Positions 1-64,000 of a stretch of DNA of 64,000 nt are shown one piece after another. A program made the position numbers and the translations under genes. Positions within the stretch are counted from its first letter, which is position 1. Every line of letters begins with the position of its first letter. The stretch comes from Tubulanus polymorphus (Eukaryota > Animalia > Nemertea): contig NC_134033.1 of NCBI RefSeq assembly GCF_964204645.1, positions 13,400,655 to 13,464,654 on the forward strand, read 5' to 3'. Below the pieces are notes generated by a model. That model did not search any database. It was not told where the DNA came from and was given only the letters and a program-made list of their open reading frames with translations.

Positions 1-2474
1 CCTCATTGAGCTCATAAGATTCCTATCAACGAATTCAGATCCATCCAATTGTTCACGCATAATATATGTCCGAGAAGCAGACAATAAGTGCTGTACAAGC
101 TTTGCCACTGTTGTGTTAAATATCTGCCAACACCTTTCACCAGCTCTGCAATAATCAGCTGTCTCCAGCAATGGCGCCAAACAACAATATCTATTTCTTC
201 ACATTCGCATCTTCGCTGTGATTGAAATCCACCATTTTCCAATTCTTCATCTTCGACAAATGTCCATGATCAAAGTCCATAGAAATCACGCGCAAATTAA
301 CAGAAGTATGGCGGGATGTAAGGAGACAAAAGCGACAATTTTCATCAAACACGTCATTTGACGAGATCTACCAATTCCGATATAATAGAACCGACGCAAC
401 CAATCCAAATGAACTTACCCGGATTCAGACACTACATGATCTACACGAATTTGTTCATCCAAACATTGCTGTGACAAGCGACGCAAGAATTCGGCTCCAG
501 CTCTGAATTACGTAAATACCAACATGTTAGAAAAACGACTGATATGCCTTTTGTGCATCAGCAGTTTTTGTCAGGTTTTCAAGATTTGCATATTCAAAAC
601 GGGTAATGATTTAGTGACAGGCACTTCAACTATCACAGGTTATATGGGCTTAATGAAAGCATACCTTACGTCTAGCGCATGATGCTATGACAAGAAAAAT
701 ACATGATGATAGACTACTCACCGTCTTTCACTGCTATCCAAATTACTACTTTCATTCAAATACTGTCTTGACAGACGTCTAAACAACAGGTCAGCATGAA
801 CTGGACTAAAGAATACGATAACAGCTATCACAAATCTATTATCAGCCGAAGTATGTTCATATTTTTTTAAAGGGTCATACATTTATTGAAAGAGTACCGT
901 GGCATTTTATGAAGATCAAATGAAGCAAAGAAGCGTCATTCGATCGGCGAAATGATTCAGGCAGAGCAGAGTTCAACGATTGCGACGATTTGCCTCAATA
1001 TTAGTAAGCGAAAATCTTAAACGGCAGAGAGAACTGAAGAAGCGTTCACGCGAAAAACTAATCGTCGATATTCTTATTTCGGGAGCCAAAGATGAATGGA
1101 GCCAAAGATGATGGGCCATGCTTAAATGTCGAATACTCATGCAGCGATGTGGACAAGAAAAAACATAAGGCGTAAAATGTAAAATCAAAAGACAAACCAT
1201 TTCAGCAATATTCCTTTGCTTGCAACGAGCACGATTGCATAATAATCCTCGATGAGATACATTTAACCAAATTACGAGAATCGGCGAACTTAGAGAAATG
1301 ACCACGAATAACCTGAGCAAAAAATTCCAAAATCAATAGAGAATCAATAATGCCAAAACCAATGGAAGAATCCGCGATGCAACTTGCTATACAGAGTACC
1401 AACGGTAAAATACGTTTCATGAATGCGGTATATGCTGAATATTGACTTACTGCTGTTCTGAGCCAAACTGAGGAGAAACGCTGCGCTCTCTTTTCTCAAC
1501 TTGGAGATAATGAGGATCTGAAATACCTCGCCTCGGTGTTCGGTCAAATTTACAAAGTTCTTGCAGATGAAATGGAGAAATGTCACTTTTCCTCATATCA
1601 TCGCCGCCAAAGGCAACCGGGGACATGCTATGGCTCTGATTAGTCCACGTATCTGGTTCCAAATAGCTAGTTAGTTGAACAGTTGGTACAGATGGGTTCC
1701 AAGCCGATCCAGTACGTCTGTTATGTTCGTCGCTGTCGTCAATTGTTGTATGCAATTCATCGCGTGCAGGTGCAATTAATTGTCTTATAGGACCACACAA
1801 AATCTGACGAACAGCCATAGATCTAGCAAAATGTAATTACATGTGTATTGAAAAGAAGTTATGAGCTGCACGACTCATTACATCTTCAATTCGTAGTGAA
1901 AATGGTGTGTTATTTTGTTGTCTAATATTGATATAGTTACAATAACCGTTTCAAGGAATATTTCTGGTGGTTAGAATGCCTATATCCACAACCCCACTTA
2001 CCTGGTGTCATAGTTTATCTGCTGGCTCCATAACCCACACAGCAAATTGGCTAGCTACTCACCCACCTAGTGCACTCACTATCTGTGCTTAGTTCTACCA
2101 AATGATTAAATATAATGACAAAAGCTTTTTTTTATTAGATTCCCAATGGCCAGGATAACTGGGGGATCATCCCACAAAGCAGCACGCAGCATTCTAAGAT
2201 ATATGTCAAGGAGACCAATGCACCTACTATGCACAGATTGGCCCGTAGCTTGACTGACCAAAACATTTACAAAATTTCATTCTCACAGATAGAATGTTTA
2301 TGACACTAAAACAAAGATGGCTGCTAGAGGTTGGTATTTCACAATCAAAAAAAAAAAAGAAGAGAAACATATCATTATTCCATAAGAATATATGTATAAT
2401 TTATATGCAAGTGTTAACTACTAATGCACCGAACGTCAGGCCTACTATCACATCATCAATACTAATAATAAATA

Positions 2475-2684
<210 letters not shown>

Positions 2685-5503
2685 GTAAAAGTTTGACTGA
2701 TTGACGAGAAAAACATCAACTCAATCTGTAAATGACAAGTAATGACAATCAACCATCTCTATGAGCATTCGTATACAGGATAAAGTGATGCAGCAGGGAA
2801 TAAGAAGTGTGAAGTGTATGGAATATATATGCAGGAATTTAGAAGAGTAAGCGTAAGCGTATTCTAACTATCCTTATAGCACAACATGCCACATCTCTTT
2901 TAATTTCAATCATAGGTTCTTCGTTTTGTTCGATAGAACGTGTCAGTGAATCTCTGAGGAGATTTCATTCATCGAATCTGAAACGCGACTAAACTACTGT
3001 CGGAAAATGCCTAATTTCATCATCAATGTGGCACGATGTGCGGTGAATGAAAATACTTTTGGGATGGTAAAGATGGTTCCCCTTAAAAAGCCGAATACAA
3101 AACTAATAGCTACGTTCACGCAATGATTTCATTAATTAACATTATTCGTTATAAACTCCTTGTAATAATAATGCGTACAGGTATACTTATAAGCAAGCGA
3201 GTTTATAAGTGGAACTTCCATTTTAATATAGAGTTCAGTTCGAGTTAAGCCTGTCAAATAGATTACTATACGCTTAATGAATGAATGAATTGTCTACACC
3301 TAGTAAACCTTTCAAGCAACTGCGTCGGATTTCATCAGTTACGCGAAGTAAATCTCGAGTCAATCTGAATCGTATCGTCCTTGCAATCCGAAGGAAGGCT
3401 TTTCGAGCCTATTACTATAATTATTATGAAATACATGTATGCTTTATACGTAAAGCGTAACTAATACTAGGATAAACATGTCTGAAAAAAAATAAACGCG
3501 AACATTTGCAAATTGATCGTAAACCATATATGGTTAATGATGTTGTGCGCGAGATAAACAGCTTGTCCTACGCACATGGAGAAGTCTAGGATATGTTAGA
3601 TAATGTATACTGCTAGTGGATATTGGATTTGTCTGCATACTTGAAACCTTGTAGTAACATAATATAAAACTTGTCACGAGCCACTAATTTTCAGTTGAAT
3701 ATCGTCTAGAAATTTCACTGTCGTTGTCGATGACAGTGAGCAAAGAAAAATAACCGTCTGTCGGCCATTTTGAGCGTTTAATCTCGGTTCTCTTTGGTGC
3801 GGACTTACAAGAAAAAATGAATGTAATTTCAAGGCCTAACACCTTCTCCCGGGTATAGTTTATCAATTAGGGCCTCGAAATGGCCCGATTTATAGATTAA
3901 CCAAACATGGCCGCCGATCGGCCGTGCGGTACAACAGACGCCCGAATCTTGAGTGAACGCAGCTAACCTAATCATTTGATTTCGATCGCTAAAGCGGGAA
4001 CCAACTTTCTCTCGGTAAACAGTAACTCACCGTCGTTCCGCATTATTGATACCAGACTCGTCCCATTCACCACCCCAATACTGACGAGATAGGCGGCGCC
4101 ACAAATTACCACTGGCACTACGAGAGGCAGAGCAAAGAACAATGACAGATAGCGAAATAGCAATTTTGGTTTGCGATATAGCTATTGGCTGGATATATAC
4201 GGTTTAGGTGTCGTGTGTGTTTCAATAATCAGCAATTGATGAAAGCGTATAACTCTATATAAGAATCATAAAACTAACTGATTTGTCCAGAGGGTCTTAT
4301 AATCTAAGGTGACAACTAACAGCCCATCAATGATTATTTGTCGGATACCGGTGAACCAGGTACAAAACACCTCTTCCAGTACTCAAAATCAATCCTTATT
4401 CTTTCCATTCACCAGATCCGTTAAGAATCGTAAAACTACACAGCAGATCTAGAGCGCTGTGACAAGGGAATCGGCACGTATGGAACCAGTAAGAAAGAAA
4501 GTAAGATGTATCCCCAACTTAAAGACCCTTAATTTTTGGTAGCTCTAATATCAGGGATTATATAATCATACTATTACTAGTCTGTCCTAGGCATTTATCT
4601 TTCCAAAGCGAGAGAATGCTTCGCGACAAATGGTGTGTTCCAGGGCCTTCATGCTAAACCCATTGAAGCTATGTACAGCTGCTTATATACAACCGTTTTA
4701 TTCACAATGACTTCAACTAAATCATTTCTATCATAATTAACGTGACATGATATCATTAAAACTCAACCGAGGTCATCGTCATTTACTTCTGTTTTATGCG
4801 TGAATATCTCTGTATAAAAGGCTCCGGTATCATGCCACAAAGCAAGAGTGTGAGTTTCAAGTAGAAAATGTGAAGGAAAAATAGAGTACTATTGCTTTCC
4901 TCTAGATAATATAGCGAACTAACATCTGTGCTAACCTGGAACAAAAGTATGCATTTATGCAGACAAAAGCTAAGCCAGTGTTGCATTCCTAATCTGTAAC
5001 AAAAACTTAATAATTCCTTGATAGAAGAGTTTCCTCAATGAAATTAAGTCAGATGAAACAAAATGATCCGAACCACCACGTAATTATAGTATTCCAGAAT
5101 AAGGTAAAACGTTTTAAGATTGTATTTCTAAGCAGTCCCACAGTCAGTCAAAAATGAATCTGAAAACTCGGCATCAGTCTATGAGTCTCAATTCAATTCA
5201 GGACATAAGAAATGGTAACAAATTTTTAAAAGGTTTAAAATAAGTTCCTAACTTCTCCGATAAAGGTAGTCATTAGTGCCGAGTAAAGCCGCGCCCGGGC
5301 CTCTACATAGTCACTCGCCAAGGGTGGCGTTTAACCCCGAGTCAAGCCGTATAGTCGCTACACCCCTTCAAACTAGGTAATAAACTACTGCTCCGGTTTG
5401 ATTTACCCCCTGGGTTTACGGATAAATGTTGCCCTCTCTGATATCACCTCACAGATAATGCCCTAGACTTATCCCGAAATGGGTAAGCCTGAAAACAACA
5501 TAC

Positions 5504-7272
5504 CTTTCTTCCTTATCATCCTTCGTATCGCTGTCTTTCTTCGGACTACCGAGCGCTTCTGGAATGCCGACCATGCTCTCCAACAAATGAGCCGAACTGA
5601 GCGAGCCGCCGGTAGCGCCCATTAAAGCCTCCATCGATAACACCGATTGTTTTTCGGAACTACCTCCTGCGGCTCCTCCGCTCGCGCCGGTCGTGAATGC
5701 GCTCATATCGACGTTCAGATTGTTCACGTTAACGGTCGTCTGCTGCGATTGTTCGCTCGATTCGTTCAACGACGCGATCTTATCGCGTAACGACGCCAGC
5801 GCGCTCGTACCCGGGTTGGAATGAACGTATTCTAAAAGTTCTTTCAGTTGGTCCGGCGTCGACGGCAACATCTGCTCGAAACCGACGCCGCCTTGAGGCG
5901 GATTATTCGCCATCTTCGCCGACGTCTGGCCTCCTCCGCCGGTTTTCGACTGTTCTTGTTGCTGAGGTACTTGCAGATTCTGTTGCGGGTTATTATTCTT
6001 GGTCATGGATGCTTTGCTACTTTCCGAGTCGCCCGGTATCTGACTAGCGAGGCCGGTGTTCGAATTCACCGGAACGGCAACCGCCGGACTCGGACTGCCG
6101 GCGTTCGCGTTGTGCTGTTGTTGTTGCGCGGCGGATATATCTTGTTTCGTGACGCTCGTCTTTTTCGCGATATCCGCGACCGAAGACGAAGCGCTGACGT
6201 ATTCGACCGAATTCGAATTGCTAACATTCACCGACGTGCCGGATAAATGACCGGCATCCGATGTAGAAACAGTCACCGTAGTCGGTTTATTGTAAACAGT
6301 CTCACCGCCGGAAGGTTGCGCCGACTGACTGGCACCGAGTACGGAATTACTATCGCCGCTGTTTAGAGCGTAATCTTGAAGACTCGTTTGCGTCGTGAAG
6401 ACGACGTCTGACGGCCGGACGGACGCCCCGTGCGCGTTCGTGTACAATTCACAATTCTGTTGGGTATAATCGGGCGTCGTTATCGGAATAAAATCGCTAA
6501 CGTTAGTTAATGTTTTCGATTGAGATATATAATCGGCAACCGAATTCGACTGATGATTCGGTCCGTTCTGGTAACCTACACCGGCGCCACCGTCGGCTAG
6601 ATTGTTCACATCCAACGCCGGAACTATTATCACATGTTCGCAGTCAGTAAACGCGGGTAAATTCGTGAGGAGCGGATTCTTACTCGGATCGTCGACGCCG
6701 TGAACGAAATGAATCGAACTCGACGCGCTTGAATTACCCGACCCGCCGACCTCGCGATCGGTATCCATTCCGCCGCGACTCTCGCTACTCTTATCGGACG
6801 GCGGGTCGAAAAAATCGAAACACACCCAGCGTCCACGTTTGAACGGTTCTTTGCTCTCGATTTTCACGACTCGGAATCGAGATTGAGGGTCGGCAACAGC
6901 CGTCGACGGCTTGCTACCGAGTTGCAGCGTATCTTCCGACGACGGATCCAATTCCATGTCGGTCGTCTTCGACCAATCTAAAATCTCCGAACTGATATCC
7001 TCGGTATGAGTATCGTCGAGATCGTCCATACTGTCGGCGTCCGGGTCGTCGCGGAGATGTTCTAACGCGACGGCTCCACGCGTCGTCACGCTCGTTATTT
7101 GAAAAGCGCTACGTTTCTTCGTCGTCGCTTCGAGTAGGTGTTTATTTTGACTGAAGAATCGTTCTTCGTTCTCTCGAATCTGATCGACGAAAGGGACACC
7201 TTGACCTTCGATAGTGGTGTTTGCCGCCATTTTTTCAGATTCTGGTCTTCTACCGAGTGGTATATCAGCCAT
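5504..7272 (-). CDS. TSC22D1: TSC22 domain family / bunched (BunA-like) long isoform, first coding exon; gene continues beyond position 1
   Basis: The 607-aa ORF contains conserved motif 1 (KKRSAFQITSV) and motif 2 (SRFRVVKIESKEPFKRGRWVCFDF) of long TSC22D/BunA isoforms, followed by a low-complexity S/Q/G region. Donor GAA AG|gtatgt at 5504/5503. No TSC-box (AIDNKIEQAMDLVK-like) exon was seen in 1-5503. The symbol is a family-level assignment. Confidence 0.88.
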
Positions 7273-7599
7273 AGGATACGACTAGAAATGCCAACAATTC
7301 TGAAGACCTACCTTTACGAGCGAGTGAAGCCTTGCGTGGATGTTATTCCGATGGCGATTGATAATGGATGATGGCTTCTCTCCACCCCACACACTGATAC
7401 GCGTTTTCTCACCCAATGTCAGTGTATTCTCGCTGCACCAATTCCATTTCCAAATGCTGTAGTATTTCAGTGTCACACAGGTTCAAACTCCGATAATCCG
7501 TCGTCGATATTAGGGACAAATTGTAAAAATCTTGTTTTCTTCATGTGTTAGAGGCGAACCTTTTCACTGAAACTTGCAGACACTAGTTCGTAGGCGTCA

Positions 7600-7920
7600 G
7601 ATTATCGGTGACGTCACTGTAACGTTTCGGGAAACAATAACATTAGCACGTGTAGGTTCACGAGACGTGTATATTTTTAGGTTTTAAGACACGAATGGTT
7701 GCAGTGTCAAAAATAGACTTGTCGTATCCTATTTTGATTTGTATAATTTATCAAACTATGAAAATATATTTTGGATTAGAGCTCATTAACGCGCGGTTCC
7801 GGTCATGTCTAGTGACGTATCGACATTCGTGTCTAGGATCTAATAATGACCAGCTAAAGCTAGCAGCCATTTTGTAAGTGATGCATTGTGGGAATGGAAT
7901 TACCTCATATTTCCGGTGGG
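7600..7920 (-). promoter_or_regulatory. Putative TSC22D promoter with CRE, E-box, YY1-like, ZNF143/Staf-like and ETS-like motifs
   Basis: GTGACGTCAC 7608-7617; CACGTG 7647-7652; GCCATTTTG 7866-7874; TTCCCACAATGCATC on the - strand 7880-7894; TTCCGG 7797 and 7911. All lie 330-650 bp upstream of the ATG. Function is inferred. Confidence 0.5.
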
Positions 7921-9792
7921 TTCGTCTGCTAAAATGTCAACCACAACCTACCGAAACAGGGTTATATTTCTGATTGCATCCACAAATATGTCTCCGTGAT
8001 GCTGATGAAAAAAGCTATAAACAATTCAAATAAATCGGGATTCGAACTCAAAATTTGATCTTGCAATTTTAGTACTGGATGAAATGTAAAAGGAATTTTC
8101 GTTTCGTTTTCCGAAGTTCAATTAATTTTGAGCAATCTACAATCTTGCTAACCTGTATCATATGTATATTTCTAATTTTCTATGTCTCGTAATTTCTTTC
8201 TGGAGAATTTGTAAAGGTCCCCGCCGCGCATCTTGGGGACGGGGACTTCGTGAGTTTCTTTATCGCACAGAACGTTACGTTACTCATATTGTTATTATAA
8301 CAAAGACTGTACTTACTTTGTTTTTTTTTCGCCGAATTTTCTGTAGTTTTTTTCCCACAGAAAACTATCGAGATTCGAACTCTAATCTTGCCAAAACGAG
8401 GAAACCAGACATTGACAAAAAATTAAAAAATTATTTCCTGACGTTAATCCCGAGTTTGCAATTACGTTTTCTTTGTTTTGAGTATTTCTGTGAGTTATTT
8501 GCTAACAGAAATCTAACCTAGACTATATTTTTGACAAATCTAAGTCCCTGGTGAAATTGCAAAATAAAGCGCGTCTCCCGAGGACAGGAAATTTGGACTT
8601 TTTCTGGAATGCTTTTTCTCGTTGTTCAGGCCTTACCTAGGCCTATATACTTTTTTCCGGAGAAAAATGAATACCTTAATGTATTCTGTTATGAGGCTTT
8701 TGTTCAACTTGATGTGATTTGACTAAAAGGAAGGGCGATTGATGTTGCTTTAAACTTTTATCAAGTGCATGGCGAGTATAAATTCATCTCGCAATTTTTA
8801 TTCATGATAATTTAATGAACCCTCAACGTTTGTCTATATAAATAAATCCATTACGCTGACAAATATAATTGCTGTCAACGCGCGACAGTAAACGCGCGCT
8901 CGTGGTTTCCAGTCAGGGCTGTTTGTAGTGGTAGGTCGTAGCAACGGCTGGTTTTACTGGGATATATATCATAGGAAATCTACCCACCGTTCTAGAGGAT
9001 TATTCTCAAAGAAAGGTATTGCTTTTTGAACTAATGCGCAAAATGATTACTCGATCAAAATGTTCATTGTTTTAGCGGCTTAACGCAAGGGTATATTCAC
9101 GGATGACTGCACAAAATTATTTTTGAATACGTTAAGTTCTCAATGCATGATACATGTATAGCAATACCGGTAATGGCGGCAAAGATAATAAAGTAAATCG
9201 ATATTCTGTTTTAAAAAATGACCGCGTTTACGTAGGACTTCTTGTATATACAGTGTAAGTCTGTATATTATATAAAGAGGATGTAGGCATTTCCCGATTT
9301 CAGGAGATACATCATAATTTCTAATGTCTATGCGCTCGTAGAACCGAATCTACTAAGCCGGAATTTGGGTTTATTGCCATGAGTGCGAGGAATGATAAGC
9401 GTACGCCAAAATTAAAAATGTGTATTTAATCTATGGATATCAGCCTGACAAGATTTTTTTCGCACCAGTGTTCGCCGTATGAAAATGTATGTTGTGTGTG
9501 TGTGTAAATGTTCTAGAATAAAACCGCCTTTCACCGTGAAGTGATGTTTGTTCGCGTTTAGAAACGACAAAGAAAACTCGTTTCCAATTCTACAATGATT
9601 TGACGAGCTCGAATTTTATCACGATTTCTAAAAATTACCATTTGCATTCAAAATAAAGTATTCAAAAACAGAAATTCATTACATTCGCTGTTATTCCAAC
9701 TGACATCGAGTTTTTATTCGTCAAATTCTTTACATATATATGCATAATTTTCAACGGATTGGTAGCTCTGAAGGCCTAACAGATAACAGATT

Positions 9793-10051
9793 CATGGGTG
9801 GATCCAGGAATTTGGGCAGAGGGGACCAAGCGCGCAGTTTTTTCCCAGGTATATTTAGATACAATTTATATCAAGGAAAAATGTATTCATAAACATTTGT
9901 GCATTACATACAGTAATTTCTGGTAGACACCGAAACAGAAATCGATACAGATTTAAATTGTGGTTAGTTCCATCATTAATATGATTCAGAACATTTTCGA
10001 ACACGGAGCAGGGGGTCGAGACCCGCTAAAACCCCCCTTTGTCCGCCCCTG
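9793..10051. mobile_element. MITE-like element with CAGGGGCGGA-type termini (degenerate)
   Basis: Left catgggtggatccag and right gtccgcccctg are imperfect inverted repeats; related end fragments occur at ~19774 (caggggcagattta) and ~21630 (taaatccgcccttg). Confidence 0.5.
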
Positions 10052-10202
10052 TGATTTCTGATGTTTTTCCCATTCCCGCCCGCATCGGGACTCATTTCAT
10101 CATTGAACTCAAAATAAGTTTTCATGACGCCACATCATACTCCTAAACAAGTCGTCTTTTGGCCATAATGGCTACTCATCTATTATATTTACAGTAACAA
10201 CA

Positions 10203-12796
10203 ATGTCTCGACACGTGGCTACACAGGTTTATGAGGACGAAAGTCGTTTGACATCTCATCGAGGAAGCGTAAATGGTGACGAGTGCGGCTCGGTCAGCTC
10301 ATACGGGCACAAACACGAACACAAAACCGCCGCCGAATGTTTCAGGGTATGCACGTATTCATTTTACTTATATATACCTCGAAAAATTGATAAAGACTAG
10401 TCTTTATGAATTTTTGATACCTCGAATAGTTGAGTTTTGTTTTCAAAGAAAGTAGAATACGTAAACACAATCATATTGATTTAATGAGAACGGCTAGTGG
10501 GGTTCCTATAGAATCCAATTCGTATCTTCGGTGTTTTTATTTCTAATGGTCGGTATAGTTTATTTTCAATCAATACCTTTAAGTGGCTTCACAAACATGT
10601 GATTTAGGCTTCAAATCATTATATGATCGATAAGGATTGTGTGTGAACTTGTTTGAATTTTTTAACCATCATTCTAAAACTGCCACGGAAAGAACCCCTT
10701 CCCGTAAGATATCAGCTGTACGGGGACATTTCTTCTAACATTTGAATTTTATACACACATTTTCAATAAAACTCAGAATCGTCACGAAATTATATTACAG
10801 TGAATCCGGGGATATATTTGCGCCAAAATCTAACACGTATCCAACACAACAGTCCAATAATCTTTTTCGCAGGGACTTATCACAATATTGACACTGAATG
10901 GATAAAACCAGTATCAATGACCAACCCCTGCAGTATCCCTATATATATATGTAGTTAGTTACCTAATCGGCGGTGGTAAACTTTTATAGTCTGTTTATAG
11001 CTTTTACCAACTTTACGTGGAATGGTTTGTGATAATACCCGATCGTGAAACTAAACCGCAGACTACCCTGTATCACAGTTGCAGGGATACTGGTGCCCCG
11101 ATCATTGGTCTCATACATAATCAAGTTCCTGTGATATTTTTGGCTTCGTTATTGTAACAATTCATTTCTTAAATTTCTAAGATGCCGTCGTTTTTCGTGT
11201 ATTTTTTGTTGTTGACTGTAGCCACCGACGAGGCAGACGGACGAAGTGCTGGTAATCATCTTATTCGGTTCGTCATACTACAATAGATTCAGGAACTCCG
11301 TCATTCGAGAAAGATCGATCATCAAGAACTACGGCGGTCAGATCGTCGGTATCTCAGCCGAGGTATCACCGAGCTTATATACAACACAAAGTTTTATACA
11401 TTGTGCGAATAATAAAAAAATTCTAACTGGATTGATTGCTTATTTTCAGACAACAGTCGAGGAGGGAAACTGGCCGAAAGATAAGGCTATGGGTTTGCTG
11501 AAGTTTCGAAGTTTAAAGGACGCACGTATGTGGTCTGTATGTGACCCGATATGCAAGCAACAGGATTGGTTGGACAGCGTCGATGTGGTTGTAATTCCGC
11601 TTTATCAGCCTATGAATCCTATCAGAGGCACGCATTTATTCCGATTACAGTTTAACAACCGGTGTAATATTCGATACCAATTGTTTCTCCTAAATCGGCC
11701 CGGGTTATTTTGTAAATCGCAATCAAATTTGTAATCAGTTCATTTCTATTGCAGCCGGGTCTGTAATTGTTAGCTTAATAAAAATTAATAATACAGGCTA
11801 TAGTTAGGTGGCCGGCCAGATCAACTTTTAAGCAGGAGAAACAAGGTATCAATTTTTAGCCTAATATACGTTTATAACATTATACATTACAGATGATAAC
11901 AGAGTATTTATCGAGTTGGTTGACGTAGGAGTTCAAGACGCTGATACCTTCTACAAAGGTTATCTAGGACCAGCAATTTCTATTTTGGCCGAAACCAAAG
12001 GAAAGAATATTTCGAACTGCGAAAGTGGTGAAACGGTGAAATTTCGCGGACTATGGGAACCGGGTCACGTGATCATACATCAATGGGATAACCACACCGA
12101 TTTTAGGTGTTTCTACGATTCCGGTATGTACTGCTTGCTCAAACCTGGTTAAACCCTGCCATTCTAGTGCCCGTTCATTAGATCAAGAACATACTTCATT
12201 TTGCCCTATGCAAATTAACACATATAAACACGTATACGTATATGATATACACATACATTTTCAAAAAATAGTATTAACCTCGATCACCTAACTCGACATA
12301 CTGGGCGAACTTCGGTTTTCGTATTCGGTAGTCGTCGACAACCTAACGCGCTGGGAACATCTTGGAACTAGGTCTGAACTACAGCGACCGTGGCTCAGTT
12401 GCGTGGTTCCTGTGAGCAATTATCTAGTTAGATAATTGCTCGTAGGTGGTTCCTACTTCTGGACCATAGTTCCGACTAACTGACATGACATTCGGTTTCA
12501 TTTGGTACGCAAATAGTCGACTTAACTGAAGTTCGCCCCAGGAGCGCGGTTCTAGTTAAGCGAGGTCCGAGTTGAGGAATGGAAGAAATATGTCGGAAGT
12601 CAGAAAATAGTTTTTCGCTTTTTGTCCGAGTTCGGTGTGTTATAACTGATTGTTATAACTGATTACACATTTATTTTCTACAATCATCGACGCAGGTTAA
12701 TCTCTTTCAGATGCATACAGAGATTACAAAAAATGTCGCCAGTCTGCTACTGAATCATCGGTGATCACGTGTGAACTCGTGGCTGTTATGCAATAA
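10203..12796 (+). CDS. Uncharacterised tandem DUF1330-like (dimeric alpha-beta barrel) protein, 5-6 coding exons
   Basis: Exons 10203-10346, optional 10873-10910, 11222-11362, 11450-11627 (or -11663), 11893-12123, 12711-12796 (TAA). The spliced product has two DUF1330-like repeats: IIKNYGGQIV...EEGNWP...LLKFRSLKDARMW and ILAETKGK...FRGLWEPGHVIIHQWDNHTDFRCFYDSDAYRDYKKCR. The start codon and one donor are uncertain. Confidence 0.72.
12274..12578. mobile_element. Degenerate MITE-like intronic element
   Basis: Inverted pair tgggcgaacttcggtt (~12302) / aactgaagttcgccc (~12524) with weaker outer inverted similarity; contains the 36-bp hairpin insert. Confidence 0.4.
12403..12454. mobile_element. 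Ultra-short hairpin insertion (36 bp) with flanking direct repeat
   Basis: ctgtGAGCAATTATCTA-gt-TAGATAATTGCTCgtag (12410-12445) flanked by a direct repeat gtggttc (12403-12409 and 12446-12452). Confidence 0.6.
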
Positions 12797-12888
12797 ACTG
12801 CGGGGGATGACGAGTTCAATGGTCGCAGGTGCCACTCGTATTAAACTCGTCAGCTGTGTATTACAAATTACCCGCTCGTCTCGTGAAT

Positions 12889-13185
12889 TACGGTAGAACC
12901 TCGTTACAACACGGTCCAGTTTCACGAAAAAGTTCAACTCAAAAAATCTTTGTTTTTACGGTCCTTTTGGTTACTTCACGTTTTCGGATCAAACCTTAAA
13001 TGTTTTCAGCTTAAAACTTTTTTCCGTGGAACGGGACCCAGAAAATACGCTCATTCATACTGATAGTTCGTTATATCCAGTATGAAATCATTAGAATTAT
13101 GCTATTCGGGAGGATATTATATTCTAGGTTTGTAATAACCGATAAATCGGTATCCGAGGTGGTTATAACGGGGTTCCACTCCGTA
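12889..13185. mobile_element. Tc1/mariner-pogo-type MITE (TA-flanked, CAGT-like TIR) in the DUF1330 gene 3' region
   Basis: TA-cggtagaacctcgttacaac ... gttataacggggttccact; the internal segment gatagttcgttatatccagtatgaaat is shared with the element at 22143-22277. Confidence 0.55.
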
Positions 13186-14282
13186 TCTGTATCCGTCCTC
13201 TCAAAATATTGTTAATTAAGTAAAGTTGACAAAGTAATTCTTCACAATAACGTTTTCTATTTTTGTTAAATAAACGAATTACGAAAGAAAAAGAATTATC
13301 GATCAACTTTGAAAGATTTATGTATTTATCGACACAAAATTCAATAAAAGTAATGTTTAGAATTCACAACAGTATTTTCATTTATTTACAATTTTTGTAC
13401 AAGCAAGTATATAATATTATGGTACAATATATATCTCTGGCTTTTCACAGTTCAAACGATACTTTTCAGTTTGTCTCAATTAAGTCCCTCAATACTAAAA
13501 CTCAGCCCATTTAGATATTCCAGAAACACGTTTCCACGTTTTCGGTTTCCGATGAGCACACTGCATATGCACGATGTTTAAAAAATATTTGACAATTGAA
13601 ATATATAATCATCGTATCTACATCATACTGGTTCATAGAATTACAGCAAAATAAACTGAAATAAGAAGTGTGAAGTATTACAGCGAAAGCACAGGTGTTA
13701 TATAATTACTGAGTGTCACAATGAACGTATCAATCGGTCAAGATTTTAGTTTCACTAATACAGTGTATATTCAAAACCAGTTCATCGTTTTTACATAAGT
13801 AGTTATTTAGATGTATAGCAATATAAGTACTATACGATAATATTGTATTGGTACATTTAGTTATTGACATTTTTACAAAAATTGAGTACGCATACCTTTA
13901 CAATAAATACATGCCGTGCTCGGTTTAACTGTGTTGCAGGTACAAGTATCTGTGTTGCAGATACGCTATACTTCCTACGAAAGTTTGGAACAGTAATCTT
14001 ATTAAATGTACTTCACTTCAACGTCGATTACAATTATCTTAATACTCCATATATTCACGGACTCTATTCGTTTTTAGAGTCCAAAATCTATATTTACAAC
14101 TGAATCACAAAAAAGGTACACGTAGTAGTTCTATTGAGAAATAAGCACCGTTTAACACATTCAATCATTCAATCAAATTCTCACGACACAGATCGATCAC
14201 CACTGTTTAATATTGCACAGCTCCTAATTCACACGTATCACAATATAGTCTGATCACCATGTAATCGCCTCGTTGATCCTTA

Positions 14283-17200
14283 TCATAACAGTTCAAATTC
14301 TTCATCCGTGTCATAATGCCTCTCATCAACATAGGTGAACTCTACAAAAAAAAAAACAAACGTTGCTCAACCAAAATGTGTACGAATGATAGATATCTAT
14401 TTACAAATACAATCAACCCCCGATATACTGCCCTCCCATTCACCGACACCTCTGCCTACCGCCAGGTTTTCTCGATGTACATCTCTATACAAATACATAG
14501 TAAACACCCCCGATATACCACCATACTCTCTATACCGCCAAAACCGTTCTGCACCGATATGGGCGGTATATCGAGGGTCGACTGTACAACTAGCTTCCAG
14601 AAAAATAGATGTTTGCAAATGATATACGGTAAATAAAATTGACACTGAAAATTAATCCCCCTCCAAATTAATGCCGTTTCTCTTTGTTAAGTTTAAATAC
14701 AAACCTGTCTTAGTACCGGACTGGTCAGGATAGGGCTCAAACGGAGGCCAGTGTCCCGGTCTGGTCTGATGAATCTCAAACATCGGCGTCTTCCTCGGGT
14801 TTACAACGTGCAACATCAAATCCCGACATAAACTATCGAAATCTTCCTCAGTGCCGCAATAAAAACCCTGCAAACAATACATTTCATACGTTACAAATCA
14901 AATAATATCGGTAAACCTAACCCGGGATTCCAACTCATCTCCAATACAGAAAACTGAGTACAGTTGAACCTCGTTAATACGATTCTGTTTAAGAGACTGA
15001 TAATTTCCAGCATGTCGCAGCCAACATGTTTATATCTATCATGATTCAAATACAAAATCCGTTTAATACAACAATTTCAGATTCGCATTAACGAGGTAAA
15101 GGGGAAAATAGCAAATTATAGTTTTGGCACCGCAGTAACCGTTCAGTTTGGTTCAGATAAGACTTACTAAAGCTATGGATGGATCCAACAACGTGATCTT
15201 CATACGACTCGCAAATTGACAGTGATATGATTCATCATTATCTTTTGTATCGGATGAGAACAGATTCGCAACGGGTTGAGTAGTATGTGGGTCCAGGTAG
15301 ATAAGTTCATCGCCGACGTGGCCAATAAACCAGTGCGCATGGTTCGGCTTGCCGCCGATTATACCGACCGATTGAGGAAGGGTGAATGTATACTAGAAAG
15401 AGACAAAACAAACGTCTGTCGATTTTGAGGATGAAATACGGTTGATGTATTAAGGTTTCCAGGAAATGTTTCACGGTTCATACAGAAATTTCAGTTTCCA
15501 TACCTATGCCAACCTAGAACAGGCAATGTGGGCCCATTCAAAGAAAATGAGTGCCAATTATCAATACCACTGATAAAGTGTTTTCATAAAGATTTTTATC
15601 AAATGTGTAATGGCTATGAACAATGCCTTATCTAGAAAGTGACAACTTCCTGTTGTCGTGATCAAAATTGTTGTTAATAAGACAATTAGGCATAAAATTC
15701 TAAATAGAAGGAAATTTTATTTCAAGACCATTTTTGACTCCCCATACAGAAAAAACAAAATTTCCATAGCTTTTAATAAAAGGGCCCGGAAAAAGTCCCA
15801 TTTTCAAAAACTTGTAAGAACCCTGTGTCATTTTTGGTGCATATACGAGATAAATAAACCTCACCTTTACGCTTTCTACATAAACTGAATTCATCTCTGA
15901 TAATCCGAGACGTAAAGGGACGATTAGAAACAGAGGTCGCCACGATGATTTATGCGTCGCGCCGACGTATAGGTCACCGTTAGTTACACCGGAACGCTTC
16001 GATATTGTTTTCGCTCGTCGATCAACAGTATGATTGACGACGACATCGTCAGGCGTGTTCGGATGTGACTTGCACATCAGTTCTACAAGAGAAATTGTAA
16101 TAATTCATCGAAAATGAAAATATGGTCGCGGGTTGAATGTAATCTTCAATATCTCTCACAGTAGAGTCCTACTCAGTACTGGAGTACTTCGTAAACCTCT
16201 CAAGTCTGTGATGATGAAATAATATTTATTTAGCGCCAATTTGACTGATTCAATGTTCAAAGTAATCCAGTACACAGGCATGTTTTAAAGAGTCTTTTGA
16301 ATCTTTCCAAATCAGGTTCATGACGAATGTTTGTGGATAAAGCATTCTCTAGGGTGGGAGCAAGAAATGTGAAAGATTGTCCGACAAAGAAACTATGTTT
16401 TGGTGTAATAAGCAAATTGTCCGATCGAGATCTTAGTTGATGAACAGGTGAATATTTGGGAGAAGTTTGCTGCAGAGTCAATCAGGAGCCAATCCATGGT
16501 AGCTCTTGAAAGTGAGCAGCAACAGTTTAAATTCTGTGAATTTTACTGATAATCCTTTGGAAACACCTTTATTTCGCTGATTCTCAACTCAATGAAATAG
16601 TTTAATTCCCAACTGAAGGAAGTGTATCAATGTACCTGAATTTTTTGACAGTTAAAACTTACTAATATCATCGATGATTACTGTATTGTCTAAAGCGACA
16701 TGAATCGATAATGAACTCCATTCATCATAAACAGATAATTTTCTGCAAAAGAAAATGAAATGATTGGCTATTAGTTGAAGAGTAAGTCAGCTACTGGAAA
16801 ACAGATTTCAATTGATCAAATGACACAGTGATATCAATTCAGATTGATTGCGTTGTTATTCATTTAATTTGCTATCAATGAAAGACAACGTAACTTACTT
16901 TAAAACCTGAGCAACTGTATTTGGTCCGAACCACTGGCCTACTGATTTACCTTCTGACACACCCATAGATGCTGGAAAATATTACAGAATACAATGAAAC
17001 TCACCTCAATTGAAACTTGATGGGACAGCTCATTGTTCAGAGCTTTGTCATAACTGAAACTTGATGGGACGGCTCATTGTTCAGAGCTTTGTCATAACTG
17101 AAACTTGATGGGGTGGCTCATTGTTCAGAGCTTTGTCATAACTGAAACTTGATGGGACCGCTCATTGTTCAGAGCTTTGTCACAACTAAAACTTGATGGG

Positions 17201-20200
17201 ACGGCTCATTGTTTAGAGCTTTGTCATAACTGAAACTTGATGGGACAGCTCATTGTTCAGAGCTTTGTCATAACTGAAACTTGATGGGACAGCTCATTGT
17301 TCAGAGCTTTGTCACAACTGAAACTTGATGGGACGGCTCATTGTTCAGAGCTTTGTCACAACTGAAACTTGATGGGACAGCTCATTGTTCAGAGCTTTGT
17401 CACAACTGAAACTTGATGGGACGGCTCATTGTTCAGAGCTTTGTCACAACTGAAACTTGATGGGACGGCTCATTGTTCAGAGCTTTGTCACAACTGAAAC
17501 TTGATGGGACGGCTCATTGTTCAGAGCTTTGTCACAACTGAAACTTGATGGGACGGCTCATTGTTCAGAGCTTTGTCACAACTGAAACCTGATGGGACGG
17601 CTCATTGTTCAGAGCTTTGTCATAACTGAAACTTGATGGGACGGCTCATTGTTCAGAGCTTTGTCACAACTGAAACTTGATGGGACAGCTCATTGTTCAG
17701 AGCTTTGTCACAACTGAAACTTGATGGGACGGCTCATTGTTCAGAGCTTTGTCACAACTGAAACTTGATGGGACGGCTCATTGTTCAGAGCTTTGTCACA
17801 ACTGAAACTTGATGGGACGGCTCATTGTTCAGAGCTTTGTCACAACTGAAACTTGATGGGACAGCTCATTGTTCAGAGCTTTGTCACAACTGAAACTTGA
17901 TGGGACGGCTCATTGTTCAGAGCTTTGTCACAACTGAAACTTGATGGGACGGCTCATTGTTCAGAGCTTTGTCACAACTGAAACTTGATGGGACAGCTCA
18001 TGGTTCAGAGCTTTGTGACAACTGAAACTTGATGGGACGGCTCATTGTTCAGAGCTTTGTGACAACTGAAACTTGATGGGACAGCTCATTGTTCAGAGCT
18101 TTGTCACAACTGAAACCTGATGGGACAGCTCATTGTTCAGAGCTTTGTCACAACTGAAACTTGATGCGACGGCTCATTGTTCAGAGCTTTGTAACAACTG
18201 AAACTTGATGGGACAGCTCATTGTTCAGAGCTTTGTCACAACTGAAACTTGATGGGACGGCTCATTGTTCAGAGCTTTGTAACAACTGAAACTTGATGGG
18301 ACAGCTCATTGTTCAGAGCTTTGTCACAACTGAAACTTGATGCGACGGCTCATTGTTCAGAGCTTTGTAACAACTGAAACTTGATGGGACAGCTCATTGT
18401 TCAGAGCTTTGTCACAACTGAAACTTGATGGGACGGCTCATTGTTCAGAGCTTTGTAACAACTGAAACTTGATGGGACAGCTCATTGTTCAGATAAGCTC
18501 AAGTTGAATTTACATGACTGTATTCTAACTGGAGCCAAAAAGTAATGGTACTCACCGATCTGATGTATGGAATAATAAGCTCCTTTAACATCTTGAAATA
18601 GGCGTAATATATCGAGATATTTACCAGTCGAAAGGTTTTTATGGATCCATCGCCAATCTGAAATAAGAGCCATCGCTTATTATACAGTGACATTGCTCAC
18701 AGGAAATATCGGCCATGTAGGTCTAAGATCCACTGGTCTCCAGCACAGGAAACCAAGCAAATTCTGCTCAAACATACAACCCTGCCTAAATGATAAAATA
18801 GCAATATCTAAGATTGTAATGGCCACTGAATGATTGATACCAACTTAAACTCCAATGCAATCAACATATCAAACTGTAAAGATACCTCTTCCTAGATGTC
18901 TGTTAACCAAAGCTTGCGCTAATATCATTTGTCCGCATCGAAGCATACATCCCCATCCTGCATCCGTCGTTGGACCAGTACCACCTGTAAAACGGAGTAG
19001 ATTAAATCAGGTAGGTCTTTCAGCATCAGGAAGCAAGTTTAACCACAATCAGATTTGAAGGGATTTCATCGCATTTCAACATTGTCAATGCCACAAATAT
19101 GGGCCAATTTCATTGATTTGAAAAAATGCTCCCAACGTAGCAGAGCTTGTGTCACTGAACCATATCATCGCTCAGAGTGGAAATGTCAATATTTTACAAC
19201 AATCCTAAATTCAATTCTTAGGATCCTGCGGCCAGTTGCATAGTCATGGCTTAGACTTAAGACCAGTCTAAGACCCGCTTAGTTCTATAGCCAATCTAAC
19301 AACTTGAGACCAGTCTTAAGATTTAAGACCACTTTTGGACTTAAGTTACGACTGTGAAACAGGCCCCTGGGGTTAGAGTTTAGATTCTGAACCTCAGCTA
19401 TACCGGTATGCAACATGTGCCCTCGAAAGGTCACCAATGTTAAGGTATGTAATACTAACCAATAGGACTGAATCCTTTTCTGTATGTTAACCATATTTTT
19501 GAGAGAATATCGTTTCGTAGCTCCTCGCGATCTGAAATTAATCGATATGAATCAGAATGTTGGCAGGTAATACTGGATGATTCACACAGTAAGCTACCTT
19601 CTTTTAAACCCCTTACCATAGAGAGCGCTGTAACATTTTCCTAATATATAAACGGGATCTTCGGTCTGGGGAAAATCCTCATATTCCAAACCACCTCCAC
19701 TTTCATATGTCAGAACCGAATGTATTGAGGCTAAAATAGAGGAGGTTGAATCTCTAAAAAAAAGGGATCTTCCACAGGGGCAGATTTAATAATCATAATG
19801 ATCAGTTATTCGCTTGTAAAGCGTAGAACTATTGAAAATAATCTCTGTGCTTTATTTAATACATCACATGAGAAAATAAAAGACATTTTAAAACAAACCA
19901 TGAAAACGTCAAGGATAGTTTAAAAAATAAACCAATTTGGAAAAATGAGTTTTTAGTTCGGATTTAAAACAATGAACTGATGGGCATTCCCTAATTAACA
20001 GGGGAAGGGAATTCCATAGACTTAGTGCATAATTTATGTTTTATTAAAACATAAAAGCCCTAGAGCCACAAACGAGTTTAAGAAACATGAACAGCAAAGC
20101 CAAAGGGAGCCAATCTTTGTATGTTAATTTTTGACAACTCCTTTCATCTTTCTGTAGGTTCTGGTTGATCTACCCTTTTGCTACTAATTTTTTTTACAGC

Positions 20201-20374
20201 CTTGTGAGGTTGTAAGAGGATTAATCACTCAAATCAACCTAAACTCTTTCCCCTTGACAACGTTTGAGGTGAAAAATTTAACCACCACCACGATTGATTT
20301 AAATTGAATTTGTTTGAGTTTCGACACATATTTAGATTACCAGACATCATATTTGGGTTGATTCCCAGCGCCAT
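14283..20374 (-). CDS. ATG4B: ATG4A/B-type cysteine protease (peptidase C54), 11 coding exons, 412 aa
   Basis: Exons 20341-20374, 19617-19730, 19460-19531, 18886-18984, 18556-18657, 16899-16971, 16663-16742, 15865-16082, 15168-15392, 14705-14867, 14283-14341; all GT-AG with matching phases (1239 nt). Motifs: [13 protein letters not shown] (catalytic Cys), [33 protein letters not shown] (Asp/His), DPSIALGF, and C-terminal LIR DEEFELL. The first exon is the least certain. Confidence 0.95.
14408..14586. mobile_element. Tc1/mariner-pogo-type MITE in the last ATG4 intron
   Basis: TA-caatcaacccccgatatactgcc ... ggcggtatatcgagggtcgactg-TA: ~23-bp imperfect TIRs with TA flanks; an internal TIR copy sits at ~14498. 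Confidence 0.75.
14959..15097. mobile_element. Truncated Tc1/mariner-pogo-type MITE
   Basis: TA-cagttgaacctcgttaatacg ... cgcattaacgaggt inverted pair. Confidence 0.55.
16205..16540 (-). mobile_element. 5'-truncated L2/CR1-group LINE 3' remnant
   Basis: The minus strand reads [17 protein letters not shown] and [15 protein letters not shown]...[18 protein letters not shown]...FKRLFKT, matching the typical ORF2 C-terminus, followed by a gcgctaaataaat tail. Confidence 0.75.
17011..18493. repeat. 44-bp minisatellite, about 33.7 copies, in an ATG4 intron
   Basis: Unit TGAAACTTGATGGGAC(G/A)GCTCATTGTTCAGAGCTTTGTCACAAC; head-to-tail with no spacers. Confidence 0.97.
19229..19366. mobile_element. 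PIF/Harbinger-type MITE, 138 bp
   Basis: Imperfect TIRs cggccagttgcatagtc / gactgtgaaacaggccc; 3-bp CTG duplication at 19226-19228 and 19367-19369; internal (ctt)aagaccagtct repeats. Confidence 0.65.
19785..20030 (-). mobile_element. Second L2/CR1-group LINE 3' remnant in ATG4 intron 1
   Basis: The minus strand reads [30 protein letters not shown] (WNSLP...FK..LKTH signature), followed by a cgctttacaag...attatgattatta tail. Confidence 0.7.
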
Positions 20375-20870
20375 TAGCTGCACTAACTATCACAGATTAT
20401 CCTCGCTTATTGTTTGAAAGAAAAACAAATGTCGAAACAATTATAGCATGAATCATGTGAATTGGGCGACTTTGGTTTATTCGAGTCGCATATCTGTCAA
20501 AGAGTGACCCGTACGCTGGCGCCATCTGTATTTACATTCGCTTGCCAGGGATTGTAGCCGACCTTACCCTGGCAAGTGGATTGACAATGGGGTGAAATGA
20601 ATTAGAAACGAATTCAAAATGATATAAATTTGAAAAAAATAGATTTGAATCTAAACATTACTTACAGATGAATATAGTTGTTTTTTTTAATTTAATGGAT
20701 TGATATTTTGTGGGATTCGAACCCTCGCAAGTGTAGAGGAGATTGACATTTTAGTCAACTGACTCTTCTCGGCACTGGACTCTACTGACAGGAGCTGGAA
20801 AATTATTCTGTGTATATAGTGTATTAGCGGTTTGACAGTTAAGAATAGGCTCCATACTAATTGATTGGAG
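20375..20870. promoter_or_regulatory. Putative bidirectional promoter and 5' UTR region shared by ATG4 and RagA
   Basis: The ATG4 ATG (20374, -) and RagA ATG (21343, +) are divergent; a RagA 5' UTR intron is suggested by donor gag|gtaagg at 20871 and acceptor tttccag at 21300. Confidence 0.55.
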
Positions 20871-21342
20871 GTAAGGTGGATTGGGGCTAATTGTGGACTA
20901 TCATTATTAAACTAAAAAACATCGATCCACGTGTAACTCTAACTTGTTTGTGAGTTGTTTGTTCATGTTGTAATGCATTTTATCAGTGTTTGTATGTAGC
21001 CCTCTACATGTCAGTTGTAAATCGAAGGCCAGAACAAGAAGGGCAAGGAGGTTAAGTTTTGGCAAGGTTTAAGATAAGCAATATGTCAGTGATGTTACCC
21101 ACTCCTCCACTACGTGCTGTTTCTAGTTTTTCGTGGCTCGATGGATGAATTGAGGAGGCACATCAAAACTTTTTTGTTGCATTAAATGCTAGCTATGACA
21201 GTAAATAAATGCACATTTGACGTTGGTACTGGGAACTAGCTTTGCACAGAGATCAAACCATTTTGTAAAAAGTAGTTTTTTCCTATTTACTTGTTTCCAG
21301 ACATTAATTGAGATCATTTGGTGATTCAGTCTTAACATCAGG

Positions 21343-23853
<2,511 letters not shown>

Positions 23854-26024
23854 ATGATCATCCGTCGTTATTTATAGCGGAATAAACACTTTTAAAATTC
23901 GTGAGTCAGCGTAAGGCAATCGCCGTGACGCACGACGTGAAAGACTTCAACAATACTCGAGATTCGCTCAAACGTTTTTTATCGCTGATAATGAAAATCG
24001 TGGTGATGATTTATATTCAATATGTAAATTGATTTCACTCTCAGAATATGTTGGAGACATTAATCGAACTTAGCATCGTCAATTACGATGAATTCTGTGC
24101 TGAATGAAATACTGTAGATCCTGGTTTATTATGACAGCTCCTCATTACACATGGTATTTTATATGAATTAATGTTCGAATGGACGATACTATCCTGATTA
24201 GAGGTGGATTAAGCAGAGTTTACCGCAGTTTAATTCTAGATACAATCATGTTCGTTGAGTTGTATATATATATATCTGTCTCGGTGGAATTTATGAATTT
24301 GATTGCAGTAATTATAAAAGACAACTAGAGCTGCAAACTCATAGTAACGTTATATATACATTGTATATTATGTTAACTAGGTACCTGAGATATTTGCTTA
24401 CGCTCTATTTTTCTAATACACGTAAAAATTCTATTGAAATTTATTATTTTTCTCTCAATTGTTTGTATTATGGTTCGTTTCTTTGTTTTGGAATTTCGTC
24501 GCTTGGATCTTGGTTTTCCAAGACTAACCCTATTGGATTATTCATGATGATTATGTGATAATATTATCGAAAATGAATTATATGAATATGGGTCAAAGTT
24601 ATTTCAAATTGAATTGACCGGTAAACTAGCCGCAATATTGATGACGTAGCGAATTATAATAAAACACGAAACTTTATTAAATAGAAAATATAGTCACGAA
24701 ATATATTGAATTACAGAATGAACCCTGAAATTGTGTATAATCGTTATTTTGAAACGTCAATATGATTACGTAGTGCACACTATCGATCGACTCGCACAGT
24801 ACTAAATAACACATAGCCGTAGTATCAATTGTATAAAGACATTGTTGTCACGTGGTTATTAAAAACATAAGAAAACAAAAAAAAAAACAAAACATTAACA
24901 CTTTATAACAATAAATCAGAATGTGGAATTTTAGTATTATGTATCAACATTTTCTGATAACGGGATACTTATTGCATTAGACCCATTGCAGCCCTGAAGG
25001 GTCCATCTCGTGACAACGCCATATAATTACGTAACTATCAATACAATTAGTGATTTCAGGGTCACCAGAAATGTGTGAACGACCATAAGGCATATTATCA
25101 AAAATACATTAGGCTGAAAAAAACACGATACCTTGTTTCTCATAATGGGTCGGGTCATTTTGTAAACTACAATACAATTTGTAATCAAAACTGCCGGGTC
25201 TGCTATGGTTAGCGTTTTATGATATGAAAAAAGTAATGTACAGGGTAGATAGGCGGGCTACCGGGGAAACTTACAACGTACATGTATCAAATTTTCTAGC
25301 CTTCTAAGATGAATTTTTTGCTATGTACTACTAGTCTTCAACCGTCAGTGCTGGTTCCACAAAGGTCGTCACGTTAAAAAGGCGTTCCACGTTCCTATTC
25401 AGCCCGTGGAAAAAACGCGTACAGGAACATATGAACGTCTACATGTAGTACACAACACAGACAAGAATGGACGGTATTTTGAAGTATATGCAACTTTGAA
25501 TTGGAAATTAATGACAAACATTTTCATTTACAATCGATCACAGTAAAACTCGCATTAGAATCTTTGGTCATGTAATATTTTAGATACAGGGTAGAAATAG
25601 TGATATTGTGGCCATTAAGCTATCTAAACTTTCTAAACAAGACAAATTATTTTGATGATTTTGTTCTTGAACTAATTTGGTGTGCATTTTATTGAATGTC
25701 TCCCTCAGAATTGAGAGCAATGAAATGGGAGTTCTTTGATCGTTTCTATTACCGTTTACAATTTACTCGATGTATACGCATTCATTGGGGATAGAAAAAT
25801 CTGCACTTCTTACGGACGAGTTTGTCTCCTCGGAAATCATGATATAAACATAATACTGTTACGAAAAAAGATAATTGAAACAAGATATGTATAACAATTA
25901 ACAGAAAAGACTAGAAGTCTGACATAACTTCTAGTTTTCACGAAATTTAGGCCTGTCACGGATTGGGCAAATACAACAAGCTTCATAATCGCACGTCTAG
26001 TACGTCTTCAAAGACTAGATCAAT

Positions 26025-29000
26025 CTATATTGTATTCGTATCCGCTTCATCCTTCTCCAGGCGAAACAGTCCTCCAGGTTTGGGGGGCGAAACTTTGGGC
26101 CTCTTAATTTTGAACTGGAAAGAAATGAAAAAGGTGTAAATACCTGTCATCGGCATCGTCAGGTGTTAATACCTGTTTCATCCTGTTTCATACCTGTTCC
26201 TTTCTATCCACCGAAGAAGATTCCACCCCACCAAACAGAGTATCGAAATAGTTATACATATCGGAATCGGCGTCATCGTCGATTTCACGGGGTAACGAAG
26301 GTGAAGGTCGTCGTGTTTGGCGTGACGATGCCATAGAGTACCACGAAAAACGACTGAACGACATCCGGCCCATATCGCGTTCCAGCGATAAACTGCTTGC
26401 ATCCGTATTGACATGCTTTGAAAAATAGAAGGATAAAAACGGACGTGTATTTTTAAGGCTGTTATTAAAAGCTCATTTAAGCACATATAGATTACGCACT
26501 GGAGACAAATGCCACAAAAGGCATCGACAAAATTACTCAAAACTGAATCGAAATACATGTATATCTTATTACAAAATTTACACACCAACGGCAGATTGTA
26601 ACGACCTGTAGTGGAAAGTTGAGGTCTGGGAATTCTTGTTTCTTCATTGATTTGTCTCCAGAATAATGCTTCCACGGAAAGTGGATCCCGATGAAGGTTA
26701 CTGAAACAAAACCGATTAATAGGTTATACGTAGATAACATTTAAAAGAAACATTGCTATCAAAATAGAATGATGGTCACCTGGATTGTTGTCGTTTCTTC
26801 CTACGTCGTACGAAAATGATGATAACAGTAAATATGATGGCAATTAGTAGAACACCGAAAACTGCACCGAGAGAAATGGCTATCACGTTCTGTTCTGATG
26901 AGGCAACTACAGATTGAGCGGAACACTCAGATCCTGTATATGATTCGTTACATCTGCAAATTATACAAATAATCGATGATAAATAGACGGAGGTGATTAA
27001 TGAACCCCAGAATGCCCGTAGAAAATTATGCTTAAATTCAATCATAATAAATCACGAATTGCTTTGATCAATGATTATTGAATTCCTGATCAAGCCGATC
27101 AACTTACACACAGTACGGTTCACCAGACGCATGGGACGTATAGCATGCACCGTTTCCGCTACATGTGACTCCGTAACATCTATCTTCGCATTTTATATTC
27201 AATTGTGTTGATCTATTTGCGGGGTTGGCACACTTATATCCGAGCGGACATAGTGCCGGATTTACACGATAACACGGATCAATCGGATTCGATTTGTGTG
27301 ACTCTACGAATCAAGATAATGAATAACGATAACATAATATATTTTGATCGCACATCGTGTAATTAAAAGCTGTCGAAAAAACTTACTGATGAAATTTTTT
27401 TTCGTCCAATTCCTGTCAACCTTATACTGTTCGATACTGAAGTTATTACTAATAAGCCTTGGTAATACTTTATTATCGAGGTATTCAATAAGATTGACAT
27501 TATCGTTATCCTTAAGATACCTCAGCAAAACTGATGTGTTATACTCAACAATGTATTGATAAATAACGCTTCCATTCCTGCCAAGAACAGAAAATTTATG
27601 TGTCAGTAGTAAACCAAGAATAGATCTACAAATGAAATGTATCCACTTACGATAATCCTAACGTAACAATTCTCGATATAGGTGGACTTAAACCAAAGTG
27701 TTCATTTCCTACCTGAAATTTTTAGAAAGGGAGTAAACCGAACAGCGAAAGTGGCTTATTAGATAAATTCATTTTAAAATCACAAAATAAGAAAACTCAC
27801 CGCATGTCGTGCAATGTGCTCCAAAACATCAAACTCTCTTGATGTGTTGTCCGAAAAAGCTGGATTCCAGGAACGATTGATCTTTACAGAGAATGGCCCG
27901 ACGCTAGTTGTTTGTAAGTAACCTGAATTCAAAGAGCCGTAGATGTTTTGAATACTTATTAGTTAAGTAAAATGCAATTCATCATGATTCTACCAGTACT
28001 AACTTTTATCTGATATCGGTACATAGCGAGGACTAGGTGTTTGTGTGTCCACCATAGTGGAGCTGAGAGTCGAAAATGAAGTAGACGAATCGGTTGGTGT
28101 GGAACTCTCGGTGCTCATCGAGGAAACTACCGTAGTTGAGCTGACAATCGAGGATGAAGTAGACGAAGCCGTTGTGAAGGTCGTATCGGTGCTTGCCGAT
28201 GTCGATGTGTCTACCGTGGTGGATGTGTCAGTCGAGAACGAAGTAGACGAATCCGTTGCTGATGTCGTCTTGGTTCTTGCCGATGTCGATGTGTCTTCCG
28301 TTGTGGAGCTGGCAGTCGAGGACGAAGTAGACGAATCCGTTGGTGATGTCGTCACGGGGCTCGCCGATGTCGATGTGTAAACCGTAGTGGAGCTGACAGT
28401 CGAGGTTGAAATAGACGAATCTGTTGCTGATGTCGTCTCGGAACTCGCCGATGTCGATGTGTCTACTACCATGGTGGATGTATCAGTCGAGGACGATGTA
28501 GACAAATCCGTTGTTGAGGCCGTCTCTGTGCTCACCGAGGTTGATGTGTCCACCGTAGTGGAGGTGTCAGTCGAGGACGAAGTAGACGAATCTGTTGGTG
28601 ATGTAGTCTCGATGCGCAACGAGGTAGATATGTCTAACGTTGTTGAGCTGACAGTCGAAGATGAAGTAGACGAATCCGCTGGCGATGTCGTATCGGTGCT
28701 TGCCGAGGTCGATGTGTCTACCGTAGTGGAGGTGTCAGCCGAGGACGAAGTAGACGAATCCGTTGTGAAGGTCGTATCGGTACTCGCCGATGTCGATGTG
28801 TCTCCCGTAGTGGAGGTGTCAGTCGGCGACGAAGTAGACGAATCCGTTGGTGATGTCGTCACAGTGCTCGCCGAGGTCGATGTGTCTACCGCAGTGGAGG
28901 TGTCAGTCGAGGACGAAGTAGACGAATCCGTTGGAGATGTCGTCTCGGTGCTTGCCGATGTCGATGTGTCTACCGTAGTGGAGCTGAAAGTCGAGGATGA

Positions 29001-32000
29001 AGTAGACGAATCCGTTGGTGATGTCGTCTCGGTGCTCACCGAGGTCGATGTGTCTACCGTAGTGGAGGTGTCAGTCGATGACGAAGTAGACGAATCCGTT
29101 GGTGTTGTCGTCTCGATGCTCACCGAGGTCGATGTGTCTACCGTAGTGGATATGTCAGTCGAGGACGAAGTAGACGTATCCGTTGCTGATGTCGTCTCGG
29201 TGCTCGACGAGGTCGATGTGTCTACCGTAGTTGAGCTGACAGTCGAGGACGAAGTAGACAAATCCGTTGTTAAGGTCGTATCGGTACTCGCCGAGGTCGA
29301 TGTGTCTACCATAGTGGAGCTGACAGTCGAGGATGAAGTCGACGAATCCGTTGGTGTTGTCGTCTCGGTGCTCACCGATGTCGAAGTGTCTACCGTAGTT
29401 GATGTGTCAGTCGAGGATGAAGTAGACGAATCCATTGGAGATGTCGTCTTAGTGCTCACCGATGTCGATGTGTCTACCGTAGTGGATGCGTCAGTCGCGG
29501 ATGAAGTAGACGAATCCGTTGGTGATGTCGTATCGGTATTCGCCGAGGTCGATGTGTCTACCGTAGTGGATGTGTCAGTCGAGGATGTAGTCGACGAATC
29601 CGTTGGTGATGTCGTATCGGTACTCGCCGAGGTCGATGTGTCTACCGTAGTGGAGGTGTCAGTCGAGTATGAAGTAGTCGAATCCGTTGGTGATGTCGTC
29701 ACGGTGCTCGCCGACGTCGATGTGTCTACCGTGGTAAAGGTGTCAGTCGAAGACGAAGTAGACGAATCTGTTGTTAAGGTCGTATCGGTTCTCGCCGATG
29801 TCGATCTGGTCATCGAAGTGGGGCTGGTAGTTGAGGACGATGTAAATGAATCCGCTGATGAGGTCGACTCGGTGCTCGACGAGGTAGATCTGTCTATCGC
29901 AGAGGATGTGTCAGGTGAGGACGAAATTGACGAATCCGTTGGTGATGTCGTCTCGGTGCTCGCCGAGGTCGATGTGTCTACCGTAGTGGATGTGTCAGTC
30001 GAGGACGAAGTAGACGAATCCGTTGGTGATGTTGTCTCGGTGCTCGCCGATGTCGATGTATCTTTCGTAGTGGAGCTGACAGTCGAGGACGAAGTTGACA
30101 AATCCGTTGTCAAGGTCGTATCGGTACTCGCCGAGGTCGATGTGTCTACCGTAGTGGAGCTGACAGTCGAGGATGCAGTCGACGAATCCGTTGGTGTTGT
30201 CGTCTCGGTGCTCGCCGAGGTCGATGTGTCTACCGTAGTGGATGTGTCAGTCGAGGATGAAGTAGACAAATCCGTTGGTGATGTCGTATCGATACTCGCC
30301 GAGGTCGATGTGTCTACCGTAGTGGAGCTGACAGTCGAGGATGTAGTCGACGAATCCGTTGGTGATGTCGTCTCGGTGCTCGCCGATGTCGATGTGTCTA
30401 CCGTAGTTGATGTGTCAGTCGAGGATGAAGTAGACGAATCCGTTGGTGATGTCGTGTCGGTGCTCGCCGAGGTCGATGTGTCTACCGTAGTGGAGGTGTC
30501 AGTCGAGGACGAAGTCGACGAATCCGTTGTTAAGGTCGTATCGGTGCTCGCCGAGGTCGATGTGTCTACCGTAGTGGAGGTGTCAGTCGACGACGAAGTA
30601 GAAAAATCCATTGTTAAGGTCGTATCGGTAATCGCCGAGGTCGAAGTATCTGCCGAAGTGGATGTGTCAGTCGAGGACGAAGTAGACGAATCCGTTGCTG
30701 ATGTCGTCTCGGTGCTCGCCGATGTCGATGTGTCTACCGTAGTGGCGGTGTAAGTTGAGGATGAAGTAGACGAATCCGATGGTGATGTCGTCTCAGTGCT
30801 CGCCGATGTCGATGTGTCTACCGAAGAGGCGCTGACAGTCGAGGATGAAGTAGACGAATCCGTTGGTGATGTCGTCACGGTGCTCGCCGAAGTCGAAGTG
30901 TCTACCGTAGTGGAGGTGTCAGTCGAGGACGAAGTAGTCGAATCCGTTGGTGTTGTCGTTTCGGTGCTCACCGAGGTCGATGAGTCTACCGTAGTGGAGG
31001 TTTCAGTCGAGGACGAAGTAGACGATTCCGTTGCTGATGTCGTCTCGATGCTCGACGAGGTAGATGTGTCTACCGTAGTGGAGGTGTCAGTCGTGGACGA
31101 AGTTGACGAATCCGTTGGTGATGTCGTAACAGTGCTCGCCGAGGTCGATGTGTCTACCGTAGTGGAGGTGTCAGTCGAGGACGAAGTAGACGAATCCGTT
31201 GGTGATGTCGTCTCGGTGCTCGCCGATGTCGATGTGTCTACCGTAGTGGAGCTGAAAGTCGAGGATGAAGTAGACGAATCCGTTGGTGATGTCGTATCGG
31301 TGCTCACCGAGGTCGATGTGTCTACCGTAGTGGAGGTGTCAGTCGACGACGAAGTAGAAAAATCCGTTGGTAAGGTCGTATCGGTAATCGCCGAGGTCGA
31401 AGTATCTGCCGTAGTTGTGTCAGTCGAGGACGAAGTAGACGAATCCGTTGCTGATATCGACCCGGTGCTCGACGAGATAGATGTGTCTACCGTAGTTGAG
31501 CTGACAGTCGAGGACGAAGTAGACAAATCCGTTGTTAAGGTCGTATCGGTGCTCATCGAGGTCGATGTCTCTCCCGTAGTGGAGGTGTCAGTCGAGGACG
31601 AGGTAGACGAATCCGTTGTTAAGGTCGTATCGGTGCTCGCCGAGGTCGATGTGTCTACCGTAGTGGAAGTGTCAGTTGGGGACGAAGTAAACGAATCCGT
31701 TGGTGATGTCGTCACAGTGCTCGCCGAGGTTGATGTGTCTACCGTAGTGGAGGTGTCAGTCGAGGATAAAGTAGACGAATCCGTTGGAGATGTCGTCTCG
31801 GTGCTCACCGAGGTCGATGTGTCTACCGTAGTGGAGGTGTCAGTCGATGACGAAGTAGACGAATCCGTTGGTGATGTCGTCTCGGTGCTCGCTGAGGTCG
31901 AGGTGTCTACCGTAGAGGCGCTGACAGTCGAGGATGAAGTAGACGAATCCGTTGGTGATGTCGTCACGGTTCTTGCCGAGGTCGAAGTTTCTACCGTAGA

Positions 32001-35000
32001 GGCGCTGACAGTCGAAGATGAAGTAGAAAAATCCGTTGGTGATGTCGTCACGGTGCTCGCCGAGGTCGATGTGTCTACCGTAGTGGAGGTGTCAGTCGAG
32101 GACGAAGTCGACGAATCCGTTGTTAAGGTCGTATCGGTGCTCGCCGAGGTCGATGTGTCTACCGTAGTGGAGGTGTCAGTCGACGACGAAGTAGAAAAAT
32201 CCGTTGTTAAGGTCGTATCGGTAAGCGCCGAGGTCGAAGTGTCTACCGTAGTGGATGTGTCAGTCGAGGACGAAGTAGACGAATCCGTTGCTGATGTCTT
32301 CCTGGTGCTCGACGAGGTAGATGTGTCTACCATAGTCGAGCTGACAGTCGAGGATGAAGTCGACGAATCCGTTGGTGTTGTCGTCTCGGTGCTCACCGAG
32401 GTCGATGTGTCTACCGTAGTTGATGTGTCAGTCGAGGATGAAGTAGACGAATCCGTTGGTGATGTCGTCTCAGTGCTCGCCGATGTCGATGTGTCTACCG
32501 ATGAGGCGCTGACAGTCGAGGATGAAGTAGACGAATCCGTTGGTGATGTCGTCACGGTGCTCGCCGAGGTCGAAGTGTCTACCGTAGTGGAGGTGTCAGT
32601 CGAGGACGAAGTAGACGAATCCGTTGGTGATGTCGTCACGGTGCTCGACGAGGAAGATGTGTCTACCGAAGTTGAGCTGACAGTCGAGGACGTAGTAGAC
32701 AAATCCGTTGTTAAGGTCGTATCGGTACTCGCCGAGGTCGATGTGTCTACCGTAATGGAGCTGACAGTCGAGGATGAAGTCGACGAATCCGTTGGTGTTG
32801 TCGTCTCGGTGCTCACCGAGGTCGATGTGTCTATCGTAGTGGATGTGTCAGTCGAGGATGAAGTAGACGAATCCGTTGGTGATGTCGTATCGGTACTCGC
32901 CGAGGACGATGTGTCTACCGTAGTGGAGCTGACAGTCGAGGATGAAGTAGACGAATCCGTTTGTGATGTCGTGTCGGTGCTCGCCGAGGTCGATGTGTCT
33001 ACCGTAGTGGAGGTGTCAGTCGAGGATAAAGTAGACGAATCCGTTGGAGATGTCGTCTCGGTGCTTGCCGATGTCGATGTGTCTACCGTAGTGGAGCTGA
33101 CAGTCGAGGATGAAGTCGACGAATCCGTTGGTGTTGTCGTCTCGGTGCTCACCGATGTCGAAGTGTCTACCGTAGTTGATGTGTCAGTCGAGGATGAAGT
33201 AGACGAATCCATTGGAGATGTCGTCTTAGTGCTCACCGATGTCGATGTGTCTACCGTAGTGGATGCGTCAGTCGCGGATGAAGTAGACGAATCCGTTGGT
33301 GATGTCGTATCGGTATTCGCCGAGGTCGATGTGTCTACCGTAGTGGATGTGTCAGTCGAGGATGTAGTCGACGAATCCGTTGGTGATGTCGTATCGGTAC
33401 TCGCCGAGGTCGATGTGTCTACCGTAGTGGAGGTGTCAGTCGAGTATGAAGTAGTCGAATCCGTTGGTGATGTCGTCACGGTGCTCGCCGACGTCGATGT
33501 GTCTACCGTGGTAAAGGTGTCAGTCGAGGACGAAGTAGACGAATCTGTTGTTAAGGTCGTATCGGTTCTCGCCGATGTCGATCTGGTCATCGAAGTGGGG
33601 CTGGTAGTTGAGGACGATGTAAATGAATCCGCTGATGAGGTCGACTCGGTGCTCGACGAGGTAGATCTGTCTATCGCAGAGGATGTGTCAGGTGAGGACG
33701 AAATTGACGAATCCGTTGGTGATGTCGTCTCGGTGCTCGCCGAGGTCGATGTGTCTACCGTAGTGGATGTGTCAGTCGAGGACGAAGTAGACGAATCCGT
33801 TGGTGATGTTGTCTCGGTGCTCGCCGATGTCGATGTATCTTTCGTAGTGGAGCTGACAGTCGAGGACGAAGTTGACAAATCCGTTGTCAAGGTCGTATCG
33901 GTACTCGCCGAGGTCGATGTGTCTACCGTAGTGGAGCTGACAGTCGAGGATGCAGTCGACGAATCCGTTGGTGTTGTCGTCTCGGTGCTCGCCGAGGTCG
34001 ATGTGTCTACCGTAGTGGATGTGTCAGTCGAGGATGAAGTAGACAAATCCGTTGGTGATGTCGTATCGATACTCGCCGAGGTCGATGTGTCTACCGTAGT
34101 GGAGCTGACAGTCGAGGATGTAGTCGACGAATCCGTTGGTGATGTCGTCTCGGTGCTCGCCGATGTCGATGTGTCTACCGTAGTTGATGTGTCAGTCGAG
34201 GATGAAGTAGACGAATCCGTTGGTGATGTCGTGTCGGTGCTCGCCGAGGTCGATGTGTCTACCGTAGTGGAGGTGTCAGTTGAGGACGAAGTCGACGAAT
34301 CCGTTGTTAAGGTCGTATCGGTGCTCGCCGAGGTCGATGTGTCTACCGTAGTGGAGGTGTCAGTCGACGACGAAGTAGAAAAATCCATTGTTAAGGTCGT
34401 ATCGGTAATCGCCGAGGTCGAAGTATCTGCCGAAGTGGATGTGTCAGTCGAGGACGAAGTAGACGAATCCGTTGCTGATGTCGTCTCGGTGCTCGCCGAT
34501 GTCGATGTGTCTACCGTAGTGGCGGTGTAAGTTGAGGATGAAGTAGACGAATCCGATGGTGATGTCGTCTCAGTGCTCGCCGATGTCGATGTGTCTACCG
34601 AAGAGGCGCTGACAGTCGAGGATGAAGTAGACGAATCCGTTGGTGATGTCGTCACGGTGCTCGCCGAAGTCGAAGTGTCTACCGTAGTGGAGGTGTCAGT
34701 CGAGGACGAAGTAGTCGAATCCGTTGGTGTTGTCGTTTCGGTGCTCACCGAGGTCGATGAGTCTACCGTAGTGGAGGTTTCAGTCGAGGACGAAGTAGAC
34801 GATTCCGTTGCTGATGTCGTCTCGATGCTCGACGAGGTAGATGTGTCTACCGTAGTGGAGGTGTCAGTCGTGGACGAAGTTGACGAATCCGTTGGTGATG
34901 TCGTCACAGTGCTCGCCGAGGTCGATGTGTCTACCGTAGTGGAGGTGTCAGTCGAGGACGAAGTAGACGAATCCGTTGGTGATGTCGTCTCGGTGCTCGC

Positions 35001-38000
35001 CGATGTCGATGTGTCTACCGTAGTGGAGCTGAAAGTCGAGGATGAAGTAGACGAATCCGTTGGTGATGTCGTATCGGTGCTCACCGAGGTCGATGTGTCT
35101 ACCGTAGTGGAGGTGTCAGTCGACGACGAAGTAGAAAAATCCGTTGGTAAGGTCGTATCGGTAATCGCCGAGGTCGAAGTATCTGCCGTAGTTGTGTCAG
35201 TCGAGGACGAAGTAGACGAATCCGTTGCTGATATCGACCCGGTGCTCGACGAGATAGATGTGTCTACCGTAGTTGAGCTGACAGTCGAGGACGAAGTAGA
35301 CAAATCCGTTGTTAAGGTCGTATCGGTGCTCATCGAGGTCGATGTCTCTCCCGTAGTGGAGGTGTCAGTCGAGGACGAGGTAGACGAATCCGTTGTTAAG
35401 GTCGTATCGGTGCTCGCCGAGGTCGATGTGTCTACCGTAGTGGAAGTGTCAGTTGGGGACGAAGTAAACGAATCCGTTGGTGATGTCGTCACAGTGCTCG
35501 CCGAGGTTGATGTGTCTACCGTAGTGGAGGTGTCAGTCGAGGATAAAGTAGACGAATCCGTTGGAGATGTCGTCTCGGTGCTCACCGAGGTCGATGTGTC
35601 TACCGTAGTGGAGGTGTCAGTCGATGACGAAGTAGACGAATCCGTTGGTGATGTCGTCTCGGTGCTCGCTGAGGTCGAGGTGTCTACCGTAGAGGCGCTG
35701 ACAGTCGAGGATGAAGTAGACGAATCCGTTGGTGATGTCGTCACGGTTCCTGCCGAGGTCGAAGTTTCTACCGTAGAGGCGCTGACAGTCGAAGATGAAG
35801 TAGAAAAATCCGTTGGTGATGTCGTCACGGTGCTCGCCGAGGTCGATGTGTCTACCGTAGTGGAGGTGTCAGTCGAGGACGAAGTCGACGAATCCGTTGT
35901 TAAGGTCGTATCGGTGCTCGCCGAGGTCGATGTGTCTACCGTAGTGGAGGTGTCAGTCGACGACGAAGTAGAAAAATCCGTTGTTAAGGTCGTATCGGTA
36001 AGCGCCGAGGTCGAAGTGTCTACCGTAGTGGATGTGTCAGTCGAGGACGAAGTAGACGAATCCGTTGCTGATGTCTTCCTGGTGCTCGACGAGGTAGATG
36101 TGTCTACCATAGTCGAGCTGACAGTCGAGGATGAAGTCGACGAATCCGTTGGTGTTGTCGTCTCGGTGCTCACCGAGGTCGATGTGTCTACCGTAGTTGA
36201 TGTGTCAGTCGAGGATGAAGTAGACGAATCCGTTGGTGATGTCGTCTCAGTGCTCGCCGATGTCGATGTGTCTACCGATGAGGCGCTGACAGTCGAGGAT
36301 GAAGTAGACGAATCCGTTGGTGATGTCGTCACGGTGCTCGCCGAGGTCGAAGTGTCTACCGTAGTGGAGGTGTCAGTCGAGGACGAAGTAGACGAATCCG
36401 TTGGTGATGTCGTCACGGTGCTCGACGAGGAAGATGTGTCTACCGAAGTTGAGCTGACAGTCGAGGACGTAGTAGACAAATCCGTTGTTAAGGTCGTATC
36501 GGTACTCGCCGAGGTCGATGTGTCTACCGTAATGGAGCTGACAGTCGAGGATGAAGTCGACGAATCCGTTGGTGTTGTCGTCTCGGTGCTCACCGAGGTC
36601 GATGTGTCTATCGTAGTGGATGTGTCAGTCGAGGATGAAGTAGACGAATCCGTTGGTGATGTCGTATCGGTACTCGCCGAGGACGATGTGTCTACCGTAG
36701 TGGAGCTGACAGTCGAGGATGAAGTAGACGAATCCGTTTGTGATGTCGTGTCGGTGCTCGCCGAGGTCGATGTGTCTACCGTAGTGGAGGTGTCAGTCGA
36801 GGACGAAGTAGACGAATCCGTTGGTGTTGTCGTCTCGGTGCTCACCGAGGTCGATGTGTCTACCGTAGTGGATGTGTCAGTCGAGGATGAAGTAGACGAA
36901 TCCATTGGTGATGTCGTATCGGTACTCGCCGAGGTCGATGTGTCTACCGTAGTGGAGCTGACAGTCGAGGATGTAGTCGACGAATCCGTTGGTGTTGTCG
37001 TATCGGTACTCGCCGAGGTCGATGTGTCTACCGTAGAGGAGCTGACAGTCGAGGATGAAGTCGACGAATCCGTTGGTATTGTCGTCTCGGTGCTCACCGA
37101 AGTCGATGTGTCTACCGTAGTTGATGTGTCTGTCGAGGATGAAGTAGACGAATAGATTGGTGATGTCGTATCGGTGCTCACCGAGGTCGATGTGTCTATC
37201 GTAGTGGAGGTGTCAGTCGAGGACGAGGTAGACGAATCCGTTGTTAAGGTCGTATCGGTGCTCGCCGAGGTCGATGTGTCTACCGTAGTGGAAGTGTCAG
37301 TCGAGGACGAAGTAGACGAATCCGTTGGTGATGTCGTCTCGGTGCTCGCCGATGTTGATGTGTCCACCGTAGTGGAGGTGTCAGTCGAGGACGAAGTAGA
37401 CGAATCCGTTGGTGATGTCGTCTCGGTGCTCGACGAGGTCGATGTGTCTACCGTAGTTGAGCTGACAGTCGAGGACGAAGTAGACAAATCCGTTGTTGAG
37501 GTCGTATCGGTACTCACCGAGGTCGATGTGTCTACCGTAGTGGAGCTGACAGTCGAGGATGAAGTAGACGAATCCGTTGGTGATGTCGTCACGGTGCTCG
37601 ACGAGGTCGATGTGTTTACCGTAGTTGAGCTGACAGTCGAGGATAAAGTAGACAAATCCGTTGTTGAGGTCGTATCGGTACTCACCGAGGTCGATGTGTC
37701 TACCGTAGTGGAGGTGTCAGTCGAGGACGAAGTAGACGAATCCGTTGGTGATGTCGTCTCGGTGCTCGCCGATGTTGATGTGTCCACCGTAGTGGAGGTG
37801 TCAGTCGAGGACGAAGTAGACGAATCCGTTGGTGATGTCGTCTCGGTCCTCGACGAGGTCGATGTGTCTACCGTAGTTGAGCTGACAGTCGAGGACGAAG
37901 TAGACAAATCCGTTGTTGAGGTCGTATCGGTACTCACCGAGGTCGATGTGTCTACCGTAGTGGAGCTGACAGTCGAGGATGAAGTAGACGAATCCGTTGG

Positions 38001-41000
38001 TGTTGTCGTATCGGTACTCGCCGAGGTCGATGTGTCTACCGTAGAGGAGCTTACAGTCGAGGATGAAGTCGACGAATCCGTTGGTGTTGTCGTCTCGGTA
38101 CTCGCCGAGGTCGATGTGTCTATCGTAGAGGAGCTTACAGTCGAGGATGAAGCAGACGAATCCGTTGGTGATGTCGTATCGGTACTCGCCGAGGTCGATG
38201 TGTCTACCGTAGTGGAGCTGACAGTCGAGGATAAAGTAGACGAATCCGTTGGTGATGTCGTGTCGGTGCTCGCCGAGGTCGATGTGTTTACCGTAGTGGA
38301 GGTGTCAGTCGAGGACGAAGTAGTCGAATCCGTTGGTGTTGTCGTTTCGGTGCTCACCGAGGTCGATGTGTCTACCGTAGTGGATGTGTCAGTCGAGGAT
38401 GAAGTAGACGAATCCGTTGGTGATGTCGTATCGGTGCTCACCGAGGTCGATGTGTCTACCGTAGTGGAGGTGTCAGTCAAGGATGAAGTAGACGAATCCG
38501 TTGGTGATGTCGTATCGGTACTCGCCGAGGTCGATGTGTCTACCGTAGTGGAGCTGACAGTGGAGGATGAAGTAGACGAATCCGTTGGTGATGTCGTCTC
38601 GATGCTCACCGATGTCGATGTGTCTACCGTAGTTGATGTGTCAGTCGAGGATGAAGTAGACGAATCCGTTGGTGATGTCGTCTCGGTGCTCGCCGATGTG
38701 GATGTGTCTACCGTAGTTGATATGTCTGTCGAGGATGAAGTAGACGAATCCGTTGGTGATGTCGTCTCGATGCTCGCCGATGTCGATGTGTCTACCGTAG
38801 TTGATGTGTCAGTCGAGGATGAAGTAGACGAATCCGTTGGTGATGTCGTCTCGGTGCTCACCGATGTGGATGTGTCTACCGTAGTTGATGTGTCAGTCGA
38901 GGATGAAGTAGACGAATCCGTTGGTGATGTCGTCACGGTGCTCGCCGAGGTCGATGTGTCTACCGTAGTTGATGTGTCAGTTGAGGATAAGGTAGACGAA
39001 TCCGTTGGTGATGTCGTCTCGGTGCTCACCGAGGTCGATGTGTCTACCGTAGTTGTCGTGTCAGTTGAGGATGAAGTAGACGAATCCGTTGGTGATGTCG
39101 TCACGGTGCTCGCTGAGGTCGAAGTGTCTACCGTAGTTGATGTGTCAGTTGAGGATAAGGTAGACGAATCCGTTGGTGATGTCGTCTCGGTGCTCGCCGA
39201 TGTCGATGTGTCTACCGTAGTTGATATGTCTGTCGAGGATGAAGTAGACGAATCCGTTGGTGATGTCGTCTCGATGCTCGCCGATGTCGATGTGTCTACC
39301 GTAGTTGATGTGTCAGTCGAGGATGTAGTAGACGAATCCGTTGGTGACGTCGTCTCGGTGCTCGCCGATGTCGATGTGTCTACCGTAGTTGATGTGTCAG
39401 TCGAGGATGAAGTAGACGAATCCGTTGGCGATGTCGTCTCGGTGCTCGCCGATGTCGATGTGTCTACCGTAGTTGATGTGTCAGTCGAGGACGAAGTAGA
39501 CGAATCCGTTGGTGATGTCGTCTCGGTGCTCGCCGATGTTGATGTGTCCACCGTAGTGGAGGTGTCAGTTGAGGACGAAGTAGACGAATCCGTTGGTGAT
39601 GTCGTCTCGGTGCTCACCGATGTGGATATGTCTACCGTAGAGGCGCTGACAGTCGAGGATGAAGTAGACGAATCCGTTGGCGATGTCGTCTCGGTGCTCG
39701 CCGATGTCGATGTGTCTATCGTAGTGGAGGTGTCATTCGAGGACGAGGTAGACGAATCCGTTGTTAAGGTCGTATCGGTGCTCGCTGAGGTCGATGTGTC
39801 TACCGTAGTGGAGGTGTCAGTTGAGGATGAAGTAGACGAATCCGTTGGTGATGTCGTATCGGTACTCGCCGAGGTCGATGTGTCTACCGTAGTTGATATG
39901 TCTGTCGAGGATGAAGTAGACGAATCCGTTGGTGATGTCAAATCGGTGCTCACCGTGGTCGATGTGTCTATCGTAGTGGAGGTGTCAGTCGAGGATGAAG
40001 TAGACGAATCCGTTGGTGATGTCAAATCGGTGCTCGCCGAGGTCGATGTGTCTACCGTAGTGGAGCTGACAGTCGAGGACGAGGTAGACGAATCCGTTGT
40101 TAAGGTCGTATCGGTACTCGCCGATGTCGATGTGTCTACCGTAGTTGATGTGTCAGTAGAGGATGAAGTCGACGAATCCGTTGTTGATGTCGTCTCGGTG
40201 CTAGCCGATGTCGATGTGTCGACCGTAGTGGAGCTGACAGTGGAGGATGAAGTAGACGAATCCGTTGGTGATGTCGTCTCGATGCTCACCGATGTCGATG
40301 TGTCTACCGTAGTTGATATGTCAGTCGAGGATGAAGTAGACGAATCCGTTGGTGATGTCGTTACGGTGCTCGCCGATGTCGATGTGTCTACCGTAGTTGA
40401 TGTGTCAGTCGAGGATGAAGTAGACGAATCCGTCGGTGTTGTCGTCACGGTGCTCGCCGAGGTCGAAGTGTCTACCGTAGTTGATGTGTCAGTTGAGGAT
40501 GAAGTAGACGAATCCGTTGGTGATGTCGTCTCGGTGCTCACCGAGGTCGATGTGTCTATCGTAGTGGAGGTGTCAGTCGAGGACGAGGTAGACGAATCCG
40601 TTGTTAAGGTCGTATCGGTGCTCGCCGAGGTCGATGTGTCTACCGTAGTGGAGGTGTCAGTCGAGGACGAAGTAGACGAATCCGTTGTTGAGGTCGTATC
40701 GGTACTCACCGAGGTCGATGTGTCTACCGTAGTGGAGGTGTCAGTCGAGGACGAAGTAGACGAATCGGTTGGTGATGTCGTCTCGGTGCTCGTCGATGTT
40801 GATTTGTCCACCGTAGTGGAGGTGTCAATCGAGGTCGAAGTAGACGAATCCGTTGGTGATGTCGTCTCGGTGCTCGACGAGGTCGATGTGTCTACCGTAG
40901 TTGAGCTGACAGTCGAGGACGAAGTAGACAAATCCGTTGTTGAGGTCGTATCGGTACTCACCGAGGTCGATGTGTCTACCGTAGTGGAGGTGTCAGTCGA

Positions 41001-44000
41001 GGACGAAGTAGACGAATCCGTTGGTGATGTCGTCTCGGTGCTCGCCGATGTTGATGTGTCCACCGTAGTGGAGGTGTCAGTCGAGGACGAAGTAGACGAA
41101 TCCGTTGGTGATGACGTCTCGGTGCTCGACGAGGTCGATGTGTCTACCGTAGTTGAGCTGACAGTCGAGGACGAAGTAGACAAATCCGTTGTTGAGGTCG
41201 TATCGGTGCTCACCGAGGTCGATGTGTCTACCGTAGTTGATGTGTCAGTTGAGGATGAAGTAGACGAATCCGTTGGTGATGTCGTATCGGTGCTCGCCGA
41301 TGTCGATATGTCTACCGTAGAGGCGCTGACAGTCGAGGATGAAGTAGACGAATCCGTTGGTGATGTCGTCTCGGTGCCCGCCGATGTCGATGTGTCTACC
41401 GTAGTTGATATGTCTGTCGAGGATGAAGTAGACGAATCCGTTGGTGATGTCGTATCGGTGCTCACCGAGGTCGATGTGTCTATCGTAGTGGAGGTGTCAG
41501 TCGAGGACGAGGTAGACGAATCCGTTGTTAAGGTCGTATCGGTGCTCGCCGAGGTCGATGTGTCTACCGTAGTTGATGTGTCAGTCGAGGATGAAGTAGA
41601 CGAATCCGTTGGTGATGTCGTCACGGTGCTCGCCGAGGTCGAAGTGTCTACCGTAGTTGATGTGTCAGTTGAGGATGAAGTAGACGAATCCGTTGGTGAT
41701 GTCGTCTCGGTGCTCGCCGATGTCGATGTGTCTACCGTAGAGGCGCTGACAGTCGAGGATGAAGTAGACGAATCCGTTGGTGATGTCGTCTCGGAGCTCG
41801 CCGATGTCGATGTGTCTACCGTAGTTGATATGTCTGTCGAGGATGAAGTAGACGAATCCGTTGGTGATGTCGTCTCGATGCTCGCCGATGTCGATGTGTC
41901 TACCGTAGTTGATGTGTCAGTCGAGGATAAAGTAGACGAATCCGTTGGTGATGTCGTCTCGGTGCTCGCCGATGTCGATGTGTCTACCGTAGTTGATGTG
42001 TCAGTCGAGGATGAAGTAGACGAATCCGTTGGTGATGTCGTATCGGTACTCGCCGAGGTCGATGTGTCTACCGTAGTGGAGCTGACAGTGGAGGATGAAG
42101 TAGACGAATCCGTTGGTGATGTCGTCTCGGTGCTCGCCGATGTGGATGTGTCTACCGTAGTTGATATGTCTGTCGAGGATGAAGTAGACGAATCCGTTGG
42201 TGATGTCGTCTCGATGCTCGCCGATGTCGATGTGTCCACCGTAGTTGATGTGTCAGTCGAGGACGAAGTAGACGAATCCGTTGGTGATGTCGTCTCGGTG
42301 CTCGCCGATGTCGATGTGTCTACCGTAGTTGATGTGTCAGTCGAGGATGAAGTAGACGAATCCGTTGGTGATGTCGTATCGGTGCTCACCGAGGTCGATG
42401 TGTCTACCGTAGTTGATGTGTCAGTCGAGGATGAAGTAGACGAATCCGTTGGTGATGTCGTATCGGTACTCGCCGAGGTCGATGTGTCTACCGTAGTGGA
42501 GCTGACAGTGGAGGATGAAGTAGACGAATCCGTTGGTGATGTCGTCTCGATGCTCACCGATGTCGATGTGTCTAACGTAGTTGATGTGTCAGTCGAGGAT
42601 GAAGTAGACGAATCCGTTGGTGATGTCGTCTCGATGCTCGCCGATGTCGATGTGTCTACCGTAGTTGATGTGTCAGTCGAGGATGAAGTAGACGAATACG
42701 TTGGTGATGTCGTCTCGGTGCTCGCCGATGTCGATGTGTCTACCGTAGTTGATGTGTCAGTCGAGAATATAGTAGACGAATCCGTTGGTGATGTCGTATC
42801 GGTGCTCACCGAGGTCGATGTGTCTACCGTAGTTGATGTGTCAGTCGAGGATGAAGTAGACGAATCCGTTGGTGATGTCGTCTCAGTGCTCGCCGATGTC
42901 GATGTGTCTACCGATGAGGCGCTGACAGTCGAGGATGAAGTAGACGAATCCGTTGGTGATGTCGTCACGGTGCTCGCCGAGGTCGAAGTGTCTACCGTAG
43001 TGGAGGTGTCAGTCGAGGACGAAGTAGACGAATCCGTTGGTGATGTCGTCACGGTGCTCGACGAGGAAGATGTGTCTACCGAAGTTGAGCTGACAGTCGA
43101 GGACGTAGTAGACAAATCCGTTGTTAAGGTCGTATCGGTACTCGCCGAGGTCGATGTGTCTACCGTAATGGAGCTGACAGTCGAGGATGAAGTCGACGAA
43201 TCCGTTGGTGTTGTCGTCTCGGTGCTCACCGAGGTCGATGTGTCTATCGTAGTGGATGTGTCAGTCGAGGATGAAGTAGACGAATCCGTTGGTGATGTCG
43301 TATCGGTACTCGCCGAGGACGATGTGTCTACCGTAGTGGAGCTGACAGTCGAGGATGAAGTAGACGAATCCGTTTGTGATGTCGTGTCGGTGCTCGCCGA
43401 GGTCGATGTGTCTACCGTAGTGGAGGTGTCAGTCGAGGATAAAGTAGACGAATCCGTTGGAGATGTCGTCTCGGTGCTTGCCGATGTCGATGTGTCTACC
43501 GTAGTGGAGCTGACAGTCGAGGATGAAGTCGACGAATCCGTTGGTGTTGTCGTCTCGGTGCTCACCGATGTCGAAGTGTCTACCGTAGTTGATGTGTCAG
43601 TCGAGGATGAAGTAGACGAATCCATTGGAGATGTCGTCTTAGTGCTCACCGATGTCGATGTGTCTACCGTAGTGGATGCGTCAGTCGCGGATGAAGTAGA
43701 CGAATCCGTTGGTGATGTCGTATCGGTATTCGCCGAGGTCGATGTGTCTACCGTAGTGGATGTGTCAGTCGAGGATGTAGTCGACGAATCCGTTGGTGAT
43801 GTCGTATCGGTACTCGCCGAGGTCGATGTGTCTACCGTAGTGGAGGTGTCAGTCGAGTATGAAGTAGTCGAATCCGTTGGTGATGTCGTCACGGTGCTCG
43901 CCGACGTCGATGTGTCTACCGTGGTAAAGGTGTCAGTCGAGGACGAAGTAGACGAATCTGTTGTTAAGGTCGTATCGGTTCTCGCCGATGTCGATCTGGT

Positions 44001-47000
44001 CATCGAAGTGGGGCTGGTAGTTGAGGACGATGTAAATGAATCCGCTGATGAGGTCGACTCGGTGCTCGACGAGGTAGATCTGTCTATCGCAGAGGATGTG
44101 TCAGGTGAGGACGAAATTGACGAATCCGTTGGTGATGTCGTCTCGGTGCTCGCCGAGGTCGATGTGTCTACCGTAGTGGATGTGTCAGTCGAGGACGAAG
44201 TAGACGAATCCGTTGGTGATGTTGTCTCGGTGCTCGCCGATGTCGATGTATCTTTCGTAGTGGAGCTGACAGTCGAGGACGAAGTTGACAAATCCGTTGT
44301 CAAGGTCGTATCGGTACTCGCCGAGGTCGATGTGTCTACCGTAGTGGAGCTGACAGTCGAGGATGCAGTCGACGAATCCGTTGGTGTTGTCGTCTCGGTG
44401 CTCGCCGAGGTCGATGTGTCTACCGTAGTGGATGTGTCAGTCGAGGATGAAGTAGACAAATCCGTTGGTGATGTCGTATCGATACTCGCCGAGGTCGATG
44501 TGTCTACCGTAGTGGAGCTGACAGTCGAGGATGTAGTCGACGAATCCGTTGGTGATGTCGTCTCGGTGCTCGCCGATGTCGATGTGTCTACCGTAGTTGA
44601 TGTGTCAGTCGAGGATGAAGTAGACGAATCCGTTGGTGATGTCGTGTCGGTGCTCGCCGAGGTCGATGTGTCTACCGTAGTGGAGGTGTCAGTTGAGGAC
44701 GAAGTCGACGAATCCGTTGTTAAGGTCGTATCGGTGCTCGCCGAGGTCGATGTGTCTACCGTAGTGGCGGTGTAAGTTGAGGATGAAGTAGACGAATCCG
44801 ATGGTGATGTCGTCTCAGTGCTCGCCGATGTCGATGTGTCTACCGAAGAGGCGCTGACAGTCGAGGATGAAGTAGACGAATCCGTTGGTGATGTCGTCAC
44901 GGTGCTCGCCGAAGTCGAAGTGTCTACCGTAGTGGAGGTGTCAGTCGAGGACGAAGTAGTCGAATCCGTTGGTGTTGTCGTTTCGGTGCTCACCGAGGTC
45001 GATGAGTCTACCGTAGTGGAGGTTTCAGTCGAGGACGAAGTAGACGATTCCGTTGCTGATGTCGTCTCGATGCTCGACGAGGTAGATGTGTCTACCGTAG
45101 TGGAGGTGTCAGTCGTGGACGAAGTTGACGAATCCGTTGGTGATGTCGTCACAGTGCTCGCCGAGGTCGATGTGTCTACCGTAGTGGAGGTGTCAGTCGA
45201 GGACGAAGTAGACGAATCCGTTGGTGATGTCGTCTCGGTGCTCGCCGATGTCGATGTGTCTACCGTAGTGGAGCTGAAAGTCGAGGATGAAGTAGACGAA
45301 TCCGTTGGTGATGTCGTATCGGTGCTCACCGAGGTCGATGTGTCTACCGTAGTGGAGGTGTCAGTCGACGACAAAGTAGAAAAATCCGTTGGTAAGGTCG
45401 TATCGGTAATCGCCGAGGTCGAAGTATCTGCCGTAGTTGTGTCAGTCGAGGACGAAGTAGACGAATCCGTTGCTGATATCGACCCGGTGCTCGACGAGAT
45501 AGATGTGTCTACCGTAGTTGAGCTGACAGTCGAGGACGAAGTAGACAAATCCGTTGTTAAGGTCGTATCGGTGCTCATCGAGGTCGATGTCTCTCCCGTA
45601 GTGGAGGTGTCAGTCGAGGACGAGGTAGACGAATCCGTTGTTAAGGTCGTATCGGTGCTCGCCGAGGTCGATGTGTCTACCGTAGTGGAAGTGTCAGTTG
45701 GGGACGAAGTAAACGAATCCGTTGGTGATGTCGTCACAGTGCTCGCCGAGGTTGATGTGTCTACCGTAGTGGAGGTGTCAGTCGAGGATAAAGTAGACGA
45801 ATCCGTTGGAGATGTCGTCTCGGTGCTCACCGAGGTCGATGTGTCTACCGTAGTGGAGGTGTCAGTCGATGACGAAGTAGACGAATCCGTTGGTGATGTC
45901 GTCTCGGTGCTCGCTGAGGTCGAGGTGTCTACCGTAGAGGCGCTGACAGTCGAGGATGAAGTAGACGAATCCGTTGGTGATGTCGTCACGGTTCTTGCCG
46001 AGGTCGAAGTTTCTACCGTAGAGGCGCTGACAGTCGAAGATGAAGTAGAAAAATCCGTTGGTGATGTCGTCACGGTGCTCGCCGAGGTCGATGTGTCTAC
46101 CGTAGTGGAGGTGTCAGTCGAGGACGAAGTCGACGAATCCGTTGTTAAGGTCGTATCGGTGCTCGCCGAGGTCGATGTGTCTACCGTAGTGGAGGTGTCA
46201 GTCGACGACGAAGTAGAAAAATCCGTTGTTAAGGTCGTATCGGTAAGCGCCGAGGTCGAAGTGTCTACCGTAGTGGATGTGTCAGTCGAGGACGAAGTAG
46301 ACGAATCCGTTGCTGATGTCTTCCTGGTGCTCGACGAGGTAGATGTGTCTACCATAGTCGAGCTGACAGTCGAGGATGAAGTCGACGAATCCGTTGGTGT
46401 TGTCGTCTCGGTGCTCACCGAGGTCGATGTGTCTACCGTAGTTGATGTGTCAGTCGAGGATGAAGTAGACGAATCCGTTGGTGATGTCGTCTCAGTGCTC
46501 GCCGATGTCGATGTGTCTACCGATGAGGCGCTGACAGTCGAGGATGAAGTAGACGAATCCGTTGGTGATGTCGTCACGGTGCTCGCCGAGGTCGAAGTGT
46601 CTACCGTAGTGGAGGTGTCAGTCGAGGACGAAGTAGACGAATCCGTTGGTGATGTCGTCACGGTGCTCGACGAGGAAGATGTGTCTACCGAAGTTGAGCT
46701 GACAGTCGAGGACGTAGTAGACAAATCCGTTGTTAAGGTCGTATCGGTACTCGCCGAGGTCGATGTGTCTACCGTAATGGAGCTGACAGTCGAGGATGAA
46801 GTCGACGAATCCGTTGGTGTTGTCGTCTCGGTGCTCACCGAGGTCGATGTGTCTATCGTAGTGGATGTGTCAGTCGAGGATGAAGTAGACGAATCCGTTG
46901 GTGATGTCGTATCGGTACTCGCCGAGGACGATGTGTCTACCGTAGTGGAGCTGACAGTCGATGATGAAGTAGACGAATCCGTTTGTGATGTCGTGTCGGT

Positions 47001-50000
47001 GCTCGCCGAGGTCGATGTGTCTACCGTAGTGGAGGTGTCAGTCGAGGACGAAGTAGACGAATCCGTTGGTGTTGTCGTCTCGGTGCTCACCGAGGTCGAT
47101 GTGTCTACCGTAGTGGATGTGTCAGTCGAGGATGAAGTAGACGAATCCATTGGTGATGTCGTATCGGTACTCGCCGAGGTCGATGTGTCTACCGTAGTGG
47201 AGCTGACAGTCGAGGATGTAGTCGACGAATCCGTTGGTGTTGTCGTATCGGTACTCGCCGAGGTCGATGTGTCTACCGTAGAGGAGCTGACAGTCGAGGA
47301 TGAAGTCGACGAATCCGTTGGTATTGTCGTCTCGGTGCTCACCGAAGTCGATGTGTCTACCGTAGTTGATGTGTCAGTCGAGGATGAAGTAGACGAATAG
47401 ATTGGTGATGTCGTATCGGTGCTCACCGAGGTCGATGTGTCTATCGTAGTGGAGGTGTCAGTCGAGGACGAGGTAGACGAATCCGTTGTTAAGGTCGTAT
47501 CGGTGCTCGCCGAGGTCGATGTGTCTACCGTAGTGGAAGTGTCAGTCGAGGACGAAGTAGACGAATCCGTTGGTGATGTCGTCTCGGTGCTCGCCGATGT
47601 TGATGTGTCCACCGTAGTGGAGGTGTCAGTCGAGGACGAAGTAGACGAATCCGTTGGTGATGTCGTCTCGGTGCTCGACGAGGTCGATGTGTCTACCGTA
47701 GTTGAGCTGACAGTCGAGGACGAAGTAGACAAATCCGTTGTTGAGGTCGTATCGGTACTCACCGAGGTCGATGTGTCTACCGTAGTGGAGCTGACAGTCG
47801 AGGATGAAGTAGACGAATCCGTTGGTGATGTCGTCACGGTGCTCGACGAGGTCGATGTGTTTACCGTAGTTGAGCTGACAGTCGAGGATAAAGTAGACAA
47901 ATCCGTTGTTGAGGTCGTATCGGTACTCACCGAGGTCGATGTGTCTACCGTAGTGGAGGTGTCAGTCGAGGACGAAGTAGACGAATCCGTTGGTGATGTC
48001 GTCTCGGTGCTCGCCGATGTTGATGTGTCCACCGTAGTGGAGGTGTCAGTCGAGGACGAAGTAGACGAATCCGTTGGTGATGTCGTCTCGGTCCTCGACG
48101 AGGTCGATGTGTCTACCGTAGTTGAGCTGACAGTCGAGGACGAAGTAGACAAATCCGTTGTTGAGGTCGTATCGGTACTCACCGAGGTCGATGTGTCTAC
48201 CGTAGTGGAGCTGACAGTCGAGGATGAAGTAGACGAATCCGTTGGTGATGTCGTATCGGTACTCGCCGAGGTCGATGTGTCTACCGTAGAGGAGCTTACA
48301 GTCGAGGATGAAGTCGACGAATCCGTTGGTGTTGTCGTCTCGGTACTCGCCGAGGTCGATGTGTCTATCGTAGAGGAGCTTACAGTCGAGGATGAAGCAG
48401 ACGAATCCGTTGGTGATGTCGTATCGGTACTCGCCGAGGTCGATGTGTCTACCGTAGTGGAGCTGACAGTCGAGGATAAAGTAGACGAATCCGTTGGTGA
48501 TGTCGTGTCGGTGCTCGCCGAGGTCGATGTGTTTACCGTAGTGGAGGTGTCAGTCGAGGACGAAGTAGTCGAATCCGTTGGTGTTGTCGTTTCGGTGCTC
48601 ACCGAGGTCGATGTGTCTACCGTAGTGGATGTGTCAGTCGAGGATGAAGTAGACGAATCCGTTGGTGATGTCGTATCGGTGCTCACCGAGGTCGATGTGT
48701 CTACCGTAGTGGAGGTGTCAGTCAAGGATGAAGTAGACGAATCCGTTGGTGATGTCGTATCGGTACTCGCCGAGGTCGATGTGTCTACCGTAGTGGAGCT
48801 GACAGTGGAGGATGAAGTAGACGAATCCGTTGGTGATGTCGTCTCGATGCTCACCGATGTCGATGTGTCTACCGTAGTTGATGTGTCAGTCGAGGATGAA
48901 GTAGACGAATCCGTTGGTGATGTCGTCTCGGTGCTCGCCGATGTGGATGTGTCTACCGTAGTTGATATGTCTGTCGAGGATGAAGTAGACGAATCCGTTG
49001 GTGATGTCGTCTCGATGCTCGCCGATGTCGATGTGTCTACCGTAGTTGATGTGTCAGTCGAGGATGAAGTAGACGAATCCGTTGGTGATGTCGTCTCGGT
49101 GCTCACCGATGTGGATGTGTCTACCGTAGTTGATGTGTCAGTCGAGGATGAAGTAGACGAATCCGTTGGTGATGTCGTATCGGTGCTCACCGAGGTCGAT
49201 GTGTCTACCGTAGTTGATGTGTCAGTCGAGGATGAAGTAGACGAATCCGTTGGTGATGTCGTCACGGTGCTCGCCGAGGTCGAAGTGTCTACCGTAGTTG
49301 ATGTGTCAGTTGAGGATGAAGTAGACGAATCCGTTAGTGATGTCGTATCGGTGCTCACCGAGGTCGATGTGTCTATCGTAGTGGAGGTGTCAGTCGAGGA
49401 CGAGGTAGACGAATCCGTTGTTAAGGTCGTATCGGTGCTCGCCGAGGTCGATGTGTCTACCGTAGTTGATGTGTCAGTTGAGGATGAAGTAGACGAATCC
49501 GTTGGTGTTGTCGTCACGGTGCTCGCTGAGGTCGAAGTGTCTACCGTAGTTGTCGTGTCAGTTGAGGATGAAGTAGACGAATCCGTTGGTGATGTCGTCA
49601 CGGTGCTCGCTGAGGTCGAAGTGTCTACCGTAGTTGATGTGTCAGTTGAGGATAAGGTAGACGAATCCGTTGGTGATGTCGTCTCGGTGCTCGCCGATGT
49701 CGATGTGTCTACCGTAGTTGATATGTCTGTCGAGGATGAAGTAGACGAATCCGTTGGTGATGTCGTCTCGATGCTCGCCGATGTCGATGTGTCTACCGTA
49801 GTTGATGTGTCAGTCGAGGATGTAGTAGACGAATCCGTTGGTGACGTCGTCTCGGTGCTCGCCGATGTCGATGTGTCTACCGTAGTTGATGTGTCAGTCG
49901 AGGATGAAGTAGACGAATCCGTTGGCGATGTCGTCTCGGTGCTCGCCGATGTCGATGTGTCTACCGTAGTTGATGTGTCAGTCGAGGACGAAGTAGACGA

Positions 50001-53000
50001 ATCCGTTGGTGATGTCGTCTCGGTGCTCGCCGATGTTGATGTGTCCACCGTAGTGGAGGTGTCAGTTGAGGACGAAGTAGACGAATCCGTTGGTGATGTC
50101 GTCTCGGTGCTCACCGATGTGGATATGTCTACCGTAGAGGCGCTGACAGTCGAGGATGAAGTAGACGAATCCGTTGGTGATGTCGTCTCGGTGCCCGCCG
50201 ATGTCGATGTGTCTACCGTAGTTGATATGTCTGTCGAGGATGAAGTAGACGAATCCGTTGGTGATGTCGTATCGGTGCTCACCGAGGTCGATGTGTCTAT
50301 CGTAGTGGAGGTGTCATTCGAGGACGAGGTAGACGAATCCGTTGTTAAGGTCGTATCGGTGCTCGCCGAGGTCGATGTGTCTACCGTAGTTGATGTGTCA
50401 GTTGAGGATGAAGTAGACGAATCCGTTGGTGATGTCGTATCGGTACTCGCCGAGGTCGATGTGTCTACCGTAGTTGATATGTCTGTCGAGGATGAAGTAG
50501 ACGAATCCGTTGGTGATGTCAAATCGGTGCTCACCGTGGTCGATGTGTCTATCGTAGTGGAGGTGTCAGTCGAGGATGAAGTAGACGAATCCGTTGTTAA
50601 GGTCGTATCGGTGCTCGCCGAGGTCGATGTGTCTACCGTAGTTGATGTGTCAGTTGAGGATGAAGTAGACGAATCCGTTGGTGATGTCGTCTCGGTGCTC
50701 GCCGATGTCGATATGTCTACCGTAGAGGCGCTGACAGTCGAGGATGAAGTAGACGAATCCGTTGGTGATGTCGTCTCGGTGCTCGCCGATGTCGATGTGT
50801 CTACCGTAGTTGATGTGTCAGTTGAGGATGAAGTAGACGAATCCGTTGGTGATGTCGTATCGGTGCTCACCGAGGTCGATGTGTCTATCGTAGTGGAGGT
50901 GTCAGTCGAGGACGAAGTAGACGAATCCGTTGTTGAGGTCGTATCGGTACTCACCGAGGTCGATGTGTCTACCGTAGTGGAGGTGTCAGTCGAGGACGAA
51001 GTAGACGAATCGGTTGGTGATGTCGTCTCGGTGCTCGTCGATGTTGATTTGTCCACCGTAGTGGAGGTGTCAATCGAGGTCGAAGTAGACGAATCCGTTG
51101 GTGATGTCGTCTCGGTGCTCGACGAGGTCGATGTGTCTACCGTAGTTGAGCTGACAGTCGAGGACGAAGTAGACAAATCCGTTGTTGAGGTCGTATCGGT
51201 ACTCACCGAGGTCGATGTGTCTACCGTAGTGGAGGTGTCAGTCGAGGACGAAGTAGACGAATCCGTTGGTGATGTCGTCTCGGTGCTCGCCGATGTTGAT
51301 GTGTCCACCGTAGTGGAGGTGTCAGTCGAGGACGAAGTAGACGAATCCGTTGGTGATGACGTCTCGGTGCTCGACGAGGTCGATGTGTCTACCGTAGTTG
51401 AGCTGACAGTCGAGGACGAAGTAGACAAATCCGTTGTTGAGGTCGTATCGGTGCTCACCGAGGTCGATGTGTCTACCGTAGTTGATGTGTCAGTTGAGGA
51501 TGAAGTAGACGAATCCGTTGGTGATGTCGTCACGGTGCTCGCCGAGGTCGAAGTGTCTACCGTAGTTGATGTGTCAGTTGAGGATGAAGTAGACGAATCC
51601 GTTGGTGATGTCGTCTCGGTGCTCGCCGATGTCGATGTGTCTACCGTAGAGGCGCTGACAGTCGAGGATGAAGTAGACGAATCCGTTGGTGATGTCGTCT
51701 CGGAGCTCGCCGATGTCGATGTGTCTACCGTAGTTGATATGTCTGTCGAGGATGAAGTAGACGAATCCGTTGGTGATGTCGTCTCGATGCTCGCCGATGT
51801 CGATGTGTCTACCGTAGTTGATGTGTCAGTCGAGGATAAAGTAGACGAATCCGTTGGTGATGTCGTCTCGGTGCTCGCCGATGTCGATGTGTCTACCGTA
51901 GTTGATGTGTCAGTCGAGGATGAAGTAGACGAATCCGTTGGTGATGTCGTATCGGTACTCGCCGAGGTCGATGTGTCTACCGTAGTGGAGCTGACAGTGG
52001 AGGATGAAGTAGACGAATCCGTTGGTGATGTCGTCTCGGTGCTCGCCGATGTGGATGTGTCTACCGTAGTTGATATGTCTGTCGAGGATGAAGTAGACGA
52101 ATCCGTTGGTGATGTCGTCTCGATGCTCGCCGATGTCGATGTGTCCACCGTAGTTGATGTGTCAGTCGAGGACGAAGTAGACGAATCCGTTGGTGATGTC
52201 GTCTCGGTGCTCGCCGATGTCGATGTGTCTACCGTAGTTGATGTGTCAGTCGAGGATGAAGTAGACGAATCCGTTGGTGATGTCGTATCGGTGCTCACCG
52301 AGGTCGATGTGTCTACCGTAGTTGATGTGTCAGTCGAGGATGAAGTAGACGAATCCGTTGGTGATGTCGTATCGGTACTCGCCGAGGTCGATGTGTCTAC
52401 CGTAGTGGAGCTGACAGTGGAGGATGAAGTAGACGAATCCGTTGGTGATGTCGTCTCGATGCTCACCGATGTCGATGTGTCTAACGTAGTTGATGTGTCA
52501 GTCGAGGATGATGTAGACGAATCCGTTGGTGATGTCGTCTCGATGCTCGCCGATGTCGATGTGTCTACCGTAGTTGATGTGTCAGTCGAGGATGAAGTAG
52601 ACGAATACGTTGGTGATGTCGTCTCGGTGCTCGCCGATGTCGATGTGTCTACCGTAGTTGATGTGTCAGTCGAGAATATAGTAGACGAATCCGTTGGTGA
52701 TGTCGTATCTGTGCTCACCGAGGTCGATGTGTCTATTGTAGTGGAGGTATCAGTCGAGGACGAGGTAGACGAATTCGTTGTTAAGGTCGTATCGGTGCTC
52801 GCCGAAGTCGATGTGTCTACCGTAGTTGATGTGTCAGTTGAGGATGAAGTAGACGAATCCGTTGGTGATGTCGTCACGGTGCTCGCCGAGGTCGAAGTGT
52901 CTACCGTAGTTGATGTGTCAGTTGAGGATGAAGTAGACGAATCCGTTGGTGATGTCGTCTCGGTGCTCGCCGATGTCGATGTGTCTACCGTAGAGGCGCT

Positions 53001-56000
53001 GACAGTCGAGGATGAAGTAGACGAATCCGTTGGTGATGTCGTCTCGGTGCTCGCCGATGTCGATGTGTCTACCGTAGTTGATATGTCCGTCGAGGATGAA
53101 GTAGACGAATCCGTTGGTGATGTCGTCTCGGTGCTCGCCGATGTCGATGTGTCTACCGTAGTTGATGTGTCAGTCGAGGATGAAGTAGACGAATCCGTTG
53201 GTGATGTCGTCTCGGTGCTCGCCGATGTTGATGTGTCTACCGTAGTTGATGTGTCAGTCGAGGATGAAGTAGACGAATCCGTTGGTGATGTCGTCACGGT
53301 GCTCGCCGATGTCGATGTATCTACCGTAGAGGCGCTGACAGTCGAGGATGAAGTAGACGAATCCGTTGGTGATGACGTCACGGTGCTCGCCGAGGTCGAT
53401 GTGTCTACCGTAGTGGAGGTGTCAGTCGAGGACGAAGTCGACGAATCCGTTGTAAAGGTCGTATCGGTGCTCACCGATGTCGATGTATCTATCGTAGTGG
53501 AGGTGTCAGTCGAGGATGAAGTAGACGAATCCGTTGGTGATGTCGTATCGGTGCTCACCGAGGTCGATGTGTCTACCGTAGTTAATGTGTCAGTCGAGGA
53601 TGAAGTAGACGAATCCGTTGGTGATGTCGTATCGGTACTCGCCGAGGTCGATGTGTCTACCGTAGTGGAGCTGACAGATGAGGATGAAGTAGACGAATCC
53701 GTTGGTGATGTCGTCTCGATGCTCACCGATGTCGATGTGTCTACCGTAGTTGATGTGTCAGTCGAGGATGAAGTAGACGAATCCGTTGGTGATGTCGTCA
53801 CGGTGCTCGCCGATGTCGATGTGTCTACCGTAGTTGATGTGTCAGTCGAGGATGAAGTAGACGAATCCGTCGGTGTTGTCGTCACGGTGCTCGCCAAGGT
53901 CGAAGTGTCTACCGTAGTTGATGTGTCAGTTGAGGATGAAGTAGACGAATCCGTTGGTGATGTCGTATCGGTGCTCACCGAGGTCGATGTGTCTACCGTA
54001 GTTGATGTGTCAGTCGAGGACGAGGTAGACGAATCCGTTGTTAAGGTCGTATCGGTGCTCGCCGAGGTCGATGTGTCTACCGTAGTTGATGTGTCAGTTG
54101 AGGATGAAGTAGACGAATCCGATGGTGATGTCATCACGGTTCTCGCCGAGGTCGAAGTGTCTACCGTAGTTGATGTGTCAGTTGAGGATGAAGTAGACGA
54201 ATCCGTTGGTGATGTCGTCTCGGTGCTCGCCGATGTCGATATGTCTACCGAAGAGGCGCTGACAGTCGAGGATGAAGTAGACGAATCCGTTGGTGATGTC
54301 GTATCGGTGCTCACCGAGGTCGATGTGTCTATCGTAGTGGAGGTGTCAGTCGAGGACGAGGTAGACGAAACCGTTGTTAAGGTCGTATCGGTGCTCGCCG
54401 AGGTCGATGTGTCTACCGTAGTGGAGGTGTCAGTCGAGGACGAAGTAGACGAATCGGTTGGTGATGTCGTCTCGGTGCTCGTCGATGTTGATTTGTCCAC
54501 CGTAGTGGAGGTGTCAGTCGAGGACGAAGTAGACGAATCCGTTGGTGATGTCGTCTCGGTGCTCGACGAGGTCGATGTGTCTACCGTAGTTGAGCTGACA
54601 GTCGAGGACGAAGTAGACAAATCCGTTGTTGAGGTCGTATCGGTACTCACCGATGTCGATGTGTCTACCGTAGTGGAGGTGTCAGTCGAGGACAAATTAG
54701 ACGAATCCGTTGGTGATGTCGTCTCGGTGCTCGCCGATGTTGATGTGTCCACCGTAGTGGAGGTGTCAGTCGAGGACGAAGTAGACGAATCCGTTGGTGA
54801 TGTCGTCTCGGTGCTCGACGAGGTCGATGTGTCTACCGTAGTTGAGCTGACAGTCGAGGACGAAGTAGACAAATCCGTTGTTGAGGTCGTATCGGTACTC
54901 ACCGAGGTCGATGTGTCTTCCGTAGTGGAGCTGACAGTCGAGGATAAAGTAGACGAATCCGTTGGTGATGTCGTCACGGTGCTCGCCGAGGTCGATGTGT
55001 CTACCGTAGTTGATGTGTCAGTCGAGGACGAAGTGGACGAATCCGTTGTAAAGGTCGTATCGGTGCTCACCGAGGTCGATGTGTCTACCGTAGTGGAGGT
55101 GTCAGTCGAGGATGAAGTAGACGAATCCGTTGGTGATGCCGTCACGGTACTCGCCGAGGTCGATGTGTCTACCGAAGAGGAGCTTACAGTCGAGGATGAA
55201 GTCGACGAATCCGTTGGTGTTGTCGTCTCGGTACTCGCCGAGATCGATGTGTCTACCGTAGAGGAGCTTACAGTCGAGGATGAAGTAGACGAATCCGTTG
55301 GTGATATCGTATCGGTACTCGCCGAGGTCGATGTGTCTACCGTAGTGGAGCTGACAGTCGAGGATAAAGTAGACGAATCCGTTGGTGATGTCGTGTCGGT
55401 GCTCGCCGAGGTCGATGTGTCTACCGTAGTTGATGTGTCAGTCGAGGATGAAGTAGACGAATCCGTTGGTGATGTCGTATCTGTGCTCACCGAGGTCGAT
55501 GTGTCTACCGTAGTTGATGTGTCAGTCGAGGATGAAGTAGACGAATCCGTTGGTGATGTCGTATCGGTACTCGCCGAGGTCGATGTGTCTACCGTAGTGG
55601 AGCTGACAGTGGAGGATGAAGTAGACGAATCCGTTGGTGATGTCGTCTCGGTGCTGGCCGATGTGGATGTGTCTACCGTAGTTGATATGTCTGTCGAGGA
55701 TGAAGTAGACGAATCCGTTGGTGATGTCGTCTCGATGCTCGCCGATGTCGATGTGTCTACCGTAGTTGATGTTTCAGTCGAGGATGAAGTAGACGAATCC
55801 GTTGGTGATGTCGTCTCGGTGCTCGCCGATGTCGATGTGTCTACCGTAGTTGATGTGTCAGTCGAGGATGAAGTAGACGAATCCGTTGGTGATGTCGTAT
55901 CGGTGCTCACCGAGGTCGATGTGTCTACCGTAGTTGATGTGTCAGTCGAGGATGAAGTAGATGAATCCGTTGGTGATGTCGTCTCAATGCTCGCCGATGT

Positions 56001-59000
56001 CGATGTGTCTACCGTAGTTGATGTGTCAGTCGAGGATGAAGTAGACGAATCCGTTGGTGATGTCGTCTCGATGCTCGCCGATGTCGATGTGTCTACCGTA
56101 GTTGATGTGTCAGTCGAGGATGAAGTAGACGAATACGTTGGTGATGTCGTCTCGGTGCTCGCCGATGTCGATGTGTCTACCGTAGTTGATATGTCAGTCG
56201 AGAATATAGTAGACGAATCCGTTGGTGATGTCGTATCGGTGCTCACCGAGGTCGATGTGTCTATTGTAGTGGAGTTGTCAGTCGAGGACGAGGTAGACGA
56301 ATCCGTTGTTAAGGTCGTATCGGTGCTCACCGAGGTCGATGTGTCTACCGTAGTGGATGTGTCAGTCGAGGATGAAGTAGACGAATCCGTTGGTGATGTC
56401 GTATCTGTGCTCACCGAGGTCGATGTGTCTACCGTAGTTGATGTGTCAGTCGAGGATGAAGTAGACGAATCCGTTGGTGATGTCGTATCGGTACTCGCCG
56501 AGGTCGATGTGTCTACCGTAGTGGAGCTGACAGTGGAGGATGAAGTTGACGAATCGGTTGGTGATGTCGTCTCGGTGCTGGCCGATGTGGATGTGTCTAC
56601 CGTAGTTGATATGTCTGTCGAGGATGAAGTAGACGAATCCGTTGGTGATGTCGTATCGGTACTCGCCGAGGTCGATGTGTCTACCGTAGTGGAGCTGACA
56701 GTCGAGGATAAAGTAGACGAATCCGTTGGTGATGTCGTATCGGTACTCACCGAGGTCGATGTGTCTACCGTAGTTGAGCTGACAGTCGAGGATGAAGTAG
56801 ACGAATCCGTTGGTGATGTCGTCACGGTGCTCGCCGAGGTCGATGTGTCTACCGTAGTGGAGGTGTCAGTCGAGGACGAAGTCGACGAATCCGTTGTAAA
56901 GGTCGTATCGGTGCTCACCGAGGTCGATGTGTCTATCGTAGTGGAGGTGTCAGTCGAGGATGAAGTCGACGAATCCGTTGGTGATGTCGTATCGGTACTC
57001 GCCGAGGTCGATGTGTCTACCGTAGTGGAGCTGACAGTCGAGGATAAAGTAGACGAATCCGTTGGTGATGTCGTGTCGGTGCTCGCCGAGGTCGATGTGT
57101 CTACCGTAGTGGAGGTGTCAGTCGAGGACGAAGTAGTCGAATCCGTTGGTGTTGTCGTTTCGGTGCTCACCGAGGTCGATGTGTCTACCGTAGTGGATGT
57201 GTCAGTCGAGGATGAAGTAGACGAATCCGTTGGTGATGTCGTATCGGTGCTCACCGAGGTCGATGTGTCTACCGTAGTTGATGTGTCAGTCGAGGATGAA
57301 GTAGACGAATCCGTTGGTGATGTCGTATCGGTACTCGCCGAGGTCGATGTGTCTACCGTAGTGGAGCTGACAGTGGAGGATGAAGTAGACGAATCCGTTG
57401 GTGATGTCGTCTCGATGCTCACCGATGTCGATGTGTCTACCGTAGTTGATGTGTCAGTCGAGGATGAAGTAGACGAATCCGTTGGTGATGTCGTCTCGGT
57501 GCTCGCCGATGTGGATGTGTCTACCGTAGTTGATATGTCTGTCGAGGATGAAGTAGACGAATCCGTTGGTGATGTCGTATCGATGCTCGCCGATGTCGAT
57601 GTGTCTACCGTAGTTGATGTGTCAGTCGAGGATGAAGTAGACGAATCCGTTGGCGATGTCGTCTCGGTGCTCGCCGATGTCGATGTGTCTACCGTAGTTG
57701 ATGTGTCAGTCGAGGATGAAGTAGACGAATCCGTTGGCGATGTCGTATCGGTGCTCGCCGAGGTCGATGTGTCTACCGTAGTTGATGTGTCAGTCGAGGA
57801 TGAAGTAGACGAATCCGTTGGTGATGTCGTATCGGTACTCGCCGAGGTCGATGTGTCTACCGTAGTGGAGCTGACAGTCGAGGATGAAGTCGACGAATCC
57901 GTCGGTGATGTCGTATCGGTACTCGCCGAGGTCGATGTATCTACCGTAGTGGAGCTGACAGTCGAGGATGAAGTCGACGAATCCGTCGGTGTTGTCGTCT
58001 CGGTGCTCACCGAGGTCGATGTGTCTACCGTAGTTGATGTGTCAGTAGAGGATGAAGTAGACGAATCCGTTGTAAAGGTCGTATCGGTGCTCACCGATGT
58101 CGATGTATCTATCGTAGTGGAGGTGTCAGTCGAGGATGAAGTAGACGAATCCGTTGGTGATGTCGTATCGGTGCTCACCGAGGTCGATATGTCTACCGTA
58201 GTGGAGCTGACAGTGGAGGATGAAGTAGACGAATCCGTTGGTGATGTCGTCTCGGTGCTCGACGAGGTCGATGTGTCTACCGTAGTTGAGCTGACAGTCG
58301 AGGACGAAGTAGACAAATCCGTTGTAAAGGTCGTATCGGTGCTCACCGATGTCGATGTATCTATCGTAGTTGATGTGTCAGTCGAGGATGAAGTAGACGA
58401 ATCCGTTGGTGATGTCGTATCGGTACTCACCGAGGTCGATGTGTCTACCGTAGTGGAGCTGACAGTGGAGGATGAAGTAGACGAATCCGTTGGTGATGTC
58501 GTTACGGTGCTCGCCGAGGTCGAAGTGTCTACCGTAGTTGATGTGTCAGTTGAGGATGAAGTTGACGAATCCGTTGATGATGTCGTCTCGGTGTTCGCCG
58601 ATGTCGATATGTCTACCGTAGAGGCGCTGACAGTCGAGGATGAAGTAGACGAATCCGTTGGTGATGTCGTCTCGGTGCTCGCCGATGTCGATGTGTCTAC
58701 CGTAGTTGATATGTCTGTCGAGGATGAAGTAGACGAATCCGTTGGTGATGTCGTCACGGTGCTCGCCGATGTCGATGTATCTACCGGAGAGCCGCTGACA
58801 GTCGAGGACGAAGTAGACGAATCCGTTGGTGATGTCGTCACGGTGCTCGCCGATGTCGATGTATCTACCGGAGAGGCGCTGACAGTCGAGGATGAAGTAG
58901 ACGAATCCGTTGGTGATGTCGTCTCGGTGCTCACCGATGTGGATGTGTCTACCGTAGTTGATGTGTCAGTCGAGGATGAAGTAGACGAATCCGTTGGTGA

Positions 59001-62000
59001 TGTCGTATCGGTGCTCACCGAGGTCGATGTGTCTATCGTAGTGGAGGTGTCAGTCGAGGACGAGGTAGACGAATCCGTTGTTAAGGTCGTATCGGTGCTC
59101 GCCGAGGTCGATGTGTCTACCGTAGTGGAGGTGTCAGTCGAAGACGAAGTAGACGAATCGGTTGGTGATGTCGTCTCGGTGCTCGTCGATGTTGATTTGT
59201 CCACCGTAGTGGAGGTGTCAGTCGAGGACGAAGTAGACGAATCCGTTGGTGATGTCGTCTCGGTGCTCGACGAGGTCGATGTGTCTACCGTAGTTGAGCT
59301 GACAGTCGAGGACGAAGTAGACAAATCCGTTGTTGAGGTCGTATCGGTACTCACCGAGGTCGATGTGTCTACCGTAGTGGAGGTGTCAGTCGAGGACAAA
59401 GTAGACGAATCCGTTGGTGATGTCGTCTCGGTGCTCGCCGACGTTGATGTGTCCACCGTAGTGGAGGTGTCAGTCGAGGACGAAGTAGACGAATCCGTTG
59501 GTGATGTCGTCTCGGTGCTCGACGAGGTCGATGTGTCTACCGTAGTTGAGCTGACAGTCGAGGACGAAGTAGACAAATCCGTTGTTGAGGTCGTATCGGT
59601 ACTCACCGAGGTCGATGTGTCTTCCGTAGTGGAGCTGACAGTCGAGGATAAAGTAGACGAACCCGTTGGTGATGTCGTCACGGTGCTCGCCGAGGTCGAT
59701 GTGTCTACCGTAGTTGATGTGTCAGTCGAGGACGAAGTAGACGAATCCGTTGTAAAGGTCGTATCGGTGCTCACCGAGGTCGATGTGTCTACCGTAGTGG
59801 AGGTGTCAGTCGAGGATGAAGTAGACGAATCCGTTGGTGATGCCGTCACGGTACTCGCCGAGGTCGATGTGTCTACCGAAGAGGAGCTTACAGTCGAGGA
59901 TGAAGTCGACGAATCCGTTGGTGTTGTCGTCTCGGTACTCGCCGAGATCGATGTGTCTACCGTAGAGGAGCTTACAGTCGAGGATGAAGTAGACGAATCC
60001 GTTGGTGATATCGTATCGGTACTCGCCGAGGTCGATGTGTCTACCGTAGTGGAGCTGACAGTCGAGGATAAAGTAGACGAATCCGTTGGTGATGTCGTGT
60101 CGGTGCTCGCCGAGGTCGATGTGTCTACCGTAGTTGATGTGTCAGTCGAGGATGAAGTAGACGAATCCGTTGGTGATGTCGTATCTGTGCTCACCGAGGT
60201 CGATGTGTCTACCGTAGTTGATGTGTCAGTCGAGGATGAAGTAGACGAATCCGTTGGTGATGTCGTATCGGTACTCGCCGAGGTCGATGTGTCTACCGTA
60301 GTGGAGCTGACAGTGGAGGATGAAGTAGACGAATCCGTTGGTGATGTCGTCTCGGTGCTCGCCGATGTCGATGTGTCTACCGTAGTTGATGTGTCAGTCG
60401 AGGATGAAGTAGACGAATCCGTTGGAGATGTCGTCTCGGTGCTCGCCGATGTCGATGTGTCTACCGTAGTTGATGTGTCAGTCGAGGATGAAGTAGACGA
60501 ATCCGTTGGTGATGTCGTATCGGTGCTCACCGAGGTCGATGTGTCTACCGTAGTTGATGTGTCAGTCGAGGATGAAGTAGACGAATCCGTTGGTGATGTC
60601 GTCTCAATGCTCGCCGATGTCGATGTGTCTACCGTAGTGGAGCTGACAGTGGAGGATGAAGTAGACGAATCCGTTGGTGATGTCGTCTCGATGCTCACCG
60701 ATGTCGATGTGTCTACCGTAGTTGATGTGTCAGTCGAGGATGAAGTAGACGAATCCGTTGGTGATGTCGTCTCGATGCTCGCCGATGTCGATGTGTCTAC
60801 CGTAGTTGATGTGTCAGTCGAGGATGAAGTAGACGAATACGTTGGTGATGTCGTCTCGGTGCTCGCCGATGTCGATGTGTCTACCGTAGTTGATATGTCA
60901 GTCGAGAATATAGTAGACGAATCCGTTGGTGATGTCGTATCGGTGCTCACCGAGGTCGATGTGTCTATTGTAGTGGAGTTGTCAGTCGAGGATGAAGTAG
61001 ACGAATCCGTTGGTGATGTCGTATCGGTGCTCGCCGAGGTCGATGTGTCTACCGTAGTTGATGTGTCAGTTGAGGATGAAGTAGACGAATCCGTTGGTGT
61101 TGTCGTTTCGGTGCTCACCGAGGTCGATGTGTCTACCGTAGTGGATGTGTCAGTCGAGGATGAAGTAGACGAATCCGTTGGTGATGTCGTATCTGTGCTC
61201 ACCGAGGTCGATGTGTCTACCGTAGTTGATGTGTCAGTCGAGGATGAAGTAGACGAATCCGTTGGTGATGTCGTATCGGTACTCGCCGAGGTCGATGTGT
61301 CTACCGTAGTGGAGCTGACAGTGGAGGATGAAGTTGACGAATCGGTTGGTGATGTCGTCTCGGTGCTGGCCGATGTGGATGTGTCTACCGTAGTTGATAT
61401 GTCTGTCGAGGATGAAGTCGACGAATCCGTTGGTGATGTCGTATCGGTACTCGCCGAGGTCGATGTGTCTACCGTAGTGGAGCTGACAGTCGAGGATAAA
61501 GTAGACGAATCCGTTGGTGATGTCGTATCGGTACTCACCGAGGTCGATGTGTCTACCGTAGTGGAGCTGACAGTCGAGGATGAAGTAGACGAATCCGTTG
61601 GTGATGTCGTCACGGTGCTCGCCGAGGTCGATGTGTCTACCGTAGTGGAGGTGTCAGTCGAGGACGAAGTCGACGAATCCGTTGTAAAGGTCGTATCGGT
61701 GCTCACCGAGGTCGATGTGTCTACCGTAGTTGATGTGTCTGTCGAGGATGAAGTAGACGAATCCGTTGGTGATGTCGTATCGGTGCTCACCGAGGTCGAT
61801 GTGTCTACCGTAGTTGATGTGTCAGTCGAGGATGAAGTAGACGAATCCGTTGGTGTTGTCGACTCGGTACTCACCGAGGTCGATGTGTCTACCGTAGTTG
61901 ATGTGTCAGTCGAGGATGAAGTAGACGAATCCGTTGGTGATGTCGTATCGGTGCTCACCGAGGTCGATGTGTCTATCGTAGTGGAGGTGTCAGTCGAGGA

Positions 62001-64000
62001 CGAGGTAGACGAATCCGTTGTTAAGGTCGTATCGGTGCTCACCGAGGTCGATGTGTCTAACGTAGTTGATGTGTCAGTTGAGGATGAAGTAGACGAATCC
62101 GTTGGTGATGTCGTCACGGTGCTCGCTGAGGTCGAAGTGTCTACCGTAGTTGATGTGTCAGTTGAGGATGAAGAAGACGAATCCGTTGGTGATGTCGTCA
62201 CGGTGCTCGCCGAGGTCGAAGTGTCTACCGTAGTTGATGTGTCAGTTGAGGACGAAGTAGACGAATCCGTTGGTGATGTCGTCTCGGTGCTCGCCGATGT
62301 TGATGTGTCCACCGTAGTGGAGGTGTCAGTCGAGGACGAAGTAGACGAATCCGTTGGTGATATCGTCTCGGTGCTCGACGAGGTCGATGTGTCTACCGTA
62401 GTTGAGCTGACAGTCGAGGACGAAGTAGACAAATCCGTTGTTGAGGTCGTATCGGTACTCACCGAGGTCGATGTGTCTTCCGTAGAGGAGCTTACAGTCG
62501 AGGATGAAGTAGACGAATCCGTTGGTGATATCGTATCGGTACTCGCCGAGGTCGATGTGTCTACCGTAGTGGAGCTGACAGTCGAGGATAAAGTAGACGA
62601 ATCCGTTGGTGATGTCGTGTCGGTGCTCGCCGAGGTCGATGTGTCTACCGTAGTTGATGTGTCAGTCGAGGATGAAGTAGACGAATCCGTTGGAGATGTC
62701 GTATCTGTGCTCACCGAGGTCGATGTGTCTACCGTAGTTGATGTGTCAGTCGAGGATGAAGTAGACGAATCCGTTGGTGATGTCGTATCGGTACTCGCCG
62801 AGGTCGATGTGTCTACCGTAGTGGAGCTGACAGTGGAGGATGAAGTAGACGAATCCGTTGGTGATGTCGTCTCGGTGCTGGCCGATGTGGATGTGTCTAC
62901 CGTAGTTGATATGTCTGTCGAGGATGAAGTTGACGAATCCGTTGGTGATGTCGTCTCGATGCTCGCCGATGTCGATGTGTCTACCGTAGTTGATGTGTCA
63001 GTCGAGGATGAAGTAGACGAATCCGTTGGTGATGTCGTCTCGGTGCTCGCCGATGTCGATGTGTCTACCGTAGTTGATGTGTCAGTCGAGGATGAAGTAG
63101 ACGAATCCGTTGGTGATGTCGTATCGGTGCTCACCGAGGTCGATGTGTCTACCGTAGTTGATGTGTCAGTCGAGGATGAAGTAGACGAATCCGTTGGTGA
63201 TGTCGTCTCAATGCTCGCCGATGTCGATGTGTCTACCGTAGTGGAGCTGACAGTGGAGGATGAAGTAGACGAATCCGTTGGTGATGTCGTCTCGATGCTC
63301 ACCGATGTCGATGTGTCTACCGTAGTTGATGTGTCAGTCGAGGATGAAGTAGACGAATCCGTTGGTGATGTCGTCTCGATGCTCGCCGATGTCGATGTGT
63401 CTACCGTAGTTGATGTGTCAGTCGAGGATGAAGTAGACGAATACGTTGGTGATGTCGTCTCGGTGCTCGCCGATGTCGATGTGTCTACCGTAGTTGATGT
63501 GTCAGTCGAGGATGAAGTAGACGAATCCGTTGGTGTTGTCGTCTCGGTACTCGCCGAGGTCGATGTGTCTACCGTAGAGAAGCTAACAGTCGAGGATGAA
63601 GTAGACGAATCCGTTGGTGATGTCGTGTCGGTACTCGCCGAGGTCGATGTGTCTACCGTAGTGGAGCTGACAGTGGAGGATGAAGTTGACGAATCCGTTG
63701 GTGATGTCGTCTCGGTGCTGGCCGATGTGGATGTGTCTACCGTAGTTGATATGTCTGTCGAGGATGAAGTAGACGAATCCGTTGGTGATGTCGTATCGGT
63801 ACTCGCCGAGGTCGATGTGTCTACCGTAGTGGAGCTGACAGTCGAGGATAAAGTAGACGAATCCGTTGGTGATGTCGTGTCGGTGCTCGCCGAGGTCGAT
63901 GTGTCTACCGTAGTGGAGGTGTCAGTCGAGGACGAAGTAGTCGAATCCGTTGGTGTTGTCGTTTCGGTGCTCACCGAGGTCGATGTGTCTACCGTAGTGG
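26025..64000 (-). CDS. Giant membrane-tethered mucin (PTS repeats - SEA - EGF-like - TM - cytoplasmic tail), 5' end outside window, >12,300 aa
   Basis: Repeat exon >=28004-64000 (donor AAA A|gttagt), then exons 27801-27922, 27651-27712, 27387-27577 (SEA-like, LSNGSVI), 27108-27303 and 26780-26953 (Cys-rich/EGF CSGNGAC...CVCNESYTGSEC, TM IAISLGAVFGVLLIAIIFTVIIIFV, stop-transfer RRRKKR), 26586-26700, 26194-26415, 26025-26114 (FKIKRPKV...TNTI*). All phases are consistent. Confidence 0.9.
28040..64000 (-). repeat. Coding tandem array, 84-bp (28-aa) unit made of two 42-bp half-units, about 430 copies in window
   Basis: Consensus STETTSPTDSSTSS/STDTSTTVDTSTSA; the frame is unbroken, with only in-frame 3-nt indels. 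Confidence 0.97.

Follow-up and report, generated by a model that had tools for sequence, protein, structure and literature searches.

The closest described counterparts of the locus considered here are the paralogous genes MUC3A, MUC12 and MUC17 at human 7q22, which stand head to tail in a cluster and in each of which one huge Ser/Thr-rich tandem-repeat exon is followed by small exons for SEA, EGF-like, transmembrane and tail segments; in the vertebrate proteins the modules follow the order EGF-SEA-EGF. MUC16, likewise tethered and of giant size, has a very long exon of ~22 kb that is rich in Ser/Thr and many tandem SEA modules, which precede the transmembrane helix, and MUC1, not known outside mammals, combines a tandem-repeat mucin domain with SEA bearing a G^SVVV-type site, after which come the transmembrane helix and the signalling tail. 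Long-read human haplotypes are now known to include MUC12 alleles encoding proteins of up to 23,080 aa, from what has been called the largest human exon, and a longest MUC1 array allele of 7,408 bp (PMC13345508). An earlier note on the DNA described here had taken ~17–22 kb (MUC16, TTN) as the size of the largest human coding exons, a benchmark that these MUC12 alleles have made outdated (PMC13345508).

The window analysed here is a stretch of 64,000 nucleotides from the ribbon worm Tubulanus polymorphus, and the extended coordinates used below run on from the window into flanking DNA of the same contig. On its − strand, one giant predicted exon is followed by eight small ones for a SEA-like module, an EGF-like module, a transmembrane helix and a tail (Table 1), and a tandem paralogue of the same build lies 5.7 kb upstream, paralleling the head-to-tail arrangement of the human cluster. 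The giant exon very probably makes up the bulk of a gene for a membrane-tethered mucin.

The giant exon and its downstream cassette

Within the window, the − strand frame is without stops from 28002 to 63998 (11,999 codons), that is, from the window edge to the phase-1 GT donor at 28003, just as the earlier note had read it. That note had put the exon at 36 kb or more, still open at 64000; the openness holds, while the 36 kb proved an underestimate, the frame, once 60 kb more of the contig is added, running from 28002 to 97787 in extended coordinates (23,262 codons, 69.8 kb). Extension of the window, proposed at the same time as a route to the 5′ end and signal peptide, brought in an in-frame ATG at extended position 97778 (contig C9:13,498,432) in the good context ACAATGG, followed by a leader, judged by eye to be signal-peptide-like, in which basic residues precede a hydrophobic core of 12 residues and T-R-A, with a small −3/−1 site. 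From this ATG to the donor, the predicted first coding exon has a coding length of 69,775 nt, and start codon, leader and repeat array all lie inside it, an arrangement unlike that of MUC3A/MUC12/MUC17.

The part of the array inside the window is resolved by TRF as a single 84-bp array (28044–64000) of 428 copies with 88% matches, in keeping with the ~430 diverged units reported earlier, and the whole array amounts to ~830 units of 84 bp, or 28 residues, with the consensus T-D-S-S-T-S-S-S-T-D-T-S-T-T-V-D-T-S-T-S-A-S-T-E-T-T-S-P. With Ser+Thr at 73.3%, Asp+Glu at 12.4% and Pro at 3.0%, it forms the long, Ser/Thr-dominated tandem-repeat domain by which mucins are recognised. The Pro content is low in comparison with a classical PTS domain. 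The unit also has a triplet-like TCN/ACN substructure, on which slippage could generate a part of the indels that are multiples of 3. For most 2-kb windows of the array, the best other copy is only 92–97% identical; the longest near-identical blocks reach ~3 kb, with three internal blocks at 99.85–99.9% identity. The product is predicted to span 23,650 residues, and exon 1 alone would give a polypeptide of 2.27 MDa with ~17,000 Ser/Thr.

Table 1. Features of the gene within the window (all on the − strand)
Feature	Position	Strand	Evidence
Giant first coding exon, window part	28004..64000	−	Open frame, TRF array, codon-position and indel statistics
Intron 1, 81 nt, GT..AG, phase-1 donor (GT 28003-28002)	27923..28003	−	Sequence; RefSeq junction; sites identical in paralogue
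Exon 2, start of SEA-like module	27801..27922	−	Sub-threshold Pfam SEA match, P0001:152-295
Exon 3, middle of SEA-like module, stops just short of Gly-Ser site	27651..27712	−	Gene model
Exon 4, second half of SEA-like module, starts N-G-S-V-I-Y	27387..27577	−	Resembles G^SVVV autoproteolysis motif
Exon 5, Cys-rich / EGF-like module	27108..27303	−	Pfam EGF matches, P0001:290-372; 100% identical in paralogue
Exon 6, end of EGF-like module, 26-residue transmembrane helix, RRRKKR stop-transfer	26780..26953	−	Weak transmembrane/juxtamembrane profile matches
Exon 7, first stretch of cytoplasmic tail	26586..26700	−	Donor after CCG TTG as in RefSeq model
Exon 8, second stretch of cytoplasmic tail, 74 codons	26194..26415	−	99.6% identical in paralogue, next intron 63%
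Last coding exon, 29 codons + TAG stop at 26027-26025	26025..26114	−	RefSeq model

An in-frame TAG stands inside intron 1 at 28001–27999 (− strand). The predicted junction 28004>27922 also appears in the public RefSeq model of the gene, XP_074658466.1 (P0001), which has the same junctions throughout, comprises only 546 aa and begins at an internal Met within the repeat; since a type I membrane protein is here modelled without a signal peptide, the model appears to be truncated.

As to what the giant exon is predicted to be spliced to in frame, the EGF-like and transmembrane parts of the earlier reading stand, with SEA being found only below threshold in Pfam. Searched as a contiguous sequence, P0001 gave a SEA match (PF01390) over residues 152–295 at E=0.024, scoring 15.2 bits where the cut-off is 26.4, colinear with profile positions 6–76 of 106, and single exons gave no useful SEA or EGF match. 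The nearest language-model neighbours are SEA clusters (0.83, a lead only), the PDB search at E<=10 returned no SEA chain, and AlphaFold2 run on the single sequence yielded no usable model (pLDDT 38). Where exons 3 and 4 meet, some 64 residues from the start of the module, G-S-V-I-Y forms a motif of the G^SVVV type at which cleavage is putative. The SEA-like module is probably a divergent SEA.

C-terminal to it lies one EGF-like module only, with EGF_alliinase at 25.1 bits against a cut-off of 25 and weaker EGF_Teneurin, EGF_2 and EGF matches, all on P0001:290-372. A 26-residue hydrophobic segment, then RRRKKR and a tail of ~150 residues follow, as expected of a single transmembrane helix with a cytoplasmic tail; the TM_ErbB1 profile matches at 20.9 bits, below its own cut-off. 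A PDZ-ligand tail as in MUC3/12/17 was considered and rejected, the C-terminus being T-N-T-I, with Asn at −2 and, by eye, no class I fit.

The tandem paralogue and the length of the array

The paralogue (extended coordinates 103,494–144,360) has an open frame of 12,893 codons in a 38.7-kb exon, with ATG and leader kept at the far end of the frame, the leader differing in length by 3n indels only. Its unit is also of 84 bp, with a consensus that differs at 2/84 bases, and its array units are more diverged than those of the gene. The cassette of small exons is 94% identical in DNA between the two, the exons themselves being 98.4–100% identical, and every splice site is kept across introns of 92% (intron 5), 85% (intron 6) and 63% (last intron) identity; the 3′ flanks are 82% identical, and unique DNA separates the genes.

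Assemblers struggle with long tandem arrays, and with three ~3-kb blocks at 99.85–99.9% identity one might ask if the array was over-expanded, or if two alleles were wrongly set side by side and taken for gene 1 and gene 2. Such an artefact is barely credible here. The assembly has no N in 224 kb. In independent Illumina DNA (X5), a base-depth of 954,000 on 2.2 kb of array corresponds at 7.2–8.0x to 119–132 kb, if anything more than the 110.5 kb that a simulation based on the assembly predicts, this estimate being the sum of all arrays and not the length of one, so that it does not split the length between the two. The assembly is thus not over-expanded. Likewise, read depth over the cassette is ~2x single-copy, fitting two copies, and exon 4 occurs only twice in the genome. 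An X2 contig carries the paralogue's 14-nt intron deletion, indicating that both gene copies exist; the X1 and X2 contigs run through introns and hence represent DNA. Together with the divergence of introns and flanks, the depth led to the rejection of two alleles in tandem. Among the sequencing runs listed as containing the locus none was of RNA, and a possibly-RNA run (X7) had no reads on the exons or the array.

Coding signature of the array

Openness of the frame is in itself weak evidence of selection: the two other sense frames and two antisense frames of the full array carry 552–1,892 stops each, and one antisense frame has only 9 in 69.8 kb, suggesting that a near-open frame is a property of the repeat unit. 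An argument from openness to selection, taken alone, is therefore insufficient. Third codon positions fall on the same bases in this antisense frame and in the sense frame, so that a portion of the coding signal is also strand-blind.

Further signals lie in how the units vary. Divergence from the consensus at codon positions 1, 2 and 3 is 0.036, 0.061 and 0.119 (MWU p=1e-4), with third positions 2–3 times more variable than first and second ones, and synonymous variants outnumber non-synonymous ones (p=1.3e-5). None of the 9 possible one-step stop variants is present as a stop, and stop-making variants number 0/8 against 19/36 for matched position-2 C>A/C>G non-stop variants (Fisher p=0.0065), though these variant counts are not of independent events, given that units were duplicated in blocks. 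The array has 12 phase shifts and the paralogue 44, every one of them a multiple of 3, and in the paralogue codon position 3 is again the most variable. These patterns support the earlier proposal that the frame was kept, with multiple-of-3 indels alone, by selection on the protein, and they point to an array that behaves as coding sequence.

The same observations bear on the notion of a non-coding satellite, or of one transcribed but not translated, upstream of a small 546-aa gene, its open frame being the by-product of a recently expanded stop-free unit. The length of the RefSeq model, the near-open antisense frame and the near-identical blocks, which speak for recent expansion, would all fit such an account. 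Nevertheless, it is highly improbable: most of the array is 3–8% diverged from its nearest copy, leaving time enough for stops to arise, and yet 3-base periodicity, depletion of stop variants and 3n-only indels pervade two arrays totalling 108 kb. In both paralogues a conserved ATG and leader coincide precisely with the far limit of the open frame. The start of the 546-aa model is an internal repeat Met, and the model lacks a signal peptide despite its type I topology.

A coding array need not be read as one 70-kb exon, as the earlier note had itself allowed: large parts of it might be lost through cryptic introns within it or through the use of other 5′ splice sites, making the usual protein much shorter, and the array's sense strand does have donor-like sites of the forms GTGAGT (30) and GTGAG (239). 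We consider this unlikely, because there is no polypyrimidine-YAG acceptor in the 69.8-kb exon, as against 0.18 per kb in the flank, so that an internal donor could pair only with the acceptor of exon 2; that acceptor needs phase 1, whereas the GTG-AGT donors are in phase 0, and the products would be out of frame. Moreover, selection appears to hold the entire length open in both paralogues. In the reading favoured here, unequal exchange between units would grow and shrink it, and selection would purge stops and frameshifts as they arise.

Comparison with known tethered mucins

No homologue emerged from the searches: exon 4 matched only itself among 1.84 billion representatives, the cassette had no match beyond the RefSeq model among proteins of 300–955 aa, and 1,000 aa of the array retrieved only that model in a homologue search. 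Given this lack of detectable homology to the vertebrate members, the gene is treated as functionally like the SEA-type transmembrane mucins and not as an orthologue, and its build would probably be convergent. In this it differs from MUC3A/MUC12/MUC17, as it does in its host phylum, Nemertea in place of a vertebrate group, in having one EGF-like module, and in the low Pro (3%) and the Asp/Glu (12%) of its array.

In terms of size, the exon equals the human MUC12 record and does not break it several-fold: ~23,650 aa are predicted here against 23,080 aa for the longest MUC12 allele (PMC13345508). We incline, with only modest conviction, to the fuller reading that the 69,775 nt are transcribed and translated as one exon, which would be the longest or joint-longest animal coding exon documented, its product of ~23,650 aa rivalling that of the longest MUC12 allele, and that a PTS-SEA-EGF-TM build has arisen outside vertebrates, probably by convergence. 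If confirmed, such an exon would set or tie the upper size handled by the spliceosome and ribosome of animals, with an mRNA of >70 kb and a polypeptide of 2.3 MDa before glycosylation; the record would be held by an animal famous for mucus, and a spiralian would be seen to share a build of tethered mucin regarded as typical of vertebrates.

The Ser/Thr of such a protein may be densely O-glycosylated, which would cover the apical side of the cell with a strongly anionic bottle-brush of micrometre length, and self-cleavage of the SEA-like module might allow the giant outer subunit to be shed into mucus under mechanical load. That RefSeq gives 546 aa for a gene probably encoding ~23,650 aa is a failure of annotation, one probably repeated for secreted proteins rich in repeats across many long-read genomes.

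Parallels may also be struck with the other tethered mucins. MUC1 shares the tandem-repeat mucin domain, a G^SVVV-type site, set in SEA there and in a SEA-like module here, the transmembrane helix and the tail, but differs from the ribbon-worm gene in lacking an EGF module and in its far shorter arrays, and no homology was detected between the two. Compared with MUC16, the Tubulanus polymorphus gene has a single SEA-like module and an exon ~3 times longer.

Extent of the exon and length of the array

On the minus strand, a stop-free frame runs from 28002 to 63998 of the window (11,999 codons). At 28,000 the G+C content rises from ~38% to 52–54% with a strong and constant GC skew, and TRF resolves the window sequence beyond it into a single 84-bp array (28044–64000; 428 copies, 88% matches). 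The exon's 3' end reads AAA A|GT TAG, with the last exon base at 28004 and a phase-1 GT donor at 28003–28002; intron 1 is 81 nt long, and its AG acceptor (27924–27923) brings the frame back. Thus, the earlier note's account of a stop-free frame spliced in frame from a donor at 28003 holds in full on the window sequence. It had also described the exon as still open at 64000. With a further 160 kb of contig from the source assembly (268 Mb, 77 contigs; window at C9:13,400,655–13,464,654), the same frame stays open up to extended position 97787, the window numbering being carried on along the contig—23,262 codons or 69,786 nt with zero N, about twice the length seen in the window. An ATG lies at 97,778, four codons into the extended open frame (context ACAATGG), from which M-G-T-Y-V-Q-T-N-K-N-L-R, a hydrophobic core of 12 residues and T-R-A|E follow, and this leader reads as a predicted signal peptide. 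The first coding exon would accordingly span extended 97,778 to 28,004, i.e., 69,775 nt (23,259 codons), with a predicted product of 23,650 aa including the downstream exons. Exon 1 alone specifies a 2.27 MDa polypeptide with 17,041 Ser/Thr (73.3%), 12.4% Asp+Glu, 3.0% Pro and 0.2% Lys+Arg.

An over-expanded assembly, named in the earlier note as one result that would refute the exon, is contradicted by the evidence. The best other copy of most 2-kb array windows is 92–97% identical, and near-identity (99.85–99.9%) is confined to ~3-kb blocks at lags of 3,777, 10,245 and 3,861, so that accurate long reads are able to place array sequence. Further, independent Illumina DNA from another sample and study (run X5) was mapped to window 24,400–30,300 at 80% likeness, which makes reads of all arrays stack on 2.2 kb of array. 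Mean depth over the cassette bins (the C-terminal small exons) is 14.9, in line with two copies at 7.2–8.0x; a contig of a second run, X2, bears the 14-nt intron deletion of the tandem paralogue. The array bins total ~954,000 base-depth, equivalent to 119–132 kb of array per haploid genome (uncorrected for G+C), a sum over arrays from which the split between the two genes is not readable. The assembly predicts 110.5 kb from simulated 150-mers (main gene 69.0, paralogue 37.2 and two C4 loci 4.3 kb) and is thus not over-expanded; independent reads support its array length.

Coding status of the array and its paralogue

An open frame by itself does not decide whether the array is coding, since over the 69.8 kb one antisense frame contains no more than 9 stops, and stop-free stretches of the plus strand reach 11,150 codons. 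More telling are statistics over the units that stay in phase, 816 in number, with 381 distinct sequences and 92.8% identity to consensus. Divergence from consensus at codon positions 1/2/3 is 0.036/0.061/0.119 (Mann-Whitney p=1e-4), and per site a synonymous single-base variant occurs 31 times on average vs 15.5 times for a non-synonymous one (p=1.3e-5), such occurrences being non-independent events. None of the 9 single-base consensus changes that could create a stop is present as a stop, and two of them are present only within doubly changed codons (TAT, TGG); when variants are matched by type and codon position, 19 of 36 non-stop changes are seen vs 0 of 8 stop-making ones (Fisher p=0.0065). 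The earlier note's claim that indels between units occur only in multiples of three stands: all 12 phase shifts are of this kind (+3 seven times, +6 and +12 twice each, −3 once), as are 44 of 44 in the paralogue, with the qualification that a triplet-like substructure may skew slippage toward 3n indels. No foreign insertions were found in the array, though high-copy repeats sit directly outside it. The sense frame and the nearly open antisense frame have third positions in common, so periodicity alone cannot pick the strand; what singles out the sense strand is its lack of stops (0 vs 9), together with the leader and the splice into the cassette.

The paralogue is arranged head to tail with the main gene, 5.7 kb upstream of it (extended 103,494–144,360; C9:13,504,148–13,545,014, loci L006–L011). 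Its open frame covers 38.7 kb or 12,893 codons (extended 105,682–144,360), with a unit consensus differing at 2 of 84 bases, codon-position divergence of 0.068/0.089/0.159 (p=0.001), and 0 sense stops vs 10 for the antisense frame that has the fewest. Its start codon and leader are retained, with 6-nt and 3-nt indels; upstream of the ATG likeness fades and non-3n indels are present. The cassette, of which the genome holds only these two copies, is 94% identical in DNA: exons are 98.4–100% identical vs 92%, 85% and 63% for introns 5, 6 and the last, and all splice sites are kept. No public protein among those of 300–955 aa matches the paralogue. Taken together, sequence statistics, paralogue and gene context make a well-supported case that the array is coding.

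As for introns within the array, its sense strand contains 30 GTGAGT hexamers, and no polypyrimidine-YAG acceptors were found in it vs ~12 predicted from the flank rate of 0.18/kb, an absence that slightly favours an undivided exon. Among sequencing runs on record that contain the locus, none is registered as RNA; contigs of X1 and X2 continue through introns, marking both runs as DNA, and X7, possibly RNA, has zero reads on exons or array. In the mRNA, the array would be one uninterrupted exon.

The C-terminal cassette and comparison with mucins

T. polymorphus is a palaeonemertean ribbon worm, and an exon 4 query against 1.84 billion representative proteins has as its sole match RefSeq XP_074658466.1 (P0001), the 546-aa 'uncharacterized protein LOC141911364 [Tubulanus polymorphus]'. 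This model uses the 28004>27922 junction put forward in the earlier note (...D-K-S|Y-L-Q...) and the other junctions derived by eye. Its first residue is an internal Met, 155 codons ahead of the array end, and it has no signal peptide; it is a truncated model of the giant-exon gene, probably through repeat masking ahead of gene prediction.

Pfam on single exons gives only weak transmembrane-profile matches. With the public protein as contiguous sequence, SEA (PF01390) on P0001:152–295 scores 15.2 bits vs a cut-off of 26.4 (E=0.024), colinear with profile positions 6–76 of 106; G-S-V-I-Y lies ~64 residues into the 124-residue module, and the closest language-model neighbours are SEA clusters (score 0.83, graded by the tool as a lead only). 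AlphaFold without an alignment gives an unusable model (pLDDT 38), no cassette homologues for one having been found with exon 4 or among proteins of 300–955 aa. The module is probably a divergent SEA domain. P0001:290–372 matches an EGF-type family at 25.1 bits vs a cut-off of 25, plus three weaker EGF matches, and a hydrophobic helix of 26 residues, RRRKKR and a tail of ~150 residues complete a predicted type I topology. Thus, of the SEA/EGF/TM exons proposed earlier, the in-frame splice, the EGF-like match (at cut-off) and the helix stand, whereas SEA remains below the Pfam cut-off. From its sequence, the gene may act like a SEA-type tethered mucin, with glycosylation and function of the product being predictions, and homology to the vertebrate genes is not claimed.

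The 17–22 kb benchmark (MUC16, TTN) adopted in the earlier note predates long-read haplotypes, and longer human alleles are now reported: a preprint from 2026, covering 296 human assemblies, gives MUC4 repeat alleles of up to 27,843 bp. The 23,259 codons found here equal or slightly top the longest allele of human MUC12 (23,080 aa, PMC13345508). The size of the exon is hence at record level, yet of a known kind. SEA-type tethered mucins are reportedly, after Lang, Hansson and Samuelsson in PNAS 2007, a vertebrate feature. A spiralian tethered mucin with no detectable homology to the vertebrate ones suggests convergence. Ribbon worms have a coat of thick mucus (PMC6410017), which fits heavy investment in mucin genes.

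Other loci with the unit, and neighbouring features

The 84-bp unit is, by sequence, common to several mucin-type genes. On the minus strand of L021 (C4:593,000–602,999), a 1,588-codon open frame includes 2.3 kb of it (94.6% identical to consensus) and a second, distinct Thr/Ser/Pro/Glu repeat. A different gene with short runs of the unit (L022:456–1073, minus strand) lies in L022/L023 (C4:1,503,000–1,522,999). It has at least three repeated modules, each starting N-T-F-Q/H-L-N-E-I-Y and holding F-F-R-Q-G-S-V-I-V (a G^SV-type site), then a Ser/Thr stretch; adjoining them is a VWD domain (28.6 bits in Pfam). In layout, SEA-like and mucin modules appear to alternate.

Neighbouring features in the window
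Feature	Position	Strand	Remarks
High-copy short repeats	24400–24600, 24990–25384		3' flank; Illumina depth ~270–490 vs ~7 single-copy
Dispersed repeat, ~285 bp	22809–23094		at least 40 copies, 76–79% identity across contigs
RagA/Gtr1-type GTPase gene exon	21876–22094	+	Pfam PF04670, 94.8 bits
Single open frame, 607 codons	5449–7272	−	Ser/Asn/Gln-rich
Long (TA)n/(TATATA) microsatellite	2400–2700		

The high-copy short repeats, where loose ends are numerous and a joint at 25141/25256 is inverted, are probably transposon fragments. The GTPase gene is the next downstream of the mucin, on the opposite strand. The 607-codon frame has no Pfam family above threshold; its R-F-R-V-V-K-I...F-K-R-G-R-W-V-C-F-D-F box is presumably similar to the N-terminal boxes that long TSC22/bunched isoforms carry.
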